From NCBI GenBank assembly GCA_964536015.1, contig CAZHVS010000012.1, positions 29,434 through 93,433 of the forward strand: a stretch of 64,000 nucleotides of DNA, written 5' to 3'. Below are positions 1 to 64,000 of the stretch, in pieces. The notes under the pieces were generated by a model. It was not told where the DNA came from, did not search any database, and worked only from the letters and a program-made list of their open reading frames with translations. How positions within the stretch are numbered: the first letter of the stretch is position 1; each line of letters starts with the position of its first letter. Origin of the DNA: an uncultured Ignavibacteriaceae bacterium. Lineage in GTDB: Bacteria; Bacteroidota; Ignavibacteria; Ignavibacteriales; Ignavibacteriaceae. The translations under genes and the position numbers were made by a program.

Positions 1-446
1 TTCGGAATAAATCTTGGAACATTATTGCAATAATCTTCAAATTGTTTTCCAAAAGTTTGAAGAAGATATTTTTCTTCTTCTCTAACTATATAGTGATACT
101 GATAATAAAAGAAAACCAATCCAAATAATTGCAGATACGGAAATATTGCAAACGACATTACTCCAAGTCCGAAATAAATTAATATATTGCCGACATAAAG
201 CGGGTTTCTTACATGTGAAAAAGGTCCGCTTATTACCAAAAAAGAACCACCAACTGCACCGGTTGTGCGGGTTTCACTACCAGCCCAGCTAACTCCCCAC
301 AAGCGAATTGATTCACCAATTCCTGCAATTATAAAACCAAAAATTAAACTCCAGATATTTGCCTGCTGGTAAATAAACATAAGCACAATAAATGGAATTG
401 GTGTATAGCTTCTGTATTTAAATATTTTTAGTGATAACTTTTTCAT
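1..446 (-). CDS. ICMT/PEMT-family (isoprenylcysteine carboxyl / phospholipid) methyltransferase membrane protein; C-terminus runs off the window start
   Basis: Not in the ORF track because it is open at the window edge. Hand translation of the minus strand from ATG at comp(444..446) gives MKKLSLKIFKYRSYTPIPFIVLMF...ISGPFSHVRNPLYVGNILIYFGLGV...REEEKYLLQTFGKQFEDYCNNVPRFIP. The RNPxY and EE..L...FG..Y..Y motifs are typical of this family. It lies 4 nt downstream of the HAD gene stop. Confidence 0.7.
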   Translation of the reverse strand, partial: MKKLSLKIFKYRSYTPIPFIVLMFIYQQANIWSLIFGFIIAGIGESIRLWGVSWAGSETRTTGAVGGSFLVISGPFSHVRNPLYVGNILIYFGLGVMSFAIFPYLQLFGLVFFYYQYHYIVREEEKYLLQTFGKQFEDYCNNVPRFIP

Positions 447-449
447 TAT

Positions 450-1172
450 TCATCCAAGTTGGTACACATGTTTTCGTTTTATTTCAGCCTGATGTCGTTT
501 CTTTAATCTTTTTTTACTTAATAAATTTTCAAGTTTCTGTTTTACATCATTAAAATTATCAAAAGGGAAGTAAGAAATTCTTTCTTTTTCGCAATACTTG
601 AGTAAGGTGTCTTTTGCAAAAATGAAATCACAATATTGTGCCGGACAAACATCAGAACTTCCATTGCCGATATAAACTGTGTATTCATCCTCGCCGCTAT
701 TAGCAAGAATATGATTACGCTTGCAATTTGCACACTTGTTACATTCCTCGTCACGATAATGAAATGAAGGAATCATTTTTCCATCTCGACTTATTTCCAG
801 ATTATTTGAATAAAATTTTAAGTATGATAAATTTTCTCTTCTTAAAATTTTTTCGATATAAAAATCAAATCCATCGCTTAACACAAAAACATCAAGAAAA
901 TTTTTTTCGGTAAAAGAAACAAAATCTTTAAAGGTGTCGTCAATCTGAAAGCCAGATACAAACTCTGTTAGTTTTTGTTCATCAACCTGGGGAAGAACAT
1001 TGAACAATTTTTCCCAGCCTTCCGAACCCGAAATTTCAAGGCTGCTAATCTTTTGCTCAATAGTCATTACTTTGTTATAATCTCCAAAATGCAAAAAAAT
1101 TCCCGCTCCAACATCTTCTTTGGTAATTGTTCCATCAAAATCGACAAATATTTTTAGTGATTTTTCTTTCAT
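450..1172 (-). CDS. HAD-superfamily subfamily IB phosphatase (MtnX-like)
   Basis: HAD motif I is DFDGTIT, with later SDG and GNGSSD motifs. The Cys-rich insert (ECNKCANCKRNH) is as seen in MtnX-type phosphatases. Confidence 0.7.
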   Translation of the reverse strand: MKEKSLKIFVDFDGTITKEDVGAGIFLHFGDYNKVMTIEQKISSLEISGSEGWEKLFNVLPQVDEQKLTEFVSGFQIDDTFKDFVSFTEKNFLDVFVLSDGFDFYIEKILRRENLSYLKFYSNNLEISRDGKMIPSFHYRDEECNKCANCKRNHILANSGEDEYTVYIGNGSSDVCPAQYCDFIFAKDTLLKYCEKERISYFPFDNFNDVKQKLENLLSKKRLKKRHQAEIKRKHVYQLG

Positions 1173-1204
1173 CTTGAAAATATTTTATTTCCACGTGTTT
1201 ATCA

Positions 1205-3244
1205 TTAACGAGATACTATCATTTTTTTCACTTGCGTATAATCGCCTGCTGTAAACCGATAGAAATAAATTCCCGACGGAATGTTTTCTGCAGAAAAATA
1301 GATTTTGTTTCTCCCCGCGATAGTATTTTCAATATAAAATTCCTTAATCAATTCTACGCGTGAATTATAGATTTCAAATTTAACCCGTTGTTCATAAGGA
1401 AGAATAAATGTAATACTCGTCGAGTCTGAAAAAGGATTAGGAATATTTTGAAACACCATCGGTTCATTAATATCTTCCGAAATAAAATCAACTCTTGTTA
1501 TTTCACTCAGCTGCTCAACACCGCTTCTATCATATTGCCGAAGCCTATAAAAAATTGTGCCTGCTGTATTAGGGAAATCAAGGTACTGATAATTGTTTGT
1601 CCTCTGCAAGCCGTTTGAAAGAATTGTAGCAATTTCTTTCCAGCTTGAATCAGTAGACTCCCCTTGAATTAATCTATCAATTTTATAAGCAAAAATTTCT
1701 TTCTCGTTTGAGGTTTTCCAGTTAATTAAAACTGAATCTCCAACCAGAGTTGTAGAAAAATCAACAACCTGCGAAGAATATGTCTTATTAGAAAAAACCC
1801 TTTGTCCATAAATACCAATAGAGCCATTACGTTTTTCTTTAAAAATTCCAATTACACCGTTATTCTGATCCGGTATTAAACTCAAATAACTTTTCTCACT
1901 ATTCGGAGAATTTGCAAGTGCCACTCCACCAACTCCCCAGAGAAATTCTCCTTTTCTGCTAATTCTTTGAGCATAAATATCAGGCTGTAAACTATTCTCG
2001 GCTTTCTCAAAGTAGGCAATTATTGCACCACCTCGTCCATCGCTTGTAATTGATTGTGCAAACTGATTTCCTTTCAGCTTCATATAAGCTGCACTATCTT
2101 CGCTCCATAACACTTTTCCGTTTAAGCGGAATTTTTGTACATAAATATCTTTATCGTTGTTAATTTCATTAATCCAGCAAAGAATAATTGTTGAATCACT
2201 TGCAAGCAACGGGATTGGATTAGTCGGTGTTCCCTTTTTACATGGAATCGCAAGACCCGATACTCCGTAAATATTATTTCCAGCCAAATTAAATAATTGA
2301 TGATATATTTTCTTTTGTTTTCCCTGAGTTTGCCAGCACAAGTAAATAAGATTAGAATTAACCTTAATAGCTCTGTAAATAAAAACACTTGCAACCTGCC
2401 CAGATAAAATATTTGGTTCTTTTTTCCAATCAAAATTTCCTGATTCATCTATATGCTGGGAGCGTACTTGCGAAATGTTGTTTTCATTTTCAACCCACAA
2501 TATATAAGCCCCACCTTTGTCATCAGAAAAAACAGAAGTAAAATTTTTTGCATTAGCTGATGAAGAGATTTTGATGGGTGAATTAAACACTGGTTCACCT
2601 GTTGCAGATATTTTCTGAAAATAAACAGTATATGAAGAAATGGAGAGGTTGTTTTTTTCAACAAATGTAATATAAGCAATACCATTTTTATCCAGCGAGC
2701 ATGAATAATTTAGTATTTCATTATTCCCCTGTGCAACGGCTACTCCATGCTCCCCCCACAACAGGTTACCGTTTGTTTGTAATTTTTGGATATAAAGATT
2801 TCCATTATTCTCAGCAGAAAAATCTTTCCACAAAACCACAGAAATATTTCCGTGTGAATTTGACAAGACGGGGTTAACTTTTGGTCCTTTTAAATTGCTT
2901 ACTCTTTTTCCTGAAGACTTAAAACTAACATAACCATCTACATTAAAATGCTGGAAGAAAATATCCGGCGTTTGACTTTGCTTGGTATCCTGCCAAACAA
3001 TAAATGCCCCACCAAGATTATCTTCAGAGACAGAGATATCAACCGGATTATTAGTCTCCGAAATTAATTCATTGCTTATCAAAGGATTGTTAGACCATTG
3101 TGAAAAAACATTAACAGCATAAAAGGACATACAGATTAAAATAATAGAAAGTTTAATCTGAGAGGAGATAAAATGTTTATGTAAAAACCTAATTAACAAA
3201 ATCCAGTTCCTCATTAAAACGAACACTAACAAGTTTAGAGACAC
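1205..3244 (-). CDS. secreted repeat protein with T9SS type-A C-terminal sorting domain
   Basis: The C-terminus reads FQNIPNPFSDSTSITF...IYFYRFTAGDYTQVKKMIVSR. A hydrophobic leader LSIILICMSFYAVNVFSQ is present. The body is built of repeated W/G-containing units (beta-propeller-like). The start is uncertain: the ORF-track start at 3244 overlaps the smc 3' end by 56 nt, and the real start may be internal. Confidence 0.75.
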   Translation of the reverse strand: MSLNLLVFVLMRNWILLIRFLHKHFISSQIKLSIILICMSFYAVNVFSQWSNNPLISNELISETNNPVDISVSEDNLGGAFIVWQDTKQSQTPDIFFQHFNVDGYVSFKSSGKRVSNLKGPKVNPVLSNSHGNISVVLWKDFSAENNGNLYIQKLQTNGNLLWGEHGVAVAQGNNEILNYSCSLDKNGIAYITFVEKNNLSISSYTVYFQKISATGEPVFNSPIKISSSANAKNFTSVFSDDKGGAYILWVENENNISQVRSQHIDESGNFDWKKEPNILSGQVASVFIYRAIKVNSNLIYLCWQTQGKQKKIYHQLFNLAGNNIYGVSGLAIPCKKGTPTNPIPLLASDSTIILCWINEINNDKDIYVQKFRLNGKVLWSEDSAAYMKLKGNQFAQSITSDGRGGAIIAYFEKAENSLQPDIYAQRISRKGEFLWGVGGVALANSPNSEKSYLSLIPDQNNGVIGIFKEKRNGSIGIYGQRVFSNKTYSSQVVDFSTTLVGDSVLINWKTSNEKEIFAYKIDRLIQGESTDSSWKEIATILSNGLQRTNNYQYLDFPNTAGTIFYRLRQYDRSGVEQLSEITRVDFISEDINEPMVFQNIPNPFSDSTSITFILPYEQRVKFEIYNSRVELIKEFYIENTIAGRNKIYFSAENIPSGIYFYRFTAGDYTQVKKMIVSR

Positions 3245-6200
3245 CTTCTTCTTGCATAGTTACTCCATAAAGTGTTTCGCACGCTTCCATTGTTCTTTTA
3301 TTATGCGTTACAACAATAAACTGTGTGTTAACGCTAAACTCTTTTAGTATTCTGGTAAAACGATCAACATTAGCATCATCAAGTGGTGCGTCAATTTCAT
3401 CAAGTACGCAGAACGGGCTTGGTTTAACAAGATAAATTGCAAACAGAAGTGCAATTGCGGTTAATGTTTTTTCGCCACCAGAAAGTAATTCTATTGATGT
3501 TGGTCTTTTCCCTTTGGGTTTTGCAATAATTTCGATTTTTGCTTCAAGGGGATCCGCTTCTTCTTCCAACTTTAAATCCGCTTCATCTCCGGGATTAAAC
3601 AAACTTCTGAAAATTCTAATAAAATTTTCTCTTATCCGTTCAAAAGTTTCAGAAAATAATTGATGAGCAGTGTTATTAATCTCTTCTATCGTCTTAACTA
3701 AATCTTTTTCGGATTCCAGCAAATCATTTCTTTGCTTTGATAAAAATTCAAATCTCTGTTTTTCTTCTTCATACTCAGAATAGGCAAGACTGTTGATTGG
3801 CCCAAGATTTTTTATCTGTTGCTTGAGCGTGTGAACTTCGTCGGTTCTTCCCTTAAAGTCAAATATATCGAGATCATCAAATTCTTTTAGTTCTATCGCA
3901 AGTGAATAATTTTCATAAATATGTTCTCGCAGATTTTCTATACGCATATCAACTTCTTTTGCCTGCATTTCAGATTCATGAATCTTATTTGATGCTGCTT
4001 CTTTTTCTTTTCTTAAACTCCCGAGTGTTTGCTCTCTTTCATTAATGTTTGTTTTAACTGACTTATAATTTTTCTCAATTTCAATTTCTTCAAGATTGAG
4101 TCTGTCCCTGATATTTTTCAGTTCATTTAAAAGTTCTGAATCTTTTTGAATTGATATTTCAAGATTACTAATTTCAGTGTTAAAAGAATCTATATCATGC
4201 TCACGTTTAGCTATCGTTCCGGTTATGTTTGTAATTGTTTCTTTTCCGTAAACAAGTGAGTTCTCAAGATTTTTCTTTTCTCCATTCAATCTTTCAATTT
4301 CAAGATTGACTTCATTTATTTTGTTGGCTGCAAGATTAAAATCATTTTCAACGGATTGGAATTCTTCTTCAAGACTTTTTTTCTGTTCATCAATTTTATT
4401 TTTTGATTCAATCAGTTGCGAAATTTTTCCAGTTAAAGATTCTCTTTCATTATCAATTTTATTTGACGAAGATGCAAATTCCTGTATTTCATTTCTTGTT
4501 TTCTCAATCTCATCAACTGCTTTTTGTTTTTCATATTCAAACTGGGCAATTTGTTTTTCAACATTTGCAAGATCATTTATAAGTATTCTTCCTTTTTCTG
4601 AAAGCACTTTTAAGTCTATTTCAGAGGCCTGGTTTTCAAGACTTTCTATTTCATCTCTCAATTTATTTAGTGCGGCTTCTCTTCTCGGAATTTCTTTTTG
4701 AAGATTTTCTAAAAGTTGTTTTCTTCCAAGCAATGTTTCATCAAGCTTTGGTTTTGAACCACCTTCAATCACTCCGGAATTGTAAATTAAATCGCCGTTA
4801 AGGGTTGCAAAATTAAAACCTCTGTATTTTTTCGAAATTGAAAATGCATTTTCCAGCTCATCAACTATAATTGTATTATCAAGCAATCTGTCAAAAAATG
4901 GCTGCCACTTTGCTTCGGTTACAACAAGTTTATTTGCCCAGCCTAAAAATCCTTTTTCATTCTGAATTTTTTTTGCTTTACGGGTTAAAAAATATTTTCC
5001 TATTTTTTCTAAAAAAGTCAGGTTGTTTTGTTCCTGGTTATAAATATAAAACGATGCCTTACCATATTCATGGTTCTTCAGGTATTCAATTCCCCGTTTT
5101 ACATCTTCTATACTTTCAACCAGAATATTATTAAGATTATTTTTTAATGATGCTTCAATTGCAAACCGATATTGTTCGCCTGCATCGCCAATATTAGCGA
5201 GAAGATTTTTATCTTTACCCGTCCAGGATTTATCATCAAGTAATACTTTTGCTCCCTTTGAAAAACCTTCAAGATTATCTATAAGATTTTTAAGAAAATT
5301 TATTTTGTCGTTAACCGCAGCAATTATTCCCTTTTCTTCAATCTCCTGCGATTTTAATTGTGAGAGTTTTTTCTCAAGGTCTTCTTTTTCTTTCTGCTTT
5401 TTTGCATAAAAATCTTCAGCTTCAACAAGTTTTTTCTCAACATCGATTTTGTCAAGAGACAGCTCTTCAATAAAACCAACAGTCTTTGCAATATTGCCTG
5501 TAAGTGTTTGTATCTTGCTGTTCAACCTGTTAATATTATTGTTTATTCTTTCAAGAGAGCTTTGAAGATTTGATAATTCATTCTCTGCAGAGGTTAATTC
5601 CTTAAATTGCTCCAGAGAGTTTTCGGAAATAGTTTTTAATGCGTTCCGCTTTTTTTCAAGCAAACCTTTTTTCTGACTTACAATTTCTTCATCGAGTAAC
5701 TTATCAGATTGTTTTAACGCAATACTATTTGATACATCATTAAGCTTTTCAGAGTTCTTAGAAATTGTTTCTTCGGTTGACTTAAGACGCGTTTTTAATT
5801 CAAGGATTTCCTGTTTATACCGCTCAATATTTTTTATTAAAGAATTCTTTCGTTCCAGCCCTACAGAAATGTCTTGTTCTGTTTTATAAATTTTTTCAGT
5901 TTGAGAAGTAATCTCATTTCGTTTTGAATTTAACAGTGATTCAATTGCGCTAAGCTTTTCTTTAAATATCTTTAATTCATCTTCATACTTATTTAGTTCA
6001 GATTCAAGCTGTATTTTTTTGCCGGATAGTTCTTCTTTAAGTAACTTGTGTTGATTTTTATTTCTGTTAAAAAGAGCCAATTCTCTTTCGGCAAGTTCAA
6101 GTTCAAGCCCTCTTAGTTCGGCAGAAAGATTGCTGAATTTGCTTGCTCTTTTTGCCTGTCGTTCAAGTGAGTTAACTTTTTTCTCCACTTCAGAAACAAT

Positions 6201-6779
6201 ATCATTAACACGGGTCAGGTCGGCTTTAACATCATCAAGTTTTTTTAATGTTAATCTTCTTCTTAGTTTATATTTATTTACTCCTGCAGCTTCTTCAAAC
6301 ATTGTGCGGCGTTCTTCTGCTTTGTTGCTCAGGATTGTTTCAACCATTTTCAATTCAATTACAGAATAAGCATTCGAGCCCATTCCTGTATCCATAAAAA
6401 GATTGGTTATATCTTTTAACCGGCAAAGATTTTTATTGAGAAGATATTCGCTTTCGCCCGAACGGAAGATTCTTCGCGTTACTGTTATTTCAGAATACTC
6501 GGTAGGCAAAATACCTTTATCATTTTTAATTGTTAAAGATACTTCAGCCATTCCCATTGGTTTGCGATTTTTTGTGCCGTTAAAAATTACGTTCTCCATT
6601 TTATCCGAACGGAGAGTACTGCTTTTTTGTTCGCCCAAACACCATCTTAGAGCATCTACAATGTTTGTTTTGCCGCAGCCATTTGGACCAACAACCGCAG
6701 TTAATCCCGAATCAAAATCAATCTCTGTCTTCTGCAGGAAAGATTTAAAACCCAATATTTCTAATTTCTTTAAATACAA
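3189..6779 (-). CDS. smc: chromosome segregation protein SMC
   Basis: 1196 aa. N-terminal Walker A is GPNGCGKTNIVDA. Long coiled coils flank a hinge. The C-terminal signature is LSGGEKTLTAIALLFAI with Walker B FCVLDEIDAPLD. Confidence 0.95.
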   Translation of the reverse strand: MYLKKLEILGFKSFLQKTEIDFDSGLTAVVGPNGCGKTNIVDALRWCLGEQKSSTLRSDKMENVIFNGTKNRKPMGMAEVSLTIKNDKGILPTEYSEITVTRRIFRSGESEYLLNKNLCRLKDITNLFMDTGMGSNAYSVIELKMVETILSNKAEERRTMFEEAAGVNKYKLRRRLTLKKLDDVKADLTRVNDIVSEVEKKVNSLERQAKRASKFSNLSAELRGLELELAERELALFNRNKNQHKLLKEELSGKKIQLESELNKYEDELKIFKEKLSAIESLLNSKRNEITSQTEKIYKTEQDISVGLERKNSLIKNIERYKQEILELKTRLKSTEETISKNSEKLNDVSNSIALKQSDKLLDEEIVSQKKGLLEKKRNALKTISENSLEQFKELTSAENELSNLQSSLERINNNINRLNSKIQTLTGNIAKTVGFIEELSLDKIDVEKKLVEAEDFYAKKQKEKEDLEKKLSQLKSQEIEEKGIIAAVNDKINFLKNLIDNLEGFSKGAKVLLDDKSWTGKDKNLLANIGDAGEQYRFAIEASLKNNLNNILVESIEDVKRGIEYLKNHEYGKASFYIYNQEQNNLTFLEKIGKYFLTRKAKKIQNEKGFLGWANKLVVTEAKWQPFFDRLLDNTIIVDELENAFSISKKYRGFNFATLNGDLIYNSGVIEGGSKPKLDETLLGRKQLLENLQKEIPRREAALNKLRDEIESLENQASEIDLKVLSEKGRILINDLANVEKQIAQFEYEKQKAVDEIEKTRNEIQEFASSSNKIDNERESLTGKISQLIESKNKIDEQKKSLEEEFQSVENDFNLAANKINEVNLEIERLNGEKKNLENSLVYGKETITNITGTIAKREHDIDSFNTEISNLEISIQKDSELLNELKNIRDRLNLEEIEIEKNYKSVKTNINEREQTLGSLRKEKEAASNKIHESEMQAKEVDMRIENLREHIYENYSLAIELKEFDDLDIFDFKGRTDEVHTLKQQIKNLGPINSLAYSEYEEEKQRFEFLSKQRNDLLESEKDLVKTIEEINNTAHQLFSETFERIRENFIRIFRSLFNPGDEADLKLEEEADPLEAKIEIIAKPKGKRPTSIELLSGGEKTLTAIALLFAIYLVKPSPFCVLDEIDAPLDDANVDRFTRILKEFSVNTQFIVVTHNKRTMEACETLYGVTMQEEGVSKLVSVRFNEELDFVN

Positions 6780-6782
6780 TTT

Positions 6783-9380
6783 TTAAATCCGCGAATTAAA
6801 TTCTTTAAATACCTGTAAAAGATAATCGACAGAAGAATTTTTCAATTGAAAATAGAGAATAAAAATTCCGGCTGCCACAATTATAAACAACGCACTATAA
6901 AAATAAACATTCCCAGGACGAACATCATAAATTACATAAATGCCTTTAATCAATCTATAAACGACCCAGATTGCAAGAATGATTAACACCACATAATAAT
7001 AAATTACTCCTATGTCGGTATTAATTAACCTGTAAAGAACTATTGCAAGAGGAATTGTTAAAACAACCGGAAGCATAGCCCATACCACGGTATAATAAGC
7101 ATTGCTGAAAAATACCTTGTTCATTACAAAGAAGGAAGCAATTTTTATTATAAGAGCAATCAAAACAATTTTAATAAAAAAGATTATTGACAATGCGATT
7201 AATGATTGCACAGGGTGCCATGTGAAGTAGCTAAATAAATTCAACAATTTGTAGCTGCCAAGGGCGACAAGAACCTTTTCAAAAAATATTTCGGATTTAA
7301 GACTATACAAAACACTTGCTGTAATTAAAGAAAGCGAGGCCGCTATTATTACTGCAAGTAAGGTAGAATGAATTCCTGAAATAACTCTTAAGTCTCTTAT
7401 GTCTGCAAAGAAATTGTATGGTCTTAACAATGCCCTGGAAGCATCTTCTCTGAACTTTCTTCCTGTATTTACAAGAAATCCCATAAACAAAGCAAGCCCA
7501 AGACCAAAGACAATAAAAATCATTGGAGAATCATCTTTTTTAACTCCAAGAGGAATTGTAACTTTTTCAAGATTGTGCAAACGGGAATAAATTACTTTGT
7601 AACTAATCCTGTCGGTGTTTCTGTCTTCTCCAAGAATTCCAAGTGAAATTTTTTGTTCTTTATTATACCCCGAAATTATCGAATGATATTCAGAGCGGTA
7701 ATCGAACATTGTATTAATAAAATATCCACCCGAATTATTTTGTTCGAAGTACAAAATAAGTTCTTCAATATTTTTTGCCTGACTGTCAAAAGTATTCTGA
7801 TTTGTTGAACCGCTGTTAGAATTTAAGTTTGACAGATAACTTGCTTCGCTTATAAAAACTTTTCCTGCCCCCAATCTTTCAATAGCAGACAGATAATATT
7901 CATTTATAGAAGAAACAGGTTTGTTAAAAAGTTCAATGCTGTAAAAATCAATTTTGGGAACGGTTTCAAAATTAAGATTTGTAAAAGATGCAAAAAGTAA
8001 CCTGGAATTATTTTTCTTAAATTCACCTGCAAGTTCATTCAAATAAAAGATCGTATAAGGAGAATTTGCAATGTAAGAATTTCCTAATCCTACAGCAGCA
8101 ATTACTGAAAAGTTATTATATGCTTCCCACATTCGGTTTAGGTAATTTTTGCTTCTATCAAGGAAGACCTGGTTGTCCATTAATGTTGCGGGAATTCCCT
8201 GTAAAGGAAGTTCAATAAATGCCAACAATCCATACTCTTCACAAAGAGAAAGTAAATATGGATGCGGAAATGACTTTGAAAATCTTACTGAATTAAAACC
8301 AAGCTCTTTAATTAACCTTATATCTCTTCTCATTTGTTCGCGTGTAAACATTCCACCGAAATTATAATTGGAAGAAATATATGTTACTCCGTTAAACTGG
8401 AACTTTGCACCATTGAGTGTAAGTGAATCGGTGTTGTTATTAAGATTATAAAAAGAGACAGGTTTAATTATTTCATCAACAAGAGAACCCTGTTTGAACA
8501 TTTGTATAATTAGCTTATACGTAAAAGGCGATGATGGTGACCAGAGAATAGGATTCGGTATTTCGAAAAACTGGTTTACAATTTTTTCTTTTCCCTGCTT
8601 GAGTAAAAACGTTGTGCTTGATGAAAACGCTGTTTTTTCCAGTCCCGCCTGCAAAAAATATTTTATTTCAAAATTATCAGATTGGTTTAAAGAGTCGCTT
8701 GCTTTTTGATACTCATTATTAACAACTCTTGCTATTATATTTAGCTTGGCTCTGCCAGTGTTTCCCTGAAAGTTATATGAAAATTTTAAGTTGCCGATAT
8801 TTGAGTTTGGTAATAACCGAAGATAAACATCCCTGAAAATTCCGCCAAAACTTTCGGGATATAAGAAACTTTGTTTAACAGGAATTGTATTCCACGAATC
8901 AGCTTTTGAATTAACAGTTACCGATAGAACATTTTCTCTATCGCTTAGCAGCCAATCTTTTGGCAAAAGAAATTTAAATGGAAAATCTCCGCCTACATGT
9001 TTATAAACCAATTTGTTGTTAATAAAAATATCCGCACTGTAATTTAGCCCAAGAAAATTAAGCTCAAAATTGTTTTGTTTAATTTGCTCTTTGTTCAGGG
9101 TAAATGCTTTTTCAAAAACCAGCTCTGCATCACTGTGATGAACAGACGGAATTTGAACCATTGTTTTTTTCTTACTTTCGTCGGTTGATTTATAAACTTT
9201 CCATTTACCATTCAGAATTATTGTGCTTCGTGTGGAGGATTTTTCTATAAAATCGAGGTTATCTTCAGTAATTGTATAACCCGTAAGTTCTTTGAAAATA
9301 ATCTGTGGAAAAGCTGGTTTTATGCTAAAAAGAAAAACAAAAATAACAGCATAAAAAGCCTGTTTTTGTAACAACGTCAT
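6783..9380 (-). CDS. GH2-like (beta-galactosidase/glucuronidase-fold) protein fused to a C-terminal polytopic membrane domain
   Basis: N-terminal signal-like segment. TIM-barrel-like stretch NSVRFSKSFPHPYLLSLCEEYGLLAFIELP. The last ~250 aa contain about seven hydrophobic helices. The gene ends 4 nt upstream of the smc start. Confidence 0.5.
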   Translation of the reverse strand: MTLLQKQAFYAVIFVFLFSIKPAFPQIIFKELTGYTITEDNLDFIEKSSTRSTIILNGKWKVYKSTDESKKKTMVQIPSVHHSDAELVFEKAFTLNKEQIKQNNFELNFLGLNYSADIFINNKLVYKHVGGDFPFKFLLPKDWLLSDRENVLSVTVNSKADSWNTIPVKQSFLYPESFGGIFRDVYLRLLPNSNIGNLKFSYNFQGNTGRAKLNIIARVVNNEYQKASDSLNQSDNFEIKYFLQAGLEKTAFSSSTTFLLKQGKEKIVNQFFEIPNPILWSPSSPFTYKLIIQMFKQGSLVDEIIKPVSFYNLNNNTDSLTLNGAKFQFNGVTYISSNYNFGGMFTREQMRRDIRLIKELGFNSVRFSKSFPHPYLLSLCEEYGLLAFIELPLQGIPATLMDNQVFLDRSKNYLNRMWEAYNNFSVIAAVGLGNSYIANSPYTIFYLNELAGEFKKNNSRLLFASFTNLNFETVPKIDFYSIELFNKPVSSINEYYLSAIERLGAGKVFISEASYLSNLNSNSGSTNQNTFDSQAKNIEELILYFEQNNSGGYFINTMFDYRSEYHSIISGYNKEQKISLGILGEDRNTDRISYKVIYSRLHNLEKVTIPLGVKKDDSPMIFIVFGLGLALFMGFLVNTGRKFREDASRALLRPYNFFADIRDLRVISGIHSTLLAVIIAASLSLITASVLYSLKSEIFFEKVLVALGSYKLLNLFSYFTWHPVQSLIALSIIFFIKIVLIALIIKIASFFVMNKVFFSNAYYTVVWAMLPVVLTIPLAIVLYRLINTDIGVIYYYVVLIILAIWVVYRLIKGIYVIYDVRPGNVYFYSALFIIVAAGIFILYFQLKNSSVDYLLQVFKEFNSRI

Positions 9381-9921
9381 TAACTCGGTATTTTCTTCAA
9401 AAAATTCTATTTAACGTTGCAAATATACAATTTATTAAGAGGGGTTCGCAATGCTAAAGTTATAACTGGCCGGACTTACCTTAAGCTTCATCACTGTATT
9501 TTAGGCGAGAAACCTTAACCCAAACAGAGATAATCCTCGCTTTTTATCCAGAAAATTTATCAATAATGAACAATTCTTAAATTTAAGCTCTAAATCCGAA
9601 ATACTAATTCCAGCAAGTCAGGATTGGACAAATTCAGAACCAAAAATTCAAAGCGTTAAAAATTGTTTTGCATTTTACTTTAATTAAGTTCTACCTGTCT
9701 TATGTAAATGGCCGAATGTTCTATGGGCGGTTTCTCAAAACTGCGTTTCGAGTTACAAGGATTGTGAAATAAATACTCAAAAACATTCAATGATTCCAGA
9801 GTACCCGTCAAAGGCAGAGTATCATAAGGATTTTTTTACAGAATAAGTTCATATAGAAGAATAATGCAGGTATTGGAGGGGGTTATATTTTTATAGTTTG
9901 TGTTTCCAACTTTAAAGACTT

Positions 9922-9951
9922 TTGAATATATTTGCCGGTGATTTTTATAAA
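9922..9951 (+). promoter_or_regulatory. candidate sigma-70-type promoter for rpsT (TTGAAT-N18-TATAAA)
   Basis: TTGAAT at 9922-9927 and TATAAA at 9946-9951, about 30 nt upstream of the rpsT ATG. Motif match only. Confidence 0.3.
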
Positions 9952-9982
9952 ATTATAAAGAATAGAAAAGGTAAATTAATTT

Positions 9983-10252
9983 ATGGCGCATCATAAATCG
10001 GCTAAAAAAAGAATTCGCACAACTGAAAGAAAAAGAGCAATCAATAAAAGTTCGGTTTCTAAATTAAAAACTGAAGTTAAAAAAATTCTTGCTTCAAAGA
10101 CGAAATCCGAAGGGGAAAAAGATTATAAGAAAGCTGTTTCTGCAATAGATAAAATGGTTGCAAAGGGCAGAATTCATAAAAACACAGCAGCAAGAAGAAA
10201 GTCGCGAATTACAAAACATCTTAACAAGCTGACAGATACTGCTTCTAAATAA
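9983..10252 (+). CDS. rpsT: 30S ribosomal protein S20
   Basis: MAHHKSAKKRIRTTERKRAINKS... is the canonical S20 N-terminus. 89 aa and highly basic. Confidence 0.95.
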   Translation: MAHHKSAKKRIRTTERKRAINKSSVSKLKTEVKKILASKTKSEGEKDYKKAVSAIDKMVAKGRIHKNTAARRKSRITKHLNKLTDTASK

Positions 10253-10269
10253 GCCGTTTAAAATATTTT

Positions 10270-10306
10270 AAGCCTTTACTTACTTTGTAAGGGCTTTTTT
10301 CTTTTT
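10270..10306 (+). terminator. rho-independent terminator after rpsT
   Basis: A 10-bp stem (AAGCCTTTAC / GTAAGGGCTT, one G-U pair) with a 7-nt loop, followed by TTTTCTTTTT. Confidence 0.7.
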
Positions 10307-10309
10307 AAA

Positions 10310-11821
10310 TTAACACAGGTCATCAATCGCATCTACACCAGAAGGCATTGGAAGATAAAATTTAATTTCCTGAAGTTTCCCATTTCGCTTTACAAGTCTG
10401 TTCACTTTTTTCTTAATCAACACACTATGTTCAATATGCACACCATCTTCTATAATTGAACCAAAGACGTAGCTTGTTCCTTTTATTAAAACATCTTTCC
10501 CAATGCGTAAAGGGAATTCATCGCTGCCCGTCATATTAACGCTTGATTCAATCTTGGAATTATCTCCTATCTCAATATTACCTTTAATAATATCTCCCCA
10601 AAATATTTCAACATTATTACCGATTACAAATTTTTGTTCTGGAAACGTAGAAAGGTAAGCATTTTCCCATACTGTAACATTTTTGCCAAAAATGACATTA
10701 CCATTTACATAAACATTCTTTTTAAGCCGTATGTTGTAATTTAATTTAACCCCTTTTCCTATATAAACTCCTTTCCCTATACTAATATCAAGTGGAGAAC
10801 CTTTTCTGTCTGCGTCTATAATTTCGTTTACCACACTTTCTTCTATAAAAAAATCATCCGGGTCTTCAATTTCAACTATGTTTTTTATTTTATCATAAAT
10901 TTTATAACGATAAACTTTTTCCATTTCCTTTAAAACAGATTTATCGTTAAAGCCCATTACAACATACTGCTCTTCAGGACTGATTGCATTAACAGTATAT
11001 TTATGTTTATTAAAAATGGCTATTAAATCTGTAATATAAATTTCATTCTGAGCGTTGTTGCTTGTAAGCAGATTAATGGTTTCGGCTAATTTATTGAATT
11101 TAAACGCATAAACTCCGGAATTGAATTCGCGGTTTTCTATCAACTCCTGTTTTGTAAATTCATAAATTCTCTGATTGAAAGTTGTTCTGTACTTCTCGTT
11201 GTTATTAAGTACAAGAATGTCTTTATATTCCATTATTTCAATCACTTTTCCAGTATCTTCTTTTGAGGGAGTTCCTTCGGAGTCGTATTCCTTAACTCTT
11301 AAAATTCTTCCGTAAGAATTTTCGCTTACAGGTCCCTGGTAAATTCCGGTAAGTACCATCATATCGGAATCAGAATTAATAAATTGCTGTCTGAACATTT
11401 TTATTGTTGCTTCATCAAGCAGCCCCATATCGCCGGGAAGCACATAAACCAATCCTTCATACTTATCCTTTTTAATTTTATCCAACCCTGTCTGAACTGC
11501 ATGTCCCGTTCCTTTTTGTTCAGATTGATAAGCAAACACATTGTTTTTCCTTTTCCCGATAACCTGCATAACATCTAGAGCTTTAATACCAACAATAATG
11601 ATAGTATTCAGATTTTCAATTCCATATACACAAGCGTTATAGACTCTTTCAACTGTAGAAACACCCCAGATACTATGAAGCATTTTGGATTTGTGAGATT
11701 TTATTCTTTTTCCATGTCCCGCAGCAAGTATTATAGCGGTTTCTTTCAGTTTATAATTCAAACCTGCGGAAAGTTCTTCGGCTAATTGATATATATTGCT
11801 TTTTTCCACTTCACTTCTCAT
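10310..11821 (-). CDS. GlmU-like sugar-1-phosphate nucleotidyltransferase / left-handed beta-helix acyltransferase
   Basis: N-terminal ILAAGHGKRIKSHKSKMLH nucleotidyltransferase motif. The C-terminal hexapeptide-repeat region is rich in [IV]G.N. At 503 aa it is longer than typical GlmU. Confidence 0.65.
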   Translation of the reverse strand: MRSEVEKSNIYQLAEELSAGLNYKLKETAIILAAGHGKRIKSHKSKMLHSIWGVSTVERVYNACVYGIENLNTIIIVGIKALDVMQVIGKRKNNVFAYQSEQKGTGHAVQTGLDKIKKDKYEGLVYVLPGDMGLLDEATIKMFRQQFINSDSDMMVLTGIYQGPVSENSYGRILRVKEYDSEGTPSKEDTGKVIEIMEYKDILVLNNNEKYRTTFNQRIYEFTKQELIENREFNSGVYAFKFNKLAETINLLTSNNAQNEIYITDLIAIFNKHKYTVNAISPEEQYVVMGFNDKSVLKEMEKVYRYKIYDKIKNIVEIEDPDDFFIEESVVNEIIDADRKGSPLDISIGKGVYIGKGVKLNYNIRLKKNVYVNGNVIFGKNVTVWENAYLSTFPEQKFVIGNNVEIFWGDIIKGNIEIGDNSKIESSVNMTGSDEFPLRIGKDVLIKGTSYVFGSIIEDGVHIEHSVLIKKKVNRLVKRNGKLQEIKFYLPMPSGVDAIDDLC

Positions 11822-11992
11822 ATAATTTATAAATTCATCTTTAAATTAAAGAACCCCGATTCCTTTTCAAAACCATCTGTTCGGTATTGAACTATCTTTC
11901 TTTTAACTTGTTATTAATTTTGATAAACAATTATAAATGTTGTAGAAATAATTTTCATCTATTAATTTGCAAACAAAAAAGAGAAAGATGTT

Positions 11993-12535
11993 ATGATACA
12001 AGTAGTTGATGTAGAATTAACTCCAAACCCGCATGCATTAAAATTTATTTTGAAAGAAAAAATATTGAATCACGACACAAGGCAGTACCATAAAAAAGAA
12101 GATGCAGAAAATGATCCTCTTGCAAAAGGAATTTTCGGGCTTCCTGGAGTTGTTAGTGTTTTTTATATGGATAAGTTCATTACGGTTGAAAAGAACAAAG
12201 AAACTCAGTGGGGACAAATACAACGCCCTCTTGTAGATTTTTTGAAAGAATTTGACAATTCATTAATTCCACCAGAGGTTGAAGTAAAAATTGATAATGC
12301 GGAACAAAGCGAACTCTTGAAACAGATAAATAATATTCTCGATCAGAAAGTTCGTCCTGCTTTAGCATATGATGGCGGCGGACTTGAAGTAATTGGCTTA
12401 AATGGCTATACACTTAAAATACGCTACCAGGGAGCCTGTGGAAGCTGTCCGACTTCAATACGGGGAACTCTTGCAGCTATTGAAAATCTTCTTAAGCGAG
12501 ATGTAAATCCCAATATTGAAGTGATTCCTGCTTAA
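11993..12535 (+). CDS. NifU/Nfu-family Fe-S cluster scaffold protein
   Basis: Nfu N-terminal-like domain plus C-terminal VRPALAYDGGGLEVIG...GACGSCPTSIRGTLAAIENLL (the CxxC NifU C-terminal motif). Confidence 0.8.
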   Translation: MIQVVDVELTPNPHALKFILKEKILNHDTRQYHKKEDAENDPLAKGIFGLPGVVSVFYMDKFITVEKNKETQWGQIQRPLVDFLKEFDNSLIPPEVEVKIDNAEQSELLKQINNILDQKVRPALAYDGGGLEVIGLNGYTLKIRYQGACGSCPTSIRGTLAAIENLLKRDVNPNIEVIPA

Positions 12536-12556
12536 GATAATTTCTTAAACTATTTG

Positions 12557-12588
12557 AGGAAGTAATTTTTTATTGCTTCCTTTTTTTG
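12557..12588 (+). terminator. rho-independent terminator after the nifU-like gene
   Basis: GGAAGTAAT / ATTGCTTCC stem with a TTTTT loop, followed by a T7 run. Confidence 0.65.
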
Positions 12589-12663
12589 TTATTTTTCTTT
12601 AAGTCCTTTAACAAATGATTTGTTCAATAAAAAGTATTACATAAACTATCTTCGGACAATGCA

Positions 12664-13179
12664 ATGAAGAAAGAAGAAAAAAAAGTTTTCTATACATCCA
12701 TTACATTAAAGGGTATTAAATTTAATATCTATTCCTCGGCAAATGGTATTTGCAGAATTGAACTAAACAAAACCTCCGACAAAAAATTTTACACAAAAAA
12801 GACAAAGCTACAAGAAGATGACCCCTATTTATTTAATGTAGTTGAACAACTAAAGGATTATTTTGCCGGAAAACTAAAAGTGTTCAATGTTCCTTTAGAT
12901 TTAAGCGGAACACCATTTCAGTTACGGGTATGGGACGAGTTATTGAAAATCCCTTATGGTGAAACAGCAAGTTATAAAGATATTGCTATTAAACTCGGAG
13001 ATGCAAACTTAGTAAGAGCAGTTGGAAGGGCAAATGGCGCAAACCCCGTCCCTGTAATTATTCCCTGCCACAGAGTGATTAACTCAAATGGCAATCTCGG
13101 TGGTTATTCCGGTGGTATGGATATAAAAATAAAACTACTTGAAATTGAGGGTTATCTGCCTCTTGAATTATTTGAATAA
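12664..13179 (+). CDS. ogt: methylated-DNA--protein-cysteine methyltransferase
   Basis: Active-site motif IPCHRV (VIIPCHRVINSNG) and preceding YGETASYKDIA. Confidence 0.9.
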   Translation: MKKEEKKVFYTSITLKGIKFNIYSSANGICRIELNKTSDKKFYTKKTKLQEDDPYLFNVVEQLKDYFAGKLKVFNVPLDLSGTPFQLRVWDELLKIPYGETASYKDIAIKLGDANLVRAVGRANGANPVPVIIPCHRVINSNGNLGGYSGGMDIKIKLLEIEGYLPLELFE

Positions 13180-14345
13180 GATAATTTTGATTTTGTAAAA
13201 AATAAAATCATAAGAAAAATAACAAGAGAAGAAATTCCGGAGAAATAAAATGGTGCTGATGCACCAAACTTATCCCACAACACTCCCGCAAAAAAAGAAC
13301 CCAGCATGACTGCAAAGCTGGAAAGCATAGTTAAAAGTCCAATTCCACTTCCCCGTTGATCATCGGGAATTAAATCTGCTACCCAGGCTTTTGTAATGCC
13401 TTCAGAAGATGCTGCATAAATTCCATAAAAAGCAAACAGAACAAAAACAATGTTAATATTATTTATCACACCAAAACCGATGTAAACCAAAGAATAAATC
13501 AATAGTCCGGTTAAGAATATTTTTTTCTTTCCAAATTTATCTGAAACTTTTCCTATTGGGTATGATAAACCTGCGTAAACGAGATTGTAAAATATATATC
13601 CCGCAAGAGATGCGGTTTCGGAACCAGAAATGTCTTTTGTTTTAAGAATCAAAAACACATCACTGCTGTTAACAAAAGAGAAAGCCACAAACAAAAACAG
13701 AAGCAGTTTGTATTCTTTAGGAGATCCTTTCCAGAATTCCAGATAACTCAGTCGGTTATTTTTGTTAGATGAAACAAAATTATCTTTAACAAAAAAAGTT
13801 GATACCACTGCAACAATCGAAGGAATAAAGGCAACAAGAAATATTAAAATATAATTTGCCGGATAAAAATAAAGCAGTATTAGTGCGGCTATTGGTCCTA
13901 TTGCAGCTCCAAGCGTATCCATCCCTCTGTGAAAACCAAAAACTGATCCGCTGTTACTTTTGTCCGAATAACTTGCCAGTAAAGCGTCTCTTGGTGCGGT
14001 TCGTATTCCTTTTCCAACCCGATCGGCTACTCTTGAACCAACTACCATTGGCAAAGAAGGAATAAGAGCCGGTAATGGCTTTGCTATTGCAGATAAACCA
14101 TAACCAAGAGAAACAAACAATGATCTTTTTCTGACTTTATCAGATAAATTGCCAAAGTAACCTTTTAAAAATCCGGCAGTTAATTCTGCAATACCTTCAA
14201 TAATTCCGACCATTGCCATTGATGCACCAAGTGTGGCTGTTAGAAACAAAGGTGTTACCGGATAAAGCATTTCGCTTGCTATGTCTGTAAAAAGACTAAT
14301 AAAGCCTAAAAGAACAACCTGTTTTGGAATTTTATTTTTCAACAT
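13152..14345 (-). CDS. MFS transporter
   Basis: About 12 predicted TM helices. The loop motif DRVGKGIR and overall architecture fit the major facilitator superfamily. Its 3' end overlaps ogt convergently by 28 nt. Confidence 0.8.
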   Translation of the reverse strand: MLKNKIPKQVVLLGFISLFTDIASEMLYPVTPLFLTATLGASMAMVGIIEGIAELTAGFLKGYFGNLSDKVRKRSLFVSLGYGLSAIAKPLPALIPSLPMVVGSRVADRVGKGIRTAPRDALLASYSDKSNSGSVFGFHRGMDTLGAAIGPIAALILLYFYPANYILIFLVAFIPSIVAVVSTFFVKDNFVSSNKNNRLSYLEFWKGSPKEYKLLLFLFVAFSFVNSSDVFLILKTKDISGSETASLAGYIFYNLVYAGLSYPIGKVSDKFGKKKIFLTGLLIYSLVYIGFGVINNINIVFVLFAFYGIYAASSEGITKAWVADLIPDDQRGSGIGLLTMLSSFAVMLGSFFAGVLWDKFGASAPFYFSGISSLVIFLMILFFTKSKLSYSNNSRGR

Positions 14346-14411
14346 TAACTTATTTATTTTGTTTATTAAGTTTGCACTGAAACTTAAGAAAAATATTTTT
14401 ATATAAAGAGG

Positions 14412-15173
14412 ATGAAAATGCGAAAGAAAATTATTGCCGGTAACTGGAAAATGAATATGAATCTTACTGAGTCAATTTCTTTAATATCGGAATTAAAAAA
14501 TATACTGAATAAAGAAATAGTTAATTGTGAAGTAATAATATGTCCGCCATTCACATCGCTTGAAGCTGCGGCTACTCTAATTAAAGATTCGGAGTTGAAA
14601 CTTGGTGCACAAAATCTTTACTTTGAAGAAAGCGGTGCTTATACCGGAGAAATTTCTGCTTCAATGCTAAAAAGTGTTGGTTGTGAATTTGTAATAATCG
14701 GTCACTCCGAAAGAAGAACTATCTTTAAAGAAACTGACGAGATGATAAATAAAAAAATTGTAAAAGCATTATCGGGCGGACTTAAACCAATTTTTTGCAT
14801 TGGGGAGACGCTTGATGAAAGAGAAAACGGAATTACTTTTAATGTAATAGAAAAACAAGTAGTTGAAGGACTAAAAAATATTTCCGAAAATGATTTAAGA
14901 AATATCGTAATCGCATACGAACCTGTCTGGGCTATAGGAACAGGTAAAAATGCTACTCCGCAGCAAGCAGAAGAAGTGCACACTTTTATCAGAAACCTGT
15001 TAAAAAAGATTTACAGCAATTACGCTGCCGAAGCGATGATAATACAATATGGCGGTAGTGTTAAACCAGACAATGCAAAAGAATTATTGTCTCAGCCAAA
15101 TATTGATGGGGCACTTGTCGGTGGCGCTTGTCTAAAAGTTGATTCTTTTATCGGAATAATTAAATCCTGTTAA
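14412..15173 (+). CDS. tpiA: triosephosphate isomerase
   Basis: IIAGNWKMN, IIGHSERR, AYEPVWAIGTG and YGGSV motifs. Confidence 0.95.
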   Translation: MKMRKKIIAGNWKMNMNLTESISLISELKNILNKEIVNCEVIICPPFTSLEAAATLIKDSELKLGAQNLYFEESGAYTGEISASMLKSVGCEFVIIGHSERRTIFKETDEMINKKIVKALSGGLKPIFCIGETLDERENGITFNVIEKQVVEGLKNISENDLRNIVIAYEPVWAIGTGKNATPQQAEEVHTFIRNLLKKIYSNYAAEAMIIQYGGSVKPDNAKELLSQPNIDGALVGGACLKVDSFIGIIKSC

Positions 15174-15188
15174 AACAATTTTTAAAAC

Positions 15189-16850
15189 ATGAAACCGCTA
15201 AAAAAACGAAGATCCTTTTTAGGAGTAAGAACTAGCAGAAGAAATGCTCTTTTGCTTATCCGTTTGTTTTTAATATTGGTTTCACTCATTTCATTTAATA
15301 CAATTGCATTTAAATTATTGATGTTGAATGAAGGTCGTGATTGCAGCTGGATAACTTCTTTCTACTGGACAAGTACAAATATGTCCACACTTGGTCTTGG
15401 TGATATTGTATTTAACTCTGACATTGGAAAGTTATTTACTGTTTTTGTAAATCTTTCAGGACTTGTATTTATAATTGTCATCGTTCCCTTTACTTTCTTT
15501 CAGTTGTTCCAGTCGACAGCAAGAATTCACAAAGAACTATCTCAGCAGGTTCGTGGACATGTAATAATCACTAATTTCAACAACGTAACAAAATCATTAA
15601 TAAGTAAATTTAAAAACTATCGTATCCCGTATGTTTTATTAGTTCCCAATTTAAAGCAAGCGGCGGCTCTTATCGATGAAAACTATAAAGTCGTTGCAAG
15701 AGAAATAGACGACCCTGAGTCTTATGAACATCTACAAGTTGATCAATCGCTTGGATTTGTTTTAGCGGGAGATGATTTTGAAAACGCATCTACGGCTTTT
15801 GCAATAAGACAAACGACAAAGAATAAAAACATCATTTCTCTTGCTACAATGAAGAGCGCTGAAGATGTGCTTAATTCAGCAGGCGTTAATCATATAATCA
15901 AACTAGATGAAATGATGGGAAAATCACTCTCAAGAAGAATTGTATCGGGTGATGCTCTTGCTCATATTATCGGTGAGTTTGACAATTTAAGAATTGCCGA
16001 AGCAACAGTAAGGAGAACTCCGCTAGCGGGCAAATTAATTAAAGAAACAAATTTACGTGAACTAATAGGTGTATCAATTGTCGGTATCTGGGAAAATGGA
16101 ATTTTTAACATTGCCAAGCCCGATTCAGTAATTACAGAAAAGTCTGTACTTGTTTTAGCAGGCTCACAAGAACAAATAGAAAGATATAATGAACTTTTCT
16201 GTATTTACAATATCGAAATTGGTCCTATAATAGTTGTTGGCGGAGGAAATGTTGGAAAAGCTTTAAGTGCTTCTTTAATAGAAAGACAGCTTGAACATAT
16301 AGTTATTGAAAAAGAACCAAAAGTAATCGCCGGCGATAATTTTTTATCAGGTGATGCAAGTAACATTGAAGTATTAAAAAAAGCTGGAATTGAAAAGGCT
16401 CACGCAATTGCAATTACCACGCACGATGATCATACAAATATTTTTTTAACGGCATTAATCAGGAAGTTGAGACCCGACATTCAAATTATCAGCAGGGCAA
16501 CTCTTGAAAGGACGGTTCAATTACTTTACAATGCTGGCTGTGATATTGTTATGTCATACGCTTCAATGGGTTCAAGCAGTATTTTTAATCTTTTGCAAAA
16601 TGAAAACATTTTAATGATCGCAGAAGGTGTAGATGTTTTTAAAGTTGAAGTTCCAACAAAGCTTGCAAATAAAACTATTCTTAATTCATGCATTAGAGAA
16701 TTAACCGGTTGCAGTATTGTGGCACTGATTCACAACAACGACTTTGTTGTGAATCCCAAGGCAGCAACAATTCTTGCACCCGGTCAATCAATAATTTTAA
16801 TTGGTACTGTTGAAGCCGAAAAAATCTTTTTTGAAAAATTTATAAATTAA
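15189..16850 (+). CDS. potassium-channel-type protein with two RCK/TrkA domains
   Basis: Pore-loop sequence STLGLGD (a variant of TxGYGD) between two TM helices, followed by two Rossmann-like RCK domains (the second has GGGNVGKAL). Confidence 0.75.
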   Translation: MKPLKKRRSFLGVRTSRRNALLLIRLFLILVSLISFNTIAFKLLMLNEGRDCSWITSFYWTSTNMSTLGLGDIVFNSDIGKLFTVFVNLSGLVFIIVIVPFTFFQLFQSTARIHKELSQQVRGHVIITNFNNVTKSLISKFKNYRIPYVLLVPNLKQAAALIDENYKVVAREIDDPESYEHLQVDQSLGFVLAGDDFENASTAFAIRQTTKNKNIISLATMKSAEDVLNSAGVNHIIKLDEMMGKSLSRRIVSGDALAHIIGEFDNLRIAEATVRRTPLAGKLIKETNLRELIGVSIVGIWENGIFNIAKPDSVITEKSVLVLAGSQEQIERYNELFCIYNIEIGPIIVVGGGNVGKALSASLIERQLEHIVIEKEPKVIAGDNFLSGDASNIEVLKKAGIEKAHAIAITTHDDHTNIFLTALIRKLRPDIQIISRATLERTVQLLYNAGCDIVMSYASMGSSSIFNLLQNENILMIAEGVDVFKVEVPTKLANKTILNSCIRELTGCSIVALIHNNDFVVNPKAATILAPGQSIILIGTVEAEKIFFEKFIN

Positions 16851-16852
16851 CT

Positions 16853-19036
16853 TTATAATTCTCTCAAAATAAATTCAAGCATCATATTATAAAGATGTAT
16901 TCTTGCCATTCCCCCATAAATGCTATGTTCTTTTTCAGGATAAAACATTGTCTGAAATTGTTTATTTGCATCAATCAGTTTTTCCACCAGCTTAACCGAG
17001 TTCTGAAAATGAACATTATCATCAAGAGTTCCATGAACCAGCAATAGTTTACCTTTATAATTATTAACATAGTGAAGAACAGAATTCGTATCATAACCTG
17101 CTTCATTATATTTTGGAAGAGACATATATCTTTCCGTATAGATATTGTCATAAAATCTCCAGTTAGTAACTGGGGCAACAGCAATTGCCATTTTGAAATA
17201 ATCTGCACCTTTAAATAAAGTTAATGCCGAAGAAAATCCACCATAGCTCCATCCCCAGATTCCAATTCGTTTTGAATCGATATAAGGAAGAGAAGAAAGA
17301 TATTTTGCGGCTTGAATGAAATCATTTGATTCCCAATATCCCATTTTTTTATAAGCAAGATTTCTAAATGCTTTTCCCCGAAAACCCGTTCCTCTTGGAT
17401 CCACAGAAAAAACAATATAACCTTTTTGAGCAAGAAGTTGATTCCATAGTAATCTTCCCCACTGATCCAAAACAGCTTGAGAGCCAGGTCCGCCATAAAT
17501 ATCAAACAGAACCGGATATTTTTTGTCGGGCTCAAAATTTGCAGGTTTCATCATCCAGCAATTTAATTCAACCCCATCTTCTGTTATAAATGTTAGTATT
17601 TCGGTTTTTGCCAGGTTATATTCTTTAAAGATTGTAGCCATATCATTAACAACAAGATCACTTAATTTAACACCATCAGTTTGATACAGATAAATGTTTG
17701 TCATCTTATTAATGTTAGAATACCTGTCAATAAAATATTTACAATTCGGAGAAACATTTACAACATGAGTTCCTTCATCTTCTGATAATCTCTTTTTATC
17801 TTTTCCATCAAAACTAATTGAATATAAATCTCTTCTTAACGGACTTCTTTCGCTTGATGTATAATAAAGTATTTTATTTGCTTCGTCAACCTGTAAAAGT
17901 TTATCAACTTCCCATTCGCCTTTAGTAATTTGATTTATTAGTTTGCCATCATAATCAAATAAGTACAAATGATTCCATCCATCCTGTTCCGATGACCAGA
18001 TAAAATGTTTTTTATCTTTTAAAAACGTCAAATCGTCATTCACATCAACCCAGCAAGGGTCTGAAAATGTTAAAATTGTTTTTGATTTTCCTGTTAAAGC
18101 ATCTGCAAACAACAACTCCATTTTGTTTTGAAGTCTGTTCATTCTTTGAATTGAAAGCAAATTGGGGTCGGCAGTAAATTTTATTCTTGGAATATAAAAA
18201 TCTTTTTCCTCACCAAGACTTGCCCATACAACTTTGTTGTTTTCAAGATTCACAATTCCAATTTTAACAATTGCATTATTATCTCCTGCTTTAGGATAAC
18301 GCATTTCATAAAAGTTTAAGTGAAGCGAATCATATTTTTGTATTTTCACAATCGGCTCGGGTGATTGGTCTAATCTCCAGAATGCAATTTTTTTACTGTC
18401 AGGCGACCATTCTATTCCATTAATAATTGAAAATTCTTCTTCATAAACCCAATCAAATAAACCATTCAGGATTACATCGCTTCCGTCAAACGTTAACTGA
18501 GTTTCTTTTCTTGTTTCAATATCCACACACCAAATATTATTGTTTCTTACAAATGCTAACTTTTTACTATCGGGAGAGAAAGTTGCATTAACCTGTTCTT
18601 CGTCTGATTCTGCAAGGATAAAGAAATTCTTTTTCCAAGTATCGTAAATATAAAAAGTTCCGCCTGTCTTTATTGAACGGGCGAACAAAACACCTGTAAA
18701 TAAAACATATCTTTCGTCAGGTGACCAGGAATAGTTTTGAATTGAAAAAGGTTTATCGTCTTCATTTATTTTTAATTGATTTGCAGAAATTAAAATTTCC
18801 TCGGCACCGGTTTTTATAATATGCTGAAATATTGAAACAGCTTTTGCCTCTGGATCCATTTTCATAAAAGAATATTTTTCTCCTCCATCAAACCACTGCA
18901 CTCCACTTAAACCCTTTCCAAAAAAATCGCGGTTAGAATAGATTGATTCAACAGAGAATTCTTTTGTTTGGGTAATACATACTGTGCTGAAGAGAATTAA
19001 TACGTTTATAATTGCTAATGAAATTTTTTTAAGCAT
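16853..19036 (-). CDS. dipeptidyl-peptidase IV (S9B family serine peptidase)
   Basis: DPP-IV N-terminal propeller region and C-terminal catalytic GWSYGG serine motif, with a signal peptide. Confidence 0.9.
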   Translation of the reverse strand: MLKKISLAIINVLILFSTVCITQTKEFSVESIYSNRDFFGKGLSGVQWFDGGEKYSFMKMDPEAKAVSIFQHIIKTGAEEILISANQLKINEDDKPFSIQNYSWSPDERYVLFTGVLFARSIKTGGTFYIYDTWKKNFFILAESDEEQVNATFSPDSKKLAFVRNNNIWCVDIETRKETQLTFDGSDVILNGLFDWVYEEEFSIINGIEWSPDSKKIAFWRLDQSPEPIVKIQKYDSLHLNFYEMRYPKAGDNNAIVKIGIVNLENNKVVWASLGEEKDFYIPRIKFTADPNLLSIQRMNRLQNKMELLFADALTGKSKTILTFSDPCWVDVNDDLTFLKDKKHFIWSSEQDGWNHLYLFDYDGKLINQITKGEWEVDKLLQVDEANKILYYTSSERSPLRRDLYSISFDGKDKKRLSEDEGTHVVNVSPNCKYFIDRYSNINKMTNIYLYQTDGVKLSDLVVNDMATIFKEYNLAKTEILTFITEDGVELNCWMMKPANFEPDKKYPVLFDIYGGPGSQAVLDQWGRLLWNQLLAQKGYIVFSVDPRGTGFRGKAFRNLAYKKMGYWESNDFIQAAKYLSSLPYIDSKRIGIWGWSYGGFSSALTLFKGADYFKMAIAVAPVTNWRFYDNIYTERYMSLPKYNEAGYDTNSVLHYVNNYKGKLLLVHGTLDDNVHFQNSVKLVEKLIDANKQFQTMFYPEKEHSIYGGMARIHLYNMMLEFILREL

Positions 19037-19071
19037 TATTAAGCTCCATTTTTATTATTAAAACTTTAGTC

Positions 19072-20205
19072 TCATATAAAATTAAATCTGAATGAAGCGA
19101 GTATTTGTTTCCATTTATCGCTTACAATATTCTTGGGTATAAAGTAATTATTAAATTCTCTTCTAAGGAAATAATTTTTTCTAAGCAGGTCAAAATTTTT
19201 CCCAACTGAATTCAAGTCAGATAAAATATTGCTTTTTGTCTTCTCTGAATCAGCATTGATATCATAAATACTTTTAAGAATGTAATTATAAAGTTCATTT
19301 TCAGTTAGAAAATCTTTTGGTCGCATAAAGCTATCGGCGGGAGGTTTCAAGAGAGGCTTCCATGTCGCAGCAATCTTCAAATTTTTGCATAAAGCATCAT
19401 AAATTATTTTCGTTCCGTTTACTTTTCCTTCAAGCGAGTATCCCGCCACATGAGGAGTTGCAACATTAACTAATTTTAACAGTTCGGTATTAATTGCAGG
19501 TTCATTTTCCCATACATCCAAAACAACTTCGAGATTCTTCTTGCTGATAAGATTAATAAGTTGCTTGTTATCAACTACTTCTCCTCTTGCCGCGTTGATG
19601 AATAAACTTCCTTCTTTAACATTAAAAAGATTATTTTCATTAAAGAGATGAAATGTTTTATCAATCCCCGACAATGTTAATGGAGTATGAATAGTGATAA
19701 TATCTGCTTCAAAAACTTTTTCCAATGAATGAAAATCAATTCCTGTTTCGGTTCTTTGCCGTGGAGGATCATTAAGAACTGTCTTCAATCCGATTTTGCG
19801 GGCATAATAATCTACTTTGCTTCCAATTTCTCCAACGCCAACAATCCCAAGAGTTAAATCAGAAAAATTTTTTCTGTTTCTGTTTGCCCATTCTGCAATA
19901 GCTGTAATTACATACTCAACAACAGCATAAGCGTTGCAACCCTTTGCGTCTGAAAAAGCAATACCAGCTTCGTTTAAATAATCAACATCAATATGATCTC
20001 TTCCGATTGTTGCGGTACCAACAAATTTAACATTTGTGTTTTCAAGCAAAGATTTATTTACTTTAGTAACTGACCTAACTATTAAAGCGTCTGCATCAAT
20101 CAAATCTTTATTAGAAATATTCCTGCCATGCATCAGTTTTACACTGCCAATTTGTCCAAAAGCTTCTTCGGCAAAGGAAATATTTTCATCTATTACAAGT
20201 TTCAT
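19072..20205 (-). CDS. pdxB: 4-phosphoerythronate dehydrogenase
   Basis: D-2-hydroxyacid dehydrogenase fold (GIVGVGEIGS NAD site). The ~377 aa length with a C-terminal dimerisation extension is typical of PdxB. Confidence 0.8.
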   Translation of the reverse strand: MKLVIDENISFAEEAFGQIGSVKLMHGRNISNKDLIDADALIVRSVTKVNKSLLENTNVKFVGTATIGRDHIDVDYLNEAGIAFSDAKGCNAYAVVEYVITAIAEWANRNRKNFSDLTLGIVGVGEIGSKVDYYARKIGLKTVLNDPPRQRTETGIDFHSLEKVFEADIITIHTPLTLSGIDKTFHLFNENNLFNVKEGSLFINAARGEVVDNKQLINLISKKNLEVVLDVWENEPAINTELLKLVNVATPHVAGYSLEGKVNGTKIIYDALCKNLKIAATWKPLLKPPADSFMRPKDFLTENELYNYILKSIYDINADSEKTKSNILSDLNSVGKNFDLLRKNYFLRREFNNYFIPKNIVSDKWKQILASFRFNFI

Positions 20206-20412
20206 TTTTAAATAAATTTTTTTAGTTCAAATATAAAATAAAAATCAGGAAAGGATAAGTCCGATTAAAAACAACTGTAATCTGAAAAATTCAGAATCGC
20301 ACGGTTCTTCTTGTAAAAAAAAAAATTAATAATAACTTCATTCATAATTGCTTCGATTGATGGATTAAATCTTTGTAAATTGCATATTATATTTTGTAAG
20401 GATTATAACTAA

Positions 20413-22047
20413 GTGAAAAAGATCATATTTGTATTTCTAATTATTGTACACATAACGATAAATTGTACTGCCCAGGATTTCAATAAAATAAAACTAGTAG
20501 TTGGTGTTGTGGTTGATCAGATGAGATATGTAGATCTGTATCGTTATCAGCAATTTTATTCCAAAGAAGGCTTTAATAGATTAATGAACGAAGGAACAAA
20601 CTTTACATATAACCATTTTAACTATGAATTAACAAGCACAGGACCAGGACACGCATCCATTTACTCCGGCAGTTCTCCGTATTATCATGGAATAATTGGA
20701 AATGAGTTTTTTAGTCGTACAAAAAATAAAACCATTAACTGCGTTTATGATGAAAACCAAAATTCATTAGGAAGTAATGATGATGTTGGAAAGTGCTCAC
20801 CTGTAAATCTTCTTTCAACAACAATTACTGACGAACTAAAATTATTCACAAATAAAAAATCCAAAGTGTTTTCAGTTTCGATTAAAGACAGAGGCGCAAT
20901 TCTTCCCGGGGGACATCTTGCTGATGGAGTTTATTGGTATAATTATAACAATGGAAATTTTGTTTCATCTACATATTATATGAACTCTTTACCGGAATGG
21001 GTTGATAAGTTTAATCAGAAAAAACTTGTTGATAACTATTTATCAAAACCATGGGAGCTTTTATTGGATAAAAAAGTATACTCAATTAATCCTTCTGATG
21101 AATCTTCCTATGAAGGCGATATATTTAAAGAAGGAAAAACCTCTTTCCCGCACAAGTATGACAAACTTAACGGTAATGAAAAATATGATAAATTCCAGTT
21201 TACACCATTTGCTAACCAGATAGTTTTAGATTTCACGAAAGAATTAATTGACAACGAAAATATTGGCAATAATTCTGTTCCGGATTTCCTCGCAGTAAGT
21301 TTTTCAACTACTGATATAATGGGTCATGAATTCGGGAATTACTCTTACGAGTTAATGGACACTTATTTAAGATTAGACCGACAGATTGCTGAGCTTATTA
21401 ATTTTCTCGATAAGAAAATCGGAAGAGAAAATTATCTCCTGTTTCTTACTTCTGATCATGCTGCTTTACCCACACAGGGATACTTGCTGGAAAATAAAAT
21501 TCCAAGTGGAGCTGTTAATATGAACAAAATAAAAGATTCAATAAAAGTCTTTTGTGAAAGAAACTATGGAAACGGAGAAATTATTTCTAACATTTCTAAC
21601 AGGCAGATTTTTTTGAATAAAAGTATTATTAAAAATAAAAACCTGAATTTTGAGAGTGTTCAGGAAGAAATTGCTAATTATTTAAGAGAAAATTTCCTGG
21701 AGATTCAATCAATATTTACACGAAATTTTCTTGAAACAAAAGTTGCTACCCGCAACGCAGAAAATACAATTTTAAATGGCTGGAATCCCGCTTTATCGGG
21801 TGATATAATTTTTAATTTACGTCCCGGGTATCTTCACAACATTTTGAAAAAGGGAACCACTCACAGCTCATCTTATAATTATGACACCCATACCCCATTA
21901 TTATTTTTTGGATGGAAAATACCGGCACAAACAATTAATACTCCTGTTTATGTTGTAGATATTGCCGCTACAATTGCAAATCTGTTAAACATAAATGAAC
22001 CGAGTGCCTGTACAGGAATTCCAATTTTATCTTTACCCCGAAAATAA
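20413..22047 (+). CDS. alkaline phosphatase / nucleotide pyrophosphatase-phosphodiesterase family protein (PafA-like), secreted
   Basis: GVVVDQMRY metal-site region, TSTGPGHASIYSG (nucleophile Thr region) and TSDHA motif. GTG start with a signal peptide. Confidence 0.75.
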   Translation: MKKIIFVFLIIVHITINCTAQDFNKIKLVVGVVVDQMRYVDLYRYQQFYSKEGFNRLMNEGTNFTYNHFNYELTSTGPGHASIYSGSSPYYHGIIGNEFFSRTKNKTINCVYDENQNSLGSNDDVGKCSPVNLLSTTITDELKLFTNKKSKVFSVSIKDRGAILPGGHLADGVYWYNYNNGNFVSSTYYMNSLPEWVDKFNQKKLVDNYLSKPWELLLDKKVYSINPSDESSYEGDIFKEGKTSFPHKYDKLNGNEKYDKFQFTPFANQIVLDFTKELIDNENIGNNSVPDFLAVSFSTTDIMGHEFGNYSYELMDTYLRLDRQIAELINFLDKKIGRENYLLFLTSDHAALPTQGYLLENKIPSGAVNMNKIKDSIKVFCERNYGNGEIISNISNRQIFLNKSIIKNKNLNFESVQEEIANYLRENFLEIQSIFTRNFLETKVATRNAENTILNGWNPALSGDIIFNLRPGYLHNILKKGTTHSSSYNYDTHTPLLFFGWKIPAQTINTPVYVVDIAATIANLLNINEPSACTGIPILSLPRK

Positions 22048-22070
22048 ATTCAAAGAAAGGATAAAGCAAT

Positions 22071-22658
22071 TTGACTGCAGTAATAGATTTTGGCATTTGT
22101 GATTTTGTAGAACTAACAAGTCTGCTTAGTGAACTTGAAGAGAAGTTTACAATTACTAACAACGAAACAGAAATTCTCAAAGCTGATAGATTAATTCTTC
22201 CGAACACGAACCAGTTGGCAAAAGCAGTAAAGCAATTACACTTGCTAAATCTTTTTTCTATGTTGCGAATGCTTAAAAAACCTATTCTCGGAATTGCAAA
22301 TGGAATGCGTTTAATGTGTGAATTTGCAAAAGATGAAAACACTGCCTGTCTTGGTTTATTTCCTGTAACGACTTGTAAACAGGAACTGACTTTTAATGAA
22401 GAATTTAATTCATCATTTCACAAAATAAAAATTGTTAACAAAACAGATCCGTTGTTTTATTCTCTTTTAGAAGAACCTGCTTTCTTTTTTGAGCAATGTT
22501 ATGAACTGCCTCTTGTTGAACACACCACGGCTGTATTAAGCAAAAATAAGGATTGCTCCGTAAGTCTTAAAAAAAATAATTTTTATGCTGTTCAGTTCAT
22601 TCCGGAAAAATCCGGAGAAGACGGGAAAATTATTTTATCAAATTTTATTAAGCTGTAA
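22071..22658 (+). CDS. HisH-like class-I glutamine amidotransferase homolog lacking the catalytic Cys and His (probable pseudoenzyme)
   Basis: Collinear with HisH, but GICLGMQ reads GIANGMR and QFHPEKS reads QFIPEKS. TTG start. Confidence 0.6.
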   Translation: MTAVIDFGICDFVELTSLLSELEEKFTITNNETEILKADRLILPNTNQLAKAVKQLHLLNLFSMLRMLKKPILGIANGMRLMCEFAKDENTACLGLFPVTTCKQELTFNEEFNSSFHKIKIVNKTDPLFYSLLEEPAFFFEQCYELPLVEHTTAVLSKNKDCSVSLKKNNFYAVQFIPEKSGEDGKIILSNFIKL

Positions 22659-22668
22659 AGGAACAATA

Positions 22669-23850
22669 ATGAAAAAGCTCTTTGTTATCATCTTTCTTTT
22701 TGTTTACTCTTTCTCAAATGCACAATTATTAAAAACAGCCAGACCGGAATCTGTTGGTCTCTCCTCGGTTAAATTGACTTATTTAGATTCCGTAATTTTA
22801 AAATCCATTAATAAAAAAGAGTTGCCCGGTGCAGTTGTTCTTATTGGAAGGAATAATTCAATAGTTTATAGAAAAGCTTTTGGCAATTGTTCTTTAATCC
22901 CATCGATAGAGCAGATGAGCACCGAAACAATTTTTGACCTTGCATCTGTTACAAAGGCTGTCGCAACCGCAACAAGTATAATGATTCTTGTCGAACGTGG
23001 ATTAATCAATCTTAATGACAATGTTAAAAAGTATATTCCGGAATTTTCCTCTTACACCGACAGTATTAATGGAGAACTGCCTGCAGAAATTTTTCATTTG
23101 CTTACACACACATCCGGTTTACCTGAATATACCAATGCAGATTCAATCGCCAAAAAATTTGGCATTCCTTCCCCCGAAGGAACAATAAAGACTATTTGTA
23201 ATCTGAAAAAAGTAAATCCTCCGGGTAAAAAATTTAGTTACAGTTGTCTTGGTTATATCACTCTTGCCGAAATCGTAAAAAGAGTAACAGGTATAACAAT
23301 TGCAGAATTTTCAAAAAAAGAAATTTTTGACCCATTAAAAATGAAAAACACTTTTTATAATCCACCGACAGAAAAGATTAAAGTTATTGCTCCAACAGAA
23401 ATAATTAATGGAGAGGCTTTGCGCGGTATTGTTCATGACCCATTGGCAAGAGTACAGGGAGGAATTTCCGGAAATGCCGGTCTTTTTTCTAATGTTGATG
23501 ACCTGGCTATTTTCTGCCAGATGATGTTAAATGGCGGAGTCTATAACAACATAAGAATTCTTGGAAATCAAACTATAGAGACAATGACTCATCTTTATCC
23601 TTCTGTAGAATTCTCTGGAAGAGGACTTGGCTGGGATATTAATTCAGAGTATATGGGAGAAAGGGGAGAAATTTTTATTAAAGATTGTTTTGGCCATACA
23701 GGATTTACAGGAACTTCCATTTTGATTAATGAAAAAGAAAAACTATTTATAATATTGTTAACCAACCGGGTTCATCCTGATGGAAAAGGATATATTCTTC
23801 CGCTAAGAAGACAGGTTGCAAATATTGTGGCAGGTTCAATAGAAAAATAA
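22669..23850 (+). CDS. serine hydrolase, class C beta-lactamase/transpeptidase-like family
   Basis: S-x-x-K motif (ASVTKAV). Signal peptide MKKLFVIIFLFVYSFSNAQ. I prefer the ATG at 22669 (AGG-rich upstream) over the ORF-track start at 22585, which overlaps the previous gene. Confidence 0.8.
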   Translation: MKKLFVIIFLFVYSFSNAQLLKTARPESVGLSSVKLTYLDSVILKSINKKELPGAVVLIGRNNSIVYRKAFGNCSLIPSIEQMSTETIFDLASVTKAVATATSIMILVERGLINLNDNVKKYIPEFSSYTDSINGELPAEIFHLLTHTSGLPEYTNADSIAKKFGIPSPEGTIKTICNLKKVNPPGKKFSYSCLGYITLAEIVKRVTGITIAEFSKKEIFDPLKMKNTFYNPPTEKIKVIAPTEIINGEALRGIVHDPLARVQGGISGNAGLFSNVDDLAIFCQMMLNGGVYNNIRILGNQTIETMTHLYPSVEFSGRGLGWDINSEYMGERGEIFIKDCFGHTGFTGTSILINEKEKLFIILLTNRVHPDGKGYILPLRRQVANIVAGSIEK

Positions 23851-23851
23851 A

Positions 23852-26800
23852 TTATTCGTTCTTAAATAATTTTATGATTTGTTTACAAAAAGAAATTAAA
23901 AAATCAAGAGATGCTTCGGGAGTGTTAAATTCGTTTTGGATCGATAATTTCATTACATCCTTCGCTTGCTGAAATTTCACTTCGTTTTTATATTCATCAA
24001 GAATAAATCTCATAAGCTCAAGAAATTTTGATTTATAATAATCTTCTTTTTCTCCGCGGGGAAGTATAATGAAAATATTTTTTCGTTGAATTATGATTCT
24101 TTCAAACAAAGCTTTTGAAGCATAATATTTAAGTTTTGCAACCTGCATTAATCTTTGAACAAGAATCGGGAATTCACCATATCTATCTTTAAGCTCTTCT
24201 TTTATTTCCTCTAATTCTTCTAAAGATTTAACCGCATAAAGTTCTGTGTAAAAACTTAATCTATCCATTTGTTCCGGCATATAATTAACCGGAATCCCTA
24301 TTTCGAAAAACGTATCAATTGTTGGGTCCGTTTTTTCTTTCTGCTTCGGAAGATTTTCAAAAACATCTTTAAATTCTTCATATTTTAATTCTTCTACCGC
24401 TTCATTTATTAATTTAACATAAAGTTCAAACCCAATGTCATCAATAAATCCTGTTTGTTCAACTCCCAGTAAATTTCCGGCACCACGTATTTCAAGATCT
24501 CTCATAGAAATATTAAAGCCTTCTCCCAGGTCAGTGAACTCTTCTATTGCCTGAAGACGTTTGATTGCTTTTTTATTCATTGCATCAAGTGATGGCACAA
24601 GCATATATGCATAAGCCTGTTTATCGCTTCTACCAACCCTTCCCCTTAGTTGATGCAACTCCGAAAGGCCAAACCGGTCTGCTCTGTTAACAATAATTGT
24701 ATTTACGTTTGGAATGTCGATACCACTTTCGATAATTTTAGTTGAAAGAAGCACATCATATTTTCGATTCAGAAAACCATGAATAACATTCTCAAGCTGC
24801 GAAGCAGTCATCCGTCCATGAGCAATCCCGATCTTTAATTCCGGCATATATTTAAGCAGGTATGATGCTATCTTGTCAATTGATTGAATCCTGTCGTGAA
24901 CAAAATAAACCTGTCCATTTCTGCCAAGTTCATTGTTTATCCAGTTTTTTATTTTATGAATATCGAAAGTTTCAACCATTGTATAAATTGGCTGTCTGTT
25001 TGGCGGAGGCGTTGCAATAATTGATAAATCTCTTGCCCCAAGAAGCGATAAGTTTAATGTTCGTGGAATAGGTGTGGCTGTTAAAGTTAATGTATCAACA
25101 TTTACTTTGTAAGAACGTAAACGTTCTTTAGCTATCACTCCAAAGCGATGTTCTTCATCAATAACAAGCAAGCCAATATCTTTAAACTTTACATCTTTTG
25201 AAAGAAGTCGGTGTGTTCCAATCACAATATCAATCTTGCCATTTTCTAATTCAGCAATAATTTCCTTTTGTTTCGCTTTAGATTGAAATCGTGAGAGCAT
25301 TGCAATTTTTACAGGAAATTGTGACAGTCTATCCGAGAAAGTATTAAAATGTTGTTCGGCAAGAATTGTTGTAGGAACAAGAACCGCAACCTGCTTTCCA
25401 TCCTGAACCGCTTTGAATGCTGCTCTAACAGCTACTTCAGTTTTTCCAAAACCAACATCTCCGCAGACAAGCCTATCCATCGGGTGTGTTGCCTGCATAT
25501 CAGTTTTAACATCTTCTGTAGCTTTTGATTGATCAATTGTATCTTCATAAATAAATGAAGCTTCTAATTCTTTTTGCCAAACTGTATCTTCACTAAAAGA
25601 AAAACCAGAAGCTGATTTTCTTTTTGCGTAAAGAACAATTAATTCTCTTGCTGCTTCTTTAATTCTTTTCTTTGCACGTCTTTTGGTATTTATCCACTCA
25701 GTAGAACCAATTGTTGCCAGTGTTGGAGTAAACCCCTCTTTTGAAGAATATTTTTTTACAAGATGTAAATAGTTAAGATTTACATAAACAACATCACCCT
25801 GCGCATAAAGCAGTTTCATCGATTCCTGTTCTGCCTCACCAATTTTGATTGTTTCCAATCCAATATATTTACCAATTCCATAATCTTCGTGAACAACATA
25901 TTCATTGTTTTTTATTGCAGCTAATTCCCTGTTCCGGTTTCTTTTTATTATTTTGTGTGAAGGAAGTTTTTTTCGGTAAGGTTTATTAAAGATCTGGTAA
26001 TCTGTCAGGACAAGAATATTTTCTGTCTTATTAATAAATCCTTTATTGATTGCTAAAGTAATAACTTGAATTTTGCCATCATCAATAAAGGAAGCAAGAA
26101 CATCGTTCAAATCGCTTAATAGTTCTTTCATTCGTTTTGTTTGAAGTTCATTTTCGGTTGTAATAAAAATGCTATAACCGCTATCTGAATAATGAAACAA
26201 CATCTCTTCAAGTTGTTTATAATTGGAATTGATTGATGGAACTTCCGAGAAACCGAGCTCAGTTATTTCCGTTCCAAGAGCAAGTTCACGCTCAATAAGC
26301 CATCTTGCATTTTTAAATTCTGAAAAAAAATCTTCTTGTTTTATTACATCATTGTCTTTATAGGAAATAGAACTATCGTCGTCCTGCAATGAAAGAGTAT
26401 CGGTTAAGTCATCTGCAGTTCTTTGGGAAAGAATAATTTTATCCATTTCATATTGATTACAAATAATCACGGGATTTGTTAAATAACTGAAAATATTTGT
26501 ATAAGTTTCCTTTTTTTCTCCTTCATCCATTTTTCCCGCAAGAGTTACTTCGTCAATCTGTTGTGTCGACCTTTGATTATCGGGATCGAAATAACGCATT
26601 GATTCAATGAAGTTTACATCAAACTCTATTCGTACCGGCATCTTTTCGCTGTAAGACCAGAAATCAATTATTGAACCGCGGACAGAATAATCTCCCGGCA
26701 TCTCAACAAATTTATCTTTGGTATAATGCAAAAGATTTAAATATTCCAACAGGTCATCATAATTCAAATCACCGCCGGCAGAAATTCTCGTAATGTTCTG

Positions 26801-27157
26801 TTCTATTTCTTTCTCTGAAGGCAATTTAAGGGTGAGCAATTCATATGTAGAGATTAAAACAAATTTTTCTTTTCGTTTTATTTCAATAATTTTTTCCTGT
26901 TTGACTTCACTCTCAAAATCAGTGAATAGAATTATTTCATTTATACCAAGTATGTTTAGTTCCACATTAAGTTCCTGTGCTTCACAAGCTGTTGGGACAA
27001 TTATTACGCTCTGGCTTATGCTTTCAAATAAATCGGCGATGAATAAACTTTTTGAAGAACCTGCAAAAGATGAGCAATTGAATATAGTCCTTCCACCTTC
27101 GTTAAGCATTTTACGAAGTTTGTTAAACACCCTGAGCTTTAGAACTTTCTCGTTCAA
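23852..27157 (-). CDS. mfd: transcription-repair coupling factor
   Basis: 1101 aa. UvrB-homology N-terminus, CarD/RNAP-interaction domain, DEAD/DEAH helicase motifs ([18 protein letters not shown]) and a TRG region. Confidence 0.95.
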
Positions 27158-27258
27158 ATTTTACGAAATAATTATTTAATGCGCTACTAAAATACGACAA
27201 CATCCATTGTTATTTTATGAAAATACTTTGGATTTGAATTTTAATTTAAAAACATTAT

Positions 27259-27278
27259 ATTTCGTTAAACAACGAAAT
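27259..27278 (+). promoter_or_regulatory. candidate ArsR operator: perfect 8-4-8 inverted repeat ATTTCGTT-AAAC-AACGAAAT
   Basis: The palindrome ends 5 nt before the arsR ATG. The half-site AACGAAAT recurs at 27648-27655, upstream of arsC. Confidence 0.5.
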
Positions 27279-27283
27279 GAATT

Positions 27284-27631
27284 ATGTTAAAACAACAACA
27301 AAAAATCTATAAAGCTCTGTCAGATAGCAACCGCATTCGCATATTAAGAATGTTAAAAGAAAAAAATCTATGCGTCTGTGAAATCACCGCAATGTTAAAG
27401 CTTGCAACTTCAACCGTATCAAAACATCTTAGCATACTTAAAGAAGCAGGCTTTATTGTTGAATTTAAAGAAGGCAAGTGGGTTAATTATATGATTAACA
27501 CTCGTTCCGATAATCCATTGATTGCCTCTAATCTATCTTTGCTTAATATCTTAATAGATTCTGACGAGCAAATAAAAAAAGACAAGGAAAATTTAAAAAC
27601 TATTGACAGAAAAAATCTTTGTTGTACGTAA
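27284..27631 (+). CDS. arsR: ArsR/SmtB-family metalloregulator
   Basis: Winged-HTH core LSDSNRIRILRML...LCVCEI (the CVC metalloid-binding motif of ArsR). C-terminal CC pair. First gene of the ars operon. Confidence 0.9.
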   Translation: MLKQQQKIYKALSDSNRIRILRMLKEKNLCVCEITAMLKLATSTVSKHLSILKEAGFIVEFKEGKWVNYMINTRSDNPLIASNLSLLNILIDSDEQIKKDKENLKTIDRKNLCCT

Positions 27632-27669
27632 AAACGATTCGATACATAACGAAATAGAAAGAGGTCAGA

Positions 27670-28089
27670 ATGAAAATATTAATTTTGTGTACAGGTAATT
27701 CGTGCCGCAGCCAGATGGCTGAAGGATTTTTAAAATCATTTGATGATAAGCTCGAAGTTTTTAGCGCTGGAACGAATCCTGCTTATAAAGTTAGTTCTCA
27801 TGCCATTAGGGTAATGAAAGAAATTGGAATTGATATATCTGCAAATAAACCGAAGGATGTTTCCAATTTCCTGGGCGAATCATTTGATTATGTTATTACC
27901 GTTTGTGATAATGCAAAAGAAACCTGTCCTGTTTTTTCGGGGAAAGTAACTAAGCGACTGCATATTGGTTTTGAAGATCCTGCAGAAGCTGAAGGCACAG
28001 AGGAAGAAGTACTTGTTGTTTTTAGAAAAGTGAGAGATGAAATAAAAAATGATTTTTTCAATTTCTACGTAAATGAAATAAAAAAGTAA
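27670..28089 (+). CDS. arsC: arsenate reductase, thioredoxin-coupled LMW-PTP type
   Basis: P-loop CTGNSCRSQMAEG and the downstream Cys pair VCDNAKETCP. Confidence 0.9.
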   Translation: MKILILCTGNSCRSQMAEGFLKSFDDKLEVFSAGTNPAYKVSSHAIRVMKEIGIDISANKPKDVSNFLGESFDYVITVCDNAKETCPVFSGKVTKRLHIGFEDPAEAEGTEEEVLVVFRKVRDEIKNDFFNFYVNEIKK

Positions 28090-28109
28090 AATTTAGAAAG
28101 GATAAGACT

Positions 28110-28361
28110 ATGTTGAAAATTAAAGTTCTTGGCTCGGGTTGTGCAAACTGTATAAATCTTGAAAAGCTATGCAGAGAAGTTGTCACCGAAAACAGTATTG
28201 ATGCAGAAATAGAAAAGGTAACTGATTTTAATGAAATTATGAACTATGGAATAATGATGACCCCAGGGTTGGTTGTAAATGAAAGAGTAATTCATAGTGG
28301 TAAATTGCCTACAAAATCAACTTTAACTCAGTGGCTAATTAATGAACTGGCAAAAGACTAA
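28110..28361 (+). CDS. small thioredoxin-fold 'redox-active disulfide protein 2'-type protein
   Basis: 83 aa. MLKIKVLGSGCANCINLEKL contains the CxxC. It is a paralog of 34129..34368. Confidence 0.8.
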   Translation: MLKIKVLGSGCANCINLEKLCREVVTENSIDAEIEKVTDFNEIMNYGIMMTPGLVVNERVIHSGKLPTKSTLTQWLINELAKD

Positions 28362-28392
28362 TTATTTAGTTCAAACAATAGGAGAAAATAAA

Positions 28393-28941
28393 ATGGATAA
28401 TTCAAAAGAATGGCATTGGTTTAAAGGAGGAATATTCGTTTCTCTTTTGTCTGTTGCTACATATTTTATTTTTGCAGCAATTGCTGAAAGGAACTACCCT
28501 TTTGGTATAACAGCAGGGTTCGGTTTTATTGCCGGAAAATTTGGCTCTTTGTTCGAAGCGTTAAACAATAATCCGGCAATAAAAAGATATACTGAAAAGC
28601 CTGATGCATTTATCGAATTTTTTATTTTAATAGGAATAATATTAGGCGGTTATACTGCAAAAAAAACATCAGGCACTTTTTCTGTTGAAAACATTCCTGC
28701 GGTTTGGGAAAAATATCATGGTAAAAACCCGATAAAAAGATATTTATTTGTTTTTGCCGGAAGCATTTTGTTGGGTTATGGCGCTGCATTATCAAGTGGT
28801 TGTACAACAGGAAATATTCTTCAAGGCTGGGCACATCTTTCATTAGGTAGCATAGTTGCCGGTGCTTCGTTTTTTGCTGCAGGAATTTTAGTTGCAAGAA
28901 TTCTTTATCCTAAAATAGGAGCGAACAATGATCATAATTAA
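28393..28941 (+). CDS. YeeE/YedE-family sulfur/selenium-compound transporter, N-terminal half protein
   Basis: Multi-TM protein with conserved SSGCTTGN motif. I prefer the ATG at 28393 (AGGAG 8 nt upstream) over the ORF-track start at 28342. Confidence 0.75.
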   Translation: MDNSKEWHWFKGGIFVSLLSVATYFIFAAIAERNYPFGITAGFGFIAGKFGSLFEALNNNPAIKRYTEKPDAFIEFFILIGIILGGYTAKKTSGTFSVENIPAVWEKYHGKNPIKRYLFVFAGSILLGYGAALSSGCTTGNILQGWAHLSLGSIVAGASFFAAGILVARILYPKIGANNDHN

Positions 28942-29470
28942 TATTCTTTTCGGCTTAATTGTTGGATTCCTCTTTGGATTTATTCTTTCTAAAACCGGTA
29001 TAACAAAATATCCAAGAGTAATAGGAATGCTTTTATTAAAAGATTTTAAAATTCTTAAGTTTATGTTAACAGCGGTAACCTCTTCTTTAATTTTGTTCCA
29101 TTTATTCGGAGATTTAGGTCTATTAAAAGTTGCTCCTAAAAATCTTGATTGGGGAAAACTGGTTGGGGGTTTATTATTCGGAACAGGAATGGGATTACTT
29201 GGTTATTGTCCCGGTACAATGGCTGCTAGAATTGGAGAAGGAAAGAAGGAAGCTGTCTTTGCATTCTTTGGTATGGCATTTGGAATTTTTATATATGCTC
29301 TAACCATCAAACCTGTTAAAGAAACATTTTTATCGTCTGAGATAAATGGAGATATTTTCCTTCAACTTGGTTTGAATAAATGGTTAGTGATTCTTCCCGC
29401 TGCGGCTCTTTTTATTGGAATAATTTATTTTGTTAATAAAAAAATCAGCGATAACAATCATATATTTTAA
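28928..29470 (+). CDS. YeeE/YedE-family transporter, C-terminal half protein
   Basis: Multi-TM protein with GYCPGT motif. Overlaps the preceding half by 14 nt (translational coupling). Confidence 0.75.
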   Translation: MIIINILFGLIVGFLFGFILSKTGITKYPRVIGMLLLKDFKILKFMLTAVTSSLILFHLFGDLGLLKVAPKNLDWGKLVGGLLFGTGMGLLGYCPGTMAARIGEGKKEAVFAFFGMAFGIFIYALTIKPVKETFLSSEINGDIFLQLGLNKWLVILPAAALFIGIIYFVNKKISDNNHIF

Positions 29471-29478
29471 GGATTTAA

Positions 29479-30246
29479 ATGGAAAATATATCTATAGGCT
29501 TTATCGGTGGTGGCAGAATAACTAAGATTTTCTTTCGACGTTTATCCAAAGATGAAAAATATGCGGATTTTTGCGTGAGTGATTGTAATGAGGAATTACT
29601 ATCTTTTTACAAATCATCTAATGTTGAAACAACTTCAGACAACAATATTCCTGCAAAAAGAGACATTGTATTCATAGCATTGCATCCCCCTGTTTTTATG
29701 CAAGTTCTCGAAGAAATAAAAAATTCTTTTAGTGAAAAAACTATTTTAATTTCTTTAGCACCAAAGATTACTATTGAAAAAATGTCAACTCAATTAAATG
29801 GACATAAAAAAATTGTTCGTTCAATTCCTAATTCACCAACAATGATTGGTCTTGGATATAATCCCTTATCTTTTTCTAAAAATTTTCCTTCAGATGAAAA
29901 AAAGATTGTTTTCGAACTATTTGAAAACTTTGGAAAATGGTTTGAAGCTGAAGAAAATAAATTAGAAGCATATGCTTTAATTACAGCTATGGGTCCAACA
30001 TATTTTCAATTTCAGTATAAGAGACTATTTGAACTTGCAAAGTCTTTTGGAATGAATGAACAGGAAGCAAGGGAAGGAATATTTAATATGTTGATTGGAA
30101 CAGCAAATCTTGTGTTTAATAGCAAATTCAATTATGATCAAGTCAACGACTTAATTCCTGTGAAACCACTTGAAGATGACCACGAGAAAATTGAAAATAT
30201 TTTTAATAATAAATTATTACCGCTTTTTAATAAACTAAAGAACTAG
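29479..30246 (+). CDS. NAD(P)-binding pyrroline-5-carboxylate-reductase-like oxidoreductase
   Basis: N-terminal Rossmann motif [13 protein letters not shown] and a ProC-like C-terminal helical domain. Confidence 0.5.
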
Positions 30247-30251
30247 AAACC

Positions 30252-31292
30252 ATGGAAGCTATAACAAAAAAACTCTCATTCCTTGACAGATATCTTACGC
30301 TCTGGATTTTTCTTGCAATGTTTATTGGAGTGTTTTCTGGTTATCTGTTTCCAGGAATTGTTGATTTCTGGAATTCATTTCAGAGCGGGACAACAAATAT
30401 TCCCATTGCAATTGGTTTGATTTTAATGATGTACCCACCGCTCGCCAAAGTTAAATACGAAGAGCTTGGTGACGTTTTCAAAAATGTGAAAGTACTTACT
30501 TTGTCTCTTGTTCAAAACTGGATAATCGGACCTATTCTTATGTTCTTTCTCGCAATAATTTTTCTTCCGGATTATCCCGAATATATGGCGGGATTGATTT
30601 TGATTGGGCTTGCAAGATGCATTGCTATGGTAATTGTGTGGAATGAACTTGCAAAAGGAGATACTGAATATGCAGCGGGTCTGGTTGCTTTTAATTCAAT
30701 TTTCCAGGTTTTGTTTTTCTCTGTTTATGCTTATGTGTTTCTAACCGTTTTTCCTTCCTGGTTAGGATTAAAGACATTTGCTGTTGATATTACAATTGGA
30801 CAAATAGCTGAATCCGTTTTCATTTATCTCGGCATACCATTCATAGCCGGTATGATTACACGCTTCACTCTACTAAAACTAAAAAGTAAAGAGTGGTACG
30901 AGAAAAAATTTATTCCTAAGATTTCGCCTATTACCTTAATCGCTCTGCTATTTACAATTGTTGTTATGTTTTCTCTTAAAGGCGAATACATTGTAAAAAT
31001 TCCAATTGACGTAATAAGAATAGCAATACCTTTGGTGCTTTATTTTGTAATTATGTTTTTTGTTTCGTTTTATATGGGACAAAAAGTTGGAGCTGATTAT
31101 GCAAAAACTGCAACGCTCTCCTTTACTGCGGCCAGCAACAACTTTGAACTTGCCATTGCAGTTGCAATTGCTGTATTTGGAATAAATTCAGGTGAAGCTT
31201 TTGCTGCTGTTATTGGTCCGCTAGTGGAAGTACCAGTATTAATTAGTCTGGTCAATGTTGCCATTTGGTTTAAGAAAAAAATCTTTGTTTAA
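30252..31292 (+). CDS. acr3: ACR3-family arsenite efflux transporter
   Basis: [17 protein letters not shown]-terminus, 10-TM layout and the conserved GLARCIAMV Cys motif of Acr3. Confidence 0.9.
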
Positions 31293-31317
31293 AATTTATT
31301 AATATGCTGGGTTAAGA

Positions 31318-32127
31318 ATGAAAACTGAAAATAAGCTTAAGGACATTGTTAAAGAAAAATATGGAAAAATAGCTTTCGCTGCTAAATCTACTGGATGTTG
31401 TAATTCGTCAACTTCCTGTTGTAACAATTCTTCAAGCGTTGAATTTATTATGATAGGAGATGAGTATAAAAATTTAAACGGGTATGTCCCCGATGCGGAT
31501 CTCGGTTTAGGTTGTGGTTTGCCAACTGAAGTTGCTGGCATTAAAGAGGGAGATATAGTTTTAGACCTTGGTTGTGGTGCTGGTAATGATGTTTTTATTG
31601 CTCGTTCTGTTGTCGGAGAAAAAGGAAAAGTTATCGGTATTGATATGACCGCTGAAATGATTGAGAAAGCAAAGAATAATAATTCATTGACTAATTTTGA
31701 TAATGTTGAATTTCGACTTGGAGAAATTGAATCTCTGCCAGTTGATGATAATTCTATAGATGTTGTAATAAGCAATTGTGTCCTTAATCTTGTTCCTGAT
31801 AAAGAGAAAGCTTTTAAAGAAATTCTAAGAGTACTTAAACCCGGGGCTCACTTCTGTATTTCTGACACAGTATTAAATGGAGAATTACCGGAAGAATTTA
31901 AAAAATCAGCCGAGTTATACACGGGTTGTATCTCTGGTGCACTAAAAAAAGATGATTATTTAAATATCATTTTCAAAACTGGTTTTAATAATGTCGAAAT
32001 AGTAAAATCAAAAGAAATTAATTTACCGGAAGAAATTTTGCAAAAACATCTTTCGTCAGATGAATTAAAACAATTTAAGAAAAATAGCGTGGGAATTTTC
32101 AGCATTACCATAAAAGGAAAGAAGTAA
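31318..32127 (+). CDS. arsM: arsenite S-adenosylmethionine methyltransferase
   Basis: KYGKIA start region, N-terminal Cys pairs (GCCNSSTSCC), SAM motif VLDLGCGAGNDV, and conserved Cys in SNCVLNL and TGCISGA. Confidence 0.85.
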   Translation: MKTENKLKDIVKEKYGKIAFAAKSTGCCNSSTSCCNNSSSVEFIMIGDEYKNLNGYVPDADLGLGCGLPTEVAGIKEGDIVLDLGCGAGNDVFIARSVVGEKGKVIGIDMTAEMIEKAKNNNSLTNFDNVEFRLGEIESLPVDDNSIDVVISNCVLNLVPDKEKAFKEILRVLKPGAHFCISDTVLNGELPEEFKKSAELYTGCISGALKKDDYLNIIFKTGFNNVEIVKSKEINLPEEILQKHLSSDELKQFKKNSVGIFSITIKGKK

Positions 32128-32135
32128 ATTTTATT

Positions 32136-33440
32136 ATGAACTGGAAAGAACAATATAAATCATTTTTGTGGGTATCAGGATTTTTTCTGCTTGCATACTT
32201 TATGCCCATTGAAACAGAAAAATTTAAAAATGCAATTATTGATGCTTTTACACTTGCAAAATGGTATGCACAAGAACATGTTTTACTTTGCCTTGTACCT
32301 GCTTTTTTTATCGCTGGTACGATTGCAGTGTTTATAAGTCAGGCTGCTGTTATAAAATATCTTGGTGGAAAAGCAAAAAAATGGGTTGCATATACAGTGG
32401 CTGCAACAAGCGGGACAATTTTAGCTGTTTGTTCCTGTACTGTTTTACCATTGTTTTCATCAATACATAAAAGAGGAGCTGGACTGGGTCCGGCAATAGC
32501 ATTTCTTTATTCGGGTCCGGCAATAAATATTCTTGCTATAATTTTAACAGCAAGAATACTTGGATTTGAACTTGGTATTGCCCGCGTTATCGGAGCCGTT
32601 TCGTTCAGTGTTATAATTGGATTAGTCATGTCTTTCATTTACCGAAAAGAAGAAAAAGAAAGAAACGGCAACAACACCGTTGTTCCAGAGATAGAAGAAT
32701 CCAGACCTATCTGGCAAACAACTCTTCACTTCTTTATTCTTGTTGCAATACTTGTATTTGTCAACTGGGGAAAACCTTCAAATGAAACCGAAGGTTTCTG
32801 GTATTTTATGTTTGCAAACAAATGGTTTATAACATCCATCTTTGGTGCAGGATTCGCATTCTCTTTAATATACATAATAAAAGTTAAAAAACTCTTTGTT
32901 GTTTTAGGAACCGCCTCTGTTATTATTTCGGCTTATTTCTTTTACCACACCCCCACAATTCCTTTTGTTGTAGGTGTAATTACAACAACTATTGCGTTAA
33001 CTTTTAGTGATGATGAACCAAATCAATGGCTTGGTGAGACCTGGGGATTTGCAAAACAAATTATGCCTCTTCTCGGTGCGGGTGTTTTAGTTGCGGGATT
33101 TCTTCTCGGCTCAGCCGAAGGAAATGGAGGAATAATTCCAAAAGATTGGATTTATGCTCTTGTTGGAGGAAACTCTTTATTCTCTAATCTTTTTGCTTCA
33201 GTTACAGGGGCATTTATGTACTTTGCAACTTTAACTGAAATACCGATACTTCAAGGCTTGATAAAAAATGGAATGGGAAAAGGTCCGGCACTTGCTTTAC
33301 TTCTTGCTGGCCCGGCTTTATCACTACCAAATATGCTTGTAATCAGGAGCGTAATAGGTACACAGAAAACAGTTGTATATGTTTCCCTTGTAATAATAAT
33401 GGCTACAATAACAGGTATAATTTATGGTTGGATATTTTAA
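32136..33440 (+). CDS. UPF0718/DUF318-type permease (ArsP-like organoarsenical permease family)
   Basis: Polytopic membrane protein with the CSC motif (AVCSCTVLPLF) characteristic of this permease family. Located next to arsM. Confidence 0.65.
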   Translation: MNWKEQYKSFLWVSGFFLLAYFMPIETEKFKNAIIDAFTLAKWYAQEHVLLCLVPAFFIAGTIAVFISQAAVIKYLGGKAKKWVAYTVAATSGTILAVCSCTVLPLFSSIHKRGAGLGPAIAFLYSGPAINILAIILTARILGFELGIARVIGAVSFSVIIGLVMSFIYRKEEKERNGNNTVVPEIEESRPIWQTTLHFFILVAILVFVNWGKPSNETEGFWYFMFANKWFITSIFGAGFAFSLIYIIKVKKLFVVLGTASVIISAYFFYHTPTIPFVVGVITTTIALTFSDDEPNQWLGETWGFAKQIMPLLGAGVLVAGFLLGSAEGNGGIIPKDWIYALVGGNSLFSNLFASVTGAFMYFATLTEIPILQGLIKNGMGKGPALALLLAGPALSLPNMLVIRSVIGTQKTVVYVSLVIIMATITGIIYGWIF

Positions 33441-33461
33441 ACAAAGTCAAGAAAACAAAAT

Positions 33462-34127
33462 ATGAAGACCTTTTGTATCATACTCATTTTTATCTTCTGC
33501 GCTGAGAATTATTCTTCTACTAATTTATATGAACGAATGCGCTCTATCATTTCAGAAATAAACATTGAACTAAACGATAATAAATTACCGCGAAAAAGCG
33601 ATGTGTCAAGGCTTAATAAATTAATCTACAATTTAAAGAAAACAGAAAATCTTAAAGAAGATAAAAAGCAAGATATTGATTATATAATCAAAGTAAATGA
33701 ATTATTTAATAGCTTTAAAACTTTCAATATTGTATTTAAAGAACGCATTGAGGTTGATTCATTAAAAAAAATATTTAGAATCGTTAACAGTAAATTCAAT
33801 TCCATTGCAGGTAATTATTTTTATAAGAAAGTAATAAAATCAACAAAAATTAAAATAATATTCTTTTCAACCTCAATGTCGTGTGAATGCACTTTAGAGA
33901 TGTGTTACAAACAAGAATCCGAAATTCAAAAACTATATAAGAATAATTTCAATAAATTTGAGTATGCAACTATCGACTGTTTTGGTAATTTTGAATTAAT
34001 GTCAGAATATGGAATAGGATATATCCCCGTTGCCGTTATTACAGACTCAAACAATAATGAAATTAAAAGATTTGAAAGAGATGAAAATTTATTTAATAAT
34101 TTATTAACTTTTTTTAATGGAGAATAA
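33462..34127 (+). CDS. hypothetical secreted protein with a C-terminal thioredoxin-like region carrying CxC-x4-C
   Basis: Signal-like N-terminus. The C-terminal KIKIIFFSTSMSCECTLEMC...GIGYIPVAVI resembles a Trx fold with a cis-Pro loop. I recognise no family. Confidence 0.55.
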   Translation: MKTFCIILIFIFCAENYSSTNLYERMRSIISEINIELNDNKLPRKSDVSRLNKLIYNLKKTENLKEDKKQDIDYIIKVNELFNSFKTFNIVFKERIEVDSLKKIFRIVNSKFNSIAGNYFYKKVIKSTKIKIIFFSTSMSCECTLEMCYKQESEIQKLYKNNFNKFEYATIDCFGNFELMSEYGIGYIPVAVITDSNNNEIKRFERDENLFNNLLTFFNGE

Positions 34128-34128
34128 A

Positions 34129-34368
34129 ATGATAGCTGTTAAAATACTCGGCACCGGCTGTAAAAAGTGCCAGAATCTTGAAAACAAAGTAAGAGAACTT
34201 GTGGCATTAAACAATATTAGCGCAACTATAGAAAAGGTTACCGATATACAAGAAATGATGGCTTATGGAATAATGATGACCCCGGGATTGGTTATAAATG
34301 AAAAAGTAAAAAGCTCTGGTATAATTCCAACGGATGAGCAAATTCTAACATGGCTTAAGGAAAATTAA
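34129..34368 (+). CDS. small thioredoxin-fold 'redox-active disulfide protein 2'-type protein (second copy)
   Basis: MIAVKILGTGCKKCQNLENKV..., paralogous to 28110..28361 (shared YGIMMTPGLV). I prefer the ATG at 34129 with GGAG upstream; the ORF track starts at 34117. Confidence 0.8.
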   Translation: MIAVKILGTGCKKCQNLENKVRELVALNNISATIEKVTDIQEMMAYGIMMTPGLVINEKVKSSGIIPTDEQILTWLKEN

Positions 34369-34370
34369 TT

Positions 34371-34742
34371 ATGAAGTTAACTGGTTTTTTAATTACAATT
34401 TTTATGATTGTTTTATCTTTGTATTCATTCCCTCAAAACAACAATCAGATTAAACCAAAAGTAACATTTATCGAACTCGGTTCTGATAAATGTATTCCCT
34501 GCAAACAAATGCAGCCAATATTAAAGTCTATTGAAAAAAAATATGGAAGTCAGATTAAAGTAATTTTTTATGATGTATGGAAAGATGATAAGCCTGCCAA
34601 AAAATATGGAATTCAACTTATACCTACACAAGTTTTTTTAGATGAAGCAGGAAAAGAATTTTTCAGGCATGAAGGTTTTTATCCAGAAGCCGAAATCGAT
34701 AAACTATTACAAAAAAAAGGGTTAAAAACTATTGCTGAATAA
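34371..34742 (+). CDS. periplasmic thioredoxin-family protein (TlpA/Trx-like)
   Basis: Signal/anchor segment, CIPC active site and cis-Pro loop LIPTQVF. Confidence 0.8.
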   Translation: MKLTGFLITIFMIVLSLYSFPQNNNQIKPKVTFIELGSDKCIPCKQMQPILKSIEKKYGSQIKVIFYDVWKDDKPAKKYGIQLIPTQVFLDEAGKEFFRHEGFYPEAEIDKLLQKKGLKTIAE

Positions 34743-34766
34743 AATCGGCATTATTAAAAGAAAATT

Positions 34767-35468
34767 ATGATTGAAGAAATTTTCACTGCTTTAAGTAACG
34801 CTCTTTATCAAAATTATTGGATTGCATTGCTTGCCTCTTTTGGATGGGGAGTTTTATCTATTCTTTTATCTCCCTGTCATCTATCCAGCATTCCGCTTGT
34901 TGTTGGATATATAAGCTCACAAGGCAGGATATCTCTTTGCAGAACATTTAATATTTCACTGATTTTTTCTGTTGGAATATTAATTACAATTACCGCAATC
35001 GGAATAATAACAGCAGCACTTGGCAGATTAATGGGCGATGTTGGTTCTATTGGAAATTATCTTGTCGCGGGAATTTTCTTTTTGGTAGGTCTATATCTAT
35101 TAGATGTAATTAAAATCGATTGGAATAGAACTGCATTAAAACAAACTAAATCAAAAGGGATATTGGCTGCATTACTTCTGGGTTTGCTATTTGGCATTGC
35201 ACTTGGACCCTGCACATTCGCTTATATGGCTCCTGTACTTGGTGTAGTGTTTCAAACTGCAAAGACAAATTTTATTTCAGCTGCATTACTGCTCCTATCA
35301 TTTGGTCTTGGTCATTGTTCTGTAATTGTTGTCGCTGGCACACTTACCAATCAAGTACAGAAATACTTAAACTGGTCAGACGAATCTAAAACTATACTAT
35401 GGATAAAAAAAATATGTGGCGTACTTGTTATCCTTGGGGGAATATATTTGCTTTATAATGTAAATTAA
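34767..35468 (+). CDS. ccdA: CcdA/DsbD-type transmembrane thiol:disulfide electron transporter
   Basis: Six TM helices with the two conserved membrane Cys motifs LSPCHLSSIP and LGPCTFAYMAP. Confidence 0.85.
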   Translation: MIEEIFTALSNALYQNYWIALLASFGWGVLSILLSPCHLSSIPLVVGYISSQGRISLCRTFNISLIFSVGILITITAIGIITAALGRLMGDVGSIGNYLVAGIFFLVGLYLLDVIKIDWNRTALKQTKSKGILAALLLGLLFGIALGPCTFAYMAPVLGVVFQTAKTNFISAALLLLSFGLGHCSVIVVAGTLTNQVQKYLNWSDESKTILWIKKICGVLVILGGIYLLYNVN

Positions 35469-35610
35469 TTTATCTGTTTAATACAATTTTACATGTCTGT
35501 TAAATTAAACTCTTTTTCTAAATTCTCATCTACGGTGTAAGAACAATTCATTTTGTTGATTTAATTCTTTATAATATTTTAGGGTATAAAATAATTTAAA
35601 TTTCTGACTT

Positions 35611-36057
35611 ATGCCCCACAAAGAAAAAAAATATCATGAGTTTGCTGAGTTAATCTGCGAGCTTACACGCTTTTGCAATATTAAAGAAGAGTATTTTGCT
35701 GCAAGTTTTCATCTTTCACCTACAGAGGTGAAATTTCTTAAATTATTCACATTTCAGGATGTTATATCTATTAAAAACTTACGTGAAAAATTAAAACTAA
35801 GCCCTGGACGAGTAACTCATATTTTAAAGTCTTTGGAAGCCAAAAAACTTCTTTCGCGAATTCCCGATGAAACAGATAAACGCAACCAGATTGTCAAATT
35901 ATTGCCCAAAGCTATTCCTCTTATTAAAAACTTACAATCGAACTATATAAACTTGCACAAAGATATTTTAAAAAATGTAAAACAAACCGAAATCAAAAAT
36001 ATTTATTCTTCGCTTTTCATTCTCGTTAGTGTATTCAAAAAATGGGTAGAAGAATAA
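35611..36057 (+). CDS. MarR-family transcriptional regulator
   Basis: 148 aa with a winged-HTH core (ISIKNLREKLKLSPGRVTHILKSLEAKKLLSRIPDETDKRN). Confidence 0.75.
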   Translation: MPHKEKKYHEFAELICELTRFCNIKEEYFAASFHLSPTEVKFLKLFTFQDVISIKNLREKLKLSPGRVTHILKSLEAKKLLSRIPDETDKRNQIVKLLPKAIPLIKNLQSNYINLHKDILKNVKQTEIKNIYSSLFILVSVFKKWVEE

Positions 36058-36105
36058 AAGTTTATACTATAAAACAATGCACAACTTAAACAATAGAGAA
36101 ATATT

Positions 36106-37683
36106 ATGAAGAAAGTAATTGTAATCCTTGCTTTTATTGGATTGCTGGTTATTATCGCGATTGGAACTCTTTCACAAAAGGAAATTGATCCTTCCGGCAT
36201 AATGAAACTTAAAGAAAAATATTCCAAGAAGGAAAAACCCAAAGTTGATCATAGCAGATTTACTGTTCTGCAACAAAAATTTACTACACCACAACAAGTT
36301 ACCAAAGCCTGCGAATCATGCCATAATCTGACGGCTCACCAGGTCATGAATTCTAATCACTGGAACTGGGAACGTGAAGAATATGTACAAAACCGCGGAG
36401 TTATTTATCTTGGAAAAGGAAATGCCATAAATAATTTCTGTATTGGAACGCAGGGGAATGAAAAAAGTTGCGCCAAGTGTCATATTGGATTTGGTATGGA
36501 TAAAAACAAAACTGTGTTTACCGATTCATTGAATATTGATTGTCTTGTTTGTCACGATAACTCTGAAACATATGCTAAAGCAAGCGAACAAGGCGGAGCT
36601 CCGGAAATGACTCTTAACTTCAACCTTATCGCTCAGAGTGTTGGAAAGCCCAAAAGAAGCAACTGCGGAGTTTGTCATTTCTTTGGCGGCGGTGGTAATG
36701 GAGTTAAACACGGTGACCTTGAAATGACACAGTTTGAACCTTCAAAGGATATTGACATTCACATGGCTGTTGATGGAGCTAACTTAAAATGTATTGATTG
36801 CCACACAACTGAACAGCATAATATTTCTGGCAAATTATATTCGCTTTCATCAATGAATCACAATCGTAACAATTGCGAACAATGTCATACAGATGTTCCT
36901 CACAAAGATGACATTATTAATGAACATTCTTTAAAGGTCGCCTGTCAGACCTGCCATATACCAACCTATGCAAAAGGAAATTCAACAAAAATGTACTGGG
37001 ATTGGTCAACTGCAGGAAAATTAAAAGACGGTGAACCTTACGAAGAAGATGACAGCCTTGGAAACCACTCTTATTTATCAATTAAAGGTAGTTTTGTGTG
37101 GGCAAGAAATGTAAAGCCTGATTATATCTGGTTTAACGGAACAGCTTCTCATTATCTTGAAGGAGATAAAATACAGGACACCACCAAACCGCTTGTATTA
37201 AATCAATTACATGGTTCTTACAATGATGATGATTCTAAAATTATTCCCGTAAAAATTCACATAGCAAAGCAACCTTACGATCCTGTAAACAGAATTTTAA
37301 TTCAACCAAAATTATATTCAGATAAAGCTGGTGAGGGAGCCTTCTGGAAAGATTTTAACTGGTTGACCGCTGCTCAAGTTGGAATGAAAGATATAGGCTT
37401 ACCCTTCAGTGGAAAAATTTCTTTTATAAAAACTGAAATGTACTGGCCACTAAATCATATGGTTGCAAGTAAAGAAAACACTGTCCAATGCAACGAATGT
37501 CACACGCACGAAAATTCACGCCTTGCAGGTTTAAATGATTTTTATTTGCCCGGCAGAGATTATTCTTCTCTGGTCGATTCAGGAGGAAAGTGGCTGTTGA
37601 TTTTAACTTTAATCGGAATATTTATTCACGCTTCTATACGGTTTTATTCTTACAGAAAAATTAAAAATGGAGCATCAAAATGA
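36106..37683 (+). CDS. octaheme c-type cytochrome, tetrathionate-reductase (Otr) family
   Basis: Eight CxxCH motifs (CESCH, CAKCH, CLVCH, CGVCH, CIDCH, CEQCH, CQTCH, CNECH) in 525 aa. N-terminal anchor/signal and an extra C-terminal TM helix. Confidence 0.7.
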   Translation: MKKVIVILAFIGLLVIIAIGTLSQKEIDPSGIMKLKEKYSKKEKPKVDHSRFTVLQQKFTTPQQVTKACESCHNLTAHQVMNSNHWNWEREEYVQNRGVIYLGKGNAINNFCIGTQGNEKSCAKCHIGFGMDKNKTVFTDSLNIDCLVCHDNSETYAKASEQGGAPEMTLNFNLIAQSVGKPKRSNCGVCHFFGGGGNGVKHGDLEMTQFEPSKDIDIHMAVDGANLKCIDCHTTEQHNISGKLYSLSSMNHNRNNCEQCHTDVPHKDDIINEHSLKVACQTCHIPTYAKGNSTKMYWDWSTAGKLKDGEPYEEDDSLGNHSYLSIKGSFVWARNVKPDYIWFNGTASHYLEGDKIQDTTKPLVLNQLHGSYNDDDSKIIPVKIHIAKQPYDPVNRILIQPKLYSDKAGEGAFWKDFNWLTAAQVGMKDIGLPFSGKISFIKTEMYWPLNHMVASKENTVQCNECHTHENSRLAGLNDFYLPGRDYSSLVDSGGKWLLILTLIGIFIHASIRFYSYRKIKNGASK

Positions 37684-38348
37684 GCAAGAAACAGGTTTAT
37701 ATATACAAAAGTTTTGAAAGGTTCTGGCACTGGATGCAGGCAATACTTATATTTTTTCTTGCTTTTACCGGTTTTGAAATTCATGGCACTTATACTTTTT
37801 TTGGTTATCGAGAAGCCGTCAGATACCATAATATCTCTGCATACTTACTAATTGCTTTAATTGTGTTTGCAATTTTCTGGCACTTAACTACAGGTGAATA
37901 CAAACAATATATTCCAACTTTCAAAAATATTAAAGCACAGCTTGATTATTATATATTCGGGATCTTCCGTAATACCCCGCACCCGACAAAAAAAACTGTA
38001 TTAAGTAAACTTAATCCATTACAAAAACTAACTTACTTTGGTTTGAAGATTCTGGTTATTCCTTTAAGTGTTACTTCTGGTTTACTTTATATGTTCTACC
38101 GCTATCCCAGCAAACAAGGAGTTGAAGCTATCAATATTCAATCGCTTGAAGTAATTGCTATATTTCACACTATTGCTGCAATTCTTCTTGTAATTTTTAT
38201 TGTAACACATCTTTACTTAATAACAACCGGAGAAAACTTAACATCAAACCTAAAAGCAATGTTAACCGGTTATGAAGAACTGGAAGATGAACATCATCAA
38301 GAAGAAAAAAATGATGACAAAAATTTATCAACACAAAATTCAGATTAG
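37680..38348 (+). CDS. membrane di-heme cytochrome b (PhsC / hydrogenase b-type cytochrome family)
   Basis: FERFWHWMQAILIFFLAFTGFEIHG start and four TM helices with conserved His. ATGA overlap with the octaheme gene. Confidence 0.7.
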   Translation: MSKKQVYIYKSFERFWHWMQAILIFFLAFTGFEIHGTYTFFGYREAVRYHNISAYLLIALIVFAIFWHLTTGEYKQYIPTFKNIKAQLDYYIFGIFRNTPHPTKKTVLSKLNPLQKLTYFGLKILVIPLSVTSGLLYMFYRYPSKQGVEAINIQSLEVIAIFHTIAAILLVIFIVTHLYLITTGENLTSNLKAMLTGYEELEDEHHQEEKNDDKNLSTQNSD

Positions 38349-38356
38349 AGGACTTT

Positions 38357-38875
38357 ATGCAAGATACTAAATATATGAATCCGTACCTAGCAGGAGTATT
38401 GCTTGGACTTTTACTTCTTGCAACAATATATATTACCGGCAGAGGTCTTGGTGCAAGCGGAGCAATCAAAAGTTATGCTGTAACTGTTGTTGAAAAAGTT
38501 GCACCAACACACGCTTCAGAAACAAAATTTTACCAAGAATATAGCAAAGAACATTCAGGCACAAGTCCATTAATGAACTGGCTTGTGTTTGAGGTTACAG
38601 GAGTTTTAATTGGTGCATTTTTGTCCGGACTAATATCAAACAGGTTGAACTTTAAGTTTGAAAAAGGTCCTCGTTCAACAACAAAGATTAGGGTTGCAGG
38701 AGCATTAATTGGCGGTTTGCTCTGGGGAATTGGTTCTCAACTTGGTCGTGGTTGTACAAGTGGCGCCGCATTAAGTGGACTGGCAGTAATGTCAACTGGT
38801 GGAATTATTACAATGTTTGCAATATTCGCCGGCGCTTATGTTTTCGCCTACTTTTTCAGAAAAATGTGGATTTAA
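38357..38875 (+). CDS. YeeE/YedE-family transporter, N-terminal half protein (second set)
   Basis: GRGCTSGAALSG motif and multi-TM layout. Confidence 0.75.
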   Translation: MQDTKYMNPYLAGVLLGLLLLATIYITGRGLGASGAIKSYAVTVVEKVAPTHASETKFYQEYSKEHSGTSPLMNWLVFEVTGVLIGAFLSGLISNRLNFKFEKGPRSTTKIRVAGALIGGLLWGIGSQLGRGCTSGAALSGLAVMSTGGIITMFAIFAGAYVFAYFFRKMWI

Positions 38876-38890
38876 TAAGGAGATTTTAAA

Positions 38891-40084
38891 ATGGGTCCTT
38901 TGGTTCCGGATATTATCAGCAACAATTTAAATTTTATTGTCGCATTAGTAATTGGAGTTTTGTTCGGTGCAATTTTAGAACAAGCCGGATTTTCAACTTC
39001 AAAAAAACTTGTAGGATTATTCTATGGCTACGATTTTACTGTGCTAAGAGTTTTCTTTACTGCAGGAATTGTTGCAATGATTGGTGTAATGATTTTTGCA
39101 CATTATGGATTGCTCGATATGAGTCTTATTTATATTAATCCAACATTCCTCTGGTCAGCAATTATTGGAGGAATAATTATGGGACTTGGATTTATACTTG
39201 GAGGATTTTGTCCCGGCACGAGTGTATGTGCTGCCGCTATTGGAAAAATTGATGCAATGTTATTTATAGTTGGTGCCTTCTTTGGTGTTTTAATTTTTGC
39301 AGAAGGTTATCCTGTTTTTGAGCCTTTATATAAAGCAGCAAACTTAGGAAGTCCAAGGCTTTTTGAAACACTTGGAATGTCACAAAATATTTTTGCATTT
39401 TTAATGGTTTCAATGGCTTTAACTGCTTTCTGGTTTACATCAATTATTGAAAACAAAGTTAATAAAGTAGATAAACCGACTATTCGCTTTACACCGTATT
39501 ACATCGGTTTGTCTGCAATTGGATTAATGCTTGTAATTTCTGCTTTTATTTTTCCAGAGAAGAAAGAGTCGCTTACACAATTGGTTGAAAACATCGATTT
39601 TGTTAAATCTTATCCTCTCGAAACAATGACAGTTGATGAATTTGCTTATCGTCTGATAGATGAAACTGATAATAAATTTCAGATAATTGACTTCAGACCT
39701 GAAAAAGAATTTTCAAAAGAGAGTTTGCCAAAATCCACTTTGTTCACTCTTGATAATCTGTTCGAAAAAGAGCCAAGTCAACTTTTAAGATTGAAGAAAA
39801 GAATAATCGTTTTTGTTGCTAACGATGAGTTAACTGAAAGAAAAATGGCAATTATTGCAAACGAGCTTGGTTATAAAAGGATTAAAATTCTTAAAGGTGG
39901 ACTAAATTCATTTAGAGAGCAAATATTAAATTATCAACCGATTGAAAACCCCAAAAATATTGATGAAGTTTATCAAAATCGTTTTCGTTCTAAGGCGAAA
40001 GTTGTTATTCCGGTCTTAATTCAAAACAATAAATCAACTGGACCAGTAAAGAAAGAACAAAAACGAGTAATAGGCGGATGTTAA
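38891..40084 (+). CDS. YeeE/YedE-family transporter C-terminal half fused to a rhodanese-like domain
   Basis: GGFCPGTS motif in the membrane part. The C-terminal ~130 aa (FQIIDFRPEKEF...IIVFVANDELTERKMAIIANELGYKRIKILKGGLNSF) is rhodanese-fold, and the loop position normally holding the active-site Cys reads VAND (apparently no Cys). Confidence 0.7.
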   Translation: MGPLVPDIISNNLNFIVALVIGVLFGAILEQAGFSTSKKLVGLFYGYDFTVLRVFFTAGIVAMIGVMIFAHYGLLDMSLIYINPTFLWSAIIGGIIMGLGFILGGFCPGTSVCAAAIGKIDAMLFIVGAFFGVLIFAEGYPVFEPLYKAANLGSPRLFETLGMSQNIFAFLMVSMALTAFWFTSIIENKVNKVDKPTIRFTPYYIGLSAIGLMLVISAFIFPEKKESLTQLVENIDFVKSYPLETMTVDEFAYRLIDETDNKFQIIDFRPEKEFSKESLPKSTLFTLDNLFEKEPSQLLRLKKRIIVFVANDELTERKMAIIANELGYKRIKILKGGLNSFREQILNYQPIENPKNIDEVYQNRFRSKAKVVIPVLIQNNKSTGPVKKEQKRVIGGC

Positions 40085-40089
40085 AATAA

Positions 40090-40116
40090 AAGAGCCGGTT
40101 CAAGCCGGCTTTTTTA
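40090..40116. terminator. bidirectional rho-independent terminator between convergent genes
   Basis: AAAAGAGCCGG-TTCAAG-CCGGCTTTTTT: a GC-rich stem flanked by an A-run and a T-run. Confidence 0.7.
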
Positions 40117-41853
40117 TTGCTTTACCGCAATTCCAAGTCTTTTCATTCTCCTCCATAAAGTTGAAGGATTTATTTTTAAATCTTTTGCAGATTTATTTCG
40201 GTTACCATTATTTTTTTCCAGGACAGATATTATCAAATCCCTTTCAGCATTCTTAAGACTATTTAGCTCTGTTGTTTTAACCTTTACATTTGTACTTGTT
40301 TTAGTTTCAAGCAATCTTTTGGGTAAGCATTCATTCTGAATAATTTCTCCTCCGCATAAAACAAAACAATGTTCAATCACATTCTCCAACTCTCTTATAT
40401 TTCCAGGCCAATCGTAACTCATTAATACATTAAAGGCAGATGAGGAAAATTGTCTTATTTTTTTATTAAACTTTTGATTAAAGAATTCTATAAAATGATT
40501 TATTATCAAAGGCAGATCATCCATTCTTTCTCTTAATGGCGGAAGATGAATGTTGATAACGTTAATTCTATAAAACAAATCTTCTCGAAACCTTCCAGAT
40601 GTTATTTCTTCTAAAAGATTTTTATTTGTAGCTGCAATAATTCTGGAATTAATTTTTATTATTTTGTTTCCGCCAACTCTTTCAAATTCCCGGGTTTCCA
40701 AAACTCTTAGTAGTTTTGTTTGAACTGGAATTGAAAGATCTCCAATTTCATCAAGGAATAGAGTCCCGCCTTGAGAAAGCTCAAATTTTCCAATTTTTGT
40801 TTTTATTGCTCCAGTGAAAGCTCCTTTTTCATGACCAAATAATTCGCTTTCAATAAGAGTTTCAACAAACGCGCTGCAATTGACTGCAATAAAAGGTTCT
40901 GTTTTTCTTGAGCTATTGAGATGAATAGCTCGAGCTGCTAATTCCTTTCCTGTCCCACTTTCTCCTGTAATTAAAACGGTACTATCGGTTTGAGAAACAC
41001 TTTCAAGAACAGAAATAATCTGTCTGATTTCCTTATTCCTTCCAACAATATTTTCATACTTAAAAAAGTCGTGAAGGTGTGCTGATAAATTTTTTAATTC
41101 GGAAATATCAAGAAATGTCTCTATTGCCCCTATCTTTTCATTTTTATTATTTGTCAGGATGTTTGAATTTACTTTTATCGGTACTTTTTTACCACTTTTA
41201 TGAATGATCTCTAATTCATTCCCCAACATTGCTTTTCCATTTTGAAGAGTATGTTCCATATGACAGCCATTTTGACACAATGCTGAATTGAATATTTCCC
41301 AGCATTTTTTTCCAACAGCCTCAGACTTTTTATAACCAGTTATTTTTTCTGCCGAATTATTAAATGATGTAATCACCCAATCATTGCTGATTGTAAAAGT
41401 TCCTTCTATGTTGCTGTTAAAAATTGCGTCAAGTTTATTTTTCTGATCAATTAACTCCATAGTTTTTAATTGAATTTCCTCAGCAAGAGAAAGCATTTCT
41501 CTGGTATCTCTAAACACAAACACTACACTAAGGACGTTATTCTCTCTTGTGATTGGAGAAAGTGATGCAAGAACATTTTTAATGTTTCTTTTTTTATCCG
41601 TAATATTAAACGAAAGGTTATTCAAAGACAGATTTTCTTCCAGCGATTTCCGAATTGTCTTTCTTTCTTCAAAATTTTTTAAAAATAGAAATTCAAATTT
41701 CTGTCCTATTACTTCATCTTCAGAAAACCCTGTTATCCTCGATGCTGCCTCATTAAAAACAATTATATTTTCATCTTTACCAATTACCACAATACCATCA
41801 GGGACAATCAATGATTCTCTATTTTTATCAATAATTTGTTGTACATCAGCCAT
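40114..41853 (-). CDS. sigma-54-dependent transcriptional activator with tandem PAS sensor domains
   Basis: Two PAS-like regions, an AAA+ core with GESGTGKE and the GAFTGA loop ([10 protein letters not shown]), and a C-terminal Fis-type HTH. I prefer the ATG at 41853 (MADVQQ); the ORF-track start at 41865 is TTG. Confidence 0.9.
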   Translation of the reverse strand: MADVQQIIDKNRESLIVPDGIVVIGKDENIIVFNEAASRITGFSEDEVIGQKFEFLFLKNFEERKTIRKSLEENLSLNNLSFNITDKKRNIKNVLASLSPITRENNVLSVVFVFRDTREMLSLAEEIQLKTMELIDQKNKLDAIFNSNIEGTFTISNDWVITSFNNSAEKITGYKKSEAVGKKCWEIFNSALCQNGCHMEHTLQNGKAMLGNELEIIHKSGKKVPIKVNSNILTNNKNEKIGAIETFLDISELKNLSAHLHDFFKYENIVGRNKEIRQIISVLESVSQTDSTVLITGESGTGKELAARAIHLNSSRKTEPFIAVNCSAFVETLIESELFGHEKGAFTGAIKTKIGKFELSQGGTLFLDEIGDLSIPVQTKLLRVLETREFERVGGNKIIKINSRIIAATNKNLLEEITSGRFREDLFYRINVINIHLPPLRERMDDLPLIINHFIEFFNQKFNKKIRQFSSSAFNVLMSYDWPGNIRELENVIEHCFVLCGGEIIQNECLPKRLLETKTSTNVKVKTTELNSLKNAERDLIISVLEKNNGNRNKSAKDLKINPSTLWRRMKRLGIAVKQ

Positions 41854-41870
41854 ATTGTTTTCCAAAAGAT

Positions 41871-41940
41871 ATATTGCAACAATACAAAGAATAGTGCATT
41901 AATGCAATCTTATTGCAATTATCAATGCATAATTGCAATC
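41871..41940. promoter_or_regulatory. cluster of short TGCA/TTGCAA-core palindromes (candidate regulator binding sites)
   Basis: ATTGCAAC (41873-80), TGCATTAATGCA (41895-906), ATTGCAAT (41912-19), ATGCAT (41925-30) and ATTGCAAT (41931-38), in the divergent intergenic region between the activator and the radical SAM gene. Confidence 0.35.
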
Positions 41941-42034
41941 AACCTAAGAAAATGGTCTTCATTTTGAACTGGAATAGCAGAATAGCTCTGGTATGAATTT
42001 AGAGTATTATTATTTTGTAAAATGAGCTGTAATA

Positions 42035-43066
42035 ATGAAAAATAGAATAAGCCACTGGTTAAGGAAAAAAGTAGAATTACTTTGTCTATATTTAGAAAAA
42101 AGCATTCTTTCAGACCCATCGCTTCGATGTAAAATAGTATATGGTCCCATTCGTTCAAGAAGGCTCGGTTTAGTACTTGGAGTTAACAATATAAAACCAA
42201 ATCTATGTTCGTATAATTGTATATATTGTCCGGGTGGTAAAACGACCTGTTGTTCTGTTTGTACGAGTAATTGTTTGTCCCCCTATGAATTATTCGTCTC
42301 TGTAAAAAAGAAGCTCGATGAAATAAACAAAAGCGGAAAAAAAATTGATTACATTTTGTTTGCCGGAAGCGGTGAACCAGCACTTGACACAAGTCTTTCT
42401 CAAGAAATTCAACTTCTCAGAGAATTTGACCACAAAATAGCTGTTTTTACTAATGCATCGTTATTGTGGAATGAAAACATACAGGAAAATTTATTATATG
42501 CCGATTATATATCAGTTAAAATTGATACTGTAAACGAAAATACCTGGTTAAAAATTAATAGACCGCACGAAAGATTAAACTACGATTTAATTCTGAATGG
42601 CATAAAACAATTTTCTAAAAAATTTAAAGGAACATTAACTACTGCTACGACCTTACTTAAGGACATAAATGATAACGAGGAAGAAGTAATTCAACTTGCA
42701 AAATTTTTAAATTCAATAAAAATTAAAACCGCTTATTTTTTGACTCCAATTTATCCCCCGGCTGAAGATTACGCTATAAGTCCCGAGGAAGAAACTCTTG
42801 AAAAGTTATCACAAATAATTACAGCTAACATTCATAACTCGTGTAAACTTTGTTGCCCGGACAAAGAAGAGTTTTTTATTACAAATGATTTCGAAAATGA
42901 ACTAATCGGACTACTAAAAGTTCACCCGGTAGACAAAGACTCGGTAACGGCATTTGCAAATGCTAACAATAAAATTGAAAATTTAAGAGAAATGATTTCA
43001 AATAATCTAATTGGCGAACAGATTTTTTCGAGTAAGAAATATTTTGTAAAAACTGAAACAAAATAG
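42035..43066 (+). CDS. radical SAM protein
   Basis: IVYGPIRSRRLGLVLGVNNIKPNLCSYNCIYCPGG carries the CxxxCxxC cluster motif, preceded by the YGP..SRRLG..LG signature shared by a set of uncharacterised radical SAM enzymes. Confidence 0.8.
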   Translation: MKNRISHWLRKKVELLCLYLEKSILSDPSLRCKIVYGPIRSRRLGLVLGVNNIKPNLCSYNCIYCPGGKTTCCSVCTSNCLSPYELFVSVKKKLDEINKSGKKIDYILFAGSGEPALDTSLSQEIQLLREFDHKIAVFTNASLLWNENIQENLLYADYISVKIDTVNENTWLKINRPHERLNYDLILNGIKQFSKKFKGTLTTATTLLKDINDNEEEVIQLAKFLNSIKIKTAYFLTPIYPPAEDYAISPEEETLEKLSQIITANIHNSCKLCCPDKEEFFITNDFENELIGLLKVHPVDKDSVTAFANANNKIENLREMISNNLIGEQIFSSKKYFVKTETK

Positions 43067-43075
43067 GAAATCCAA

Positions 43076-43522
43076 ATGAAAGAAAAAGTTAAAATAGGAA
43101 TAATTATCTGTGATAGATATAAAAGTTGTGCGGGTGGAAAGTGTTTCAGAGCTATTAGAGAGAGAGTCGGTGGTTTTGATATTTATCGAGATAAAGATGT
43201 TGAACTTATCGGATACACAAGTTGCGGCGGATGTCCCGGTGGAAATATTGAATATGCGCCTGAAGAATTGAAAAAAAATGGTGTAGAAATAATTCATTTT
43301 GCAACTGGAATGGTAGTAGGTTATCCACCCTGTCCTTATATAAAAGACTTCAAAAATTTTATTGAAACAAAATATGGACTAAACGTGGTTGTGGGGACAC
43401 ATCCTATTCCAGAAAAATATTATCGCACGCATAAAAAATTACAGACATGGAAAGCGGATGAATGGGATGAATTATTAAAACCAACATTAAAAGATGAAGA
43501 AATAAGATTAGCATATGATTGA
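43076..43522 (+). CDS. CGGC-domain protein
   Basis: IGIIICDRYKSCAGGKCFRAI...GYTSCGGCPGG...PPCPY matches the Cys pattern of the CGGC domain. Confidence 0.75.
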   Translation: MKEKVKIGIIICDRYKSCAGGKCFRAIRERVGGFDIYRDKDVELIGYTSCGGCPGGNIEYAPEELKKNGVEIIHFATGMVVGYPPCPYIKDFKNFIETKYGLNVVVGTHPIPEKYYRTHKKLQTWKADEWDELLKPTLKDEEIRLAYD

Positions 43523-43570
43523 TTTTTAAGAATTAAGAAATAATAATAAAATTATACAAAGGAGCAAATT

Positions 43571-43819
43571 ATGCCAAATTTAGATAGAACAGGTCCTTTA
43601 GGACAAGGAGCAATGACAGGTGGAAGAAGAGGTAGTTGCCGTACAAATCGAACAGAACAAAGCAGCAATAATTCAGATGCCTCTCGTGAAATAACTCAAA
43701 ATATTAAAAGTAACGAAGTTGGACTAGGATTGCAGAATGGAAAAGGTCGCGCCCATAGATTCAGAGGAGGAGATGGAACAAACGGTAGAAGAAACAGAAG
43801 AGGATATGGTTGGAAATAA
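43571..43819 (+). CDS. DUF5320-like small protein with Arg/Gly-rich tail
   Basis: The N-terminus MPNLDRTGPLGQGAMTGGRRGSC matches the MPxxDxTGPxGxGPMTGRxxGxC signature. The tail is RFRGGDGTNGRRNRRGYGWK. Confidence 0.65.
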   Translation: MPNLDRTGPLGQGAMTGGRRGSCRTNRTEQSSNNSDASREITQNIKSNEVGLGLQNGKGRAHRFRGGDGTNGRRNRRGYGWK

Positions 43820-43910
43820 TTAGTAATAAAAAGCTAAAATAAGAATTAATAAAAAATCTCTTTAACTAGTGAAAAAATATTTATAAAGAAATATAGAAGG
43901 AACAATAAAA

Positions 43911-44291
43911 ATGAATTACAGAATTGCAATTGCAATTGAAGAAAATGGTATTGAAGAAAGAGTTGCCGAACATTTTGGAAGATGTTCCAAATTTAATGTT
44001 TGTGAACTTGATGAAAATAAAAATGTAATAAAGACAGAAACGTTTTTTAACCCTCTTGCAGGAGAGCATGGAGGATCTTGTCAGCTCCCGGGTTATGTAA
44101 AACAATACAATGTACAAACAATTATTGCAGGAGGCATGGGACAGAAAGCTGTATCTAATTTTTTATCATTTGGAATAGATGTTATTACAGCTCCTGGACT
44201 ATTATATAAAGATGCGTTAGATCAATTTCTTCTTGGCAAGTTATCTGGTTATGAATCTTGTTCGCATGGACATTCGCACAATTGTAATTAG
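43911..44291 (+). CDS. NifB/NifX-family (dinitrogenase FeMo-cofactor-binding domain) protein
   Basis: MNYRIAIAIEENG...VAEHFGRCSKFNVCELDE...IIAGGMGQKA is the typical fold signature. His/Cys-rich tail CSHGHSHNCN. Confidence 0.8.
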   Translation: MNYRIAIAIEENGIEERVAEHFGRCSKFNVCELDENKNVIKTETFFNPLAGEHGGSCQLPGYVKQYNVQTIIAGGMGQKAVSNFLSFGIDVITAPGLLYKDALDQFLLGKLSGYESCSHGHSHNCN

Positions 44292-44305
44292 AGCAAGGTA
44301 CAAAC

Positions 44306-45172
44306 ATCAATATTTCAATTGCATCAGGGAAGGGCGGAACTGGTAAGACTACAGTTGCTGTAAGCCTGGCTTCAATTATTCAGGACAGCATTTATATTGA
44401 TTGTGATGTAGAGGAGCCAAATGGGCATATTCTTCTAAAACCGAATTTCGACGAAGAAATTTTTTCACAAAAAATGCTGCCCAAAATAGATTACAACAAA
44501 TGCAATTTTTGTAATAAATGTGTATCCGTTTGCGAATTTCATGCTCTTTTTAATTTGAAGGATGAAATTATTCTTTTTAATGAATTATGTCACGGATGCG
44601 GTGCGTGCACATATTTTTGTCCACATAAAGCAATTACCGAAAAACCCAAAACAATTGGCTATGTTCGCAAAGGATTTTCTTCAATAAACAAGATTCAATT
44701 TGTCGATGGACTTTTGAATGTTGGAGAAGCGACTGTAACTCCATTAATTAAAGATGTTAAATCAAATATCAATAAGAATAAAATAAATATTATTGATTCA
44801 CCTCCGGGAACTTCTTGTTCAATGGTTGAAGCAGTAAGGAATTCAGATTATTGTATTCTTGTTACCGAATCAACTCCCTTTGGTTTGCACGATTTAAAAC
44901 TTGCTGTTGATGTATTAAGAATTCTAAAAATTCCATTCGGAGTTATAATTAATAAATATGAAAAAGGGTTTGTAAATTTGGAACAATATCTTTTCTCAGA
45001 AAAAATAAATATCCTTTTAAAAATTCCCTATGATAAACAAATTGCTGTTGAATATTCTAATGGAAAAATTCCCGTCCTGGTTTCGGAAAACCTATTTAAT
45101 GTTTTTAATGAAATGAAAGAAGAATTGTTTTCTATAATTCTAACAAGTAAAACAAGTCACGATGGGAAATAA
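44306..45172 (+). CDS. MinD/Mrp-like P-loop ATPase with 2x[4Fe-4S] ferredoxin insert; no canonical start codon upstream of the Walker A
   Basis: The ORF track begins at ATG 44474, but the same frame is open from 44288 and encodes ..NINISIASGKGGTGKTTVAVSLA.. (Walker A at 44327-44353). Ferredoxin motifs are CNFCNKCVSVC and CHGCGACTYFCP. The proposed start at ATC 44306 (AAGG 7 nt upstream) or ATT 44312 is an inference. Confidence 0.6.
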   Translation: MNISIASGKGGTGKTTVAVSLASIIQDSIYIDCDVEEPNGHILLKPNFDEEIFSQKMLPKIDYNKCNFCNKCVSVCEFHALFNLKDEIILFNELCHGCGACTYFCPHKAITEKPKTIGYVRKGFSSINKIQFVDGLLNVGEATVTPLIKDVKSNINKNKINIIDSPPGTSCSMVEAVRNSDYCILVTESTPFGLHDLKLAVDVLRILKIPFGVIINKYEKGFVNLEQYLFSEKINILLKIPYDKQIAVEYSNGKIPVLVSENLFNVFNEMKEELFSIILTSKTSHDGK

Positions 45173-46049
45173 ATATCATCAAATAGTTATATTAAGCGGT
45201 AAAGGGGGAACAGGCAAAACAACGTTTACTGCATCGTTTGCTAAACTGTTGCAAAACAAAACCGTTATTGATTGTGATGTAGATGCGGCTAATTTGCATT
45301 TGCTACTTAATCCTACTATAACTGATGAGTTTACGTTTGTTGGTGGACGCAAAGCATTAATAGATTTAAGCAATTGTAATAAGTGTGGATTATGTGAAGA
45401 ACTTTGTCGTTTTGATGCAATTAAAAATTTCTTTATTGATCCGATCAGCTGTGAGGGTTGTGGCTTATGTGTTAAAGCTTGTCCTTCATCCGCAATATCT
45501 TTTTTACCCAATACTTCCGGTAAATACTTTAAATGCAAAACAGAAGACGATTCTCTTTTCTATTATGCGCGGCTAAATCCCGGAGAAGGCAATTCAGGTA
45601 AACTTGTAAGTGAAATAAAAAAAGAAGCTGTTAAAAATCTTTCTAAAAACACAGAGTGGCTTATTATCGATGGACCTCCCGGCATAGGCTGCCCTGTAAA
45701 TGCAAGTCTCTCGGGTTCGGACTTTGTTTTACTAATAACTGAACCAACTCTTTCAGCTTTACACGACTTAAAAAGATTAATTGCTCTTATAACAAACTTA
45801 AAATATAAACATGGTCTTGTTATAAATAAATTTGATTTAAATGAACATATTACTGAAGAAATAATTAATTATACAAAGAAAATTCATACACCAATCATGG
45901 GTATGTTAGAATTCAATCCGGATTTTGCTTATGCTCTTCTTTCGGGCAAAACAATAATTGAATATAATTCAGAAATCAAAAAACAAATTCAAAATATTCT
46001 TAATAAAATAATTTTTTTTGTACAACACATAAATGGAGATGAATTATGA
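45162..46049 (+). CDS. MinD/Mrp-like P-loop ATPase with 2x[4Fe-4S] ferredoxin insert (second copy)
   Basis: Walker A is ILSGKGGTGKTT. Ferredoxin motifs are CNKCGLCEELC and CEGCGLCVKACP. Overlaps the preceding gene by 11 nt. Confidence 0.85.
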   Translation: MGNKYHQIVILSGKGGTGKTTFTASFAKLLQNKTVIDCDVDAANLHLLLNPTITDEFTFVGGRKALIDLSNCNKCGLCEELCRFDAIKNFFIDPISCEGCGLCVKACPSSAISFLPNTSGKYFKCKTEDDSLFYYARLNPGEGNSGKLVSEIKKEAVKNLSKNTEWLIIDGPPGIGCPVNASLSGSDFVLLITEPTLSALHDLKRLIALITNLKYKHGLVINKFDLNEHITEEIINYTKKIHTPIMGMLEFNPDFAYALLSGKTIIEYNSEIKKQIQNILNKIIFFVQHINGDEL

Positions 46050-46381
46050 AAATTGCTGTAACATCAACAGGAGGCTCTATGGAAGCTCTTATGAGTGAAC
46101 AATTTGGACGCTGTCAATATTTTTTAATAGTGGATCCCGATACTATGAAATTTGAAACCCTATCAAATCTTGGCGAACAAATGCAAAGCGGTGCCGGACT
46201 TAAAGCTGCTGAGTTAATAATTAACAGGGGCGCTAAAGTTCTTCTTACCGGTCACGTTGGCGATAAAGCCGAAGAAGCTCTCAAACGAGGTGGGATAAAA
46301 ATCGTTGATGGATATAAAGGTAACATAAAAGTTCGTGAGGCAATTAATGATTTTTTATCACAACACAAAGAAGAGAAATAA
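46046..46381 (+). CDS. NifB/NifX-family (FeMo-cofactor-binding domain) protein (second copy)
   Basis: MKIAVTSTGGSMEALMSEQFGRCQYFLIVD...LLTGHVGDKA. ATGA overlap with the preceding ATPase gene. Confidence 0.8.
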   Translation: MKIAVTSTGGSMEALMSEQFGRCQYFLIVDPDTMKFETLSNLGEQMQSGAGLKAAELIINRGAKVLLTGHVGDKAEEALKRGGIKIVDGYKGNIKVREAINDFLSQHKEEK

Positions 46382-46927
46382 ATGTACGTTCCAACAAAAA
46401 TATTTTTTACAAAAGGTGTAGGCAGACATAAAGATTATCTTAGTTCCTTTGAAGCCGCTTTAAGAAACGCCGGTATTGAAATGTGCAATTTGGTCATGGT
46501 CAGTAGCATTTTTCCTCCGGGCTGCAAAATAATTCCTAAACAGAAGGGTTTAAAAAAGATTGATCCGGGTCAAATAACTTTTGCTGTTATGGCAAGGAAT
46601 TCAACTAATGAACCAAACCGTTTAATTGCTGCATCTGTTGGGGTTGCAATTCCGGCGAACGGCAAGCATTATGGCTATCTTTCCGAATATCACCCATTTG
46701 GTGTAAAAGAAAAAATCGCCGGAGATTATGCAGAAGATCTGGCAGCACAAATGCTTGCAACAACTTTAGGTGTTGAATTTGATTCACAAACGGATTGGAA
46801 TGAAAGAGAACAGGTATTCAAGATGTCAGGAAAAATTGTTAAAACCTTTAATATTACGCAATCTGCAGAGGGAGATAAAACAGGTATGTGGACAACTGTT
46901 CTTTCAGCCGCTATTCTGTTACCATAA
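46382..46927 (+). CDS. pdaD: pyruvoyl-dependent arginine decarboxylase
   Basis: [40 protein letters not shown] is the conserved self-processing region of PvlArgDC. The start codon directly abuts the preceding stop. Confidence 0.85.
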
Positions 46928-46932
46928 TAATT

Positions 46933-47343
46933 ATGAATATTGATTTATCTAAAATTATAATTGAAACAAATATTGAAATAAATGCTTACGATATTGATAT
47001 TGCCGGGCACGTTAACAATATTGTCTTTATAAGATGGTTAGAAGATTTACGAAATAAATTATTTTCTGCAATTTGTCCATTGGAGAAATTATTGGAAAAT
47101 AATTTTTATCTTGTCGTAATTTCAACCGAGGTTAAATATAAAAAACAAGTCCGGTTGTTTGATAAACCACACGGCATTATGTATCTAGAAAATGTTTCAC
47201 ATGGTGTATTTGTTTTTAAGGCACAGATAGTCCTAAAAAATAAAATTATTTTTGAAGCAACTCAAAGAGGCGTTTTAATGAATCTATGTTCGGGGACAAT
47301 GTATTCAGGAAAAATAAGCGATTTCATTTCGAGTATTAAATAA
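46933..47343 (+). CDS. hotdog-fold acyl-CoA thioesterase (4HBT/YbgC-like)
   Basis: INAYDIDIAGHVNNIVFIRWLEDLR matches the 4HBT catalytic region (D..GHV.N..Y). I prefer the ATG at 46933 over the ORF-track start at 46888, which overlaps pdaD. Confidence 0.7.
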   Translation: MNIDLSKIIIETNIEINAYDIDIAGHVNNIVFIRWLEDLRNKLFSAICPLEKLLENNFYLVVISTEVKYKKQVRLFDKPHGIMYLENVSHGVFVFKAQIVLKNKIIFEATQRGVLMNLCSGTMYSGKISDFISSIK

Positions 47344-47417
47344 AAAATCTTTCGTGATTGCATCCAAAATCACGAATAATCATCCAATGAATAAAAATAA
47401 TAAAAACTTATAAATAA

Positions 47418-48257
47418 ATGGATATTGCATTAAAAATAGCAAAAGAGTCTTTTCAGATTACTTTGCTGGTTGCTGTAATGATGATTCTTGTTGACGTAAT
47501 TAATGTTGCTACAAAAAACAAACTCGAATCATTTTTTATTAATGCAAGAAAGTTTAAACAATATGTGCTTGCATCATTAATAGGAGCTGTCCCTGGTTGC
47601 ATTGGTGGATTTACAAATGTTTCTCTTTACATTCATGGCTTAATTAGCTTTGGAGCACTTACGGGTGCAATGGTTTCTGTTTCTGGCGATGAAGCTTTCG
47701 TAATGCTTGCAATGTTTCCTAAACAAGCTATCATCCTTTTTGCTGTTCTTTTTATGATTGGAATTTTTAGTGGATGGTTAATTGACATTATTATTAAAAA
47801 GTATAAAATTCCAGTTTGTGAAAATTGTAAAGAGATGGTTGTTCATCCAAAAGAAATAGGATTCAAACATTACCTTAAAGAACACATTTATGGACATATA
47901 ATTAAAAAGCATCTTTGGAAAACTGTTCTCTGGACTTTTGGAGCTTTAGCTGTTGTTGAGTTTGGACTCAAATATTTACACCTCGAAGAGTTTACTTCAC
48001 AATATAAAGTTGTATTTCTTCTCGTTAGTGCGTTGATTGGATTGATTCCTGAATCTGGTCCTCACCTGATATTTGTTACATTATTTGCACAAGGATTGAT
48101 TCCTTTTTCAGTATTGCTTACAAGCTCTATTGTTCAGGATGGACATGGAATGCTGCCAATGCTTTCATATTCCTTGAGAGATTATATTAAAATAAAATTA
48201 TTTAATCTTCTTATTGGAATATTTATTGGCTTATCTCTTTTACTTATGGGCTTATAA
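47418..48257 (+). CDS. polytopic membrane protein, possibly of the putative 10-TM heavy-metal exporter (ArsP_2-like) family
   Basis: About 8-10 TM helices and a central CENCKEM...H..E..H.H segment. The family assignment is from memory of overall features only. Confidence 0.35.
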   Translation: MDIALKIAKESFQITLLVAVMMILVDVINVATKNKLESFFINARKFKQYVLASLIGAVPGCIGGFTNVSLYIHGLISFGALTGAMVSVSGDEAFVMLAMFPKQAIILFAVLFMIGIFSGWLIDIIIKKYKIPVCENCKEMVVHPKEIGFKHYLKEHIYGHIIKKHLWKTVLWTFGALAVVEFGLKYLHLEEFTSQYKVVFLLVSALIGLIPESGPHLIFVTLFAQGLIPFSVLLTSSIVQDGHGMLPMLSYSLRDYIKIKLFNLLIGIFIGLSLLLMGL

Positions 48258-48368
48258 AATAAATTCAATTTAATTAAATAAGTCCGTTAATTTTACTCTG
48301 AACTTCTTTCTGAAACTATTTAGTCATTTCATCATCTTACCTAAGTAGAAATTAAAAAATAAATATAT

Positions 48369-48617
48369 ATGAATAATCAACCAAAAGTTATAGTATTTTC
48401 AACGCCAACCTGTACATTCTGCAATCAGGCAAAAAGATATTTTAAAGAAAAAAATATCAGATTTACTGATGTTGATGTTTCAAAAGATCAATCAGCCGCA
48501 AGAGATATGATGCGAAGAACAGGGCAGATGGGCGTACCGGTAATTTTAATTAATAACAAAGCTATAATCGGCTTTGATAGAAATAAGATCAATCAAATGT
48601 TAAACATAAAAAACTAA
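48369..48617 (+). CDS. glutaredoxin-like protein (NrdH/YruB-like)
   Basis: 82 aa. VIVFSTPTCTFCNQAKRYF carries the CxxC, with GVPVILIN as the cis-Pro region. Confidence 0.8.
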   Translation: MNNQPKVIVFSTPTCTFCNQAKRYFKEKNIRFTDVDVSKDQSAARDMMRRTGQMGVPVILINNKAIIGFDRNKINQMLNIKN

Positions 48618-48627
48618 CGGAGTTATA

Positions 48628-48900
48628 ATGAAGATTAAACCATTAGATGATAGAGTATTACTTGAACCAATGCCAGCAGAAGAAAAAACATCTTCTGGAT
48701 TAATTATACCTGATTCTGCAAAGGAAAAACCGCGTGTTGGTGTTGTTATTGCAGTAGGTACTGATGAGGATTTAAAAGAAAAAATTAAAGAAGGTAACAA
48801 AGTTCTTTTTGCCAAATACGGCGGAGACGAAATTGAAATGAATGGCAAAGAATATAGAATTTTACAACGCTCTGATATTCTTGCTGTAGTTGAAGATTAA
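48628..48900 (+). CDS. groES: co-chaperonin GroES (stand-alone copy, no adjacent groEL)
   Basis: MKIKPLDDRVLLEPMPAEEKTSSGLIIPDSAKEKP..G.VIAVG is canonical Cpn10. 90 aa. Confidence 0.9.
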   Translation: MKIKPLDDRVLLEPMPAEEKTSSGLIIPDSAKEKPRVGVVIAVGTDEDLKEKIKEGNKVLFAKYGGDEIEMNGKEYRILQRSDILAVVED

Positions 48901-48920
48901 TTAAACAGAAAAGGAATAAA

Positions 48921-49265
48921 ATGTTAAGAACAAATTTAACTCACGTGCTTTCAGAAGCAGACCATGCAGAACTATTAAAAAACAACGAAAATGTTATGAT
49001 ATGCTGCGGCAGAATGGGACCAATGTGTATACCTGTTTATGAAGTAATGGAAGAACTTGAAAGCGAATATAAAAATGTAAAGTTTGCTGATATGGAATTT
49101 GATATACCTGATGCAAGGGTTATAAGAAACCTGCCGGAGTGTAGAAGTTTTCAGGGATTGCCATTTGTTGTTTACTATAAAAACGGACAGGTTGTAAAAG
49201 CCACAAGCAGTATTCAATCAAAAGAACAAGTAACTGCTATACTTGATGAAAAATTTGGAAAGTAA
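48921..49265 (+). CDS. thioredoxin-fold protein with atypical CC-x6-C active-site region
   Basis: The Trx-like layout (VMICCGRMGPMCIPV...GLPFVVYYKNG) has CCGRMGPMC in place of WCGPC. Confidence 0.65.
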   Translation: MLRTNLTHVLSEADHAELLKNNENVMICCGRMGPMCIPVYEVMEELESEYKNVKFADMEFDIPDARVIRNLPECRSFQGLPFVVYYKNGQVVKATSSIQSKEQVTAILDEKFGK

Positions 49266-49344
49266 CTTAGTCACTCTCAAAAGCAGCTCTGTTACTGATT
49301 ATCTGTTACCGCTTTATTAAAGTTGGTTTATAGATTAAATAAAT

Positions 49345-49377
49345 AGCCTCATTCATTCGGATGGGGCTGTTATTTCT
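49345..49377 (+). terminator. rho-independent terminator after the thioredoxin-like gene
   Basis: AGCCTCAT / ATGGGGCT stem (one G-U pair) with loop TCATTCGG, followed by GTTATTTCT. Confidence 0.55.
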
Positions 49378-49441
49378 AAGGTATTCGGAATTGCTTAATG
49401 ACTTATTAATCATTACAATAAATTTATATTCGGAAAATGTT

Positions 49442-50398
49442 ATGGACAATCATTTTGATGCGATAGTAATTGGGGCTGGGGCAGCAGGATTAACTGCTGG
49501 TATTTATCTCTCACGTGCAAAAGTTAAAACATTAATACTTAATGAAGGTGCAATTGGCGGACAAATGGTGCTTACTCACGAGATTGCAAATTATCCCGGT
49601 GTGGAAAATATAAGCGGATATGAGCTTGCACGAACAATGAAGACTCAGGCACAAAAGTTTGGTTGTACTATTAAATCAAACATTAAAATTTCATCATTAG
49701 AATTAAATGAGGAATTAAAAAAAGTAACTGTTAATAATAAAGATGTTTATACATCAGATGCCTTAATAATTGCCACCGGAGGTAAATCCAGGATGATTGG
49801 TGCAATTGGTGAAAATGAATTTAAAGGAAAAGGCATTTCATACTGTGCAACCTGCGATGGAGATTTTTTTCAGGATAAAGAAATTATTGTTGTTGGCGGC
49901 GGTAACTCAGCTTTAGAAGAAGCTGTTTCACTTACAAAGTATGCATCTAAAGTTACTGTTGTACATCAGTTCGATCACTTTCAGGCATTTGAGCATTACG
50001 TTGATGAAGCAAAGAAAAATGAAAAGATCAGCTTTATAATGGAATCTAAAATAATTGAGTTTAATGGAAGTGAAAAATTAGAGTCAGTTAAAATTCAACA
50101 TCAGGCTACAAATGAAATTACCGAAATGAAGATAGATGGAGTATTTATCTTTATTGGTTATGTTCCTAATACAGAATTTCTTGAAGGAATTGTTGAACTT
50201 AATCAGTGGAAAGAAATTGTTGTTGATAAAGATATGAAGACAAATGTAACAGGAGTTTTTGCAGCCGGCGATTCAATTCAAAAAAGATATAGACAGGTTA
50301 CAACAGCAGTAGCTGATGGTACAATTGCTGCTTTAAGTGCTGCTGATTATATAAATAATCTTAAGCAAGAAGCAAAACTGGAAGAAGTTGTGCATTAA
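49442..50398 (+). CDS. trxB: thioredoxin-disulfide reductase
   Basis: FAD site DAIVIGAGAAGLTAG, redox-active CATCDG and NADPH site VVGGGNSALEEA. I prefer the ATG at 49442 over the ORF-track start at 49361. Confidence 0.9.
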   Translation: MDNHFDAIVIGAGAAGLTAGIYLSRAKVKTLILNEGAIGGQMVLTHEIANYPGVENISGYELARTMKTQAQKFGCTIKSNIKISSLELNEELKKVTVNNKDVYTSDALIIATGGKSRMIGAIGENEFKGKGISYCATCDGDFFQDKEIIVVGGGNSALEEAVSLTKYASKVTVVHQFDHFQAFEHYVDEAKKNEKISFIMESKIIEFNGSEKLESVKIQHQATNEITEMKIDGVFIFIGYVPNTEFLEGIVELNQWKEIVVDKDMKTNVTGVFAAGDSIQKRYRQVTTAVADGTIAALSAADYINNLKQEAKLEEVVH

Positions 50399-50458
50399 AA
50401 TTCTATGCTGGTTCTTGATGCAAGCGTGATGTAACTACTTGTCAGGAATTTTTTAATT

Positions 50459-51070
50459 ATGCAAAATAAAAATCACTGGTATGATGGCTGGTTTTATGAT
50501 AAGTTAATTGCGCCAAACCAGGATAGAATGTTTAGAGAGATAAAAAATCTTATCGAACAAAATTCAACAGTATTAGATGTTGGATGCGGAACAGGCAGAT
50601 TTTCGTTTTCTGTCGCTGACAAAGTTTCAAAAATTGTCGGAGTAGATTTATCAGTCAAAAACATCGCAACTGCAAATCAAACGCTTCAGAAAAATCCAAA
50701 CAAAAAAATTTCTTTTATTCAAAATAACACTGCCGAACTAATTGAACAAAAACTGCATTTTGATTATGCTGTTATGACTTACGTAATTCATGAAGTTTAT
50801 ACTGAAGATAGAATTTCTTTGCTTAAACAGTTAGCTCAGATTGCTGATAAGATTATTATTGGTGATTATCTTGTACCTGTTAATAATGGCTTTTGGGGTA
50901 CTTTGAATGAGGTTGTTGAGTACTTAGCGGGTAAAGAACATTACGCTAACTTTAAAGATTATGTTAAGAATGGTGGATTAAAAACTTTAAGCAGCAAAGC
51001 TAATCTTAAAATCATCGAAGAGATAAAAAACAAACCATCAACAAGTCATATTGTTTTGATTTCTAAATAA
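50459..51070 (+). CDS. class I SAM-dependent methyltransferase
   Basis: Motif I is VLDVGCGTGRFS. 203 aa. Substrate not inferable from sequence alone. Confidence 0.75.
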   Translation: MQNKNHWYDGWFYDKLIAPNQDRMFREIKNLIEQNSTVLDVGCGTGRFSFSVADKVSKIVGVDLSVKNIATANQTLQKNPNKKISFIQNNTAELIEQKLHFDYAVMTYVIHEVYTEDRISLLKQLAQIADKIIIGDYLVPVNNGFWGTLNEVVEYLAGKEHYANFKDYVKNGGLKTLSSKANLKIIEEIKNKPSTSHIVLISK

Positions 51071-51236
51071 ACAGAAAAGTTGTTTAGTTGTAATCTTTAG
51101 AAGATTGCTAATGAAAATATTTTATTGTTTATAGGTTAGTGACTTATTAAAAAAATCTTTCTATCAAAAAAAAATCTTTTAGAACCTAAAAGAATTTTTA
51201 TTCATCTCACCCATCGATAATAAAAAAAATAATCTG

Positions 51237-52187
51237 ATGAACAATAAACTAAAAAATTTTCCTATCACAAGCTTTGCAATTGTAATGGGTTTAACTGGTT
51301 TTACAATTGCGTTAAATAAATTCTATCATCTTAACTGGCTGCCCAAAATACTTTATGATGGGTTTCTGTTTGCAGTTTTGTTTTTATTCTTACTGTTTCT
51401 TATTGTTTATTTAACAAAGCTTGTTAAATATCCTGAAGAAGTTAAAAATGACTTTAATCATAGGATAAGAATTAATTTCTTTTCCACTATATCAATCTCT
51501 TTGCTTTTACTTTCAGTAGCATTTTATACATACTTCCCAATGCTTGCTATTATTTTGTGGTGGGCCGGAACAATTCTACATACATTTTTTACATACAAAA
51601 CAATTACGTTCTGGATACAGCATAATTTTGAGATGAAGCATTTTAATCCTGCCTGGTTTATTCCAGTAGTAGGCAATATTATCATACCTGTAGTTGGTGT
51701 TGATCTGTTGCCTGTTGCATTCTCGTTTTTCTTTTTTTCAACAGGATTTATCTTCTGGATAATTTTATTCACAATATTTATATACAGAGCAGTGTTTCAC
51801 GATCAGCTTGCACAAAAATTTGTACCTACTTTTTTTATTTTGCTTGCACCACCTGCAGTAGGATTTATATCATACATTAGAATTGCAACAAGCTGGGATT
51901 TATTTTCAATCTTTTTATTATTTAGCTCATATTCTATTGCAATTCTTTTATTGTTCCTTTATAAAAGTTTTAAGCAGTTAAAGTTTTTTCTTTCGTGGTG
52001 GGCGTTTACTTTTCCTCTTACAGCTCTAACAATTGCATCGGTTGTAGCATATCAGGTTGCTGCCGAATCAATGTACAAAGTTCTTGCTTGGATATTTCTT
52101 ATGATATCAATTGTGGTTATAAGTATCGTTTCATATCAAACCATTATTCATATTCTTAAAGGAGAAATTTGTGTTCAGGAAGAATAG
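51237..52187 (+). CDS. tehA: TehA/SLAC1-family (tellurite-resistance / dicarboxylate transporter, TDT) anion channel protein
   Basis: 10-TM protein with a FPITSFAIVMGLTG start and an AWFIPVVGN motif, both typical of TehA homologs. Confidence 0.7.
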   Translation: MNNKLKNFPITSFAIVMGLTGFTIALNKFYHLNWLPKILYDGFLFAVLFLFLLFLIVYLTKLVKYPEEVKNDFNHRIRINFFSTISISLLLLSVAFYTYFPMLAIILWWAGTILHTFFTYKTITFWIQHNFEMKHFNPAWFIPVVGNIIIPVVGVDLLPVAFSFFFFSTGFIFWIILFTIFIYRAVFHDQLAQKFVPTFFILLAPPAVGFISYIRIATSWDLFSIFLLFSSYSIAILLLFLYKSFKQLKFFLSWWAFTFPLTALTIASVVAYQVAAESMYKVLAWIFLMISIVVISIVSYQTIIHILKGEICVQEE

Positions 52188-52224
52188 ATAATTTATTAAT
52201 TACATTAAATCTTAAAAATCTAAA

Positions 52225-52731
52225 ATGAAAACAAAATTATTAGTCATAGTATCAATTTTAATAGGCATGGTTATCGGGATTTTATTTTCTGGAATTGCAT
52301 TAAGTTTATCTGCCGGAAATATGATGTTGAAAGAAATTAAAAGTCCCTACGATTTTGATAAAACCATATCAGTACTGACGGAAAGAATTAATCAACAGCC
52401 AGGATGGCACGTTGTTAAAGTGATAGATCAAAACGAAGCTGTAACTTTGCACGGCGGCAAACCAATTGGCAAGTTTAATATTATACAGTATTGTAATGGA
52501 AAATCATCATCACAAATGTTAAGCTCTGATGATAGAAAAAAAATCGGCGCAATGATGCCAAAAGCTTTTGCTGTGTATGAAAAGTCAGATGGACAGGTTT
52601 ATTTAGCCACTTCAAACGGAATGGTAATGGGTAAACTTTTTGGTGGTGAAACTGAAAAACTGATTGAAGGTGTTTCAGTTGATGTAGAAAATATTTTAAG
52701 GTTTATGAATTTTAAGTTTACAGTGTTTTAA
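52225..52731 (+). CDS. DUF302-domain protein with N-terminal membrane anchor
   Basis: The size and the central/C-terminal pattern (...KFNIIQYCN...MMPKAFAVYEKSDGQVYL...) fit DUF302. Confidence 0.55.
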   Translation: MKTKLLVIVSILIGMVIGILFSGIALSLSAGNMMLKEIKSPYDFDKTISVLTERINQQPGWHVVKVIDQNEAVTLHGGKPIGKFNIIQYCNGKSSSQMLSSDDRKKIGAMMPKAFAVYEKSDGQVYLATSNGMVMGKLFGGETEKLIEGVSVDVENILRFMNFKFTVF

Positions 52732-52745
52732 ATTGATAAAATAAT

Positions 52746-52779
52746 AAAGATGACATCTGTTGCGTAAGATGCCATCTTT
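52746..52779. terminator. hairpin between convergent DUF302 and ompA-like genes (likely terminator, better on the minus strand)
   Basis: AAAGATG...CATCTTT stem, flanked on the minus-strand side by a T-rich run (TTATTATTTT). Confidence 0.4.
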
Positions 52780-52792
52780 GTCATTAGCCATT

Positions 52793-54103
52793 TTAGAATT
52801 TTACAAACTCGACCCTGCGATTATTTGCTTTACCTTCTGGTGTAGTATTGTTGGAGATTGGTTTTAATTCTCCAAATCCTTTAGCTTTTAATCTGAAAGT
52901 ATTAATTCCCATACTTACAAGCTGGTTTAGCACAGTATTGGAGCGGGCTTCAGAAAGTTTTAAGTTCGTTTCCTCGCTTCCATCACTATCTGTATGTCCT
53001 TCAACAGAAAAGTTTAAGTCTGGATGTTGAATCATCAAGTTGTAAATATCATTGATTACGCCCATTGATTCAGGTTTAATAGTTGCCTTGTTAACATCAA
53101 ACCTAATTCCTGTTGTAATTATTTTACCATCAGTTAAAAGTTTATCATATAATGTAACAGCACCTTTTGCAATACGAATATTTTTTATATAACCCTTAGT
53201 ATTTCCATTAGGATTGTGAAAACCAATAGTAACGCCAGTGGGATTATAACCAAGATTTGGAATGTTTAACAAGCGTGTTTCATCTATGTAAGTTTTAAGT
53301 GCACGTTTGTTAAATGAAATCGAAATTCTTCGCCATCCCGGTCTAAAAACCTTAGCAAAATTACTATTGGTGAAGCCCGGTAACCATGCTATTTCAATAT
53401 CTTTTCCATCAAAGCAATAATCTTTAAATCTAATCCACTTATGACCTGCCTGGTAATTTTTATCAAGTTTTTCTTGATTTTTGTAGTCGGCAAAATATAT
53501 AGAATATTGTGAATGTATGTCTTCAAAATAGGCGTCTAGTTCAATAGTAAACTCATCTGGCAAATAATCTTCTTTTGTGTTTTTTAATAGAGGGACAATC
53601 CCGCCGCCGCCATTAGTATTACATTTTATAAAATAAATGACATTGCTTCCATCAAACGTAGCATTTTCAATTGTTCCTTTTGTTAAATCCCATCGGGAAG
53701 GGAACTCCCCATTTTTTTCATTTTCCAGATTGTCATCAAAAATTATTTCATCACCTGGAATAAAATCAAACTTTGCCCAACTCAATTCTGGTTTTTTCTG
53801 AACTGTGTTTTGAACTGAATCGATTGTATAATTTTCTTTTAATGTTTCATTTGATCTATTTAATGTTTGCATATTGTCAGAAGATTCGTTTGTTTTCTTA
53901 TCTTCTTTTCCAATATTGGTAATGCCATCTTCAACAGCATCGATTCCTTTGTCAATTGTTTTATCAATTTTGTGTTCAACTTTTTTTTCTATTTTCTTTT
54001 CAGTCTTTTTCTGAATTTTTTTTAAGTCAATTTGCGAAAATAATTGAGTTGAAATAGAAACGCACAATAATGTGATAGTTAATATGAAACTGTGTTTTAT
54101 CAT
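52793..54103 (-). CDS. OmpA-family protein (C-terminal OmpA/peptidoglycan-binding domain)
   Basis: Signal peptide, a Lys-rich repeat (KKTEKKIEKKVEHKIDK), and a C-terminal OmpA domain ending NNRRVEFVKF. Confidence 0.85.
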   Translation of the reverse strand: MIKHSFILTITLLCVSISTQLFSQIDLKKIQKKTEKKIEKKVEHKIDKTIDKGIDAVEDGITNIGKEDKKTNESSDNMQTLNRSNETLKENYTIDSVQNTVQKKPELSWAKFDFIPGDEIIFDDNLENEKNGEFPSRWDLTKGTIENATFDGSNVIYFIKCNTNGGGGIVPLLKNTKEDYLPDEFTIELDAYFEDIHSQYSIYFADYKNQEKLDKNYQAGHKWIRFKDYCFDGKDIEIAWLPGFTNSNFAKVFRPGWRRISISFNKRALKTYIDETRLLNIPNLGYNPTGVTIGFHNPNGNTKGYIKNIRIAKGAVTLYDKLLTDGKIITTGIRFDVNKATIKPESMGVINDIYNLMIQHPDLNFSVEGHTDSDGSEETNLKLSEARSNTVLNQLVSMGINTFRLKAKGFGELKPISNNTTPEGKANNRRVEFVKF

Positions 54104-54263
54104 TTAATCCTCTAATTTATTTAAAGTTAAGTTCTTTCCCCCCTGGAGTGAGATAATGTATTTAACAGCTCAAAGTTAAGTATTAAAACTTGAAAAAAAA
54201 ATCTTGTTCTGTGATTTTAAATGTTTTGTTATGAAATATTTAAATTTTACAAAATACTTATGC

Positions 54264-55769
54264 CTATGCTGGTTTATAATCGATTTTAAGTCTTTTAATT
54301 TTGCTTTGTAATGTTGTTGGTTTAATTTTAAGTAAAGATGCGGCCCCATCCTTACCATAGATTTTTCCATTTGCAAGGTTCAAAGCTTTTATAATTATTT
54401 CTTTTGTTTCATCGTCAAAAGATTTTATGAATGATTTTTTTTCTTCGCAATCAGATTTCTGTAAATTCTGTTTCTCAAATATTAAATGCGAAGGCTCAAT
54501 AATTCCGTCTTTACTTAAAATGGCCGCCCTCTCAAGTGTGTTCTGAAGTTCTCTTACATTTCCGTACCAGTTGTTTTCTGCAAGAATCCTTACTGCTTCT
54601 TTTGACAATAACAATTTTCTATCGCTAAATTTTTGTGTAAGTTTTTCAAGAAAATAATTTGCGAGCAAATAAATGTCTTCTTTTCTTTTTCTTAATGGCG
54701 GCAATTGAATTGGAAAAACATTTAAACGATAAAAAAGATCTTCACGAAATTTTCCCTCTTTAACTTTACTTTCAAGATCAACATTGGTTGCACAAATAAT
54801 TCTAACATTTGCGTGAATTGTTTTCTCGCTTCCCAATCTTTCAAATGTTCCTTCCTGTATTGCCCGTAAAAGCTTTGGTTGAATATCGATTGGCAAATCA
54901 CCTATTTCATCAAGAAATAAAGTTCCACCATCAGCAAGTTCAAATCTTCCCCGCCTTGCAGAAACCGCACCGGTAAAAGCTCCTTTTTCGTGGCCAAACA
55001 ATTCACTTTCTGCAAGATTATAATTAAGCGCTGAACAATTTAAAGTAATGAATGGCTTTTTATTTTTCTTTGAAAGCGAATGAATTGCTTTAGCTACCTG
55101 TTCTTTACCGGTTCCCGTTTCTCCTAAAATCATAACATGAGAATCTGTTGGAGCGACAAGTTTTATTTTTTCAATTATTTGAAGCCATGCGGGAGAGTTT
55201 CCTATCAATCCATCAACTACAGAAGAAATATCACCAATTAGTGAGGTTCTTTCATAAATCAATTTTTCTTTTTCATTTTGCAAAGAGTCGTTTGCAACAG
55301 CCTGAGCCAGTGCAAGAGCAATCAACTTAGTTAAAGAATTAGCAATAGTTACTTTTTGTGGAGTAAACATATCGCATTGCCTGTGATCGAGCGTCATCAG
55401 TCCTAGAGTTTCACCATCAATCCTTAGAGGTGCAAGCAAACAAGAGTGTCCTGTTGGTAAATCCATTATTCCTTCATAAGTATCGTGATGATCGGGATTG
55501 TTAGTTTCTTCAACCAGCTTTACTTTTCCTGTTTGTAATACTTCCTCAATTTCTGGATGTTGTTTTATTCTTAATCCAAAGTTCTTTAATTTTTCAGAAG
55601 CCAGCGGTCCATGTGCAAAACGAACTTTGAGGTTGTTATCACTTTCTCTACTTAATATTACTGCAAGCTCATAAGGAATTATTTCACTTATGGTATCAAG
55701 AACAATTTCCATTGTCTTTTGCGGAGAAAGCAAAAGTAAATCTTTCTGAATCAAATCATGTGTTGTCAT
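54264..55769 (-). CDS. sigma-54-dependent transcriptional activator with N-terminal GAF domain (NorR-like architecture)
   Basis: GAF-like N-terminus, an AAA+ core with GETGTGKE and GAFTGA, and a C-terminal HTH. 501 aa. Confidence 0.9.
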
Positions 55770-55792
55770 TTTTTCACCGATATTCCGTTATA

Positions 55793-55829
55793 AACGATAT
55801 TTAGTTATGATAAATTACGAAATATCGTT
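55793..55829. promoter_or_regulatory. candidate upstream activator site: 10-bp perfect inverted repeat AACGATATTT-N17-AAATATCGTT
   Basis: Centred about 90 bp upstream of the -24 element at 55900. An extra CGATATT copy lies at about 55779-55785. Confidence 0.4.
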
Positions 55830-55899
55830 ATTAAAATGCAAGATGCTTCTAAATTTTCTATAAAACTTAGAATTTTAATTGAAATCGCAATTATTTTAA

Positions 55900-55915
55900 T
55901 GGCACAAGGTTTGGT
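55900..55915 (+). promoter_or_regulatory. sigma-54 (-24/-12) promoter for dps-prx: TGGCAC-AAGGT-TTGG
   Basis: Perfect -24 TGGCAC with canonical spacing to a -12 TTGG (consensus TTGC). It lies 32 nt upstream of the dps ATG, next to a divergent sigma-54 activator gene. Confidence 0.6.
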
Positions 55916-55946
55916 TTATTAAGTCAAAAAGAAAAGGAAAATAAAA

Positions 55947-56420
55947 ATGAAAAATATAATTAGTAACGAAAATAAAATTAAGATAGCAGAACTACTTAAA
56001 CCTGTTTTAGCAGATCAATTCGTTCTTTATACAAAAGCAAGAAATTACCACTGGAACATAACCGGTAATATGTTCTTAACCCTGCATACAAAATTTGAAG
56101 AACTATACAATGAACTTGCAATTGATATAGACGAAACCGCTGAACGCATAAGAACTTATGGATTGAATGCGCCGGGGACGATGAGTGAATTCATTAAATT
56201 ATCTGGATTAAAAGAAGAAGCTGAGGGAAAATATCCAGACCAATTTAATATGGCTAACAATATTGCAAACGATTATGAATTCTTAGCAGCAAAACTGAAT
56301 GAAATAGCTATGAAACTTCAAAAAGAATATAACGACGAAATAACCGCCGGCAAACTTTATAGTGTTGCTGAAAGATATGAAAAGCACGCCTGGTTATTGA
56401 AATCACTTAATATGAATTAA
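55947..56420 (+). CDS. dps: Dps-family DNA-protection/ferritin-like protein
   Basis: LYTKARNYHWNITG..F..LH..FEE.Y is the ferroxidase-site region of Dps. 157 aa. Confidence 0.9.
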   Translation: MKNIISNENKIKIAELLKPVLADQFVLYTKARNYHWNITGNMFLTLHTKFEELYNELAIDIDETAERIRTYGLNAPGTMSEFIKLSGLKEEAEGKYPDQFNMANNIANDYEFLAAKLNEIAMKLQKEYNDEITAGKLYSVAERYEKHAWLLKSLNMN

Positions 56421-56462
56421 CCTCAAATAAAAATTTTATTAACAAAAAAAGGAAAAACAAAA

Positions 56463-57167
56463 ATGGAAAACACTCAATTATCAATGCCAAGAATTGGCGA
56501 TCCCGCTCCCGAATTCAAAGCAGTAACAACACAGGGAGAAATCAATTTCCCCGCAGATTATAAAGGAAGCTGGGTAATATTATTCAGCCACCCCGCGGAT
56601 TTTACTCCCGTATGTACAAGCGAATTTATGACATTCGCATCGATGGAAGAGCAATTTGCAAAAGCTAATTGTAAGCTTGTTGGTTTGTCGGTTGATGGTC
56701 TTTACAGTCACATCGCATGGCTAAGAACAATTAAAGAAAAGATTGAATACAAAGGAATGAAAAACGTTGAAGTAAAATTTCCTTTAATTGAAGACATCAC
56801 AATGGATGTGGCAAAAAAATATGGAATGATTCAACCAGGAGAAAGCAGCACAAAAGCAGTTCGAGCTGTATTTGTTATTGATCCTAAAGGAATAATCAGA
56901 ACAATAATTTATTATCCTTTAAGTCTTGGAAGAAATTTTGACGAATTGTACAGAGTATTAATTGCTCTTCAAACAGCAGATGAATTTTCAATTGCAACTC
57001 CCGCTGACTGGCGTCCTGGTGATGATGTGATTGTTCCTCCTGCTGGTTCTTGCGGAACAGCAAAAGACCGAATGGAAGGAAAAGAAGATATGAAATGTTA
57101 TGATTGGTTCTTCTGTACAAAAGAGCTGAAAAAAGATACTGTGTTAAAAGCAATACTTAAAAAGTAA
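56463..57167 (+). CDS. peroxiredoxin (Prx6-like/archaeal-type with C-terminal extension)
   Basis: The FSHPADFTPVCTSE peroxidatic Cys motif. 234 aa, with additional C-terminal cysteines (PPAGSCGTAK...MKCYDWFFC). Confidence 0.9.
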   Translation: MENTQLSMPRIGDPAPEFKAVTTQGEINFPADYKGSWVILFSHPADFTPVCTSEFMTFASMEEQFAKANCKLVGLSVDGLYSHIAWLRTIKEKIEYKGMKNVEVKFPLIEDITMDVAKKYGMIQPGESSTKAVRAVFVIDPKGIIRTIIYYPLSLGRNFDELYRVLIALQTADEFSIATPADWRPGDDVIVPPAGSCGTAKDRMEGKEDMKCYDWFFCTKELKKDTVLKAILKK

Positions 57168-57189
57168 CTGAAATAAAATTAAGCAATTT

Positions 57190-57228
57190 AAACCTTCGTT
57201 GTTGATTGAAACGACGAAGGTTTTTTTA
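57190..57228 (+). terminator. rho-independent terminator after the peroxiredoxin gene
   Basis: AACCTTCGTTGT / ACGACGAAGGTT stem followed by a T7 run. Confidence 0.8.
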
Positions 57229-57298
57229 TCCGATTACATCCCGTCTCCAATATAAAGTTTGAAGGCATTAAAAAGTTTTTTATTTTTAAATACAGGAA

Positions 57299-58195
57299 AT
57301 GACAAGTAAACACTCACATAGCCACAATGCCAATATTTCTGAAAGAAATCTTTTCTTAACAATGGCTTTGAATTTTTTTATTACAATTGTTGAGATAATC
57401 GGTGGAATTGTATCGGGAAGTTTAGCCTTAATTTCAGATGCACTGCATAACTTTAGTGATGGAATTGCAATCATTATAACATACATTGCAATGAGGTTAA
57501 GCAAAAAGCCAAGAACATTCAAATATACTTTTGGATTGAAGCGAGCCGAAATTCTTGCTGCAATAATTAATGCAAGCACACTTATTATTATTAGTTTTTT
57601 CTTAATACAGGAAGCAATTAAACGATTCTCCAATCCCGTTACAATTACAGGCAATCTTATGTTGATTGTTGCAGCTACGGGATTAATTGCAAACATTGCA
57701 GGGACGCTATTATTAAAAAAGGATTCAAAAAACAACCTTAATATTCGCGCTGCTTACTTGCATTTATTAAGCGATGCCGTTTCATCATTGGCTGTTATAA
57801 TTGGTGCTATATTTATAATTTATTTCAAAGTAGCTTGGATTGACCCAGTGCTAACAATTTTGATTTCAATTTATATTTTAAGAGAAACTTATGAAATTGT
57901 AAAAGAATCAATCGATATTTTGATGATGTCAAATCCCGAAGGAATTAATCTTGATGAGATTAAATTGTTAACAGAAAAAATTAAGGGAGTAAAAAATATT
58001 CATCACATACACATCTGGAAATTAAACGATAACGACATACACTTTGAAGCTCACATCGAAGTTGACGATATGGCTGTAAGTAAAACAGTTGAAATACAAG
58101 AACAAATTGAACACGAGTTACATGAAAGATATGAAATCAATCATACAACTTTGCAGTTTGAATGCAACAAATGTGAAAACAAAACTATTTTATAA
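57299..58195 (+). CDS. cation diffusion facilitator family transporter (CzcD/ZitB-like)
   Basis: His-rich N-terminus HSHSHN, SLALISDALHNFSD and HLLSDAVSS metal-site motifs, and a C-terminal cytoplasmic domain. Confidence 0.9.
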   Translation: MTSKHSHSHNANISERNLFLTMALNFFITIVEIIGGIVSGSLALISDALHNFSDGIAIIITYIAMRLSKKPRTFKYTFGLKRAEILAAIINASTLIIISFFLIQEAIKRFSNPVTITGNLMLIVAATGLIANIAGTLLLKKDSKNNLNIRAAYLHLLSDAVSSLAVIIGAIFIIYFKVAWIDPVLTILISIYILRETYEIVKESIDILMMSNPEGINLDEIKLLTEKIKGVKNIHHIHIWKLNDNDIHFEAHIEVDDMAVSKTVEIQEQIEHELHERYEINHTTLQFECNKCENKTIL

Positions 58196-58265
58196 TACGG
58201 TTACCAGACAGAGATTAAAATTATATTTTATAACCCAATCAAGATTTTTTAACATCGCTTTACGA

Positions 58266-59435
58266 TTATTTCAATAATATCATTTTTCTTGTTTGAGTAA
58301 ATCCACCGGCTTTTATTTGATAGTAATATATACCAGAGATGTATTGGTTTGAAAGCTGTGTAAAATTGAATGTGACAGAATAACTTCCTGCTTTTTTCTC
58401 CTCATTTACAAGTGTTACAATTTCATTTCCAATGACATCAAATACTTTAAGCGAAACCAATCCGGCTCTTAAAACCGCAAAGTTAATTGTAGTAGATGGA
58501 TTAAATGGATTTGGATAGTTTTGATAAAGTTCAAATGAGTTCTTTGTAATTATATTATCATTTACAGAAGTGATTGGAAAAACTTGTGTTATAGTAAAAT
58601 CAACCCAGAACAATCCATAACAATTAGGGATATTTGAAATAAGTGCATTTCCAATTGTTGCCGGAGGATCATTTAATTTTTTCCACCAGGTTGTATCTGC
58701 TTTATATCCGTACTGAAAAGCAACTTTATTTGGAGAAAATTTTTGTCCCCATGACTTAAACTCATTAACCATTGCATTAAACGGATTTGAAGAAAAATTG
58801 AAATCCTGACTGTCATCAACAAACAATATTTGTCCCCTGTAATTTGGCGGCATCCAGCTTTGTCCATAGTGTTTTAAAAATAAAGTATAGCTTGTGTCAA
58901 TTGATTTTACTTTCTGTTCCCATCTCTGAGCTTCCTCATTTGTAACATTTTTGCCACCAGAATATAAATTAGCAAGATACCACTCTACATCAACGCCTAA
59001 GCCTTTTACACACGGATGATGTTTATATCGGTTTAATACAAGATGAATTAATGTATCGATACTTGCAGCACCCGGTTCAACTTGCAGCCAAACTTTAAAA
59101 CCTTCCTGGTCAAATTTTGTCAAGTAAGCCTCATTTTGATCTATACTTATAAAATTAATATATGGATAACTTCCTCCCGGATTAGGAAAATTGAGCTGGG
59201 TTACTCCGTTTGAAATGTAAAGACTAACAATCCAGATAGATGCTGGATTAGCAGAAGGAAATTTTCCAGCCATTAATCTTCCCGTAGAAACCCAATAATC
59301 GGCTGATGGAAATTGACTGTTTGGATAACTGTTAAGAATTCTTGATGCACGAAACCCTGCAACCCGCAGAGAATCTGCTTTTGTGGAAAAAACGATAAAG
59401 GTCAACAAAAAAAATGAGTAAAATAATTTTTTCAT
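58266..59435 (-). CDS. secreted hypothetical protein with T9SS type-A C-terminal sorting domain
   Basis: Signal peptide and C-terminal FELYQNYPNPFNPSTTINF...IYYYQIKAGGFTQTRKMILLK. Confidence 0.8.
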   Translation of the reverse strand: MKKLFYSFFLLTFIVFSTKADSLRVAGFRASRILNSYPNSQFPSADYWVSTGRLMAGKFPSANPASIWIVSLYISNGVTQLNFPNPGGSYPYINFISIDQNEAYLTKFDQEGFKVWLQVEPGAASIDTLIHLVLNRYKHHPCVKGLGVDVEWYLANLYSGGKNVTNEEAQRWEQKVKSIDTSYTLFLKHYGQSWMPPNYRGQILFVDDSQDFNFSSNPFNAMVNEFKSWGQKFSPNKVAFQYGYKADTTWWKKLNDPPATIGNALISNIPNCYGLFWVDFTITQVFPITSVNDNIITKNSFELYQNYPNPFNPSTTINFAVLRAGLVSLKVFDVIGNEIVTLVNEEKKAGSYSVTFNFTQLSNQYISGIYYYQIKAGGFTQTRKMILLK

Positions 59436-59445
59436 AATTCATTTT

Positions 59446-60816
59446 TTATTTCAAGTAATTTAGTTTTTTAACTGAAATAAAATCTCCAGCTATTAACTGG
59501 TAGAAATAAATACCACTGGAAAGTTTAGAAGCGTTAAAATCAACTTTATAAATGCCTGGTTGTTTTTCCTCATCAATTAATATTGCAACTTCTTTTCCGA
59601 GAACATCATAAACTTTTAGTTTTACTAAACCAGCGCTGGCAATCTTATATTTTATAGTAGTTGATGGGTTAAATGGATTGGGATAATTTTGATAAAGTTC
59701 AAATCCTGATGGAGAATTAAAATCAGCATATTCATTTATGGAATTAATTAATCCATATTTTGTTTTCATCTGTATAATTCTGTTATACGATTCATCTATT
59801 CTGCTTAAAGGAATTTTTCCCTGTTGAATTTTTTGTTCAATTATATCAATAACCTGTTTGGTTAATGAGGTTCCATTTCGCAAGACAGAAGTATATAGAA
59901 GTATATCATTACCTGCATTAACTGCAAATTCAACCGCATCTTCAAAAGAATAATTTTGTGTAATTGCAGACATAGACATTGCGTCTGTAACCGTAACTCC
60001 AGTAAAACCAAGTTGTGTTCTTAATAAATTTGATGTAACATTGCTTGAAAGCGAAGCAGGATAAACTGAATCGAGATGTGCATTGTATAAATGACCCGAC
60101 ATTACCATATCTGAAAAACCATTAGCAAATAAAAGCTGGTAAGGAATAAGCTCAGAATCAGCCCATGTATTGGTTATATCTGTAAAACCAAGATGGGAAT
60201 CCTGCAATGCGCTTCCATGTCCGGGATAATGCTTTAAGCAGGTTACAATGTTTTTTTTATTGAATTCATTGATGAACCATTTTGCATGCAAAAAAACTGT
60301 ATCGGGACGACGAGAGAAACTTCTTTCTAATTTACCTATTGCCGGACTTTGAGGATAAACATTTACATCAACTACAGGTGCAAGGTCAACATTAAAGCCG
60401 CTTTGTTTTAACCAGCCCGCCATTGTTCCCGCAAGTCTTCTTGTAGAATCTTCTTTATTAAAAATTACTCCAAGTGTGTAAGCAGTATAAGAAGTGTCGA
60501 AACCATTAGACTTATTTAACCTTGCAACTTTTCCACCTTCCTGGTCAACCGCAATGAATGGCGGAACAGCTGCAAACATTTTTATGGTATCATTAAGAAG
60601 TTTTACCTGTGTTGGATTACTAATATTAGCAGCAAATAAAATTACTCCACCAAGATTTCTTTGTTGAAGATCAACTTTTATTGTATCGTGAAGTCTTGTT
60701 CCTGTAAAACTTGTCCATATCATCTGCCCGATTTTTTGTCTTAATGTTTGTGAATATGAATAGGTTGAAAATAAGTTTAATATAATTAGTAAGAATAAAA
60801 AGTATAATCGTCTCAT
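59446..60816 (-). CDS. glycoside hydrolase family 3 (NagZ-like beta-N-acetylhexosaminidase) with T9SS C-terminal sorting domain
   Basis: The KHYPGHGS motif and GH3 N-terminal domain layout. C-terminal FELYQNYPNPFNPSTTIKY... Confidence 0.8.
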   Translation of the reverse strand: MRRLYFLFLLIILNLFSTYSYSQTLRQKIGQMIWTSFTGTRLHDTIKVDLQQRNLGGVILFAANISNPTQVKLLNDTIKMFAAVPPFIAVDQEGGKVARLNKSNGFDTSYTAYTLGVIFNKEDSTRRLAGTMAGWLKQSGFNVDLAPVVDVNVYPQSPAIGKLERSFSRRPDTVFLHAKWFINEFNKKNIVTCLKHYPGHGSALQDSHLGFTDITNTWADSELIPYQLLFANGFSDMVMSGHLYNAHLDSVYPASLSSNVTSNLLRTQLGFTGVTVTDAMSMSAITQNYSFEDAVEFAVNAGNDILLYTSVLRNGTSLTKQVIDIIEQKIQQGKIPLSRIDESYNRIIQMKTKYGLINSINEYADFNSPSGFELYQNYPNPFNPSTTIKYKIASAGLVKLKVYDVLGKEVAILIDEEKQPGIYKVDFNASKLSSGIYFYQLIAGDFISVKKLNYLK

Positions 60817-60946
60817 AGTTATTAGAATTTTATAAATTGATTTGTAAACTTCTTAAATAAAAATCAGAATAAAAAGCAGAAGAAATCAAGAAGAGATTAT
60901 TTGTTCAAGAAAAATATGAATAAAAAAAACATTTAAGTTTTTTAGT

Positions 60947-62254
60947 TCATTCATACCTTACATCTATTGTCTCTTTATTTAATCTTTTTTTCAACCAGTT
61001 GTTAATTTTTATTCGCTCAGCATCAGATAAATTTATTTTACCCAGATAAAAAGTGACGAAACTATTTTTAACTGATGAAGTATCATAAAACAGACTTGCC
61101 TCTGAGTAACTACAAGCCTGAATCTGCGGATAAATAGCTTTTATCTCTTTCAATAAAATTTTCCCCAGCAAATCTCTTTTGTTAAAGCTGTCCAGTTGGG
61201 TTTCCTTATCTTTTAATTTGAAAATAAGTCTGTTTATTTCTTCTTTCAACTTTAGTACTTCTATATTTCTTTCTTCAATAGTATTGAAAGCCAATCCCTG
61301 TTTTATTAAAACCTTTGCATCCCATAACTTAAAGTTTTCACTTTTTTTTATAATTTCTTCTTTTTGTATATCCGTTAATTGATTACCACCATATACTAAC
61401 AAAATAATTTTATTTTTAGGATCAATATCGCTTTTAAGAAGATAATTGCCTTCATAAAAACTAACGTTAATAATGTAACGATTTGCTTTTTCGTTAAACT
61501 TTTCCTGTTCAATCAAGTTGTAACCCAAATATATGCTGGGCAGAATTATTACAGATATAACTACTGAAATCCATCTATTAACAATTTTTTTTTGTGCTGC
61601 TTCAACAACTGTTCTAATTGGGAACTTCAGAATCTTTGAAATCAAAACGGAAGCAAGAGCAATGAACACTGTATTGATTGTAAAAAGATAAAATGCACCA
61701 AAGAAAAAGTTATACTGAAATGTTGCCAAACCATAACCAGCTGTGCATAAAGGCGGCATTAATGCAGTTGCAATTGCAACGCCAGGAATAACATTCCCTT
61801 TTTGTTTACTACTAATAGCAACAGTACCGGCAAGTCCACCAAATAAAGCAATCAATACATCATAAATGGTTGGAGTAGTTCGGGCAAGTAATTCCGAATG
61901 AGCGGTTGAAACAGGACTTAAAGAAAAGTAAGTTGTAGATGCTATTAAACTGGCAATAACAGCAAAACTAAAATTCTTAAACGATTTTCTGAAAAGTTCA
62001 AAATCATAGGTCGCAATACTATAACCCATTCCATTGATTGGTCCCATTAGCGGCGAAATAAGCATCGCTCCAATTATTACAGCAGTTGAATTCATATTCA
62101 AGCCAACCGATGCAACTACAATTGCAAAAACTAATATCCATAGGTTGGTTCCTTTAAATACTATTCCTTTCAAAATTTCTTCGTGTATTAAATCCGGGTT
62201 TTCTTTCTCCGAGTCAAGATTGAAAAAATGAGCTACTTTTTTAAAGATAAACAT
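60947..62254 (-). CDS. DUF389-like polytopic membrane protein with C-terminal soluble extension
   Basis: N-terminal multi-TM region with GAMLISPLMGP and PGVAIATALMPPLC motifs, as in the DUF389 (TIGR00341-type) family. Confidence 0.6.
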   Translation of the reverse strand: MFIFKKVAHFFNLDSEKENPDLIHEEILKGIVFKGTNLWILVFAIVVASVGLNMNSTAVIIGAMLISPLMGPINGMGYSIATYDFELFRKSFKNFSFAVIASLIASTTYFSLSPVSTAHSELLARTTPTIYDVLIALFGGLAGTVAISSKQKGNVIPGVAIATALMPPLCTAGYGLATFQYNFFFGAFYLFTINTVFIALASVLISKILKFPIRTVVEAAQKKIVNRWISVVISVIILPSIYLGYNLIEQEKFNEKANRYIINVSFYEGNYLLKSDIDPKNKIILLVYGGNQLTDIQKEEIIKKSENFKLWDAKVLIKQGLAFNTIEERNIEVLKLKEEINRLIFKLKDKETQLDSFNKRDLLGKILLKEIKAIYPQIQACSYSEASLFYDTSSVKNSFVTFYLGKINLSDAERIKINNWLKKRLNKETIDVRYE

Positions 62255-62371
62255 TCTTACATCCTTATCTATTTTGAAGTTATATCACTTGCTTAGAATT
62301 TTTTTGAGCTTGATATTATAAATCTATTTATTTTAATACATATCTCAATGCACAAAGAATTAAGAATAAAT

Positions 62372-62842
62372 TCATTCAAAGGCTTTCCCAAATTTCTTTT
62401 CAACTGCATAAGTTCTGAAATCAAATATCTTTTTAAGCTGCCTTTTTATGAAAAGAAAATTTGCAATGCTTCCCAGAAATCCAAATGGCGGTTGATATGA
62501 AACTATGTCAGTCATCTTTATTCCGCCTCTTACAGCTTCTATCTTATGTTGATGATGCCACATTTTGTATGGTCCTATTCTTTGTTCATCAACAAAATAT
62601 TTTTTTTCTTCCACATGAGTAATTTCTGTAACCCACGTCATTCTTAACGCCGGCAGAGGACTTACTTTATAACTAATTATCATCCCCTCATACATTTTTT
62701 CAGGTAGATTTTTACTTGTTATCTCAAAGTTCATATAAAGTGGAGTAATCTCTTTAAGATTTTTTGGTGATGAAATAAACTCCCACACTTCATCAATAGT
62801 TGAAGGAATTATTTGCTCGCTTATTAACTGATAAAATGCCAT
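62372..62842 (-). CDS. SRPBCC-superfamily (START/polyketide-cyclase-like) protein
   Basis: 156 aa. The N-terminal pattern (I..S..EVWEF.S.P.NL..ITP) is typical of SRPBCC ligand-binding proteins. Confidence 0.55.
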   Translation of the reverse strand: MAFYQLISEQIIPSTIDEVWEFISSPKNLKEITPLYMNFEITSKNLPEKMYEGMIISYKVSPLPALRMTWVTEITHVEEKKYFVDEQRIGPYKMWHHQHKIEAVRGGIKMTDIVSYQPPFGFLGSIANFLFIKRQLKKIFDFRTYAVEKKFGKAFE

Positions 62843-62847
62843 TTACT

Positions 62848-63909
62848 TTATCGTAATAATATCATCTTCTTAGTTTCAGAAAAATTACCGCAAGTTATTT
62901 TATAAAAATAAATTCCATTAAAATATTTGCTTGCATTAAATTCAATATAGTGGCTTCCGGCTTGCATATATTCATTTAATAATGTAGCCACTTCTTTTCC
63001 AAGCACGTCGAACAACTTAATCTCGACCTTATTATCAGAAGGAATTGAAAACTCAATTTTTGTTGAAGGATTAAAAGGGTTTGGATAATTTTGCTTTACA
63101 GAAAATTCTTTTGGTGCATTAATATTTACTTCAATCTCTTTTGAATACTCATATTTACCATCAACATCAATTTGTTTTAAACGATACTTAAACTCTTTTC
63201 CATCGGTTGGTTTATCTATAAAAGAATAAGTTTTAGGAGAGTTGCTGTTTCCGGCTCCTTTTACGAATCCAATTTTTTCAAAGACGTTCAAACCAGCACC
63301 TAACAAAGTTGTAGCACGTTCAATCTCGAAGCCAACATTATTTACCTCGGTGGCGGTTTGCCAGTTCAGATTAATGTTATCACCAACAACCACTGCAGAA
63401 AAAGTTGTTAATTCAACAGGCAATGAAGCGTTCATAACAATATTATCTACACCAAGACAAATATTTCCACCGGCATTATTTGTAACTACAATAGAAGTTA
63501 TTCCTATAAAGTTTAGAGTTACAACAGACCCAATATATCCATTAATAACCTGATGTTTACTTGCGCCTGTGTTGGGTGTAAAAAGTAAATCGTAATCGGT
63601 TAGCCCAAAAAAATCTGCAACCAATAAAGAAGCTATATTAACAGGTTGACTAAATATTAAGCTAAGAGATGGCTTCGATTGTCCATTCATTGTTGCAACA
63701 TTGCCGTCAAAAGGGGGGTAAGCCGACCAATCCTGTAAAGTCATAGATGGAAATGGAGTAACAGAGTGATCGCTATAAGTACTTAACGTAACACCCGATA
63801 CCGTTTGCGTTATAGTCTCACCATTTTCTGTAGCAGTAGTAAAATTAAACGTCCCGGTTTGTGCAAAAACAGAAACACTTATTAAACAAAAAAATAATAA
63901 ACTTTTCAT
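62848..63909 (-). CDS. secreted hypothetical protein with T9SS type-A C-terminal sorting domain
   Basis: Signal peptide MKSLLFFCLISVSVFAQ (start preferred at 63909; the ORF track starts at 63972). C-terminal VKQNYPNPFNPSTKIEF...IYFYKITCGNFSETKKMILLR. Confidence 0.8.
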   Translation of the reverse strand: MKSLLFFCLISVSVFAQTGTFNFTTATENGETITQTVSGVTLSTYSDHSVTPFPSMTLQDWSAYPPFDGNVATMNGQSKPSLSLIFSQPVNIASLLVADFFGLTDYDLLFTPNTGASKHQVINGYIGSVVTLNFIGITSIVVTNNAGGNICLGVDNIVMNASLPVELTTFSAVVVGDNINLNWQTATEVNNVGFEIERATTLLGAGLNVFEKIGFVKGAGNSNSPKTYSFIDKPTDGKEFKYRLKQIDVDGKYEYSKEIEVNINAPKEFSVKQNYPNPFNPSTKIEFSIPSDNKVEIKLFDVLGKEVATLLNEYMQAGSHYIEFNASKYFNGIYFYKITCGNFSETKKMILLR

Positions 63910-64000
63910 AAACATACCTTTTATTAAAATGTTTAAGGAAATATAACCATATGTTAATTCAAATAACAACACAAAAAAAATAAATTCTAAAAATTGCGAA

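Follow-up and report, generated by a model that had tools for sequence, protein, structure and literature searches.

A co-oriented 25-kb run of ars, octaheme cytochrome and orange-protein-like modules in an Ignavibacteriaceae bacterium

A 25-kb gene run lies between mfd (positions 23852–27157, minus strand) and an OmpA-family gene (52793–54103, minus strand) in the window, that is, the whole 64-kb stretch of DNA analyzed. Its mixture of arsenic, thiol-redox and Fe–S genes on almost a single strand raises the question of whether the run works as one functional super-cluster, as the initial annotation proposed. It is probable that the stretch is instead a lineage-specific series of co-oriented modules, each evolving and regulated on its own, and not one functional unit.

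Gene content and transcription units

The ORF count between the two flanking genes gives 36 genes, 35 of which are on the plus strand; the near-unidirectional run described earlier is therefore real, with its count corrected from about 40 of 41. Pfam assigns ArsR, LMWP-ArsC, two Thioredoxin_3, SBF/Acr3, ArsM, ArsP_1, Trx and DsbD_TM families to the ars part, and MarR, Cytochrome_cB (Otr), cytochrome b561 and rhodanese to the Otr part, with two split Sulf_transp (YeeE/YedE) pairs in the run. The ORP-like part contains a PAS sigma-54 activator, radical SAM, CGGC, DUF5320, two Nitro_FeMo-Co and two MinD/CbiA-Fer4 proteins, and the right part ArsP_2, Grx, TrxR-like, methyltransferase, SLAC1/TehA and DUF302. 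The proposed common theme of As, S, Se and Te handling, thiols and Fe–S proteins is reflected in these families, but a pyruvoyl arginine decarboxylase, a 4HBT thioesterase and GroES are embedded off-theme. The boundaries of the run are soft, since the theme extends rightward past the OmpA gene (a GAF sigma-54 activator, Dps, 1-Cys peroxiredoxin and CDF exporter by Pfam, 54264–58195 in the right flank) and TehA-DUF302 at the right end is missing from the closest relative.

Gaps of 142, 169, 74, 111, ~173 and 166 nt break the run, and hairpins are found at 40093, 47351 and 52746. An ArsR box, MarR, and an OrpR-like activator with a sigma-54 promoter each belong to a different module, and the tail units lack a regulator. 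In the window scan, none of the ArsR box, the activator sites and the sigma-54 element is repeated before another module. Judged from spacing and motifs only, the region would divide into eight or more transcription units, and its three distinct regulators would act independently. Of the roughly nine units, eight share one orientation, which is unlikely by chance (~2% under equal odds) and counts against an accidental grouping.

The doubling of components as diverged paralogs is confirmed for the Trx3, MinD-Fer4 and NifX-like pairs (57, 38 and 24% amino-acid identity, respectively) and for the YeeE halves of the two pairs (31–33%), but not for ArsP_1 and ArsP_2, which show no detectable similarity in pairwise comparison and are unrelated families. 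Only the Trx3 pair is detectable as a duplication in DNA (199 nt, 70%). The internal duplications are ancient paralogs, 24–57% identical.

The ars, Otr and ORP-like modules and the tail

The 13-gene ars operon (27284–35468, plus strand; Pfam, NCBIfam and gene spacing) has intergenic gaps of at most 38 nt. It begins with ArsR, LMWP ArsC, an ArsE/MTH895-type thioredoxin, a split YeeE/YedE pair and a ProC-like NADP reductase, and continues with Acr3, ArsM, the ArsP_1 permease, a 221-aa protein, a second ArsE-type thioredoxin, a secreted thioredoxin and CcdA/DsbD_TM. ArsR carries a CVC motif, and ArsC has Cys7, Cys12, Cys79 and Cys86. ArsM scores 329 bits against the NCBIfam cutoff of 263, and Trx3a passes the NCBIfam cutoff of the MTH895/ArsE family. 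A perfect 8+8 inverted repeat, ATTTCGTT-aaac-AACGAAAT (27259–27278, plus strand), ends 5 nt ahead of the arsR ATG and is a candidate ArsR operator, with a degenerate second copy at 27636–27655. This candidate box occurs as a single perfect copy in the 64 kb, with near-copies confined to the operon's 5′ end, and is absent before the other modules in the motif scan of the window. The operon would thus be an ArsR-repressed arsenic detoxification system, in which ArsC may reduce arsenate, Acr3 export arsenite, ArsM methylate arsenite and ArsP_1 export methylarsenite, with thiol reducing power supplied by the ArsE-type thioredoxins and a Trx–CcdA relay. The ars set also has recurrent accessories, namely the split YeeE pair and the ProC-like reductase.

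The next unit (35611–40084, plus strand; Pfam) encodes MarR, an octaheme Otr-family cytochrome, cytochrome b561 and another split YeeE pair. A 142-nt gap precedes MarR, and gaps inside the unit are at most 48 nt. Otr has eight CxxCH motifs and scores 562 bits against TIGR04315 (cutoff, 375), and a rhodanese domain, in which the catalytic Cys is missing, is joined to the second YeeE half. Under predicted MarR control, quinol electrons may pass through cytochrome b561 to a membrane-anchored periplasmic octaheme Otr that would reduce tetrathionate or nitrite, and a sulfur product may be taken up through the YeeE-type channel. For all units, substrates, induction signals and co-transcription are predictions. 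The GC-rich hairpin AGCCGG-ttcaag-CCGGCT (40093–40110), located in a 29-nt gap between convergent genes, is likely a bidirectional terminator for this unit and the activator gene.

The activator, an OrpR-like sigma-54 enhancer-binding protein (40114–41853, minus strand; Pfam and alignment), has a PAS-PAS-AAA+-HTH_8 architecture. Its second PAS domain contains C184-x8-C193-x3-C197 with Glu at C+2, and the Cys triad is kept in all 30 Ignavibacteria orthologs. The spacing is equal to that of C52/C61/C65 plus D/E54 in OrpR (PMC8359166). Tandem TGCAAT/ATTGCA boxes (41873–41939, plus strand), found by motif scan and in relatives' intergenic regions, are putative upstream activator sites; among them is the 11-nt inverted repeat ATTGCAATTAT-n6-ATAATTGCAAT at 41912–41939. 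Twenty-four related intergenic regions retain the boxes; in the window, the perfect copy occurs once. A sigma-54-type −24/−12 element, TGGTATGAATTTAGA (41989–42003, plus strand), lies ~32 nt ahead of the radical SAM ATG. Its −12 half is degenerate. The element is nevertheless the sole plus-strand match in the window, and its position is conserved as TGG[ACT]A[CT]-N5-T[AT]G[ACT] across the 24 intergenic regions of relatives, some with canonical forms (TGGTAT-N5-TTGC in locus L055, TGGCAT-N5-TAGC in L021). In the window scan, boxes and element are found before the radical SAM gene and in front of no other module.

The operon that follows (42035–46381, plus strand; Pfam and synteny) has the order radical SAM, CGGC, DUF5320, NifX-like a, MinD-Fer4 a, MinD-Fer4 b and NifX-like b. 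Both MinD proteins have Walker A and two CxxCxxCxxxC ([4Fe–4S]) motifs; the reading frame of MinD-Fer4 a is open from 44288. The best PDB match of NifX-like b is 2WFB, the Desulfovibrio gigas orange protein (ORP), with an E value of 1.7e-18. The radical SAM/NifX/MinD set represents one form of the known ORP cluster. The activator is expected to sense redox state via a PAS-bound Fe–S cluster and, under reducing conditions, to turn on the divergent operon. The products would include two MinD-type Fe–S ATPases, NifX-fold cluster carriers including the orange-protein homolog, a radical SAM enzyme, CGGC and DUF5320. The operon appears to be a shortened copy of a longer one in relatives.

The tail starts 0 nt after NifX-like b with pyruvoyl-dependent arginine decarboxylase (PvlArgDC) and 4HBT thioesterase genes (46382–47343). 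This off-theme pair is always behind the ORP-like cluster in Ignavibacteria, with PvlArgDC 75–86% identical and adjoining the cluster in at least 20 of the 30 loci. The ArsP_2 (PF11449) membrane protein (47418–48257) forms its own unit, preceded by a hairpin at 47351–47376, and is next after PvlArgDC in 9 of 30 relatives. A 111-nt gap separates it from the genes for glutaredoxin, GroES (Cpn10) and a 114-aa Trx-like protein (48369–49265), the last with no Pfam match; the three are present in L162 and L163 and absent from all 30 related loci. A TrxR-like flavoprotein and a small SAM methyltransferase follow (49439–51070); the TrxR-like ORF opens at 49361, its likely start is 49439, and the L162 gene call is 318 aa. 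A TehA/SLAC1-family transporter and a DUF302 protein (51237–52731) complete the run. All these tail genes are on the plus strand, with assignments by Pfam. By blastn and alignment, TehA-DUF302 is a variable cassette (window ~50982–52793), absent in the 90%-identical relative and without flanking repeats. A hairpin with a 13-bp stem (52746–52779) between the convergent DUF302 and OmpA genes is likely a bidirectional terminator. The tail would thus comprise housekeeping and thiol-redox units, beside which the TehA-DUF302 cassette may have been gained and lost.

Synteny in relatives and alternative explanations

The arrangement occurs in three independent assemblies and is a genuine assembly feature. 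Two further assemblies, with 90% nucleotide identity, preserve the order over at least the stretch between arsM and the methyltransferase gene, indicating stability within the genus. A chimera of unrelated pieces, conceivable for a metagenome contig, is extremely improbable. Collinearity at 90% identity extends across 32012–50981 and the OmpA side in two Logan assemblies of different sample origin, the identical Otr protein is on seven contigs, composition is uniform, and all but the mfd/arsR junction is independently confirmed.

The region is chromosomal and without sign of recent mobile insertion, in agreement with the initial annotation. No tRNA and no Rfam family was found in the window, no integrase or transposase domain (Pfam) in the run genes or 26 flank genes, and no direct repeats flanking the region or inverted terminal repeats. 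The flanks are housekeeping, and no module falls outside the spread of the flank genes in GC, GC3 or codon usage. Together with the vertical synteny of the ORP-like core, PvlArgDC and ArsP_2 across the class, these results make one or more horizontally acquired islands, perhaps nested and with mobility genes since lost, very improbable, even though the ars set occurs in many contexts with its order shuffled (contigs L082–L161), near-identical genomes differ in whether they have TehA-DUF302, and the ars operon replaces hrcA-grpE-dnaJ to the left of MarR-Otr.

The relatives' neighborhoods, covering 10 kb around one marker gene in 30 species-level Ignavibacteria loci, bear on the claim that the modules form one set. 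The whole order is found only in contigs ~90% identical in DNA, which lack TehA-DUF302, and above the genus level the modules are scattered: within 10 kb of the ORP-like cluster, none of the 30 loci has ars, Grx, GroES, TrxR or TehA, and none has mfd or OmpA near it. The five-gene Otr unit is kept in seven relatives, with hrcA-grpE-dnaJ, not ars, as the left neighbor. Conversely, the ars set, at 60–90% identity in 45 metagenome contigs (each at least 6 kb), has no mfd, Otr or NifX/MinD (ORP) genes nearby in any of them. The order NifX-NifX-MinD-MinD-(CGGC)-radical SAM is conserved, with no ars genes, in loci of archaea and of other anaerobes, among them Chloroflexi and Firmicutes, and the Desulfovibrio ORP cluster responds to redox potential, with OrpR as the redox sensor (PMC8359166). 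It is thus quite improbable that selection holds the modules together for a common As/S/Se/Te thiol chemistry, with the Otr/YeeE-rhodanese and radical SAM/NifX/MinD modules serving arsenic handling as originally argued. This explanation can draw on the order conserved in three assemblies, the single strand, the thematic enrichment, and the YeeE-type and thioredoxin-type genes in both ars and Otr units. However, co-location is lost at ~70% marker identity, the YeeE pairs are only distantly related with separate orthologs each, the three regulators share no common operator, and off-theme genes (arginine decarboxylase, GroES) are embedded.

The sole module recurring with the ORP-like cluster is that of Otr-family cytochromes: MarR-Otr abuts the cluster in 7 of 30 loci, and an Otr paralog with eight CxxCH motifs lies inside the sigma-54 ORP-like operon in 9. 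This recurrence makes a functional Otr–ORP link plausible. Peroxiredoxin, Dps, a CoA-disulfide-reductase-like flavoprotein and the Otr paralog are often beside or inside the relatives' operon, so that some thematic clustering around it is real. A looser redox-stress neighborhood, in which only Otr-family and thiol/peroxide-defense genes are tied to the ORP-like operon and ars is a bystander, is accordingly possible, if doubtful. Peroxiredoxin between the two MinD genes (L009, L015 and L018), the flavoprotein and Mrp in-operon in many loci, GAF-EBP, Dps and Prx directly upstream in L006, and the redox-sensing OrpR (PMC8359166) are in its favor, whereas 17 of 30 loci have neither Otr form within the stretch viewed, Otr is periplasmic and the ORP proteins cytoplasmic, the Otr unit here carries a MarR of its own and runs convergently to the activator gene, and Grx, GroES, Trx-like and TrxR genes are near the cluster in none of the relatives. 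The juxtaposition of separate modules remains the preferred reading. Gene identities, cis-elements, spacing between units and synteny were observed directly. On the preferred reading, the neighborhood is a chance grouping of several known, separately controlled gene sets, so adjacency is no proof of a common chemistry.

Comparison with known systems

The Otr unit shares eight CxxCH motifs and a score over the cutoff with octaheme tetrathionate reductase (TIGR04315; PMC7509429), and an adjoining membrane cytochrome b, possibly linked to the quinone pool, with the Otr/b561 pair of an Ignavibacteriae MAG, for which a terminal-reductase role was proposed earlier (PMC7509429). Unlike that system, it is headed by MarR, has downstream a split YeeE transporter whose second half bears the rhodanese domain lacking the catalytic Cys, and has only candidate substrates. 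Classical resistance islands resemble the region in clustered resistance and stress genes and in parts variable among relatives (the ars block and TehA-DUF302), but the region has native composition and a vertically syntenic core, without integrase or transposase, tRNA target or terminal repeats.

Known ArsR-regulated ars operons combine Acr3, Trx-coupled LMWP ArsC, ArsM and the methylarsenite permease ArsP. Common to those and the operon here are a CVC-bearing ArsR, an ArsC carrying the Cys triad, Acr3, an ArsM that scores over the curated cutoff, the ArsP_1 permease and small ArsE/MTH895-type thioredoxins. The operon here differs by the split YeeE/YedE pair, the ProC-like NADP reductase, a 221-aa secreted protein without family and the Trx–CcdA relay. 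Since these extras recur in related metagenome contigs, the operon is a clade-typical variant.

The ORP-like operon was compared with the orp cluster of D. vulgaris Hildenborough (DVU2103–DVU2109). Shared with that cluster (PMC8359166, PMC6345978, PMC3897727) is a divergent PAS-AAA+-HTH sigma-54 activator in which the C-x8-C-x3-C triad of OrpR is accompanied by an acidic residue at C+2. A sigma-54-type promoter preceded by palindromic sites is likewise common to both, as are two MinD-like ATPase paralogs with two [4Fe–4S] motifs each (cf. Orp3/Orp4) and a Nitro_FeMo-Co protein, for which the D. gigas orange protein is the nearest homolog of solved structure. In contrast to the two divergent operons of D. 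vulgaris, a single operon is found here, without an Mrp (Orp9) gene in the window (Mrp is in-operon in relatives). The enhancer sites GGGCGYRTTTTGCGCCC are replaced by TGCAAT repeats, the −12 half of the promoter is degenerate, the activator bears one more PAS domain at its N terminus, and radical SAM, CGGC and DUF5320 genes are added, in a different phylum, Ignavibacteria.

Boundaries, composition and transcription units of the island

The island, a nearly unidirectional run of genes, is bounded by mfd on the left (23852-27157) and an OmpA-family gene on the right (52793-54103), both on the minus strand. The window is a metagenome contig from JGI sample 3300022666, and its proteins are closest to those of Ignavibacterium album and Ignavibacteriales MAGs. 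Nearly all of the gene families named in the initial annotation were confirmed by Pfam and NCBIfam, and neither the island nor its surroundings gave a sign of mobility. The earlier observation therefore holds once four points are corrected. The island has 36 genes, 35 of them on the plus strand, instead of about 40 of 41. The paralogs described as internal duplications exist but are old (24-57% protein identity), so that recent internal duplication is rejected; similarity at the DNA level is recognizable only for the two small thioredoxins. The two ArsP-type permeases, ArsP_1 and ArsP_2, belong to unrelated families that have only the name in common. Finally, genes outside the supposed theme, encoding a pyruvoyl arginine decarboxylase, a thioesterase and GroES, are embedded in the run.

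The left flank carries housekeeping genes (SMC, triosephosphate isomerase, Nfu, Ogt and mfd), and the right flank encodes a GAF sigma-54 activator, Dps, a 1-Cys peroxiredoxin and a CDF exporter. A near-consensus sigma-54 element, TGGCACAAGGTTTGG, lies at 55900-55914 between the divergent GAF-type activator gene and dps. The 64-kb window contains no tRNA, an Rfam scan of it found no family, and neither a relaxase nor a repeat-flanked insertion site was detected in it. Integrase and transposase domains are absent from the island genes and from 26 flank genes, and no flanking repeats were found at the island ends. GC content is about 0.32 along the whole window. Module by module, GC is 0.31-0.35 and GC3 0.22-0.26, versus 0.33 and 0.25 in the flank genes of the 64-kb window, and the RSCU distances also lie inside the range of those reference genes. 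With every module inside the flank-gene spread for GC, GC3 and codon usage, and with no mobility genes, tRNA or repeats, the proposal of a chromosomal region rather than a recent mobile insertion is supported. The minimum of GC skew near 27 kb was considered as a replication origin, a reading dropped because the skew tracks gene strand.

Transcription units were delimited by gene spacing. Unit 1, the ars operon, comprises 13 plus-strand genes (27284-35468) with gaps of at most 38 nt, and is separated by 142 nt from unit 2 (35611-40084, plus strand), which encodes a MarR regulator, an Otr-family cytochrome, cytochrome b561 and a split YeeE pair. A GC-rich hairpin ends unit 2 and is common to the convergent gene of the OrpR-like activator (40114-41853, minus strand), which is itself divergent from a radical SAM gene. 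Further downstream, gaps of 74, 111, about 173, 60 and 166 nt part ArsP_2, the Grx-GroES-Trx-like genes, TrxR, the methyltransferase and TehA-DUF302, and hairpins are also found at 47351 and 52746. Apart from these three hairpins, scans with sigma-70 and terminator consensus sequences gave hits at chance level. A search of RNA sequencing runs found none that covers the region. Shared control of the modules does not agree with this organization: three different regulators are distributed across the modules, and neither the ArsR-type repeat nor the OrpR-like boxes recur before any other island unit. Judging from these predicted elements, the regulation of the modules is visibly separate.

The ars operon and the arrangement in relatives

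The ArsR protein matches HTH_5 at 62 bits and has a CVC motif at residues 30-32. A perfect inverted repeat upstream of its gene, ATTTCGTT-aaac-AACGAAAT (27259-27278), is the candidate operator. A degenerate second copy, GATTCGAT-acat-AACGAAAT, is located in the arsR-arsC gap (27636-27655), which suggests that two predicted ArsR sites bracket arsR. The pump matches SBF/Acr3 at 213 bits, ArsC matches LMWPc at 79 bits with Cys7/12/79/86, and ArsM scores 329 bits against NF008823 (cutoff, 263). Unit 1 is thus predicted to be an ars operon with ArsR and its operator, an efflux pump, an arsenate reductase and an arsenite methyltransferase.

We compared this unit with 80 metagenome loci around ArsP_1 homologs, 45 of which are at least 6 kb long. 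The ars gene set recurs at 60-90% identity with its order shuffled, and includes ArsR, ArsP_1, ArsC, an ArsE-type Trx, Acr3, a 221-aa protein, Trx3b-Trx-CcdA, sometimes ArsM, the split YeeE and a ProC-like reductase. The split YeeE pair of the set is found at 75-80% identity in two of these loci, L091 and L112. This recurrence indicates that the YeeE, ProC-like and Trx-CcdA additions belong to the ars module and not to the neighboring modules. Searching the literature for YeeE genes as part of ars operons yielded nothing specific. Genes for mfd, Otr or the ORP-like proteins occur near the ars set in 0 of the 45 loci that reach 6 kb, so the ars module appears to be self-contained and placed differently in different genomes. 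The clade-typical operon variant with these accessories is one useful product of the analysis.

The positions of the modules in the closest relatives should be considered next to this result. Two Logan contigs from other samples (L162 and L163) match window positions 32012-50981 with 90% DNA identity and in the same order. Their collinearity excludes a chimeric assembly at most junctions, and the order kept in them shows the arrangement to be a genus-level state. At the right end, the methyltransferase gene of the Logan contigs runs directly into OmpA; TehA-DUF302 (about 50982-52793) is, from this comparison, a 1.7-kb indel, and no repeats were seen at its ends. Over 50982-52793, the last 30 or so methyltransferase codons differ from the closest relative together with TehA-DUF302.

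For the ORP-like operon, the set of radical SAM, NifX-like and MinD genes, 80 species-representative loci around radical SAM homologs were collected, island proteins were mapped on them by tblastn, and the relatives were viewed within 10 kb of the marker gene. The pair of activator and radical SAM genes is present in 30 Ignavibacteria loci. Within 10 kb of the cluster, ars genes occur in 0 of the 30, as do Grx, GroES, the 114-aa protein, TrxR, TehA, mfd and OmpA (0 of 30 each), while MarR-Otr is found in seven, an in-operon Otr paralog in nine and ArsP_2 in nine. Archaeal, Chloroflexi and Firmicutes loci keep the order NifX-NifX-MinD-MinD-(CGGC)-radical SAM, without ars genes.

The synteny check set beforehand as a refutation of the functional inference gave its refuting outcome, scattered and separately regulated modules, with regard to the ars operon and the tail genes. 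A single functional super-cluster would be expressed in conserved co-location. Instead, the order is kept only at 90% nucleotide identity, and the joint occurrence falls to 0/30 and 0/45 elsewhere. Synteny in the relatives likewise gives no support to the arsenic-related function that had been read from co-localization into the Otr and ORP-like modules. Guilt by association is the main route to functions for uncharacterized genes of uncultured bacteria, and this case shows that a striking, thematically coherent, co-oriented run of 25 kb can arise by an accident of chromosome rearrangement at the level of a genus. Arsenic roles given to the ORP-like and Otr modules from this neighborhood would spread wrong annotation.

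Association of Otr-family cytochromes with the ORP-like operon

The cytochrome of unit 2 scores 562 bits against TIGR04315 (cutoff, 375) and has eight CxxCH motifs, which places it by homology in the Otr octaheme tetrathionate reductase family. The second YeeE half of the unit is fused to a rhodanese domain (39650-40084) in which the catalytic Cys is replaced by Ala (..IIVFVANDELTERK..); the protein terminus is ..GGC. In all seven loci having MarR-Otr (L002, L004, L010, L011, L014, L016 and L029), the upstream neighbor is the divergent heat-shock operon hrcA-grpE-dnaJ on the opposite strand, within the first 3.4 kb or so. This operon is missing from the window, and no hrcA was found in its 64 kb.

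The ORP-like operon of the window is a reduced version of a fuller Ignavibacteria operon with the order radical SAM, [ARMT1-like, CoADR-like flavoprotein, Mrp, Otr paralog], CGGC, [PNPOx], second radical SAM, 108-aa protein, DUF5320, NifX, NifX, [MinD a, (peroxiredoxin), MinD b, NifX], PvlArgDC, [ArsP_2]. In locus L012 (10001-20877), it forms a tightly spaced sigma-54 operon of 15 genes, and likewise in L002, L006, L009, L011, L016, L018, L019 and L029; this version adds an Otr-family octaheme cytochrome (8 CxxCH), Mrp/NBP35, a CoADR-like flavoprotein, an ARMT1/DUF89-like protein and the second radical SAM enzyme. A peroxiredoxin lies between the MinD-Fer4 genes in L009 (17756-18472), L015 and L018, and is 81-82% identical to that encoded at 56463-57167 in the window. 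The trio of GAF-EBP, Dps and Prx is directly upstream of the OrpR-like gene in L006, and the CDF exporter is upstream in L009.

In 13 of the 30 species-level loci, an Otr gene is part of the OrpR-controlled operon or abuts it as a MarR-Otr-cytochrome b-YeeE unit. The in-operon Otr sits beside Mrp, the CoADR-like flavoprotein and two radical SAM enzymes. The co-location signal left over is the recurrence, in the predicted gene content of Ignavibacteria, of Otr-family cytochromes and peroxide/disulfide defense genes with the ORP-like operon, an association that fits the redox-sensor role of OrpR. To our knowledge, the cellular role of the ORP system is not known even in Desulfovibrio. That the system is functionally coupled to Otr-family octaheme cytochromes in Ignavibacteria is a speculative reading, which we consider unlikely on balance; under it, reduction of tetrathionate or nitrite in the periplasm would need a cofactor or sulfur species that the ORP machinery could provide, repair or regulate. 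If true, the coupling would be the first physiological handle on ORP function. The association is the most interesting lead of this analysis and is testable in the cultured relative I. album.

Comparison of the cluster and its activator with ORP systems

In the 169-nt gap between the activator and radical SAM genes, TGCAAT/ATTGCA boxes are arranged in tandem, with an 11-nt inverted repeat among them. Comparison of 24 related intergenic regions, in which the repeated TGCAAT boxes are conserved, was needed for a putative sigma-54 -24/-12 element (41989-42003) to emerge; a strict search for TGGCAC-N5-TTGC had found no promoter in the island. The element is position-conserved as TGG-N10-(T/A)G(C/T/A). 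Some relatives have it in canonical form, such as TGGTAT-N5-TTGC of L055; in the window the -12 half is degenerate, TAGA and not TTGC. PvlArgDC (46382-46927), the gene of the pyruvoyl-dependent arginine decarboxylase, begins at the base after the stop codon of NifX-like b. With 75-86% identity it surpasses every other gene of the neighborhood in conservation, and it follows the cluster in at least 20 of the 30 Ignavibacteria loci. From this zero spacing and recurrent position, the polyamine gene may be co-transcribed from the putative sigma-54 promoter.

In MinD a, the stretch examined (44288-44473) has no ATG, GTG or TTG ahead of the Walker A motif. The position of the TTG start of L009 and L012 is ATC in the window (44306) and ATT in the 90%-identical L162 (12276-12420), and the P-loop codons of the window and L162 differ mainly synonymously. 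These observations point to a predicted intact gene with a non-canonical start rather than a lesion.

The best PDB match of NifX-like b (46046-46381; Pfam PF02579) is 2WFB, the ORP of D. gigas (E 1.7e-18, residues 2-105). MinD a and MinD b, which are 38% identical to each other, each contain a GKGGTGKT Walker A motif and two CxxCxxCxxxC motifs. Orp3 and Orp4 have a MinD-type architecture with two ferredoxin motifs (PMC6345978), and the window proteins resemble them in architecture as far as the published description goes (PMC6345978). The radical SAM/NifX/MinD set is, on this homology, an ORP-like cluster. One difference is the Mrp/NBP35-type carrier of ORP clusters (Orp9/MrpORP): the window cluster has no ParA/NUBPL gene, and Mrp is in-operon in 16 of the 30 Ignavibacteria relatives. 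The second PAS domain of the activator contains C184-x8-C193-x3-C197 with a Glu (E186) at C+2, and each of the 30 Ignavibacteria orthologs examined has the Cys triad. A predicted OrpR-type Fe-S redox activator, conserved in the 30 ORP-like loci of Ignavibacteria that were examined, is a further useful product of this work. In OrpR, C52, C61 and C65 bind a redox-sensing [4Fe-4S] cluster with D/E54 (PMC8359166); the spacing of the triad and the acidic residue in the activator are equal to those reported (PMC8359166), suggesting that it also binds an Fe-S cluster.

Follow-up and report, generated by a model that had tools for sequence, protein, structure and literature searches.

In the explanation that we favor, and hold to be about half likely, the operon described here encodes a MarR-controlled, menaquinol-fed periplasmic reductase of inorganic sulfur coupled to a device for sulfur hand-over and import. 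An Otr-family cytochrome would be exported and held at the membrane by its C-terminal helix, beside a di-haem cytochrome b, which would oxidise quinol. Electrons would then run along the chain of haems to the catalytic one, with its Lys ligand; the substrate class is probably tetrathionate, polythionate, polysulfide or thiosulfate. A split YeeE channel of the PmpAB type would lie beside the reductase and keep the outer and central cysteines of the TsuA relay. Its B subunit would extend via two extra helices into the periplasm, where it would carry a catalytically inactive rhodanese scaffold followed by a polybasic arm of 18 residues with Gly-Gly-Cys at its end. The thiol of this arm may pick up sulfur from the substrate or the product of the reductase, as a persulfide or thiosulfonate adduct, and hand it to the cysteine relay of the channel for import. 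Because the cell has no sulfite reductase, it would have to take up reduced or sulfane-level sulfur. Since Otr and CytB are joined to a sulfur channel with a one-cysteine arm, this conserved Ignavibacteria operon, with its invariant Cys, suggests that the Otr family, whose cellular role and physiological substrate are unsettled (PMC12949373), naturally acts on a sulfur compound.

Operon layout and the Otr-cytochrome b pair

The operon lies in a 64,000-nucleotide stretch of DNA from an uncultured Ignavibacteriaceae bacterium, hereafter the window. The following features were directly observed or predicted at these positions of the window:

35575-35593, + strand: candidate MarR operator, inverted repeat TATTTTA-GGGTA-TAAAATA, 18 nt 5′ of the marR ATG
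35611-36057, + strand: marR, ORF of 148 aa, MarR-family regulator
36106-37683, + strand: otr, ORF of 525 aa, Otr-family octaheme cytochrome c
37591-37653, + strand: C-terminal TM helix of Otr (aa 496-516)
37680-38348, + strand: cytB, ORF of 222 aa, membrane cytochrome b
38357-38875, + strand: yeeE_A, ORF of 172 aa, PmpA-like half channel
38891-40084, + strand: yeeE_B-rhodanese, ORF, half channel fused to a rhodanese domain and an arm
38891-39556, + strand: membrane part of YeeE_B, PmpB-like half channel with two extra TM helices (aa 165-190 and 202-220)
39620-39928, + strand: Cys-less rhodanese-fold domain (aa 244-346; PF00581, 37.8 bits, cutoff 22.2), predicted periplasmic
40028-40081, + strand: polybasic, probably flexible C-terminal arm (aa 380-397), ending KRVIGGC-COOH
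40093-40110, both directions: bidirectional intrinsic terminator (terminator scan)
40114-41865, - strand: convergent sigma-54/PAS regulator gene, the terminator being common to both sides

From marR to yeeE_B-rhodanese, the successive intergenic gaps are 48, -4, 8 and 15 nt, the negative one being an ATGA overlap between otr and cytB. The terminator, located in the 29 nt that separate yeeE_B-rhodanese from the convergent gene, forms a stem of 15 bp with a folding energy of -20.1 kcal/mol (z=-5.46; 0 of 200 shuffles folded as well), and an A-tract and a T-tract lie on either side of it. The initial annotation had described five tightly spaced plus-strand genes, this overlap and a strong bidirectional terminator closing the set, and a check of the ORFs together with the terminator scan bore out each of these points. 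The operon directly follows a long ars operon carrying its own split YeeE pair.

The regulator matched PF01047 (33.1 bits, cutoff 24.6), and its N-terminal cysteines C16 and C22 are conserved in 97% and 100% of 31 sequences, respectively. Among 80 related loci, marR was present in 31, while its position was taken by a Cys-rich MerR in 12 and by an ArsR-like protein in 1. Because the MarR carries two conserved cysteines and Cys-rich MerR or ArsR-like proteins occupy the same position elsewhere, thiol-based regulation of the operon is plausible. The palindrome 5′ of marR was kept in 17 of 17 aligned upstream regions of MarR-bearing orthologues, whereas the surrounding intergenic DNA was not conserved. 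It is the sole match in the window with up to two mismatches allowed and, in the fetched loci, it was found only just 5′ of marR or of otr. This palindrome is likely the MarR operator.

The cytochrome scored 562.1 bits with TIGR04315 (cutoff 375) and matched the OTR of Shewanella oneidensis MR-1 (PDB 1SP3) with E=1e-121 over residues 53-468. Its translation contains eight CxxCH motifs, as initially counted and as in the Shewanella protein. K104 aligns with the 1SP3 haem ligand Lys56 and C112 with Cys64; both residues are invariant across 84 Otr sequences. Judged from its sequence, the cytochrome is a true member of the Otr family, as first proposed, and it groups with Otr and not with the NrfA/HAO type. 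The Shewanella protein is soluble and is proposed to receive its electrons from CymA (PMC12949373). By contrast, the Otr studied here has a cytochrome b of its own and a TM helix at its C-terminus; its hydrophobic cores are at residues 6-17 (N-terminal signal or anchor) and 496-507 (C-terminal helix). A further difference from Shewanella OTR is its fixed genetic linkage with a thiol-bearing regulator and with a sulfur channel that carries a Cys arm. The C-terminal TM helix, in which H508 and R512 are conserved, goes with CytB: Otr copies with a CytB gene carry it, whereas the four without one lack it. This fits the earlier suggestion of a quinol-linked periplasmic reductase.

CytB matched PF01292 (95.6 bits, cutoff 30.1; PhsC/FdnI/HyaC type). 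Its best NCBIfam match is PhsC, with 108.8 bits, under the equivalog cutoff of 204, and seven histidines (17, 35, 50, 68, 101, 163 and 177) are invariant in 78 sequences. These data support a PhsC-like cytochrome b, in line with the first description, with the invariant histidines as putative haem ligands. In formate dehydrogenase-N and [NiFe] hydrogenase-1, the C-terminal TM anchor of the electron-transfer subunit packs against a PF01292 cytochrome b. Here, the cytochrome b family is the same and the redox subunit likewise carries a single C-terminal TM helix; however, the partner is a multihaem cytochrome c instead of an Fe-S subunit, and a His and an Arg are conserved in the helix.

The split channel and its Gly-Gly-Cys arm

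Both channel genes matched PF04143 (cutoff 27), YeeE_A with 83 bits over profile positions 175-310 and YeeE_B with 49 bits over positions 4-192, in agreement with the split YeeE/YedE initially noted beside the cytochrome pair. YeeE_A is PmpA-like and matches the C-terminal half of TsuA. Its residues 70-165 align to StYeeE 236-325, placing C133 (within GRGCTSG, invariant in 80 sequences) opposite C293. YeeE_B corresponds to the N-terminal half, its residues 18-137 matching StYeeE 5-119 and its C107 (within GGFCPGTS) lying opposite C91; C107 and C113 are 100% and 91% conserved. An equivalent of the cytoplasm-side C22 of TsuA is missing from YeeE_B in this alignment, so that two of the three TsuA relay cysteines are kept. 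The TsuA equivalog score was 42 against a cutoff of 400, and the YedE equivalog score also fell far under its cutoff.

The pair thus shares its PF04143 fold family with the TsuA/YeeE-TsuB/YeeD system of Spirochaeta thermophila and E. coli (PDB 6LEO, 8K1R). In that system too an accessory protein adds one relay Cys. There it is a cytoplasmic TusA-like protein, whereas here the additional Cys is predicted on the periplasmic side, on a rhodanese scaffold, and the channel is made from two genes of the PmpA/PmpB type. PmpA/PmpB of Serratia sp. ATCC 39006 are likewise encoded by two half-size genes, pmpA then pmpB, with one conserved Cys each; for PmpAB-type relatives, zero-valent sulfur uptake is reported (PMC11582611; PMC10812762). 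Unlike PmpB, the B half has two more TM helices, a rhodanese domain and a GGC arm, and the YeeE pair is always found beside a periplasmic reductase.

The rhodanese domain was modelled by AF2 with a pLDDT of ~90. Its Foldseek PDB matches at E<=0.001 were all rhodanese-fold, as were nearly all of the top 50. The loop reads F-V-A-N-D-E, and F-x-A-x-D-E is conserved over 81 sequences. The initial annotation was therefore right that the catalytic Cys is absent (its VAND loop), but the protein is not thiol-free: an invariant terminal Gly-Gly-Cys had been overlooked. KRxxGGC ends the protein in 79 of 80 orthologues, with R392, G395, G396 and C397 invariant; outside the membrane part, C397 is the sole Cys of YeeE_B-rhodanese. 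The low pLDDT of the arm tip suggests that it is flexible.

The rhodanese domain and the arm are most likely periplasmic, a placement drawn from TsuA homology, the positive-inside rule and the AF2 model (mean pLDDT 73.5; TM part lower). TsuA consists of an N-half, helix H7 and a C-half, and YeeD binds its cytoplasmic face, an arrangement from which we infer an N-out N-half. YeeE_B has six TM helices in its AF2 model and a charge bias that agrees with a periplasmic domain, although the charge difference is modest. Stand-alone Rhd-GGC homologues, which end KKKK..GGC or GGCS, start with Sec-type signal sequences. For these four reasons a periplasmic domain is preferred. The charge bias of YeeE_A fits N-in/C-in. 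A rhodanese domain serving as cytoplasmic acceptor was also considered and fits the topology evidence less well.

A periplasmic rhodanese fold attached to a quinol-linked sulfur reductase has precedents. Sud is a periplasmic polysulfide-sulfur transferase serving PsrABC of Wolinella succinogenes. For secreted rhodanese-like sulfurtransferases of Psr operons, such as the one in Desulfurivibrio, sulfur delivery to the reductase, to YeeE or to both has been proposed (PMC12142623). Sud and its relatives keep the canonical loop Cys and are soluble or lipoproteins. In the present protein the loop has lost its Cys, the thiol is relocated to the end of a flexible tail, and the domain is channel-fused or signal-anchored. 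SoxY ends in a GGCGG-COOH swinging arm, and DsrC has a C-terminal arm with a Cys at the penultimate position. Like these, the arm is a flexible C-terminal peptide and possibly a covalent carrier of sulfur from one active site to another, a likeness at the level of the motif only; Pfam/NCBIfam profile searches gave no SoxY or DsrC family match to the operon proteins. The folds are unrelated, and the present arm differs in being polybasic, ending exactly at the Cys and being membrane-tethered.

Linkage to two kinds of reductase

The otr-cytB-yeeE_A-yeeE_B core was conserved in about 75 of the 80 related loci. Otr was found in 74, CytB in 77 and YeeE_A in 79, the absent genes falling at short loci or contig ends, and gene order and strand were the same in 74-79. 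Such an arrangement, as read from the loci compared, is not due to chance. In a phylum sample of 301 genomes, 46 had Otr, and all 24 fused YeeE_B-Rhd genes lay 1.9-2.9 kb from an otr, none elsewhere (Fisher p=4e-23, kinship ignored). This survey upheld the proposed coupling of the cytochromes to the YeeE pair. Roughly one in two Otr genes of the sample is without the module; these are Otr+CytB clades without YeeE, and soluble Otrs. The YeeE-linked Otrs form one well-supported clade (100/97), and their linkage is, on sequence grounds, of single origin.

The YeeE_A/YeeE_B/Rhd-GGC trio was also observed behind a PhsABC-like molybdenum enzyme, whose best match is PhsA, in loci L091 and L092 and in all Bacteroidales loci L093-L108 with enough contig. 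Three such loci hold both reductases, otr-cytB following there too. Because the same trio accompanies Phs/Psr-type molybdenum reductases, the channel and arm, judged by gene neighborhood, are a general accessory of periplasmic sulfur reductases and not Otr-specific.

ArsP and DsbD_TM occurred in 0 of 80 related loci. Two absences weigh against the favored explanation. A free thiol in the periplasm has to be kept reduced, and no conserved partner doing so was found in the 80 loci, the CcdA/Trx neighbors not being syntenic elsewhere. Nor is a TusA/YeeD-type cytoplasmic acceptor encoded in the operon.

Weighing of alternative explanations

The initial annotation had proposed reduction of a chalcogen oxyanion by a gene combination that it took to be uncharacterised. 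In searchable papers we found no experimental work on this combination, the nearest mention being 'Otr + cytochrome b561' in an Ignavibacteriae bin, for which nitrite reduction was allowed (PMC7509429). As to the substrate, the sulfur class is favored. The use of selenite to assimilate selenium is unlikely, as the profile search of the genome gave no SelD above cutoff. Sulfite import for reduction is likewise unlikely, because the genome has no NIR_SIR domain. In favor of a sulfur substrate, tetrathionate induced otr 36-fold in sediment Acidobacteriota (PMC8528874). Against it, OTRs purified from Shewanella and Beggiatoaceae are far better reductases of nitrite and hydroxylamine than of tetrathionate, and deletion of Shewanella otr had no tetrathionate phenotype (PMC12949373). 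These in vitro preferences, together with the relatedness of Otr to the NrfA/HAO superfamily and the nitrite reduction considered for the Ignavibacteriae bin, would suit a quinol:nitrite or quinol:hydroxylamine reductase serving respiration or detoxification, with the YeeE pair as unrelated sulfur uptake. We regard this as very improbable: the linkage, with one clade and every fused module beside an otr, is too tight and too old for accident, other loci combine the channel and arm with a sulfur reductase of the Phs/Psr type, and the regulators are Cys-bearing MarR, MerR and ArsR types instead of NO- or nitrite-sensing ones. Scarcely more probable is detoxification of selenite or tellurite, or handling of thio-arsenic, with channel and arm moving Se or As-S. 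The neighboring ars operon with its YeeE pair, the links of YedE relatives to selenium metabolism (the NCBIfam matches here being weak) and the frequency of MarR-type regulators in stress responses are what recommend it. However, SelD is lacking, the ars adjacency is not conserved, the equivalog scores for YedE and TsuA fall far short of their cutoffs and the alternative partner enzyme is closest to PhsA.

A rather unlikely but more serious possibility is that the arm acts as co-substrate, so that Otr or the Phs/Psr-type enzyme reduces an arm adduct (Cys-S-S-SO3- from tetrathionate, Cys-S-Sn- from polysulfide) and sulfane sulfur enters the channel, as with DsrC and DsrAB or SoxY and Sox. The terminal-Cys swinging arms of SoxY and DsrC are known to present sulfur. 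The arm is invariant, tethered next to the reductase and common to two unrelated reductases, and Otr keeps the invariant active-site C112 by its catalytic haem. Tetrathionate as a poor in vitro OTR substrate (PMC12949373) would also be sensible if the real one were protein-bound. Nevertheless, this scheme presupposes, by analogy, that the arm may reach the Otr active site; the many Otr genes without the module indicate that Otr generally needs no arm, and the likeness to SoxY and DsrC stays at motif level. Lastly, import as assumed in our preferred explanation could be reversed, the channel moving cytoplasmic sulfane sulfur or thiosulfate outward to the arm for reduction to sulfide by Otr or Phs/Psr, as an electron sink or for disposal. 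PmpAB-type channels are described as 'not for assimilatory purposes' (PMC11582611), and the missing cytoplasmic acceptor gene and C22 equivalent agree with export. We nonetheless give it very little probability: import is the direction in all characterised relatives, namely TsuA, SoxT and those PmpAB relatives to which zero-valent sulfur uptake is ascribed, and a cell without sulfite reductase has more need of importing reduced sulfur.

A conserved five-gene module

Translation gave five plus-strand open reading frames at exactly the coordinates proposed in the initial annotation, and profile searches placed their products in known families, as follows.

35611-36057, plus strand: marR, MarR-type regulator (PF01047, 33.1 bits against a cutoff of 24.6)
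36106-37683, plus strand: otr, octaheme "tetrathionate reductase"-type cytochrome c (TIGR04315, 562.1 bits against a curated cutoff of 375)
37680-38348, plus strand: cytB, cytochrome b (PF01292, 95.6 bits against 30.1)
38357-38875, plus strand: yeeE_A, channel half (PF04143 profile positions 175-310, 83 bits against 27)
38891-40084, plus strand: yeeE_B-rhodanese, channel half (PF04143 positions 4-192, 49 bits against 27) with a rhodanese domain at residues 257-343 (PF00581, 37.8 bits against 22.2)

The intergenic distances along the module are 48, -4, 8 and 15 nt. The cytB ATG overlaps the otr TGA, as had been read initially, and no terminator was found in the 48-nt gap between marR and otr. 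The terminator announced after the last gene is indeed present: a 15-bp hairpin, preceded by an A-tract and followed by a T-tract, lies 9 nt 3′ of the yeeE_B-rhodanese stop codon (-20.1 kcal/mol, z=-5.5) and occupies the 29-nt gap ahead of a convergent gene for a sigma-54/PAS regulator. An Rfam scan of 35300-40300 gave no match at gathering score; three weak matches overlapping the terminator were sub-threshold and were set aside as chance. A sigma-70 promoter scan returned 33 sites as compared to 27.8 expected and was of no use in this AT-rich DNA.

A search of the GTDB species set with the YeeE_B-rhodanese fusion (YeeE_B-Rhd) returned at least 497 relatives, the best 80 of which, mostly from Ignavibacteriota MAGs, were analysed. 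The association of cytochrome and channel seen initially in one genome was recovered in this survey. Within these best 80 loci, Otr was present in 74, CytB in 77 and YeeE_A in 79, with order and strand kept; absences coincided with short loci or contig ends. We also drew an even sample of 301 genomes from the phylum. Otr scored above cutoff in 46 of them, and every fused YeeE_B-Rhd gene (24/24) was located within 1.9-2.9 kb of otr, with none elsewhere. About half of the Otr genes had no YeeE module: Otr with CytB only was observed in one clade of about 20 small genomes and in one further locus (L089), and a soluble 457-residue Otr stood alone in three genomes. In the Otr tree, the YeeE-linked proteins formed a single supported clade (100/97), the lineages with Otr and CytB only were sister to it, and the soluble proteins branched apart. 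Overall, the module is real, conserved and well defined.

A more divergent arrangement was found at L088 (G261:C7, 5824-10986), where an Otr without C-terminal helix is followed by YeeE_A and by a YeeE_B-Rhd of 31% identity with the tail ...SGGLCS. There, a 630-residue fusion of multihaem cytochrome c and cytochrome b, encoded after YeeE_B-Rhd, takes the place of CytB; MarR-like and OsmC-like genes lie downstream. In a Kapaibacterium locus (L014, 4525-4881), a 118-residue rhodanese with a signal peptide and the canonical catalytic loop VYCRSGSRSG is encoded directly upstream of otr and, judging from these features, is a further periplasmic sulfurtransferase in an otr context. One locus with the module, L012, is labelled Ignavibacterium album. 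The predicted operon was also seen in loci labelled as other phyla (L011, L026, L030, L037, L045, L047, L054, L067 and others), the labels including Hyphomicrobiales, Myxococcota, Armatimonadota, Bdellovibrio, Acidobacteriota and Elusimicrobiales. These loci nest within the Ignavibacteria clade at 57-74% identity and reflect either horizontal transfer or mis-binned contigs. In the window, the convergent sigma-54/PAS regulator gene and a radical-SAM gene beyond it span 40114-43066; such neighbours recur beside the module in a minority of close relatives (10/80 and 5/80 loci, respectively).

The putative reductase, its cytochrome b and the split channel

The eight CxxCH motifs counted initially in the cytochrome were all read from the translation (CESCH, CAKCH, CLVCH, CGVCH, CIDCH, CEQCH, CQTCH and CNECH), and the profile score confirmed that it belongs to the Otr family. 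The genome carries a single otr copy. Residues 53-468 align with Shewanella oneidensis MR-1 OTR (1SP3) at E=1e-121, K104 being opposite K56 and C112 opposite C64 of 1SP3. In 1SP3, K56 is the lysine ligand of the catalytic haem and C64 a neighbouring active-site cysteine. Both K104 and C112 are invariant among 84 Otr sequences. The protein is a predicted reductase of tetrathionate or of another substrate.

Whereas the Shewanella enzyme is soluble and periplasmic, Otr of the window carries the C-terminal transmembrane helix recognised initially, at residues 496-516, followed by a basic tail. This helix was observed only where CytB is present. It contains a conserved H508 and an invariant R512 (window 37627-37641), and is preceded by a conserved RLAxLxDFYxPGRD motif; H508 and R512 could possibly make contact with CytB at their interface, or even ligate a haem there. 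CytB itself has seven invariant histidines, including the H163/H177 pair. The initial annotation had proposed a membrane cytochrome b, to be compared with PhsC/HybB-like models. The cytochrome b family was upheld by PF01292, whereas the closest NCBIfam model, PhsC (NF011582), was matched at 108.8 bits, below its equivalog cutoff of 204. CytB is therefore a relative of the thiosulfate reductase subunit PhsC and not an equivalog.

[quoted passage not shown] The PmpA/PmpB halves are about 130 residues long with four transmembrane helices and no extra domains, whereas YeeE_B has 397 residues, six transmembrane helices, a rhodanese domain and a polybasic C-terminal arm. In TsuA, the thiosulfate channel of Spirochaeta thermophila (StYeeE, 6LEO), the cysteine relay runs from outside to inside through C293, C91 and C22, then Cys17 of the cytoplasmic protein YeeD (PMC11073785). 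In alignments to 6LEO, YeeE_A C133 is opposite C293 and YeeE_B C107 opposite C91, and both are invariant; the position of C22 falls in a gap of YeeE_B. Identity as a TsuA equivalog was rejected on this missing counterpart and on the scores (42.5 bits against 400 and 25.2 against 645). Sequence search with YeeE_B did find 6LEO, weakly (E=0.083); in a Foldseek search of the YeeE_B-Rhd model against the PDB, the half-channel (pLDDT 45-75) did not retrieve it. Another split YeeE/YedE pair, a more distant one, is encoded at 28393-29560 within the ars operon that lies directly upstream (27259-35468). In the whole-genome search this pair was matched at 26% identity, the match spanning stop codons (G000:C12:58370-58993).

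A cysteine-bearing arm on a rhodanese domain

The AF2 model of YeeE_B-Rhd (mean pLDDT 73.5, about 90 in the rhodanese domain) shows six transmembrane helices, a rhodanese fold at residues 244-346, a helix at 357-379 and a low-confidence tail, which we take to be flexible. The top Foldseek matches in the PDB were rhodaneses, and essentially only that domain was matched. Its loop reads F-V-A-N-D-E (pattern F-x-A-x-D-E), and the catalytic column is without cysteine in 81/81 sequences, extending to these sequences what had been noticed initially for the single protein. Instead, the protein ends in ...KKEQKRVIGGC. KRxxGGC forms the C-terminus in 79/80 orthologues, in which R392, G395, G396 and C397 are invariant, and C397 is the sole cysteine outside the membrane part. 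Neither this terminal cysteine nor its likely periplasmic site was noticed in the initial annotation. In other Bacteroidota, the rhodanese-GGC protein is encoded unfused by a separate gene (212-221 residues), with a Sec-type signal at its start (MKPR, about 15 hydrophobic residues, IIAAVPQN) and KKKK..GGC or GGCS at its end; the terminal cysteine is the only cysteine of these stand-alone homologues.

Four concordant lines place the rhodanese domain and the arm most probably in the periplasm. TsuA has nine transmembrane helices, made of an N-half, a central H7 and a C-half, and YeeD sits on its cytoplasmic face in a construct joining YeeD to the YeeE C-terminus. Because of this architecture and of the position of YeeD, the N-half would be N-out/C-out. 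By analogy, TM5 of YeeE_B would replace H7, running from out to in, and TM6 would return outward. The charge distribution over 81 sequences alternates as expected: K+R is 2.0 in loop 1 and 3.9 in the TM5-TM6 loop, against 0 both at the N-terminus and in loop 2, and the segment beyond TM6 is net acidic. The unfused homologues carry a secretion signal. Finally, the charge pattern of YeeE_A agrees with N-in/C-in, as expected of the TsuA C-half.

Membership of SoxY or DsrC was rejected since no family match was obtained in Pfam or NCBIfam. SoxY bears a C-terminal GGCGG on a SoxY fold, whereas the arm presents KRxxGGC-COOH on a rhodanese scaffold, so that the analogy is at the motif level only. We found no description in the literature of a cysteine-less rhodanese with a GGC arm, nor of its linkage to Otr. 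As far as we could find, the architecture that combines a membrane-anchored Otr-CytB and a split YeeE with a Gly-Gly-Cys arm on a dead rhodanese, predicted to be periplasmic and shared with Phs/Psr-type enzymes, is undescribed, in agreement with the view taken initially that the gene combination is uncharacterised.

Probable sulfur chemistry and regulation

The channel and arm also occur beside another reductase. In two loci (L091 and L092), the trio YeeE_A, YeeE_B and Rhd-GGC is directly 3′ of a three-gene molybdenum enzyme with molybdopterin, 4Fe-4S and NrfD subunits, and in 16 Bacteroidales loci (L093-L108) the trio follows this enzyme wherever the contig is long enough. The molybdopterin subunit, which is the catalytic one, best matches PhsA with 463-470 bits, short of the equivalog cutoff (694); by sequence, this second reductase belongs to the thiosulfate/polysulfide reductase family. 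In three of these loci, from Lentimicrobiaceae/Bacteroidales MAGs (L104, L107 and L108, about 3900-12300), otr and cytB are immediately 3′ of the Rhd-GGC gene, giving eight genes in the order PhsA-like, PhsB-like, NrfD, YeeE_A, YeeE_B, Rhd-GGC, Otr, CytB. Since the trio either follows the molybdenum enzyme or joins otr-cytB, one module appears to serve two unrelated quinol-linked periplasmic reductases. The presence of both in one cluster suggests that the Phs-like enzyme and Otr perform sequential steps of a sulfur pathway rather than substituting for each other. We regard the shared module as the strongest comparative argument for a sulfur substrate of the YeeE-linked Otr clade, because that clade is tied to a channel and carrier which also serve Phs/Psr types.

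The host genome, 99.9% complete, lacks both a siroheme sulfite/nitrite reductase domain (NIR_SIR) and a SelD above cutoff, and its PhsA-like matches are weak fragments only. Lacking NIR_SIR, the cell is unable to carry out sulfite reduction, whether assimilatory or for energy, and import of sulfite to be reduced in the cytoplasm was rejected on this ground; the organism apparently relies on sulfur that is reduced or at the sulfane level. Lacking SelD, it is unlikely to use a YedE-like channel in selenophosphate-dependent selenium metabolism, and selenium assimilation was ruled out as the main reading.

OTR was first described in 2004. Its physiological role is considered unresolved, tetrathionate activity being disputed even for the prototype; in a 2026 genetic study, deletion of otr in Shewanella again had no tetrathionate phenotype, and sulfite reduction was proposed instead (PMC12949373). 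Tetrathionate induced otr 36-fold in sediment Acidobacteriota (PMC8528874). A cluster of Otr and cytochrome b561 was reported in an Ignavibacteriae bin with the YeeE genes unmentioned (PMC7509429), and for a psr operon a general scheme was proposed in which periplasmic rhodanese-like sulfurtransferases pass sulfur to YeeE (PMC12142623).

Our best reading, to which we give about an even chance, is that quinol-fed Otr reduces a periplasmic sulfur compound while the arm thiol feeds the relay for import. Electrons would pass from quinol through CytB and Otr to the sulfur compound. The arm thiol would pick up sulfur from the substrate or the product of Otr and load the C133-to-C107 relay, through which sulfur would be imported. 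The polybasic stretch may draw anionic sulfur species and lower the thiol pKa, and could hold the arm by the membrane surface. A tentative variant, clearly less probable, is that the reductase uses the arm-bound adduct as its own substrate, in the manner of DsrC or SoxY: membrane-anchored Otr and Phs/Psr types may act on sulfur held covalently by a membrane-tethered, polybasic Gly-Gly-Cys swinging arm and not on free anions. This variant could explain the poor activity of purified OTR on free tetrathionate. If true, the arm would define a class of periplasmic sulfur carrier not recognised before, in which a degenerate rhodanese has its working thiol shifted to the C-terminus. It would act both as reductase co-substrate and as a 'zeroth cysteine', the outermost member of a YeeE-type relay, and respiration-type reduction would be coupled to sulfur import by covalent channelling.

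Other functions were weighed against these. Purified OTRs favour nitrite and hydroxylamine (PMC12949373), as would suit an enzyme for these compounds standing beside an unrelated neighbour; all fused genes of the phylum sample are linked to otr, and we hold this explanation to be very improbable. Se/Te/As-S detoxification might be thought of next to an ars operon. A functional tie to that operon or to the adjacent CcdA/Trx genes was rejected, those neighbours being syntenic in 0/80 related loci, and detoxification appears very improbable. A reductase paired with a channel might also serve to export sulfur for disposal. The TsuA relay is ordered inward and the organism seems to rely on reduced sulfur; export is, in our view, highly doubtful.

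Import of sulfur fed by the arm would take the cysteine-relay model of YeeE/TsuA out to the periplasmic face of the membrane, and suggests a sulfur supply from oxidised intermediates for anaerobes without sulfite reductase. The operon occurs widely among Ignavibacteriota MAGs of sediments, groundwater and bioreactors and is thus relevant to cryptic sulfur cycling. The cysteines of the arm, the relay and the regulator, together with the operator, are defined targets, offering a testable handle on the natural substrate of OTR.

MarR has two conserved cysteines, C16 and C22, and is encoded in 31/80 loci; no NCBIfam equivalog was matched, OhrR, MarR, SlyA and others scoring far below cutoff. At the same position, a Cys-rich MerR is found in 12 loci and an ArsR-like protein in one. 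The exchange of such regulators at one position fits thiol-based sensing of reactive sulfur species. One element was located ahead of the operon.

35575-35593: candidate operator, 19-bp inverted repeat TATTTTA-GGGTA-TAAAATA, 18 nt before the marR start

This repeat was kept in 17/17 aligned MarR loci, the remaining intergenic DNA not being conserved, and it occurs once in the window in a search allowing two mismatches. In the fetched loci it was observed only ahead of marR, or of otr (L033, L035 and L059). We take it as a putative MarR operator. A degenerate match seen by eye at about 36060-36078, GTTTATACTATAAAAC, beyond the reach of the two-mismatch search, is tentatively another copy of the operator, placed in the marR-otr gap.

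Follow-up and report, generated by a model that had tools for sequence, protein, structure and literature searches.

Within the 64-kb stretch of DNA analysed here (the window), seven tightly packed genes occupy a single strand and diverge from a gene for a PAS/sigma-54 activator (Table 1). As originally predicted, they are co-directional with short gaps or overlaps: from the radical SAM gene through the ORP gene the successive gaps are 9, 48, 91, 14, -11 (ATPase 1/ATPase 2) and -4 nt. Family calls from HMM searches were judged by Pfam gathering thresholds and all of the families named beforehand scored above them, so that the gene set itself is confirmed. Two public assemblies, possibly of common sample origin, contain the locus with no sequence difference. 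The block extends beyond 46381, the end proposed earlier: the next base after the ORP stop codon opens an arginine decarboxylase gene, which probably shares the transcript of the ORP gene.

Table 1. Genes and sequence elements at the locus (positions in the window)
Feature	Position	Strand	Evidence
OrpR-type sigma-54 enhancer-binding protein (EBP)	40114..41865	-	Pfam: Sigma54_activat 235.7 bits, two PAS, HTH_8
Candidate upstream activator sequence (UAS), TGCAAT/ATTGCA palindromic box cluster	41895..41939	.	4-genome alignment
Putative sigma-54-type -24/-12 promoter-like element, TGGTATGAATTTAGAG	41989..42004	+	alignment with relatives
Radical SAM enzyme, COG0731-type (rSAM1)	42035..43066	+	Pfam Radical_SAM 50.4 bits
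CGGC-domain Cys-rich protein	43076..43522	+	Pfam CGGC 103.2 bits
DUF5320 protein	43571..43819	+	Pfam DUF5320 32.5 bits (cut-off 27)
NifX-fold protein 1 (NifX1), probably Orp5-type	43911..44291	+	Nitro_FeMo-Co 61.8 bits
MinD-type ATPase 1, two 4Fe-4S motifs (type A)	44306..45172	+	start-codon alignment, P-loop
MinD-type ATPase 2, two 4Fe-4S motifs (type B)	45162..46049	+	Pfam CbiA, ParA, Fer4
ORP (Orp8-type orange protein, NifX fold)	46046..46381	+	Nitro_FeMo-Co 65.3 bits; 4-nt overlap with ATPase 2
Pyruvoyl-dependent arginine decarboxylase	46382..46927	+	PvlArgDC 210 bits
4HBT-type thioesterase, conserved neighbour	46933..47343	+	profile match
ArsP_2-family permease (NCBIfam 'arsenic efflux protein' subfamily)	47418..48257	+	125 bits vs cut-off 100

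The radical SAM enzyme carries the expected CxxxCxxC motif (C58-x3-C62-x2-C65) after YGPIRSRRLG. Its N terminus is extended, and further cysteines are conserved (C32, CCxxCxxxC and CC273-274). The enzyme is 56-70% identical to its Ignavibacterial orthologues and 39% identical to rSAM2, a widespread Orp-linked paralogue. All NCBIfam cut-offs were missed, and the AF2 model (pLDDT 78) matched generic radical SAM folds only. No relative of the CGGC protein was found in the PDB; its gene occurs in 12 of the 85 loci of the census described below, where it adjoins or overlaps radical SAM, ATPase 1 or ORP genes. In the DUF5320 protein (82 aa, pI 11.7, 16 Gly and 13 Arg), an N-terminal signature, GPxGxGxxTGxxxGxC, precedes the cationic Gly/Arg tail noticed earlier. 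This signature is present in 35/85 loci and GMGRG tails are found on ORP domains in 14/85. Four of ten tested ORFs (L028, L054, L067 and L085) are Nitro_FeMo-Co and DUF5320 fusions above the DUF5320 gathering cut-off, and such fusions of ORP with DUF5320 would favour the Orp (orange protein) reading set out below.

Both ATPases display a GKGGTGKT Walker A and, as described for the paralogous pair from the first inspection, two CxxCxxCxxxC motifs apiece. ATPase 1 is given by the ORF listing and by a public gene caller only as 44474-45172 (232 aa). Its P-loop ISIASGKGGTGKT is encoded in the same frame, 5' of the first ATG, and no ATG, GTG or TTG precedes it. The frame is open from 44288. Where four relatives have their TTG/GTG start, the alignment shows an ATC (44306, 7 nt downstream of AAGG), a candidate non-canonical start codon. 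With no canonical start for ATPase 1, expression of the set in the host is not assured. With Desulfobacterota ATPases, ATPase 1 shares 35-38% identity for type A and 24-25% for type B. For ATPase 2 the identities are 40-41% with type B and 28-33% with type A. Desulfovibrio sp. X2 and a Syntrophobacteraceae genome encode the two types beside ORP, and each ATPase is the orthologue of one of them, which favours the Orp reading; ATPase 1 would represent one member of the Orp3/Orp4 pair. Nine cysteines of ATPase 2 are invariant, among them C177 in DGPPGIGC. The nearest folds to its AF2 model (pLDDT 90.6) are MinD, FleN, McdA, HypB, NifH and Cfd1 (TM 0.5-0.6), none of which contains the ferredoxin insert.

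NifX1 harbors an HFGRC motif and a His/Cys tail. Its top PDB match is TM1816 (1o13/1t3v, E 3e-13) and it shares 29% identity with a 126-aa NifX-fold protein encoded after the ATPase pair in Desulfovibrio sp. X2. For ORP, the top match is the crystallised D. gigas ORP (2WFB, E 1.7e-18; 43% identity over 104 residues), a homology that points to an Orp system.

The activator, which starts at ATG 41853 according to the gene caller (579 aa), has an AAA+ domain with GAFTGA; this, Sigma54_activat and HTH_8 support the same reading. Its second PAS domain shows C184-x8-C193-x3-C197 with a Glu at +2, the spacing of C52/E54/C61/C65 in OrpR, where the triad binds a redox-sensing [4Fe-4S] cluster (PMC8359166). 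The triad is kept in 13 Orp-linked EBP sequences (12 loci, several phyla) and missing in 4 other EBPs of the same alignment; its occurrence with the Glu at +2 in Orp-linked EBPs suggests an OrpR-type regulator.

In the candidate UAS, the blocks TGCA, ATGCAAT, TGCAAT and TGCAA are unchanged across the 4-genome alignment, and TGCAATCTTATTGCA is the sole exact match within the window. The region also includes a perfect 11-nt inverted repeat. The promoter-like element is of the form GG-N10-GA, with an A in place of the -12 C, and no canonical GG-N10-GC element was found in the intergenic region. The corresponding sequences in relatives are TGGAACACAATTAGCAT, TGGTAATATTACAGCAT and TGGTACATAAATAGTAA, the element ends 28-32 nt from the ATG in 4/4 genomes, and an equivalent TGGCATGCTCCCTGCT is found 5' of the Desulfovibrio sp. 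X2 operon. This fixed geometry of boxes and -24/-12-like element in four genomes is consistent with Orp-type control.

A genome-neighbourhood census, suggested with the original prediction, was carried out on 85 loci of anaerobic Bacteria and Archaea, which span more than 10 phyla. The conserved core consists of the ATPase pair, adjacent in 81/85 loci, and NifX/ORP genes, present in 74/85. Recurrent accessory families are Mrp (Mrp-like in 47 loci), NifU (27), DUF134, COG0731-type radical SAM (21), CGGC and DUF5320 (signature or tail in 43). The census supports the Orp reading.

Downstream, an arginine decarboxylase gene also follows the last NifX/ORP gene in five Ignavibacterial loci (L007 and L087-L090), and the order arginine decarboxylase, thioesterase, ArsP_2 permease is kept across Ignavibacteria. 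The permease recurs in L087-L090 and in 4-5 loci from other phyla (Methanocellaceae, Bacteroidales, Acidobacteriota and Desulfobacterales). Its arsenic specificity is putative, and it is the one pointer to a metalloid substrate in the 85 related loci. Upstream lies a true ars island (ArsR, ArsC, Acr3, an ArsM-like methyltransferase and ArsP_1), with YeeE/rhodanese genes adjoining the activator. The suggested tie of the cluster to an arsenic/chalcogen island is nevertheless weak: the upstream flanks of four related Ignavibacterial loci are unrelated, and the adjacency is peculiar to the present genome.

Taken together, these results suggest, with a probability of about 0.7, that 42035-46381 and the activator form an Ignavibacterial Orp system of redox-controlled Fe-S ATPases and NifX-fold carriers. 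The analysis itself establishes homology, gene order, conservation and motifs; what others have demonstrated in Desulfovibrio is regulation by OrpR, assembly of the complex and its Fe-S content. The original interpretation is supported in part. It rightly grouped NifX-fold carriers and Fe-S P-loop ATPases into one conserved functional neighbourhood controlled by a redox-type PAS/sigma-54 activator, but regarded such neighbourhoods as unassigned. The Orp system is already known, and the Ignavibacterial locus is a variant of the Desulfovibrio one: in D. vulgaris, OrpR, the sigma-54 promoters, the Orp3-Orp4-Orp8 complex and the Fe-S carrier MrpORP were studied by Fievet 2011-2021 and Pardoux 2019 (PMC8359166, PMC6345978, PMC3897727). 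Orp3 co-purifies with Orp4 and Orp8, and MrpORP delivers the Fe-S clusters of the complex (PMC6345978). [quoted passage not shown] By analogy, both lines would favour the Orp reading.

In such a system, the second PAS domain of the activator would hold a redox-sensitive [4Fe-4S] cluster, and under reducing conditions the activator would bind the TGCAAT boxes and fire the sigma-54 promoter about 30 nt 5' of the radical SAM gene. The probable operon would run rSAM-CGGC-DUF5320-NifX1-ATPase1-ATPase2-ORP, probably on into the arginine decarboxylase and thioesterase genes. From the paralogous ATPases one would expect an ATP-dependent heterodimer with four [4Fe-4S] clusters, which may bind ORP by analogy with Orp3-Orp4-Orp8 of Desulfovibrio. 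We infer the nature of the cargo, which way it is transferred, and what the radical SAM, CGGC and DUF5320 proteins do. The NifX-fold proteins could be non-covalent holders of anionic metal-sulfur species and the cationic DUF5320 protein their electrostatic stabiliser, like the role proposed for the IssA tail; the ATPase pair would provide ATP-gated and electron-gated loading or release, with the radical SAM and CGGC proteins as maturation or modification factors. No cargo is known for any Orp member outside Desulfovibrio, a point against the Orp reading.

The start of ATPase 1 and the -12 substitution also count against it. No Mrp/MrpORP, NifU or DUF134 gene lies within the 64-kb window, so a Fe-S donor would need to be encoded elsewhere. 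In 150 neighbour ORFs, sampled from 372 unannotated ones on the same strand, none of the 25 commonest Pfam families is specific to Mo/W. The Ignavibacterium album cluster keeps the activator, radical SAM, CGGC, DUF5320 and NifX genes and has no ATPase pair, so the two halves may be separable.

The hypothesis published for Orp, proposed for D. vulgaris, is cell division rather than cluster trafficking. The MinD-like pair would be a division or positioning device at poles or septa in anaerobes, with metal clusters as redox sensors only. Here we consider this unlikely. MinD, FleN, FlhG and McdA are the nearest folds and sequence relatives of the ATPases, but NCBIfam MinD models are widely missed (71 bits vs cut-off 202). 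A MinD-like C-terminal amphipathic helix has been reported for Orp3 and Orp4; in the ATPase 2 model, the C-terminal helix 270-289 is confident (pLDDT block means 88-98), unlike the MinD membrane-targeting sequence, a short tail helix behind a disordered linker. The D. vulgaris orpR mutant shows morphological defects and MrpORP has a polar location (PMC8359166, PMC6345978), yet no minC, minE or fts gene was seen in the window or the census. Instead, Mrp, NifU, NifX-fold, radical SAM and Cys-rich proteins abound among the sampled neighbours, and the pair occurs in both Archaea and Bacteria, whose division systems are unrelated.

We regard as improbable a pathway building a complex cofactor, e.g. 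of Mo or W, for one specific enzyme, with the radical SAM enzyme in the NifB role and the ATPase pair in that of NifH. The parts are analogous (radical SAM, NifX-fold carriers, Fe-S P-loop ATPases), with NifH, BchL and NifB among fold matches, but a radical SAM gene is present in just 21 of the census loci. rSAM1 weakly matches a tungsten-cofactor radical SAM maturase and MoaA, at scores well under every cut-off (41 vs 380, 32 vs 284). D. gigas ORP binds a Mo-Cu-S cluster (PMC6345978) and MoaE overlaps the OrpR gene in one Syntrophobacteraceae locus; the 25 top families of the neighbour survey include neither a conserved candidate client enzyme nor a Mo/W transport or cofactor family, and no Moco or other riboswitch was found. 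Least credible is the metalloid-sulfur machine first suggested, tied to the ars/YeeE/TehA island. In its favour are the flanking genes and recurrent permease described above. Against it, the upstream flanks differ in related Ignavibacterial loci, the ArsP_2 substrate is putative, the census loci showed no other ars gene (ArsP_2 being the sole ars family queried), the 25 top families of the 150 sampled ORFs include no ars family, and characterised relatives bind Fe-S or Mo-Cu-S species.

The Orp reading can be placed among known systems. MinD/ParA-class SIMIBI ATPases (MinD, FleN/FlhG, McdA, HypB-type, Mrp/NBP35/Cfd1, NifH/BchL) have in common with the two ATPases here the deviant Walker A GKGGTGKT and the overall fold. 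The latter differ by a double-ferredoxin insert of ~60 residues after Walker A, seen in no solved structure found, by the lack of a Mrp-type CXXC motif and by an invariant Cys in the DGPPGIGC switch II segment; they also miss NCBIfam MinD and MrpORP cut-offs. With NifB, NifX and NafY of nitrogenase the locus shares a NifX fold carrying a complex metal-sulfur cluster alongside a radical SAM enzyme. Here the latter is COG0731-type, not NifB, and Orp-type sets occur in non-diazotrophs. No nif context is present, and the absence of nitrogenase genes noted earlier is indirectly supported, in that Mrp/ATPase queries of the 64 kb returned no further NifH-like P-loop protein.

IssA of Pyrococcus furiosus, a thioferrate iron-sulfur storage protein, joins an IPR003731/Nitro_FeMo-Co globular domain to a disordered segment that is cationic, rich in Gly and has one Cys; this segment has been proposed to wrap around an anionic metal-sulfide. 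Tails of this kind occur in cis on many ORP proteins from Orp neighbourhoods. In contrast, the tail-like DUF5320 is a separate protein here, with ORP/NifX1 tail-less or His/Cys-tailed; its likeness to the IssA tail is one of composition and architecture, not alignment.

The closest system is Orp of D. vulgaris Hildenborough (DVU2103-DVU2109: orp3-4-5, orpR, orp7-8-9), with which our comparison was made by way of the Desulfovibrio sp. X2 locus and of ORP from D. gigas. The Ignavibacterial locus is one operon instead of two divergent ones, adds radical SAM and CGGC genes and an N-terminal PAS domain on the activator, and has TGCAAT boxes instead of GGGCGYRTTTTGCGCCC and a degenerate -12 element. 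The MrpORP gene of D. vulgaris is missing from it; relatives have a stand-alone Mrp, this genome none within 64 kb. Both systems have a paralogous MinD-type ATPase pair with two 4Fe-4S motifs each, an ORP and a second NifX-fold protein, and a PAS/AAA+/HTH sigma-54 activator with an Fe-S Cys triad encoded beside its targets, and both are limited to anaerobes.

The seven plus-strand genes of the set are divergent from the gene of a sigma-54 enhancer-binding protein (EBP); their first four gaps measure 9, 48, 91 and 14 nt, and the last two junctions overlap, by 11 and 4 nt. The ORF map together with Pfam bore out every family named in the original prediction, and no named assignment failed in the HMM searches. 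NCBIfam gave no equivalog for any of the seven genes or for the activator, and an Rfam scan of the window returned no family, hence no Moco riboswitch. The sequence of the set is identical in a JGI metagenome contig and in a Logan assembly, both of which may come from the same sample.

Positions of the gene set, its putative control region and its surroundings
Feature	Position	Strand	Characteristics
Arsenic resistance island	27284-33440
Gene group beginning with multihaem cytochrome	36106-40084
Multihaem cytochrome	36106-37683		PF11783
Sigma-54 EBP (activator)	40114-41865	-	Sigma54_activat 235.7 bits, two PAS domains, AAA_lid_14, HTH_8; contains GAFTGA
Conserved box cluster	41895-41939		TGCA, ATGCAAT, TGCAAT and TGCAA boxes
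-24/-12-like element	41989-42005		TGGTATGAATTTAGAGT; GG-N10-GA
Radical SAM enzyme (rSAM1)	42035-43066	+	Radical_SAM 50.4 bits; C58-x3-C62-x2-C65 after YGPIRSRRLG
CGGC protein	43076-43522	+	Pfam CGGC 103 bits
DUF5320 protein	43571-43819	+	32.5 bits (cut-off 27); 82 aa, pI 11.7, 16 Gly, 13 Arg
Nitro_FeMo-Co protein with His/Cys tail (NifX1)	43911-44291	+	Pfam
ATPase 1, MinD/ParA-type	44306-45172	+	GKGGTGKT and two CxxCxxCxxxC motifs
ATPase 2, MinD/ParA-type	45162-46049	+	GKGGTGKT and two CxxCxxCxxxC motifs
Second Nitro_FeMo-Co protein (ORP)	46046-46381	+	Pfam
Arginine decarboxylase (ArgDC), 4HBT thioesterase, ArsP_2 permease	46382-48257
Second sigma-54 activator	54264-55769	-	GAF sensor domain
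Ferritin gene	55947 onward
Peroxiredoxin (AhpC-TSA)	56463-57167

The neighbourhood had been taken as unassigned in the original prediction. Comparison with Desulfovibrio led to another view: ORP, the ATPase pair and the activator match Desulfovibrio counterparts, and the core with its regulator is identified, as judged by sequence, as the Orp ('orange protein') system. In D. vulgaris Hildenborough, orpR (DVU2106) is flanked by two divergent operons, orp5-orp4-orp3 and orp7-orp8-orp9; Orp3 and Orp4 are paralogous with two 4Fe-4S ferredoxin motifs each, Orp8 is ORP, with a non-covalent S2MoS2CuS2MoS2 cluster, and Orp9 is MrpORP, an Fe-S carrier loading the co-purifying Orp3-Orp4-Orp8 complex (PMC6345978). 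OrpR is a PAS-AAA+-HTH sigma-54 activator through which a rising redox potential switches the operons off (PMC8359166), with IHF assisting this regulation (PMC3897727).

The last of the seven genes encodes a Nitro_FeMo-Co protein of the ORP/Orp8 type. Its best PDB match is 2WFB, 'putative uncharacterized protein ORP' of Desulfovibrio (Megalodesulfovibrio) gigas (E 1.7e-18, 43% identity over 104 residues). In Desulfovibrio sp. X2 (locus L003), whose ORP is 74% identical to that of D. gigas, a PAS/sigma-54 activator is followed by two small G/R-rich proteins, ORP, ATPase A, ATPase B and a 126-aa NifX-fold protein, and the same core is present in a Syntrophobacteraceae genome. NifX1 is 29% identical to the 126-aa protein, with which it shares an HFG(R/H)C motif and a Cys/His end; judged against this protein, it is the second NifX-fold member, probably of the Orp5 kind. 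The side-by-side P-loop paralogues with two 4Fe-4S motifs each are of the Orp3/Orp4 kind and one-to-one orthologous to the X2 pair. ATPase 1 is 35–38% identical to ATPase A and 24–25% to ATPase B of X2 and the Syntrophobacteraceae genome, and ATPase 2 is 40–41% identical to ATPase B and 28–33% to ATPase A. Since each window ATPase matches one type, the duplication is older than the split of these phyla. MrpORP/Orp9, an Mrp/NBP35 domain fused to a Di-Nase domain, was not found in the window: the NCBIfam 'MrpORP' model (NF041136) was matched at the domain level only, by four proteins of the set, with no score above 59.6 bits (cut-off 450).

In the ORF map and in public gene calls, ATPase 1 is given only as 44474-45172, a 232-aa product without P-loop. 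The P-loop ISIASGKGGTGKT is found upstream of 44474 in the same frame, which is open from 44288, and the stretch from the preceding stop (TAA, 44285-44287) to the P-loop contains no ATG, GTG or TTG. Four relatives have a GTG or TTG start codon, continued by ATA-ATA-TCT-ATT-GCC; the window shows ATC at the corresponding codon (44306), 7 nt after AAGG. This reads as a predicted translation from a near-cognate or coupled start. A pseudogene was rejected, since the 288-codon frame is wholly open and the invariant columns of a 12-sequence alignment are kept, the latter by definition because ATPase 1 is one of the 12 sequences.

The AF2 model of ATPase 2 (pLDDT 90.6) has a MinD/ParA-class fold, with MinD, FleN/FlhG, McdA, ATPase-type HypB, NifH/BchL, Cfd1 and ApbC as nearest structures (TM 0.5–0.6). 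None of the nearest structures from this fold search contains the double-ferredoxin insert of about 60 residues. Outside the eight ferredoxin cysteines, both ATPases have a ninth one that is invariant in our ATPase alignments; it lies within the switch II segment DxPPGxxC (C177 of DGPPGIGC in ATPase 2, C171 in ATPase 1). The switch II segment faces the partner subunit in dimeric MinD/NifH/Mrp-class ATPases, and the ninth Cys might form part of a site where the two subunits meet.

The window activator adjoins its presumed targets and carries in its second PAS domain the sequence KKC-W-E-IFNSAL-C-QNG-C, that is C184-x8-C193-x3-C197 with a Glu at +2, exactly the spacing of OrpR; it is a cognate sigma-54 activator with a C-x8-C-x3-C PAS (compare PMC8359166). 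In an alignment, the triad is common to 13 Orp-linked activator sequences from 12 loci (Desulfobacterota, Planctomycetota, Verrucomicrobiota and Eisenbacteria) and absent from four activators with other N-terminal domains. The window encodes a second sigma-54 activator, divergent from the ferritin gene.

A consensus search of the 170-nt intergenic region found no canonical TGGCAC-N5-TTGC site; a sigma-54-like site was recognised only through comparison with relatives. Elements resembling -24/-12 promoters are present in the window and in three Ignavibacterial relatives (TGGAACACAATTAGCAT in L088, TGGTAATATTACAGCAT in L089 and TGGTACATAAATAGTAA in Ignavibacterium album, L090), and the distance from the element end to the ATG is constant (28–32 nt) in the four genomes. 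All four share the -24 TGG and the -13 G; only two have a -12 C, and positions -13/-12 are GA in the window and GT in I. album. Thus, the -12 C is not conserved in the Ignavibacterial lineage, though the -24 TGG and the spacing are. The boxes of the upstream cluster are invariant across the same four genomes; they include the palindrome TGCAATCTTATTGCA, which has no other exact match in the window, and the cluster also contains a perfect 11-nt inverted repeat. Even in Desulfovibrio sp. X2, where TGGCATGCTCCCTGCT lies between activator and operon, the D. vulgaris OrpR palindrome GGGCGYRTTTTGCGCCC is missing at up to 3 mismatches. The sequence of the upstream activator site is therefore unusable for deciding which loci are Orp. 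From sequence comparison, a candidate OrpR-type, sigma-54-dependent promoter with an unusual -12 position is a reasonable but unproven reading of the region.

rSAM1 is a lineage-specific paralogue, 39% identical over its full length, of a second COG0731-type enzyme (rSAM2). The rSAM2 type is the best match for most rSAM-like ORFs of other phyla (16 of 41 well-flanked loci), where its gene is often directly after that of ATPase 2. The two share the signature GP(V/I)xSRRLG...CSYxCxYC, and the JGI family is named after COG0731, 'wyosine synthetase-like'. rSAM1 reaches no curated NCBIfam cut-off (viperin 42.5 of 180 bits, W_rSAM_matur 41 of 380, MoaA 32 of 284, TYW1 24.8 of 318), and NifB is not among these matches. 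In addition, rSAM1 carries an invariant Cys in an N-terminal extension of 33 aa, as well as a CCxxCxxxC stretch and, near residue 273, a CC pair; these extra cysteines suggest that it may hold an auxiliary cluster. PDB sequence searches gave no close solved relative of rSAM1 and none for the CGGC protein, and the AF2 model of rSAM1 (pLDDT 78) matched only generic radical SAM cores, NifB among many. The CGGC gene overlaps or abuts rSAM, ATPase 1 or ORP genes in other loci. Literature searches found no functional study of the CGGC domain or of DUF5320.

DUF5320 proteins begin with MPx(L/F)(D/N)xTGPxGxGxxTGRxxGxC followed by a cationic Gly/Arg tail. The signature was observed in 35 of 85 loci, and ORP-type domains with GMGRGMGRG tails in 14 of the 85. 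Four of ten tested ORFs, from two Dehalococcoidia, one Acidobacteriota and one Paludibacteraceae locus, were fusions of Nitro_FeMo-Co and DUF5320 above the Pfam gathering cut-off. IssA of Pyrococcus furiosus combines an IPR003731 domain with a cationic, Gly-rich disordered tail and a single Cys, and the tail is proposed to wrap anionic thioferrate (PMC5524996). By composition and domain order, the fusions have the same architecture, whereas in the window the NifX-fold domain and DUF5320 are separate proteins. We defined an IssA-type protein as an IPR003731 domain and C-terminal tail in one polypeptide, with pI of at least 9 and at least 20% Gly in the last 40 residues. Neither NifX-fold protein of the window is of this type: ORP (111 aa, pI 6.7) is tail-less and NifX1 (pI 5.7) has a His/Cys tail. 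The gene that directly precedes ORP in Desulfovibrio sp. X2 codes for a G/R-rich protein of 112 aa that contains Cys, and by position it corresponds to orp7 of D. vulgaris.

The ArgDC (pyruvoyl-dependent arginine decarboxylase) gene starts at the base after the ORP stop, and no plus-strand terminator was predicted before 47343. ArgDC, thioesterase and ArsP_2 follow the NifX/ORP genes in this order in all Ignavibacterial loci examined (L007, L087-L090). The fuller Ignavibacteriota order in these loci is activator(-) / rSAM1 - Mrp - [multihaem cytochrome] - CGGC - [rSAM2] - DUF5320 - NifX - NifX - ATPase1 - [peroxiredoxin] - ATPase2 - ORP - ArgDC - thioesterase - ArsP_2, of which the window set is a reduced version. 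No Mrp, rSAM2, NifU or DUF134 gene occurs anywhere in the 64 kb, the two ferredoxin-ATPases being the only Mrp-like ORFs; a stand-alone ParA/Mrp gene is present in L087-L089. The cluster of the cultured type strain I. album JCM 16511 (CP003418, 1236222-1257253) includes activator, rSAM1, CGGC, rSAM2, DUF5320, two NifX-fold proteins, ArgDC, thioesterase and ArsP_2, with neither a ferredoxin-MinD ATPase pair nor ORP. Thus, a cluster can contain the rSAM/CGGC/DUF5320/NifX half and lack the ATPase half.

Several other neighbours were observed. Next to the activator, at 36106-40084, are encoded the multihaem cytochrome, a cytochrome b and two proteins of the YeeE/YedE type, of which the second is a rhodanese fusion; a homologue of the multihaem cytochrome (433 bits) is part of the Orp-like cluster in L087 and L088. 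In L088 and L089 the two ATPase genes are separated by a peroxiredoxin gene (8272-8988 in each), whose window homologue lies 10 kb downstream. The complete-looking arsenic resistance island comprises ArsR, an LMW-phosphatase-type ArsC, two YeeE-like half-proteins, an F420_oxidored-like protein, Acr3 (SBF family), an ArsM-like methyltransferase and an ArsP_1 permease. In the Syntrophobacteraceae locus (L005, 3717-5463), the gene for MoaE, a molybdopterin synthase subunit, overlaps the start of the OrpR-type activator gene, with genes for NifU_N and DUF1847 ahead of ORP.

With 7,986 of 8,000 scored candidates at E ≤ 1e-10, the ATPase family is a very large one, and at least 527 ferredoxin-MinD matches were among species-representative genomes. 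The best 80 loci belong, in Bacteria, to Ignavibacteriota, Bacteroidota, Desulfobacterota, Chloroflexota, Planctomycetota, Omnitrophota, Clostridia, Verrucomicrobiota, Armatimonadota and several single-representative phyla and, in Archaea, to Bathyarchaeia, Methanocellaceae, Methanothrix and Altiarchaeota. For a census, six-frame ORFs of 85 loci were searched by phmmer with the window proteins and a few extra queries; many contigs end within loci and the counts are lower bounds. ATPase 1 was beside ATPase 2 in at least 81 of the 85 loci and ORP/NifX-fold genes were present in at least 74. Lower counts (each again a minimum) were obtained for Mrp-like P-loop genes (47), DUF5320 signature or tail (43), NifU (27), DUF134 (27), COG0731-type radical SAM (21), OrpR-type activator (13), CGGC (12) and ArsP_2 permease (6). 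The core is thus the ATPase pair with the NifX-fold proteins; the remaining members of the set as originally delimited are recurrent accessories.

The most likely reading is a redox- and ATP-gated metal-sulfur handling operon, for which our comparisons show homology and conservation. Regulation, complex formation and Fe-S content were demonstrated by others in Desulfovibrio, and by analogy a redox-gated, sigma-54-driven operon would encode the Orp complex. As to cargo and direction, we infer that an anionic metal-sulfur species, bound non-covalently to ORP/NifX-fold proteins and kept stable by DUF5320, would be loaded or unloaded by the ferredoxin-MinD heterodimer with ATP and the heterodimer's own Fe-S clusters; radical SAM and CGGC would have a maturation role. 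More broadly, and tentatively (probability roughly 0.3), Orp-type clusters may be an ancient general apparatus of anaerobes, not a division system, to assemble, hold and release anionic metal sulfides (thioferrate-like Fe-S or thiometallates). ORP/NifX and DUF5320 would form a 'split IssA', the heterodimer an ATP-/redox-gated loader or unloader, COG0731 rSAM and CGGC previously unrecognised maturation factors, and the ArsP_2-family permease a membrane gate for the cargo.

A cell-division device, to which the MinD fold of the ATPases and the morphology of a D. vulgaris mutant could point, appears unlikely: the neighbourhood consists mostly of Fe-S/cluster-handling genes without min or fts partners (no minC or minE near the window ATPases), and the system is found across Archaea and Bacteria. 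The recurrent partners Mrp, NifU, radical SAM and CGGC, each either an Fe-S or a cluster-handling protein, together with the IssA-like ORP-DUF5320 fusions, favour metal-sulfur trafficking or storage over cell division. To examine neighbours, we sampled 150 of 372 unannotated same-strand ORFs of related loci (L007-L089). The commonest further neighbours were ARMT1-like/DUF89 phosphatase domains (9 of 150) and metallo-beta-lactamase-fold proteins (7 of 150); ZIP transporters, DUF364 ('heavy-metal chelation'), DUF169 and C_GCAxxG_C_C proteins also recurred. No Mo/W-specific family was among the top 25 Pfam families of this sample. A NifB-like cofactor pathway serving a specific Mo/W enzyme is quite improbable, as no conserved client or Mo/W gene was found there; a paper on thiomolybdate (PMC11484787) does not deal with the genes of this set. 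An arsenic or chalcogen handling machine is very improbable, even though an ars island lies nearby (the original prediction placed the set inside an arsenic/chalcogen island) and ArsP_2 recurs near Orp-type sets (in our rough judgement, more commonly than expected by chance), since this adjacency is specific to this genome and the flanks differ in related loci.

Recognition as Orp turns an apparently orphan locus into a testable homologue of a gene set that ranks among the most widespread 'anaerobe-specific' ones. It also takes the range of the OrpR Fe-S redox sensor, described from Deltaproteobacteria, to Ignavibacteriota, Planctomycetota, Verrucomicrobiota and Eisenbacteria. What makes Orp function more testable, and gives the finding its value, is the wide census together with the link between ORP-DUF5320 and IssA; if confirmed, a metal-sulfur role would fill a gap in iron and sulfur management by strict anaerobes.

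Compared with MinD, the window ATPases miss both models (minD_arch 71 bits, cut-off 202; minD_bact 61, cut-off 213), and ATPase 2 has a C-terminal helix modelled at high confidence instead of a short tail helix. Compared with Mrp/NBP35/ApbC, Walker A is present, but the conserved CXXC by which those carriers bridge a [4Fe-4S] cluster is not: no CXXC is found outside the ferredoxin motifs, and DGPPGIGC contains a single invariant Cys. In contrast to D. vulgaris Orp, the window has one operon instead of two divergent ones, a double-PAS activator and no MrpORP gene, with rSAM1 and CGGC genes added and a conserved ArgDC-thioesterase-ArsP_2 tail. The locus would be recognisable as Orp to a specialist in anaerobe metallobiology.
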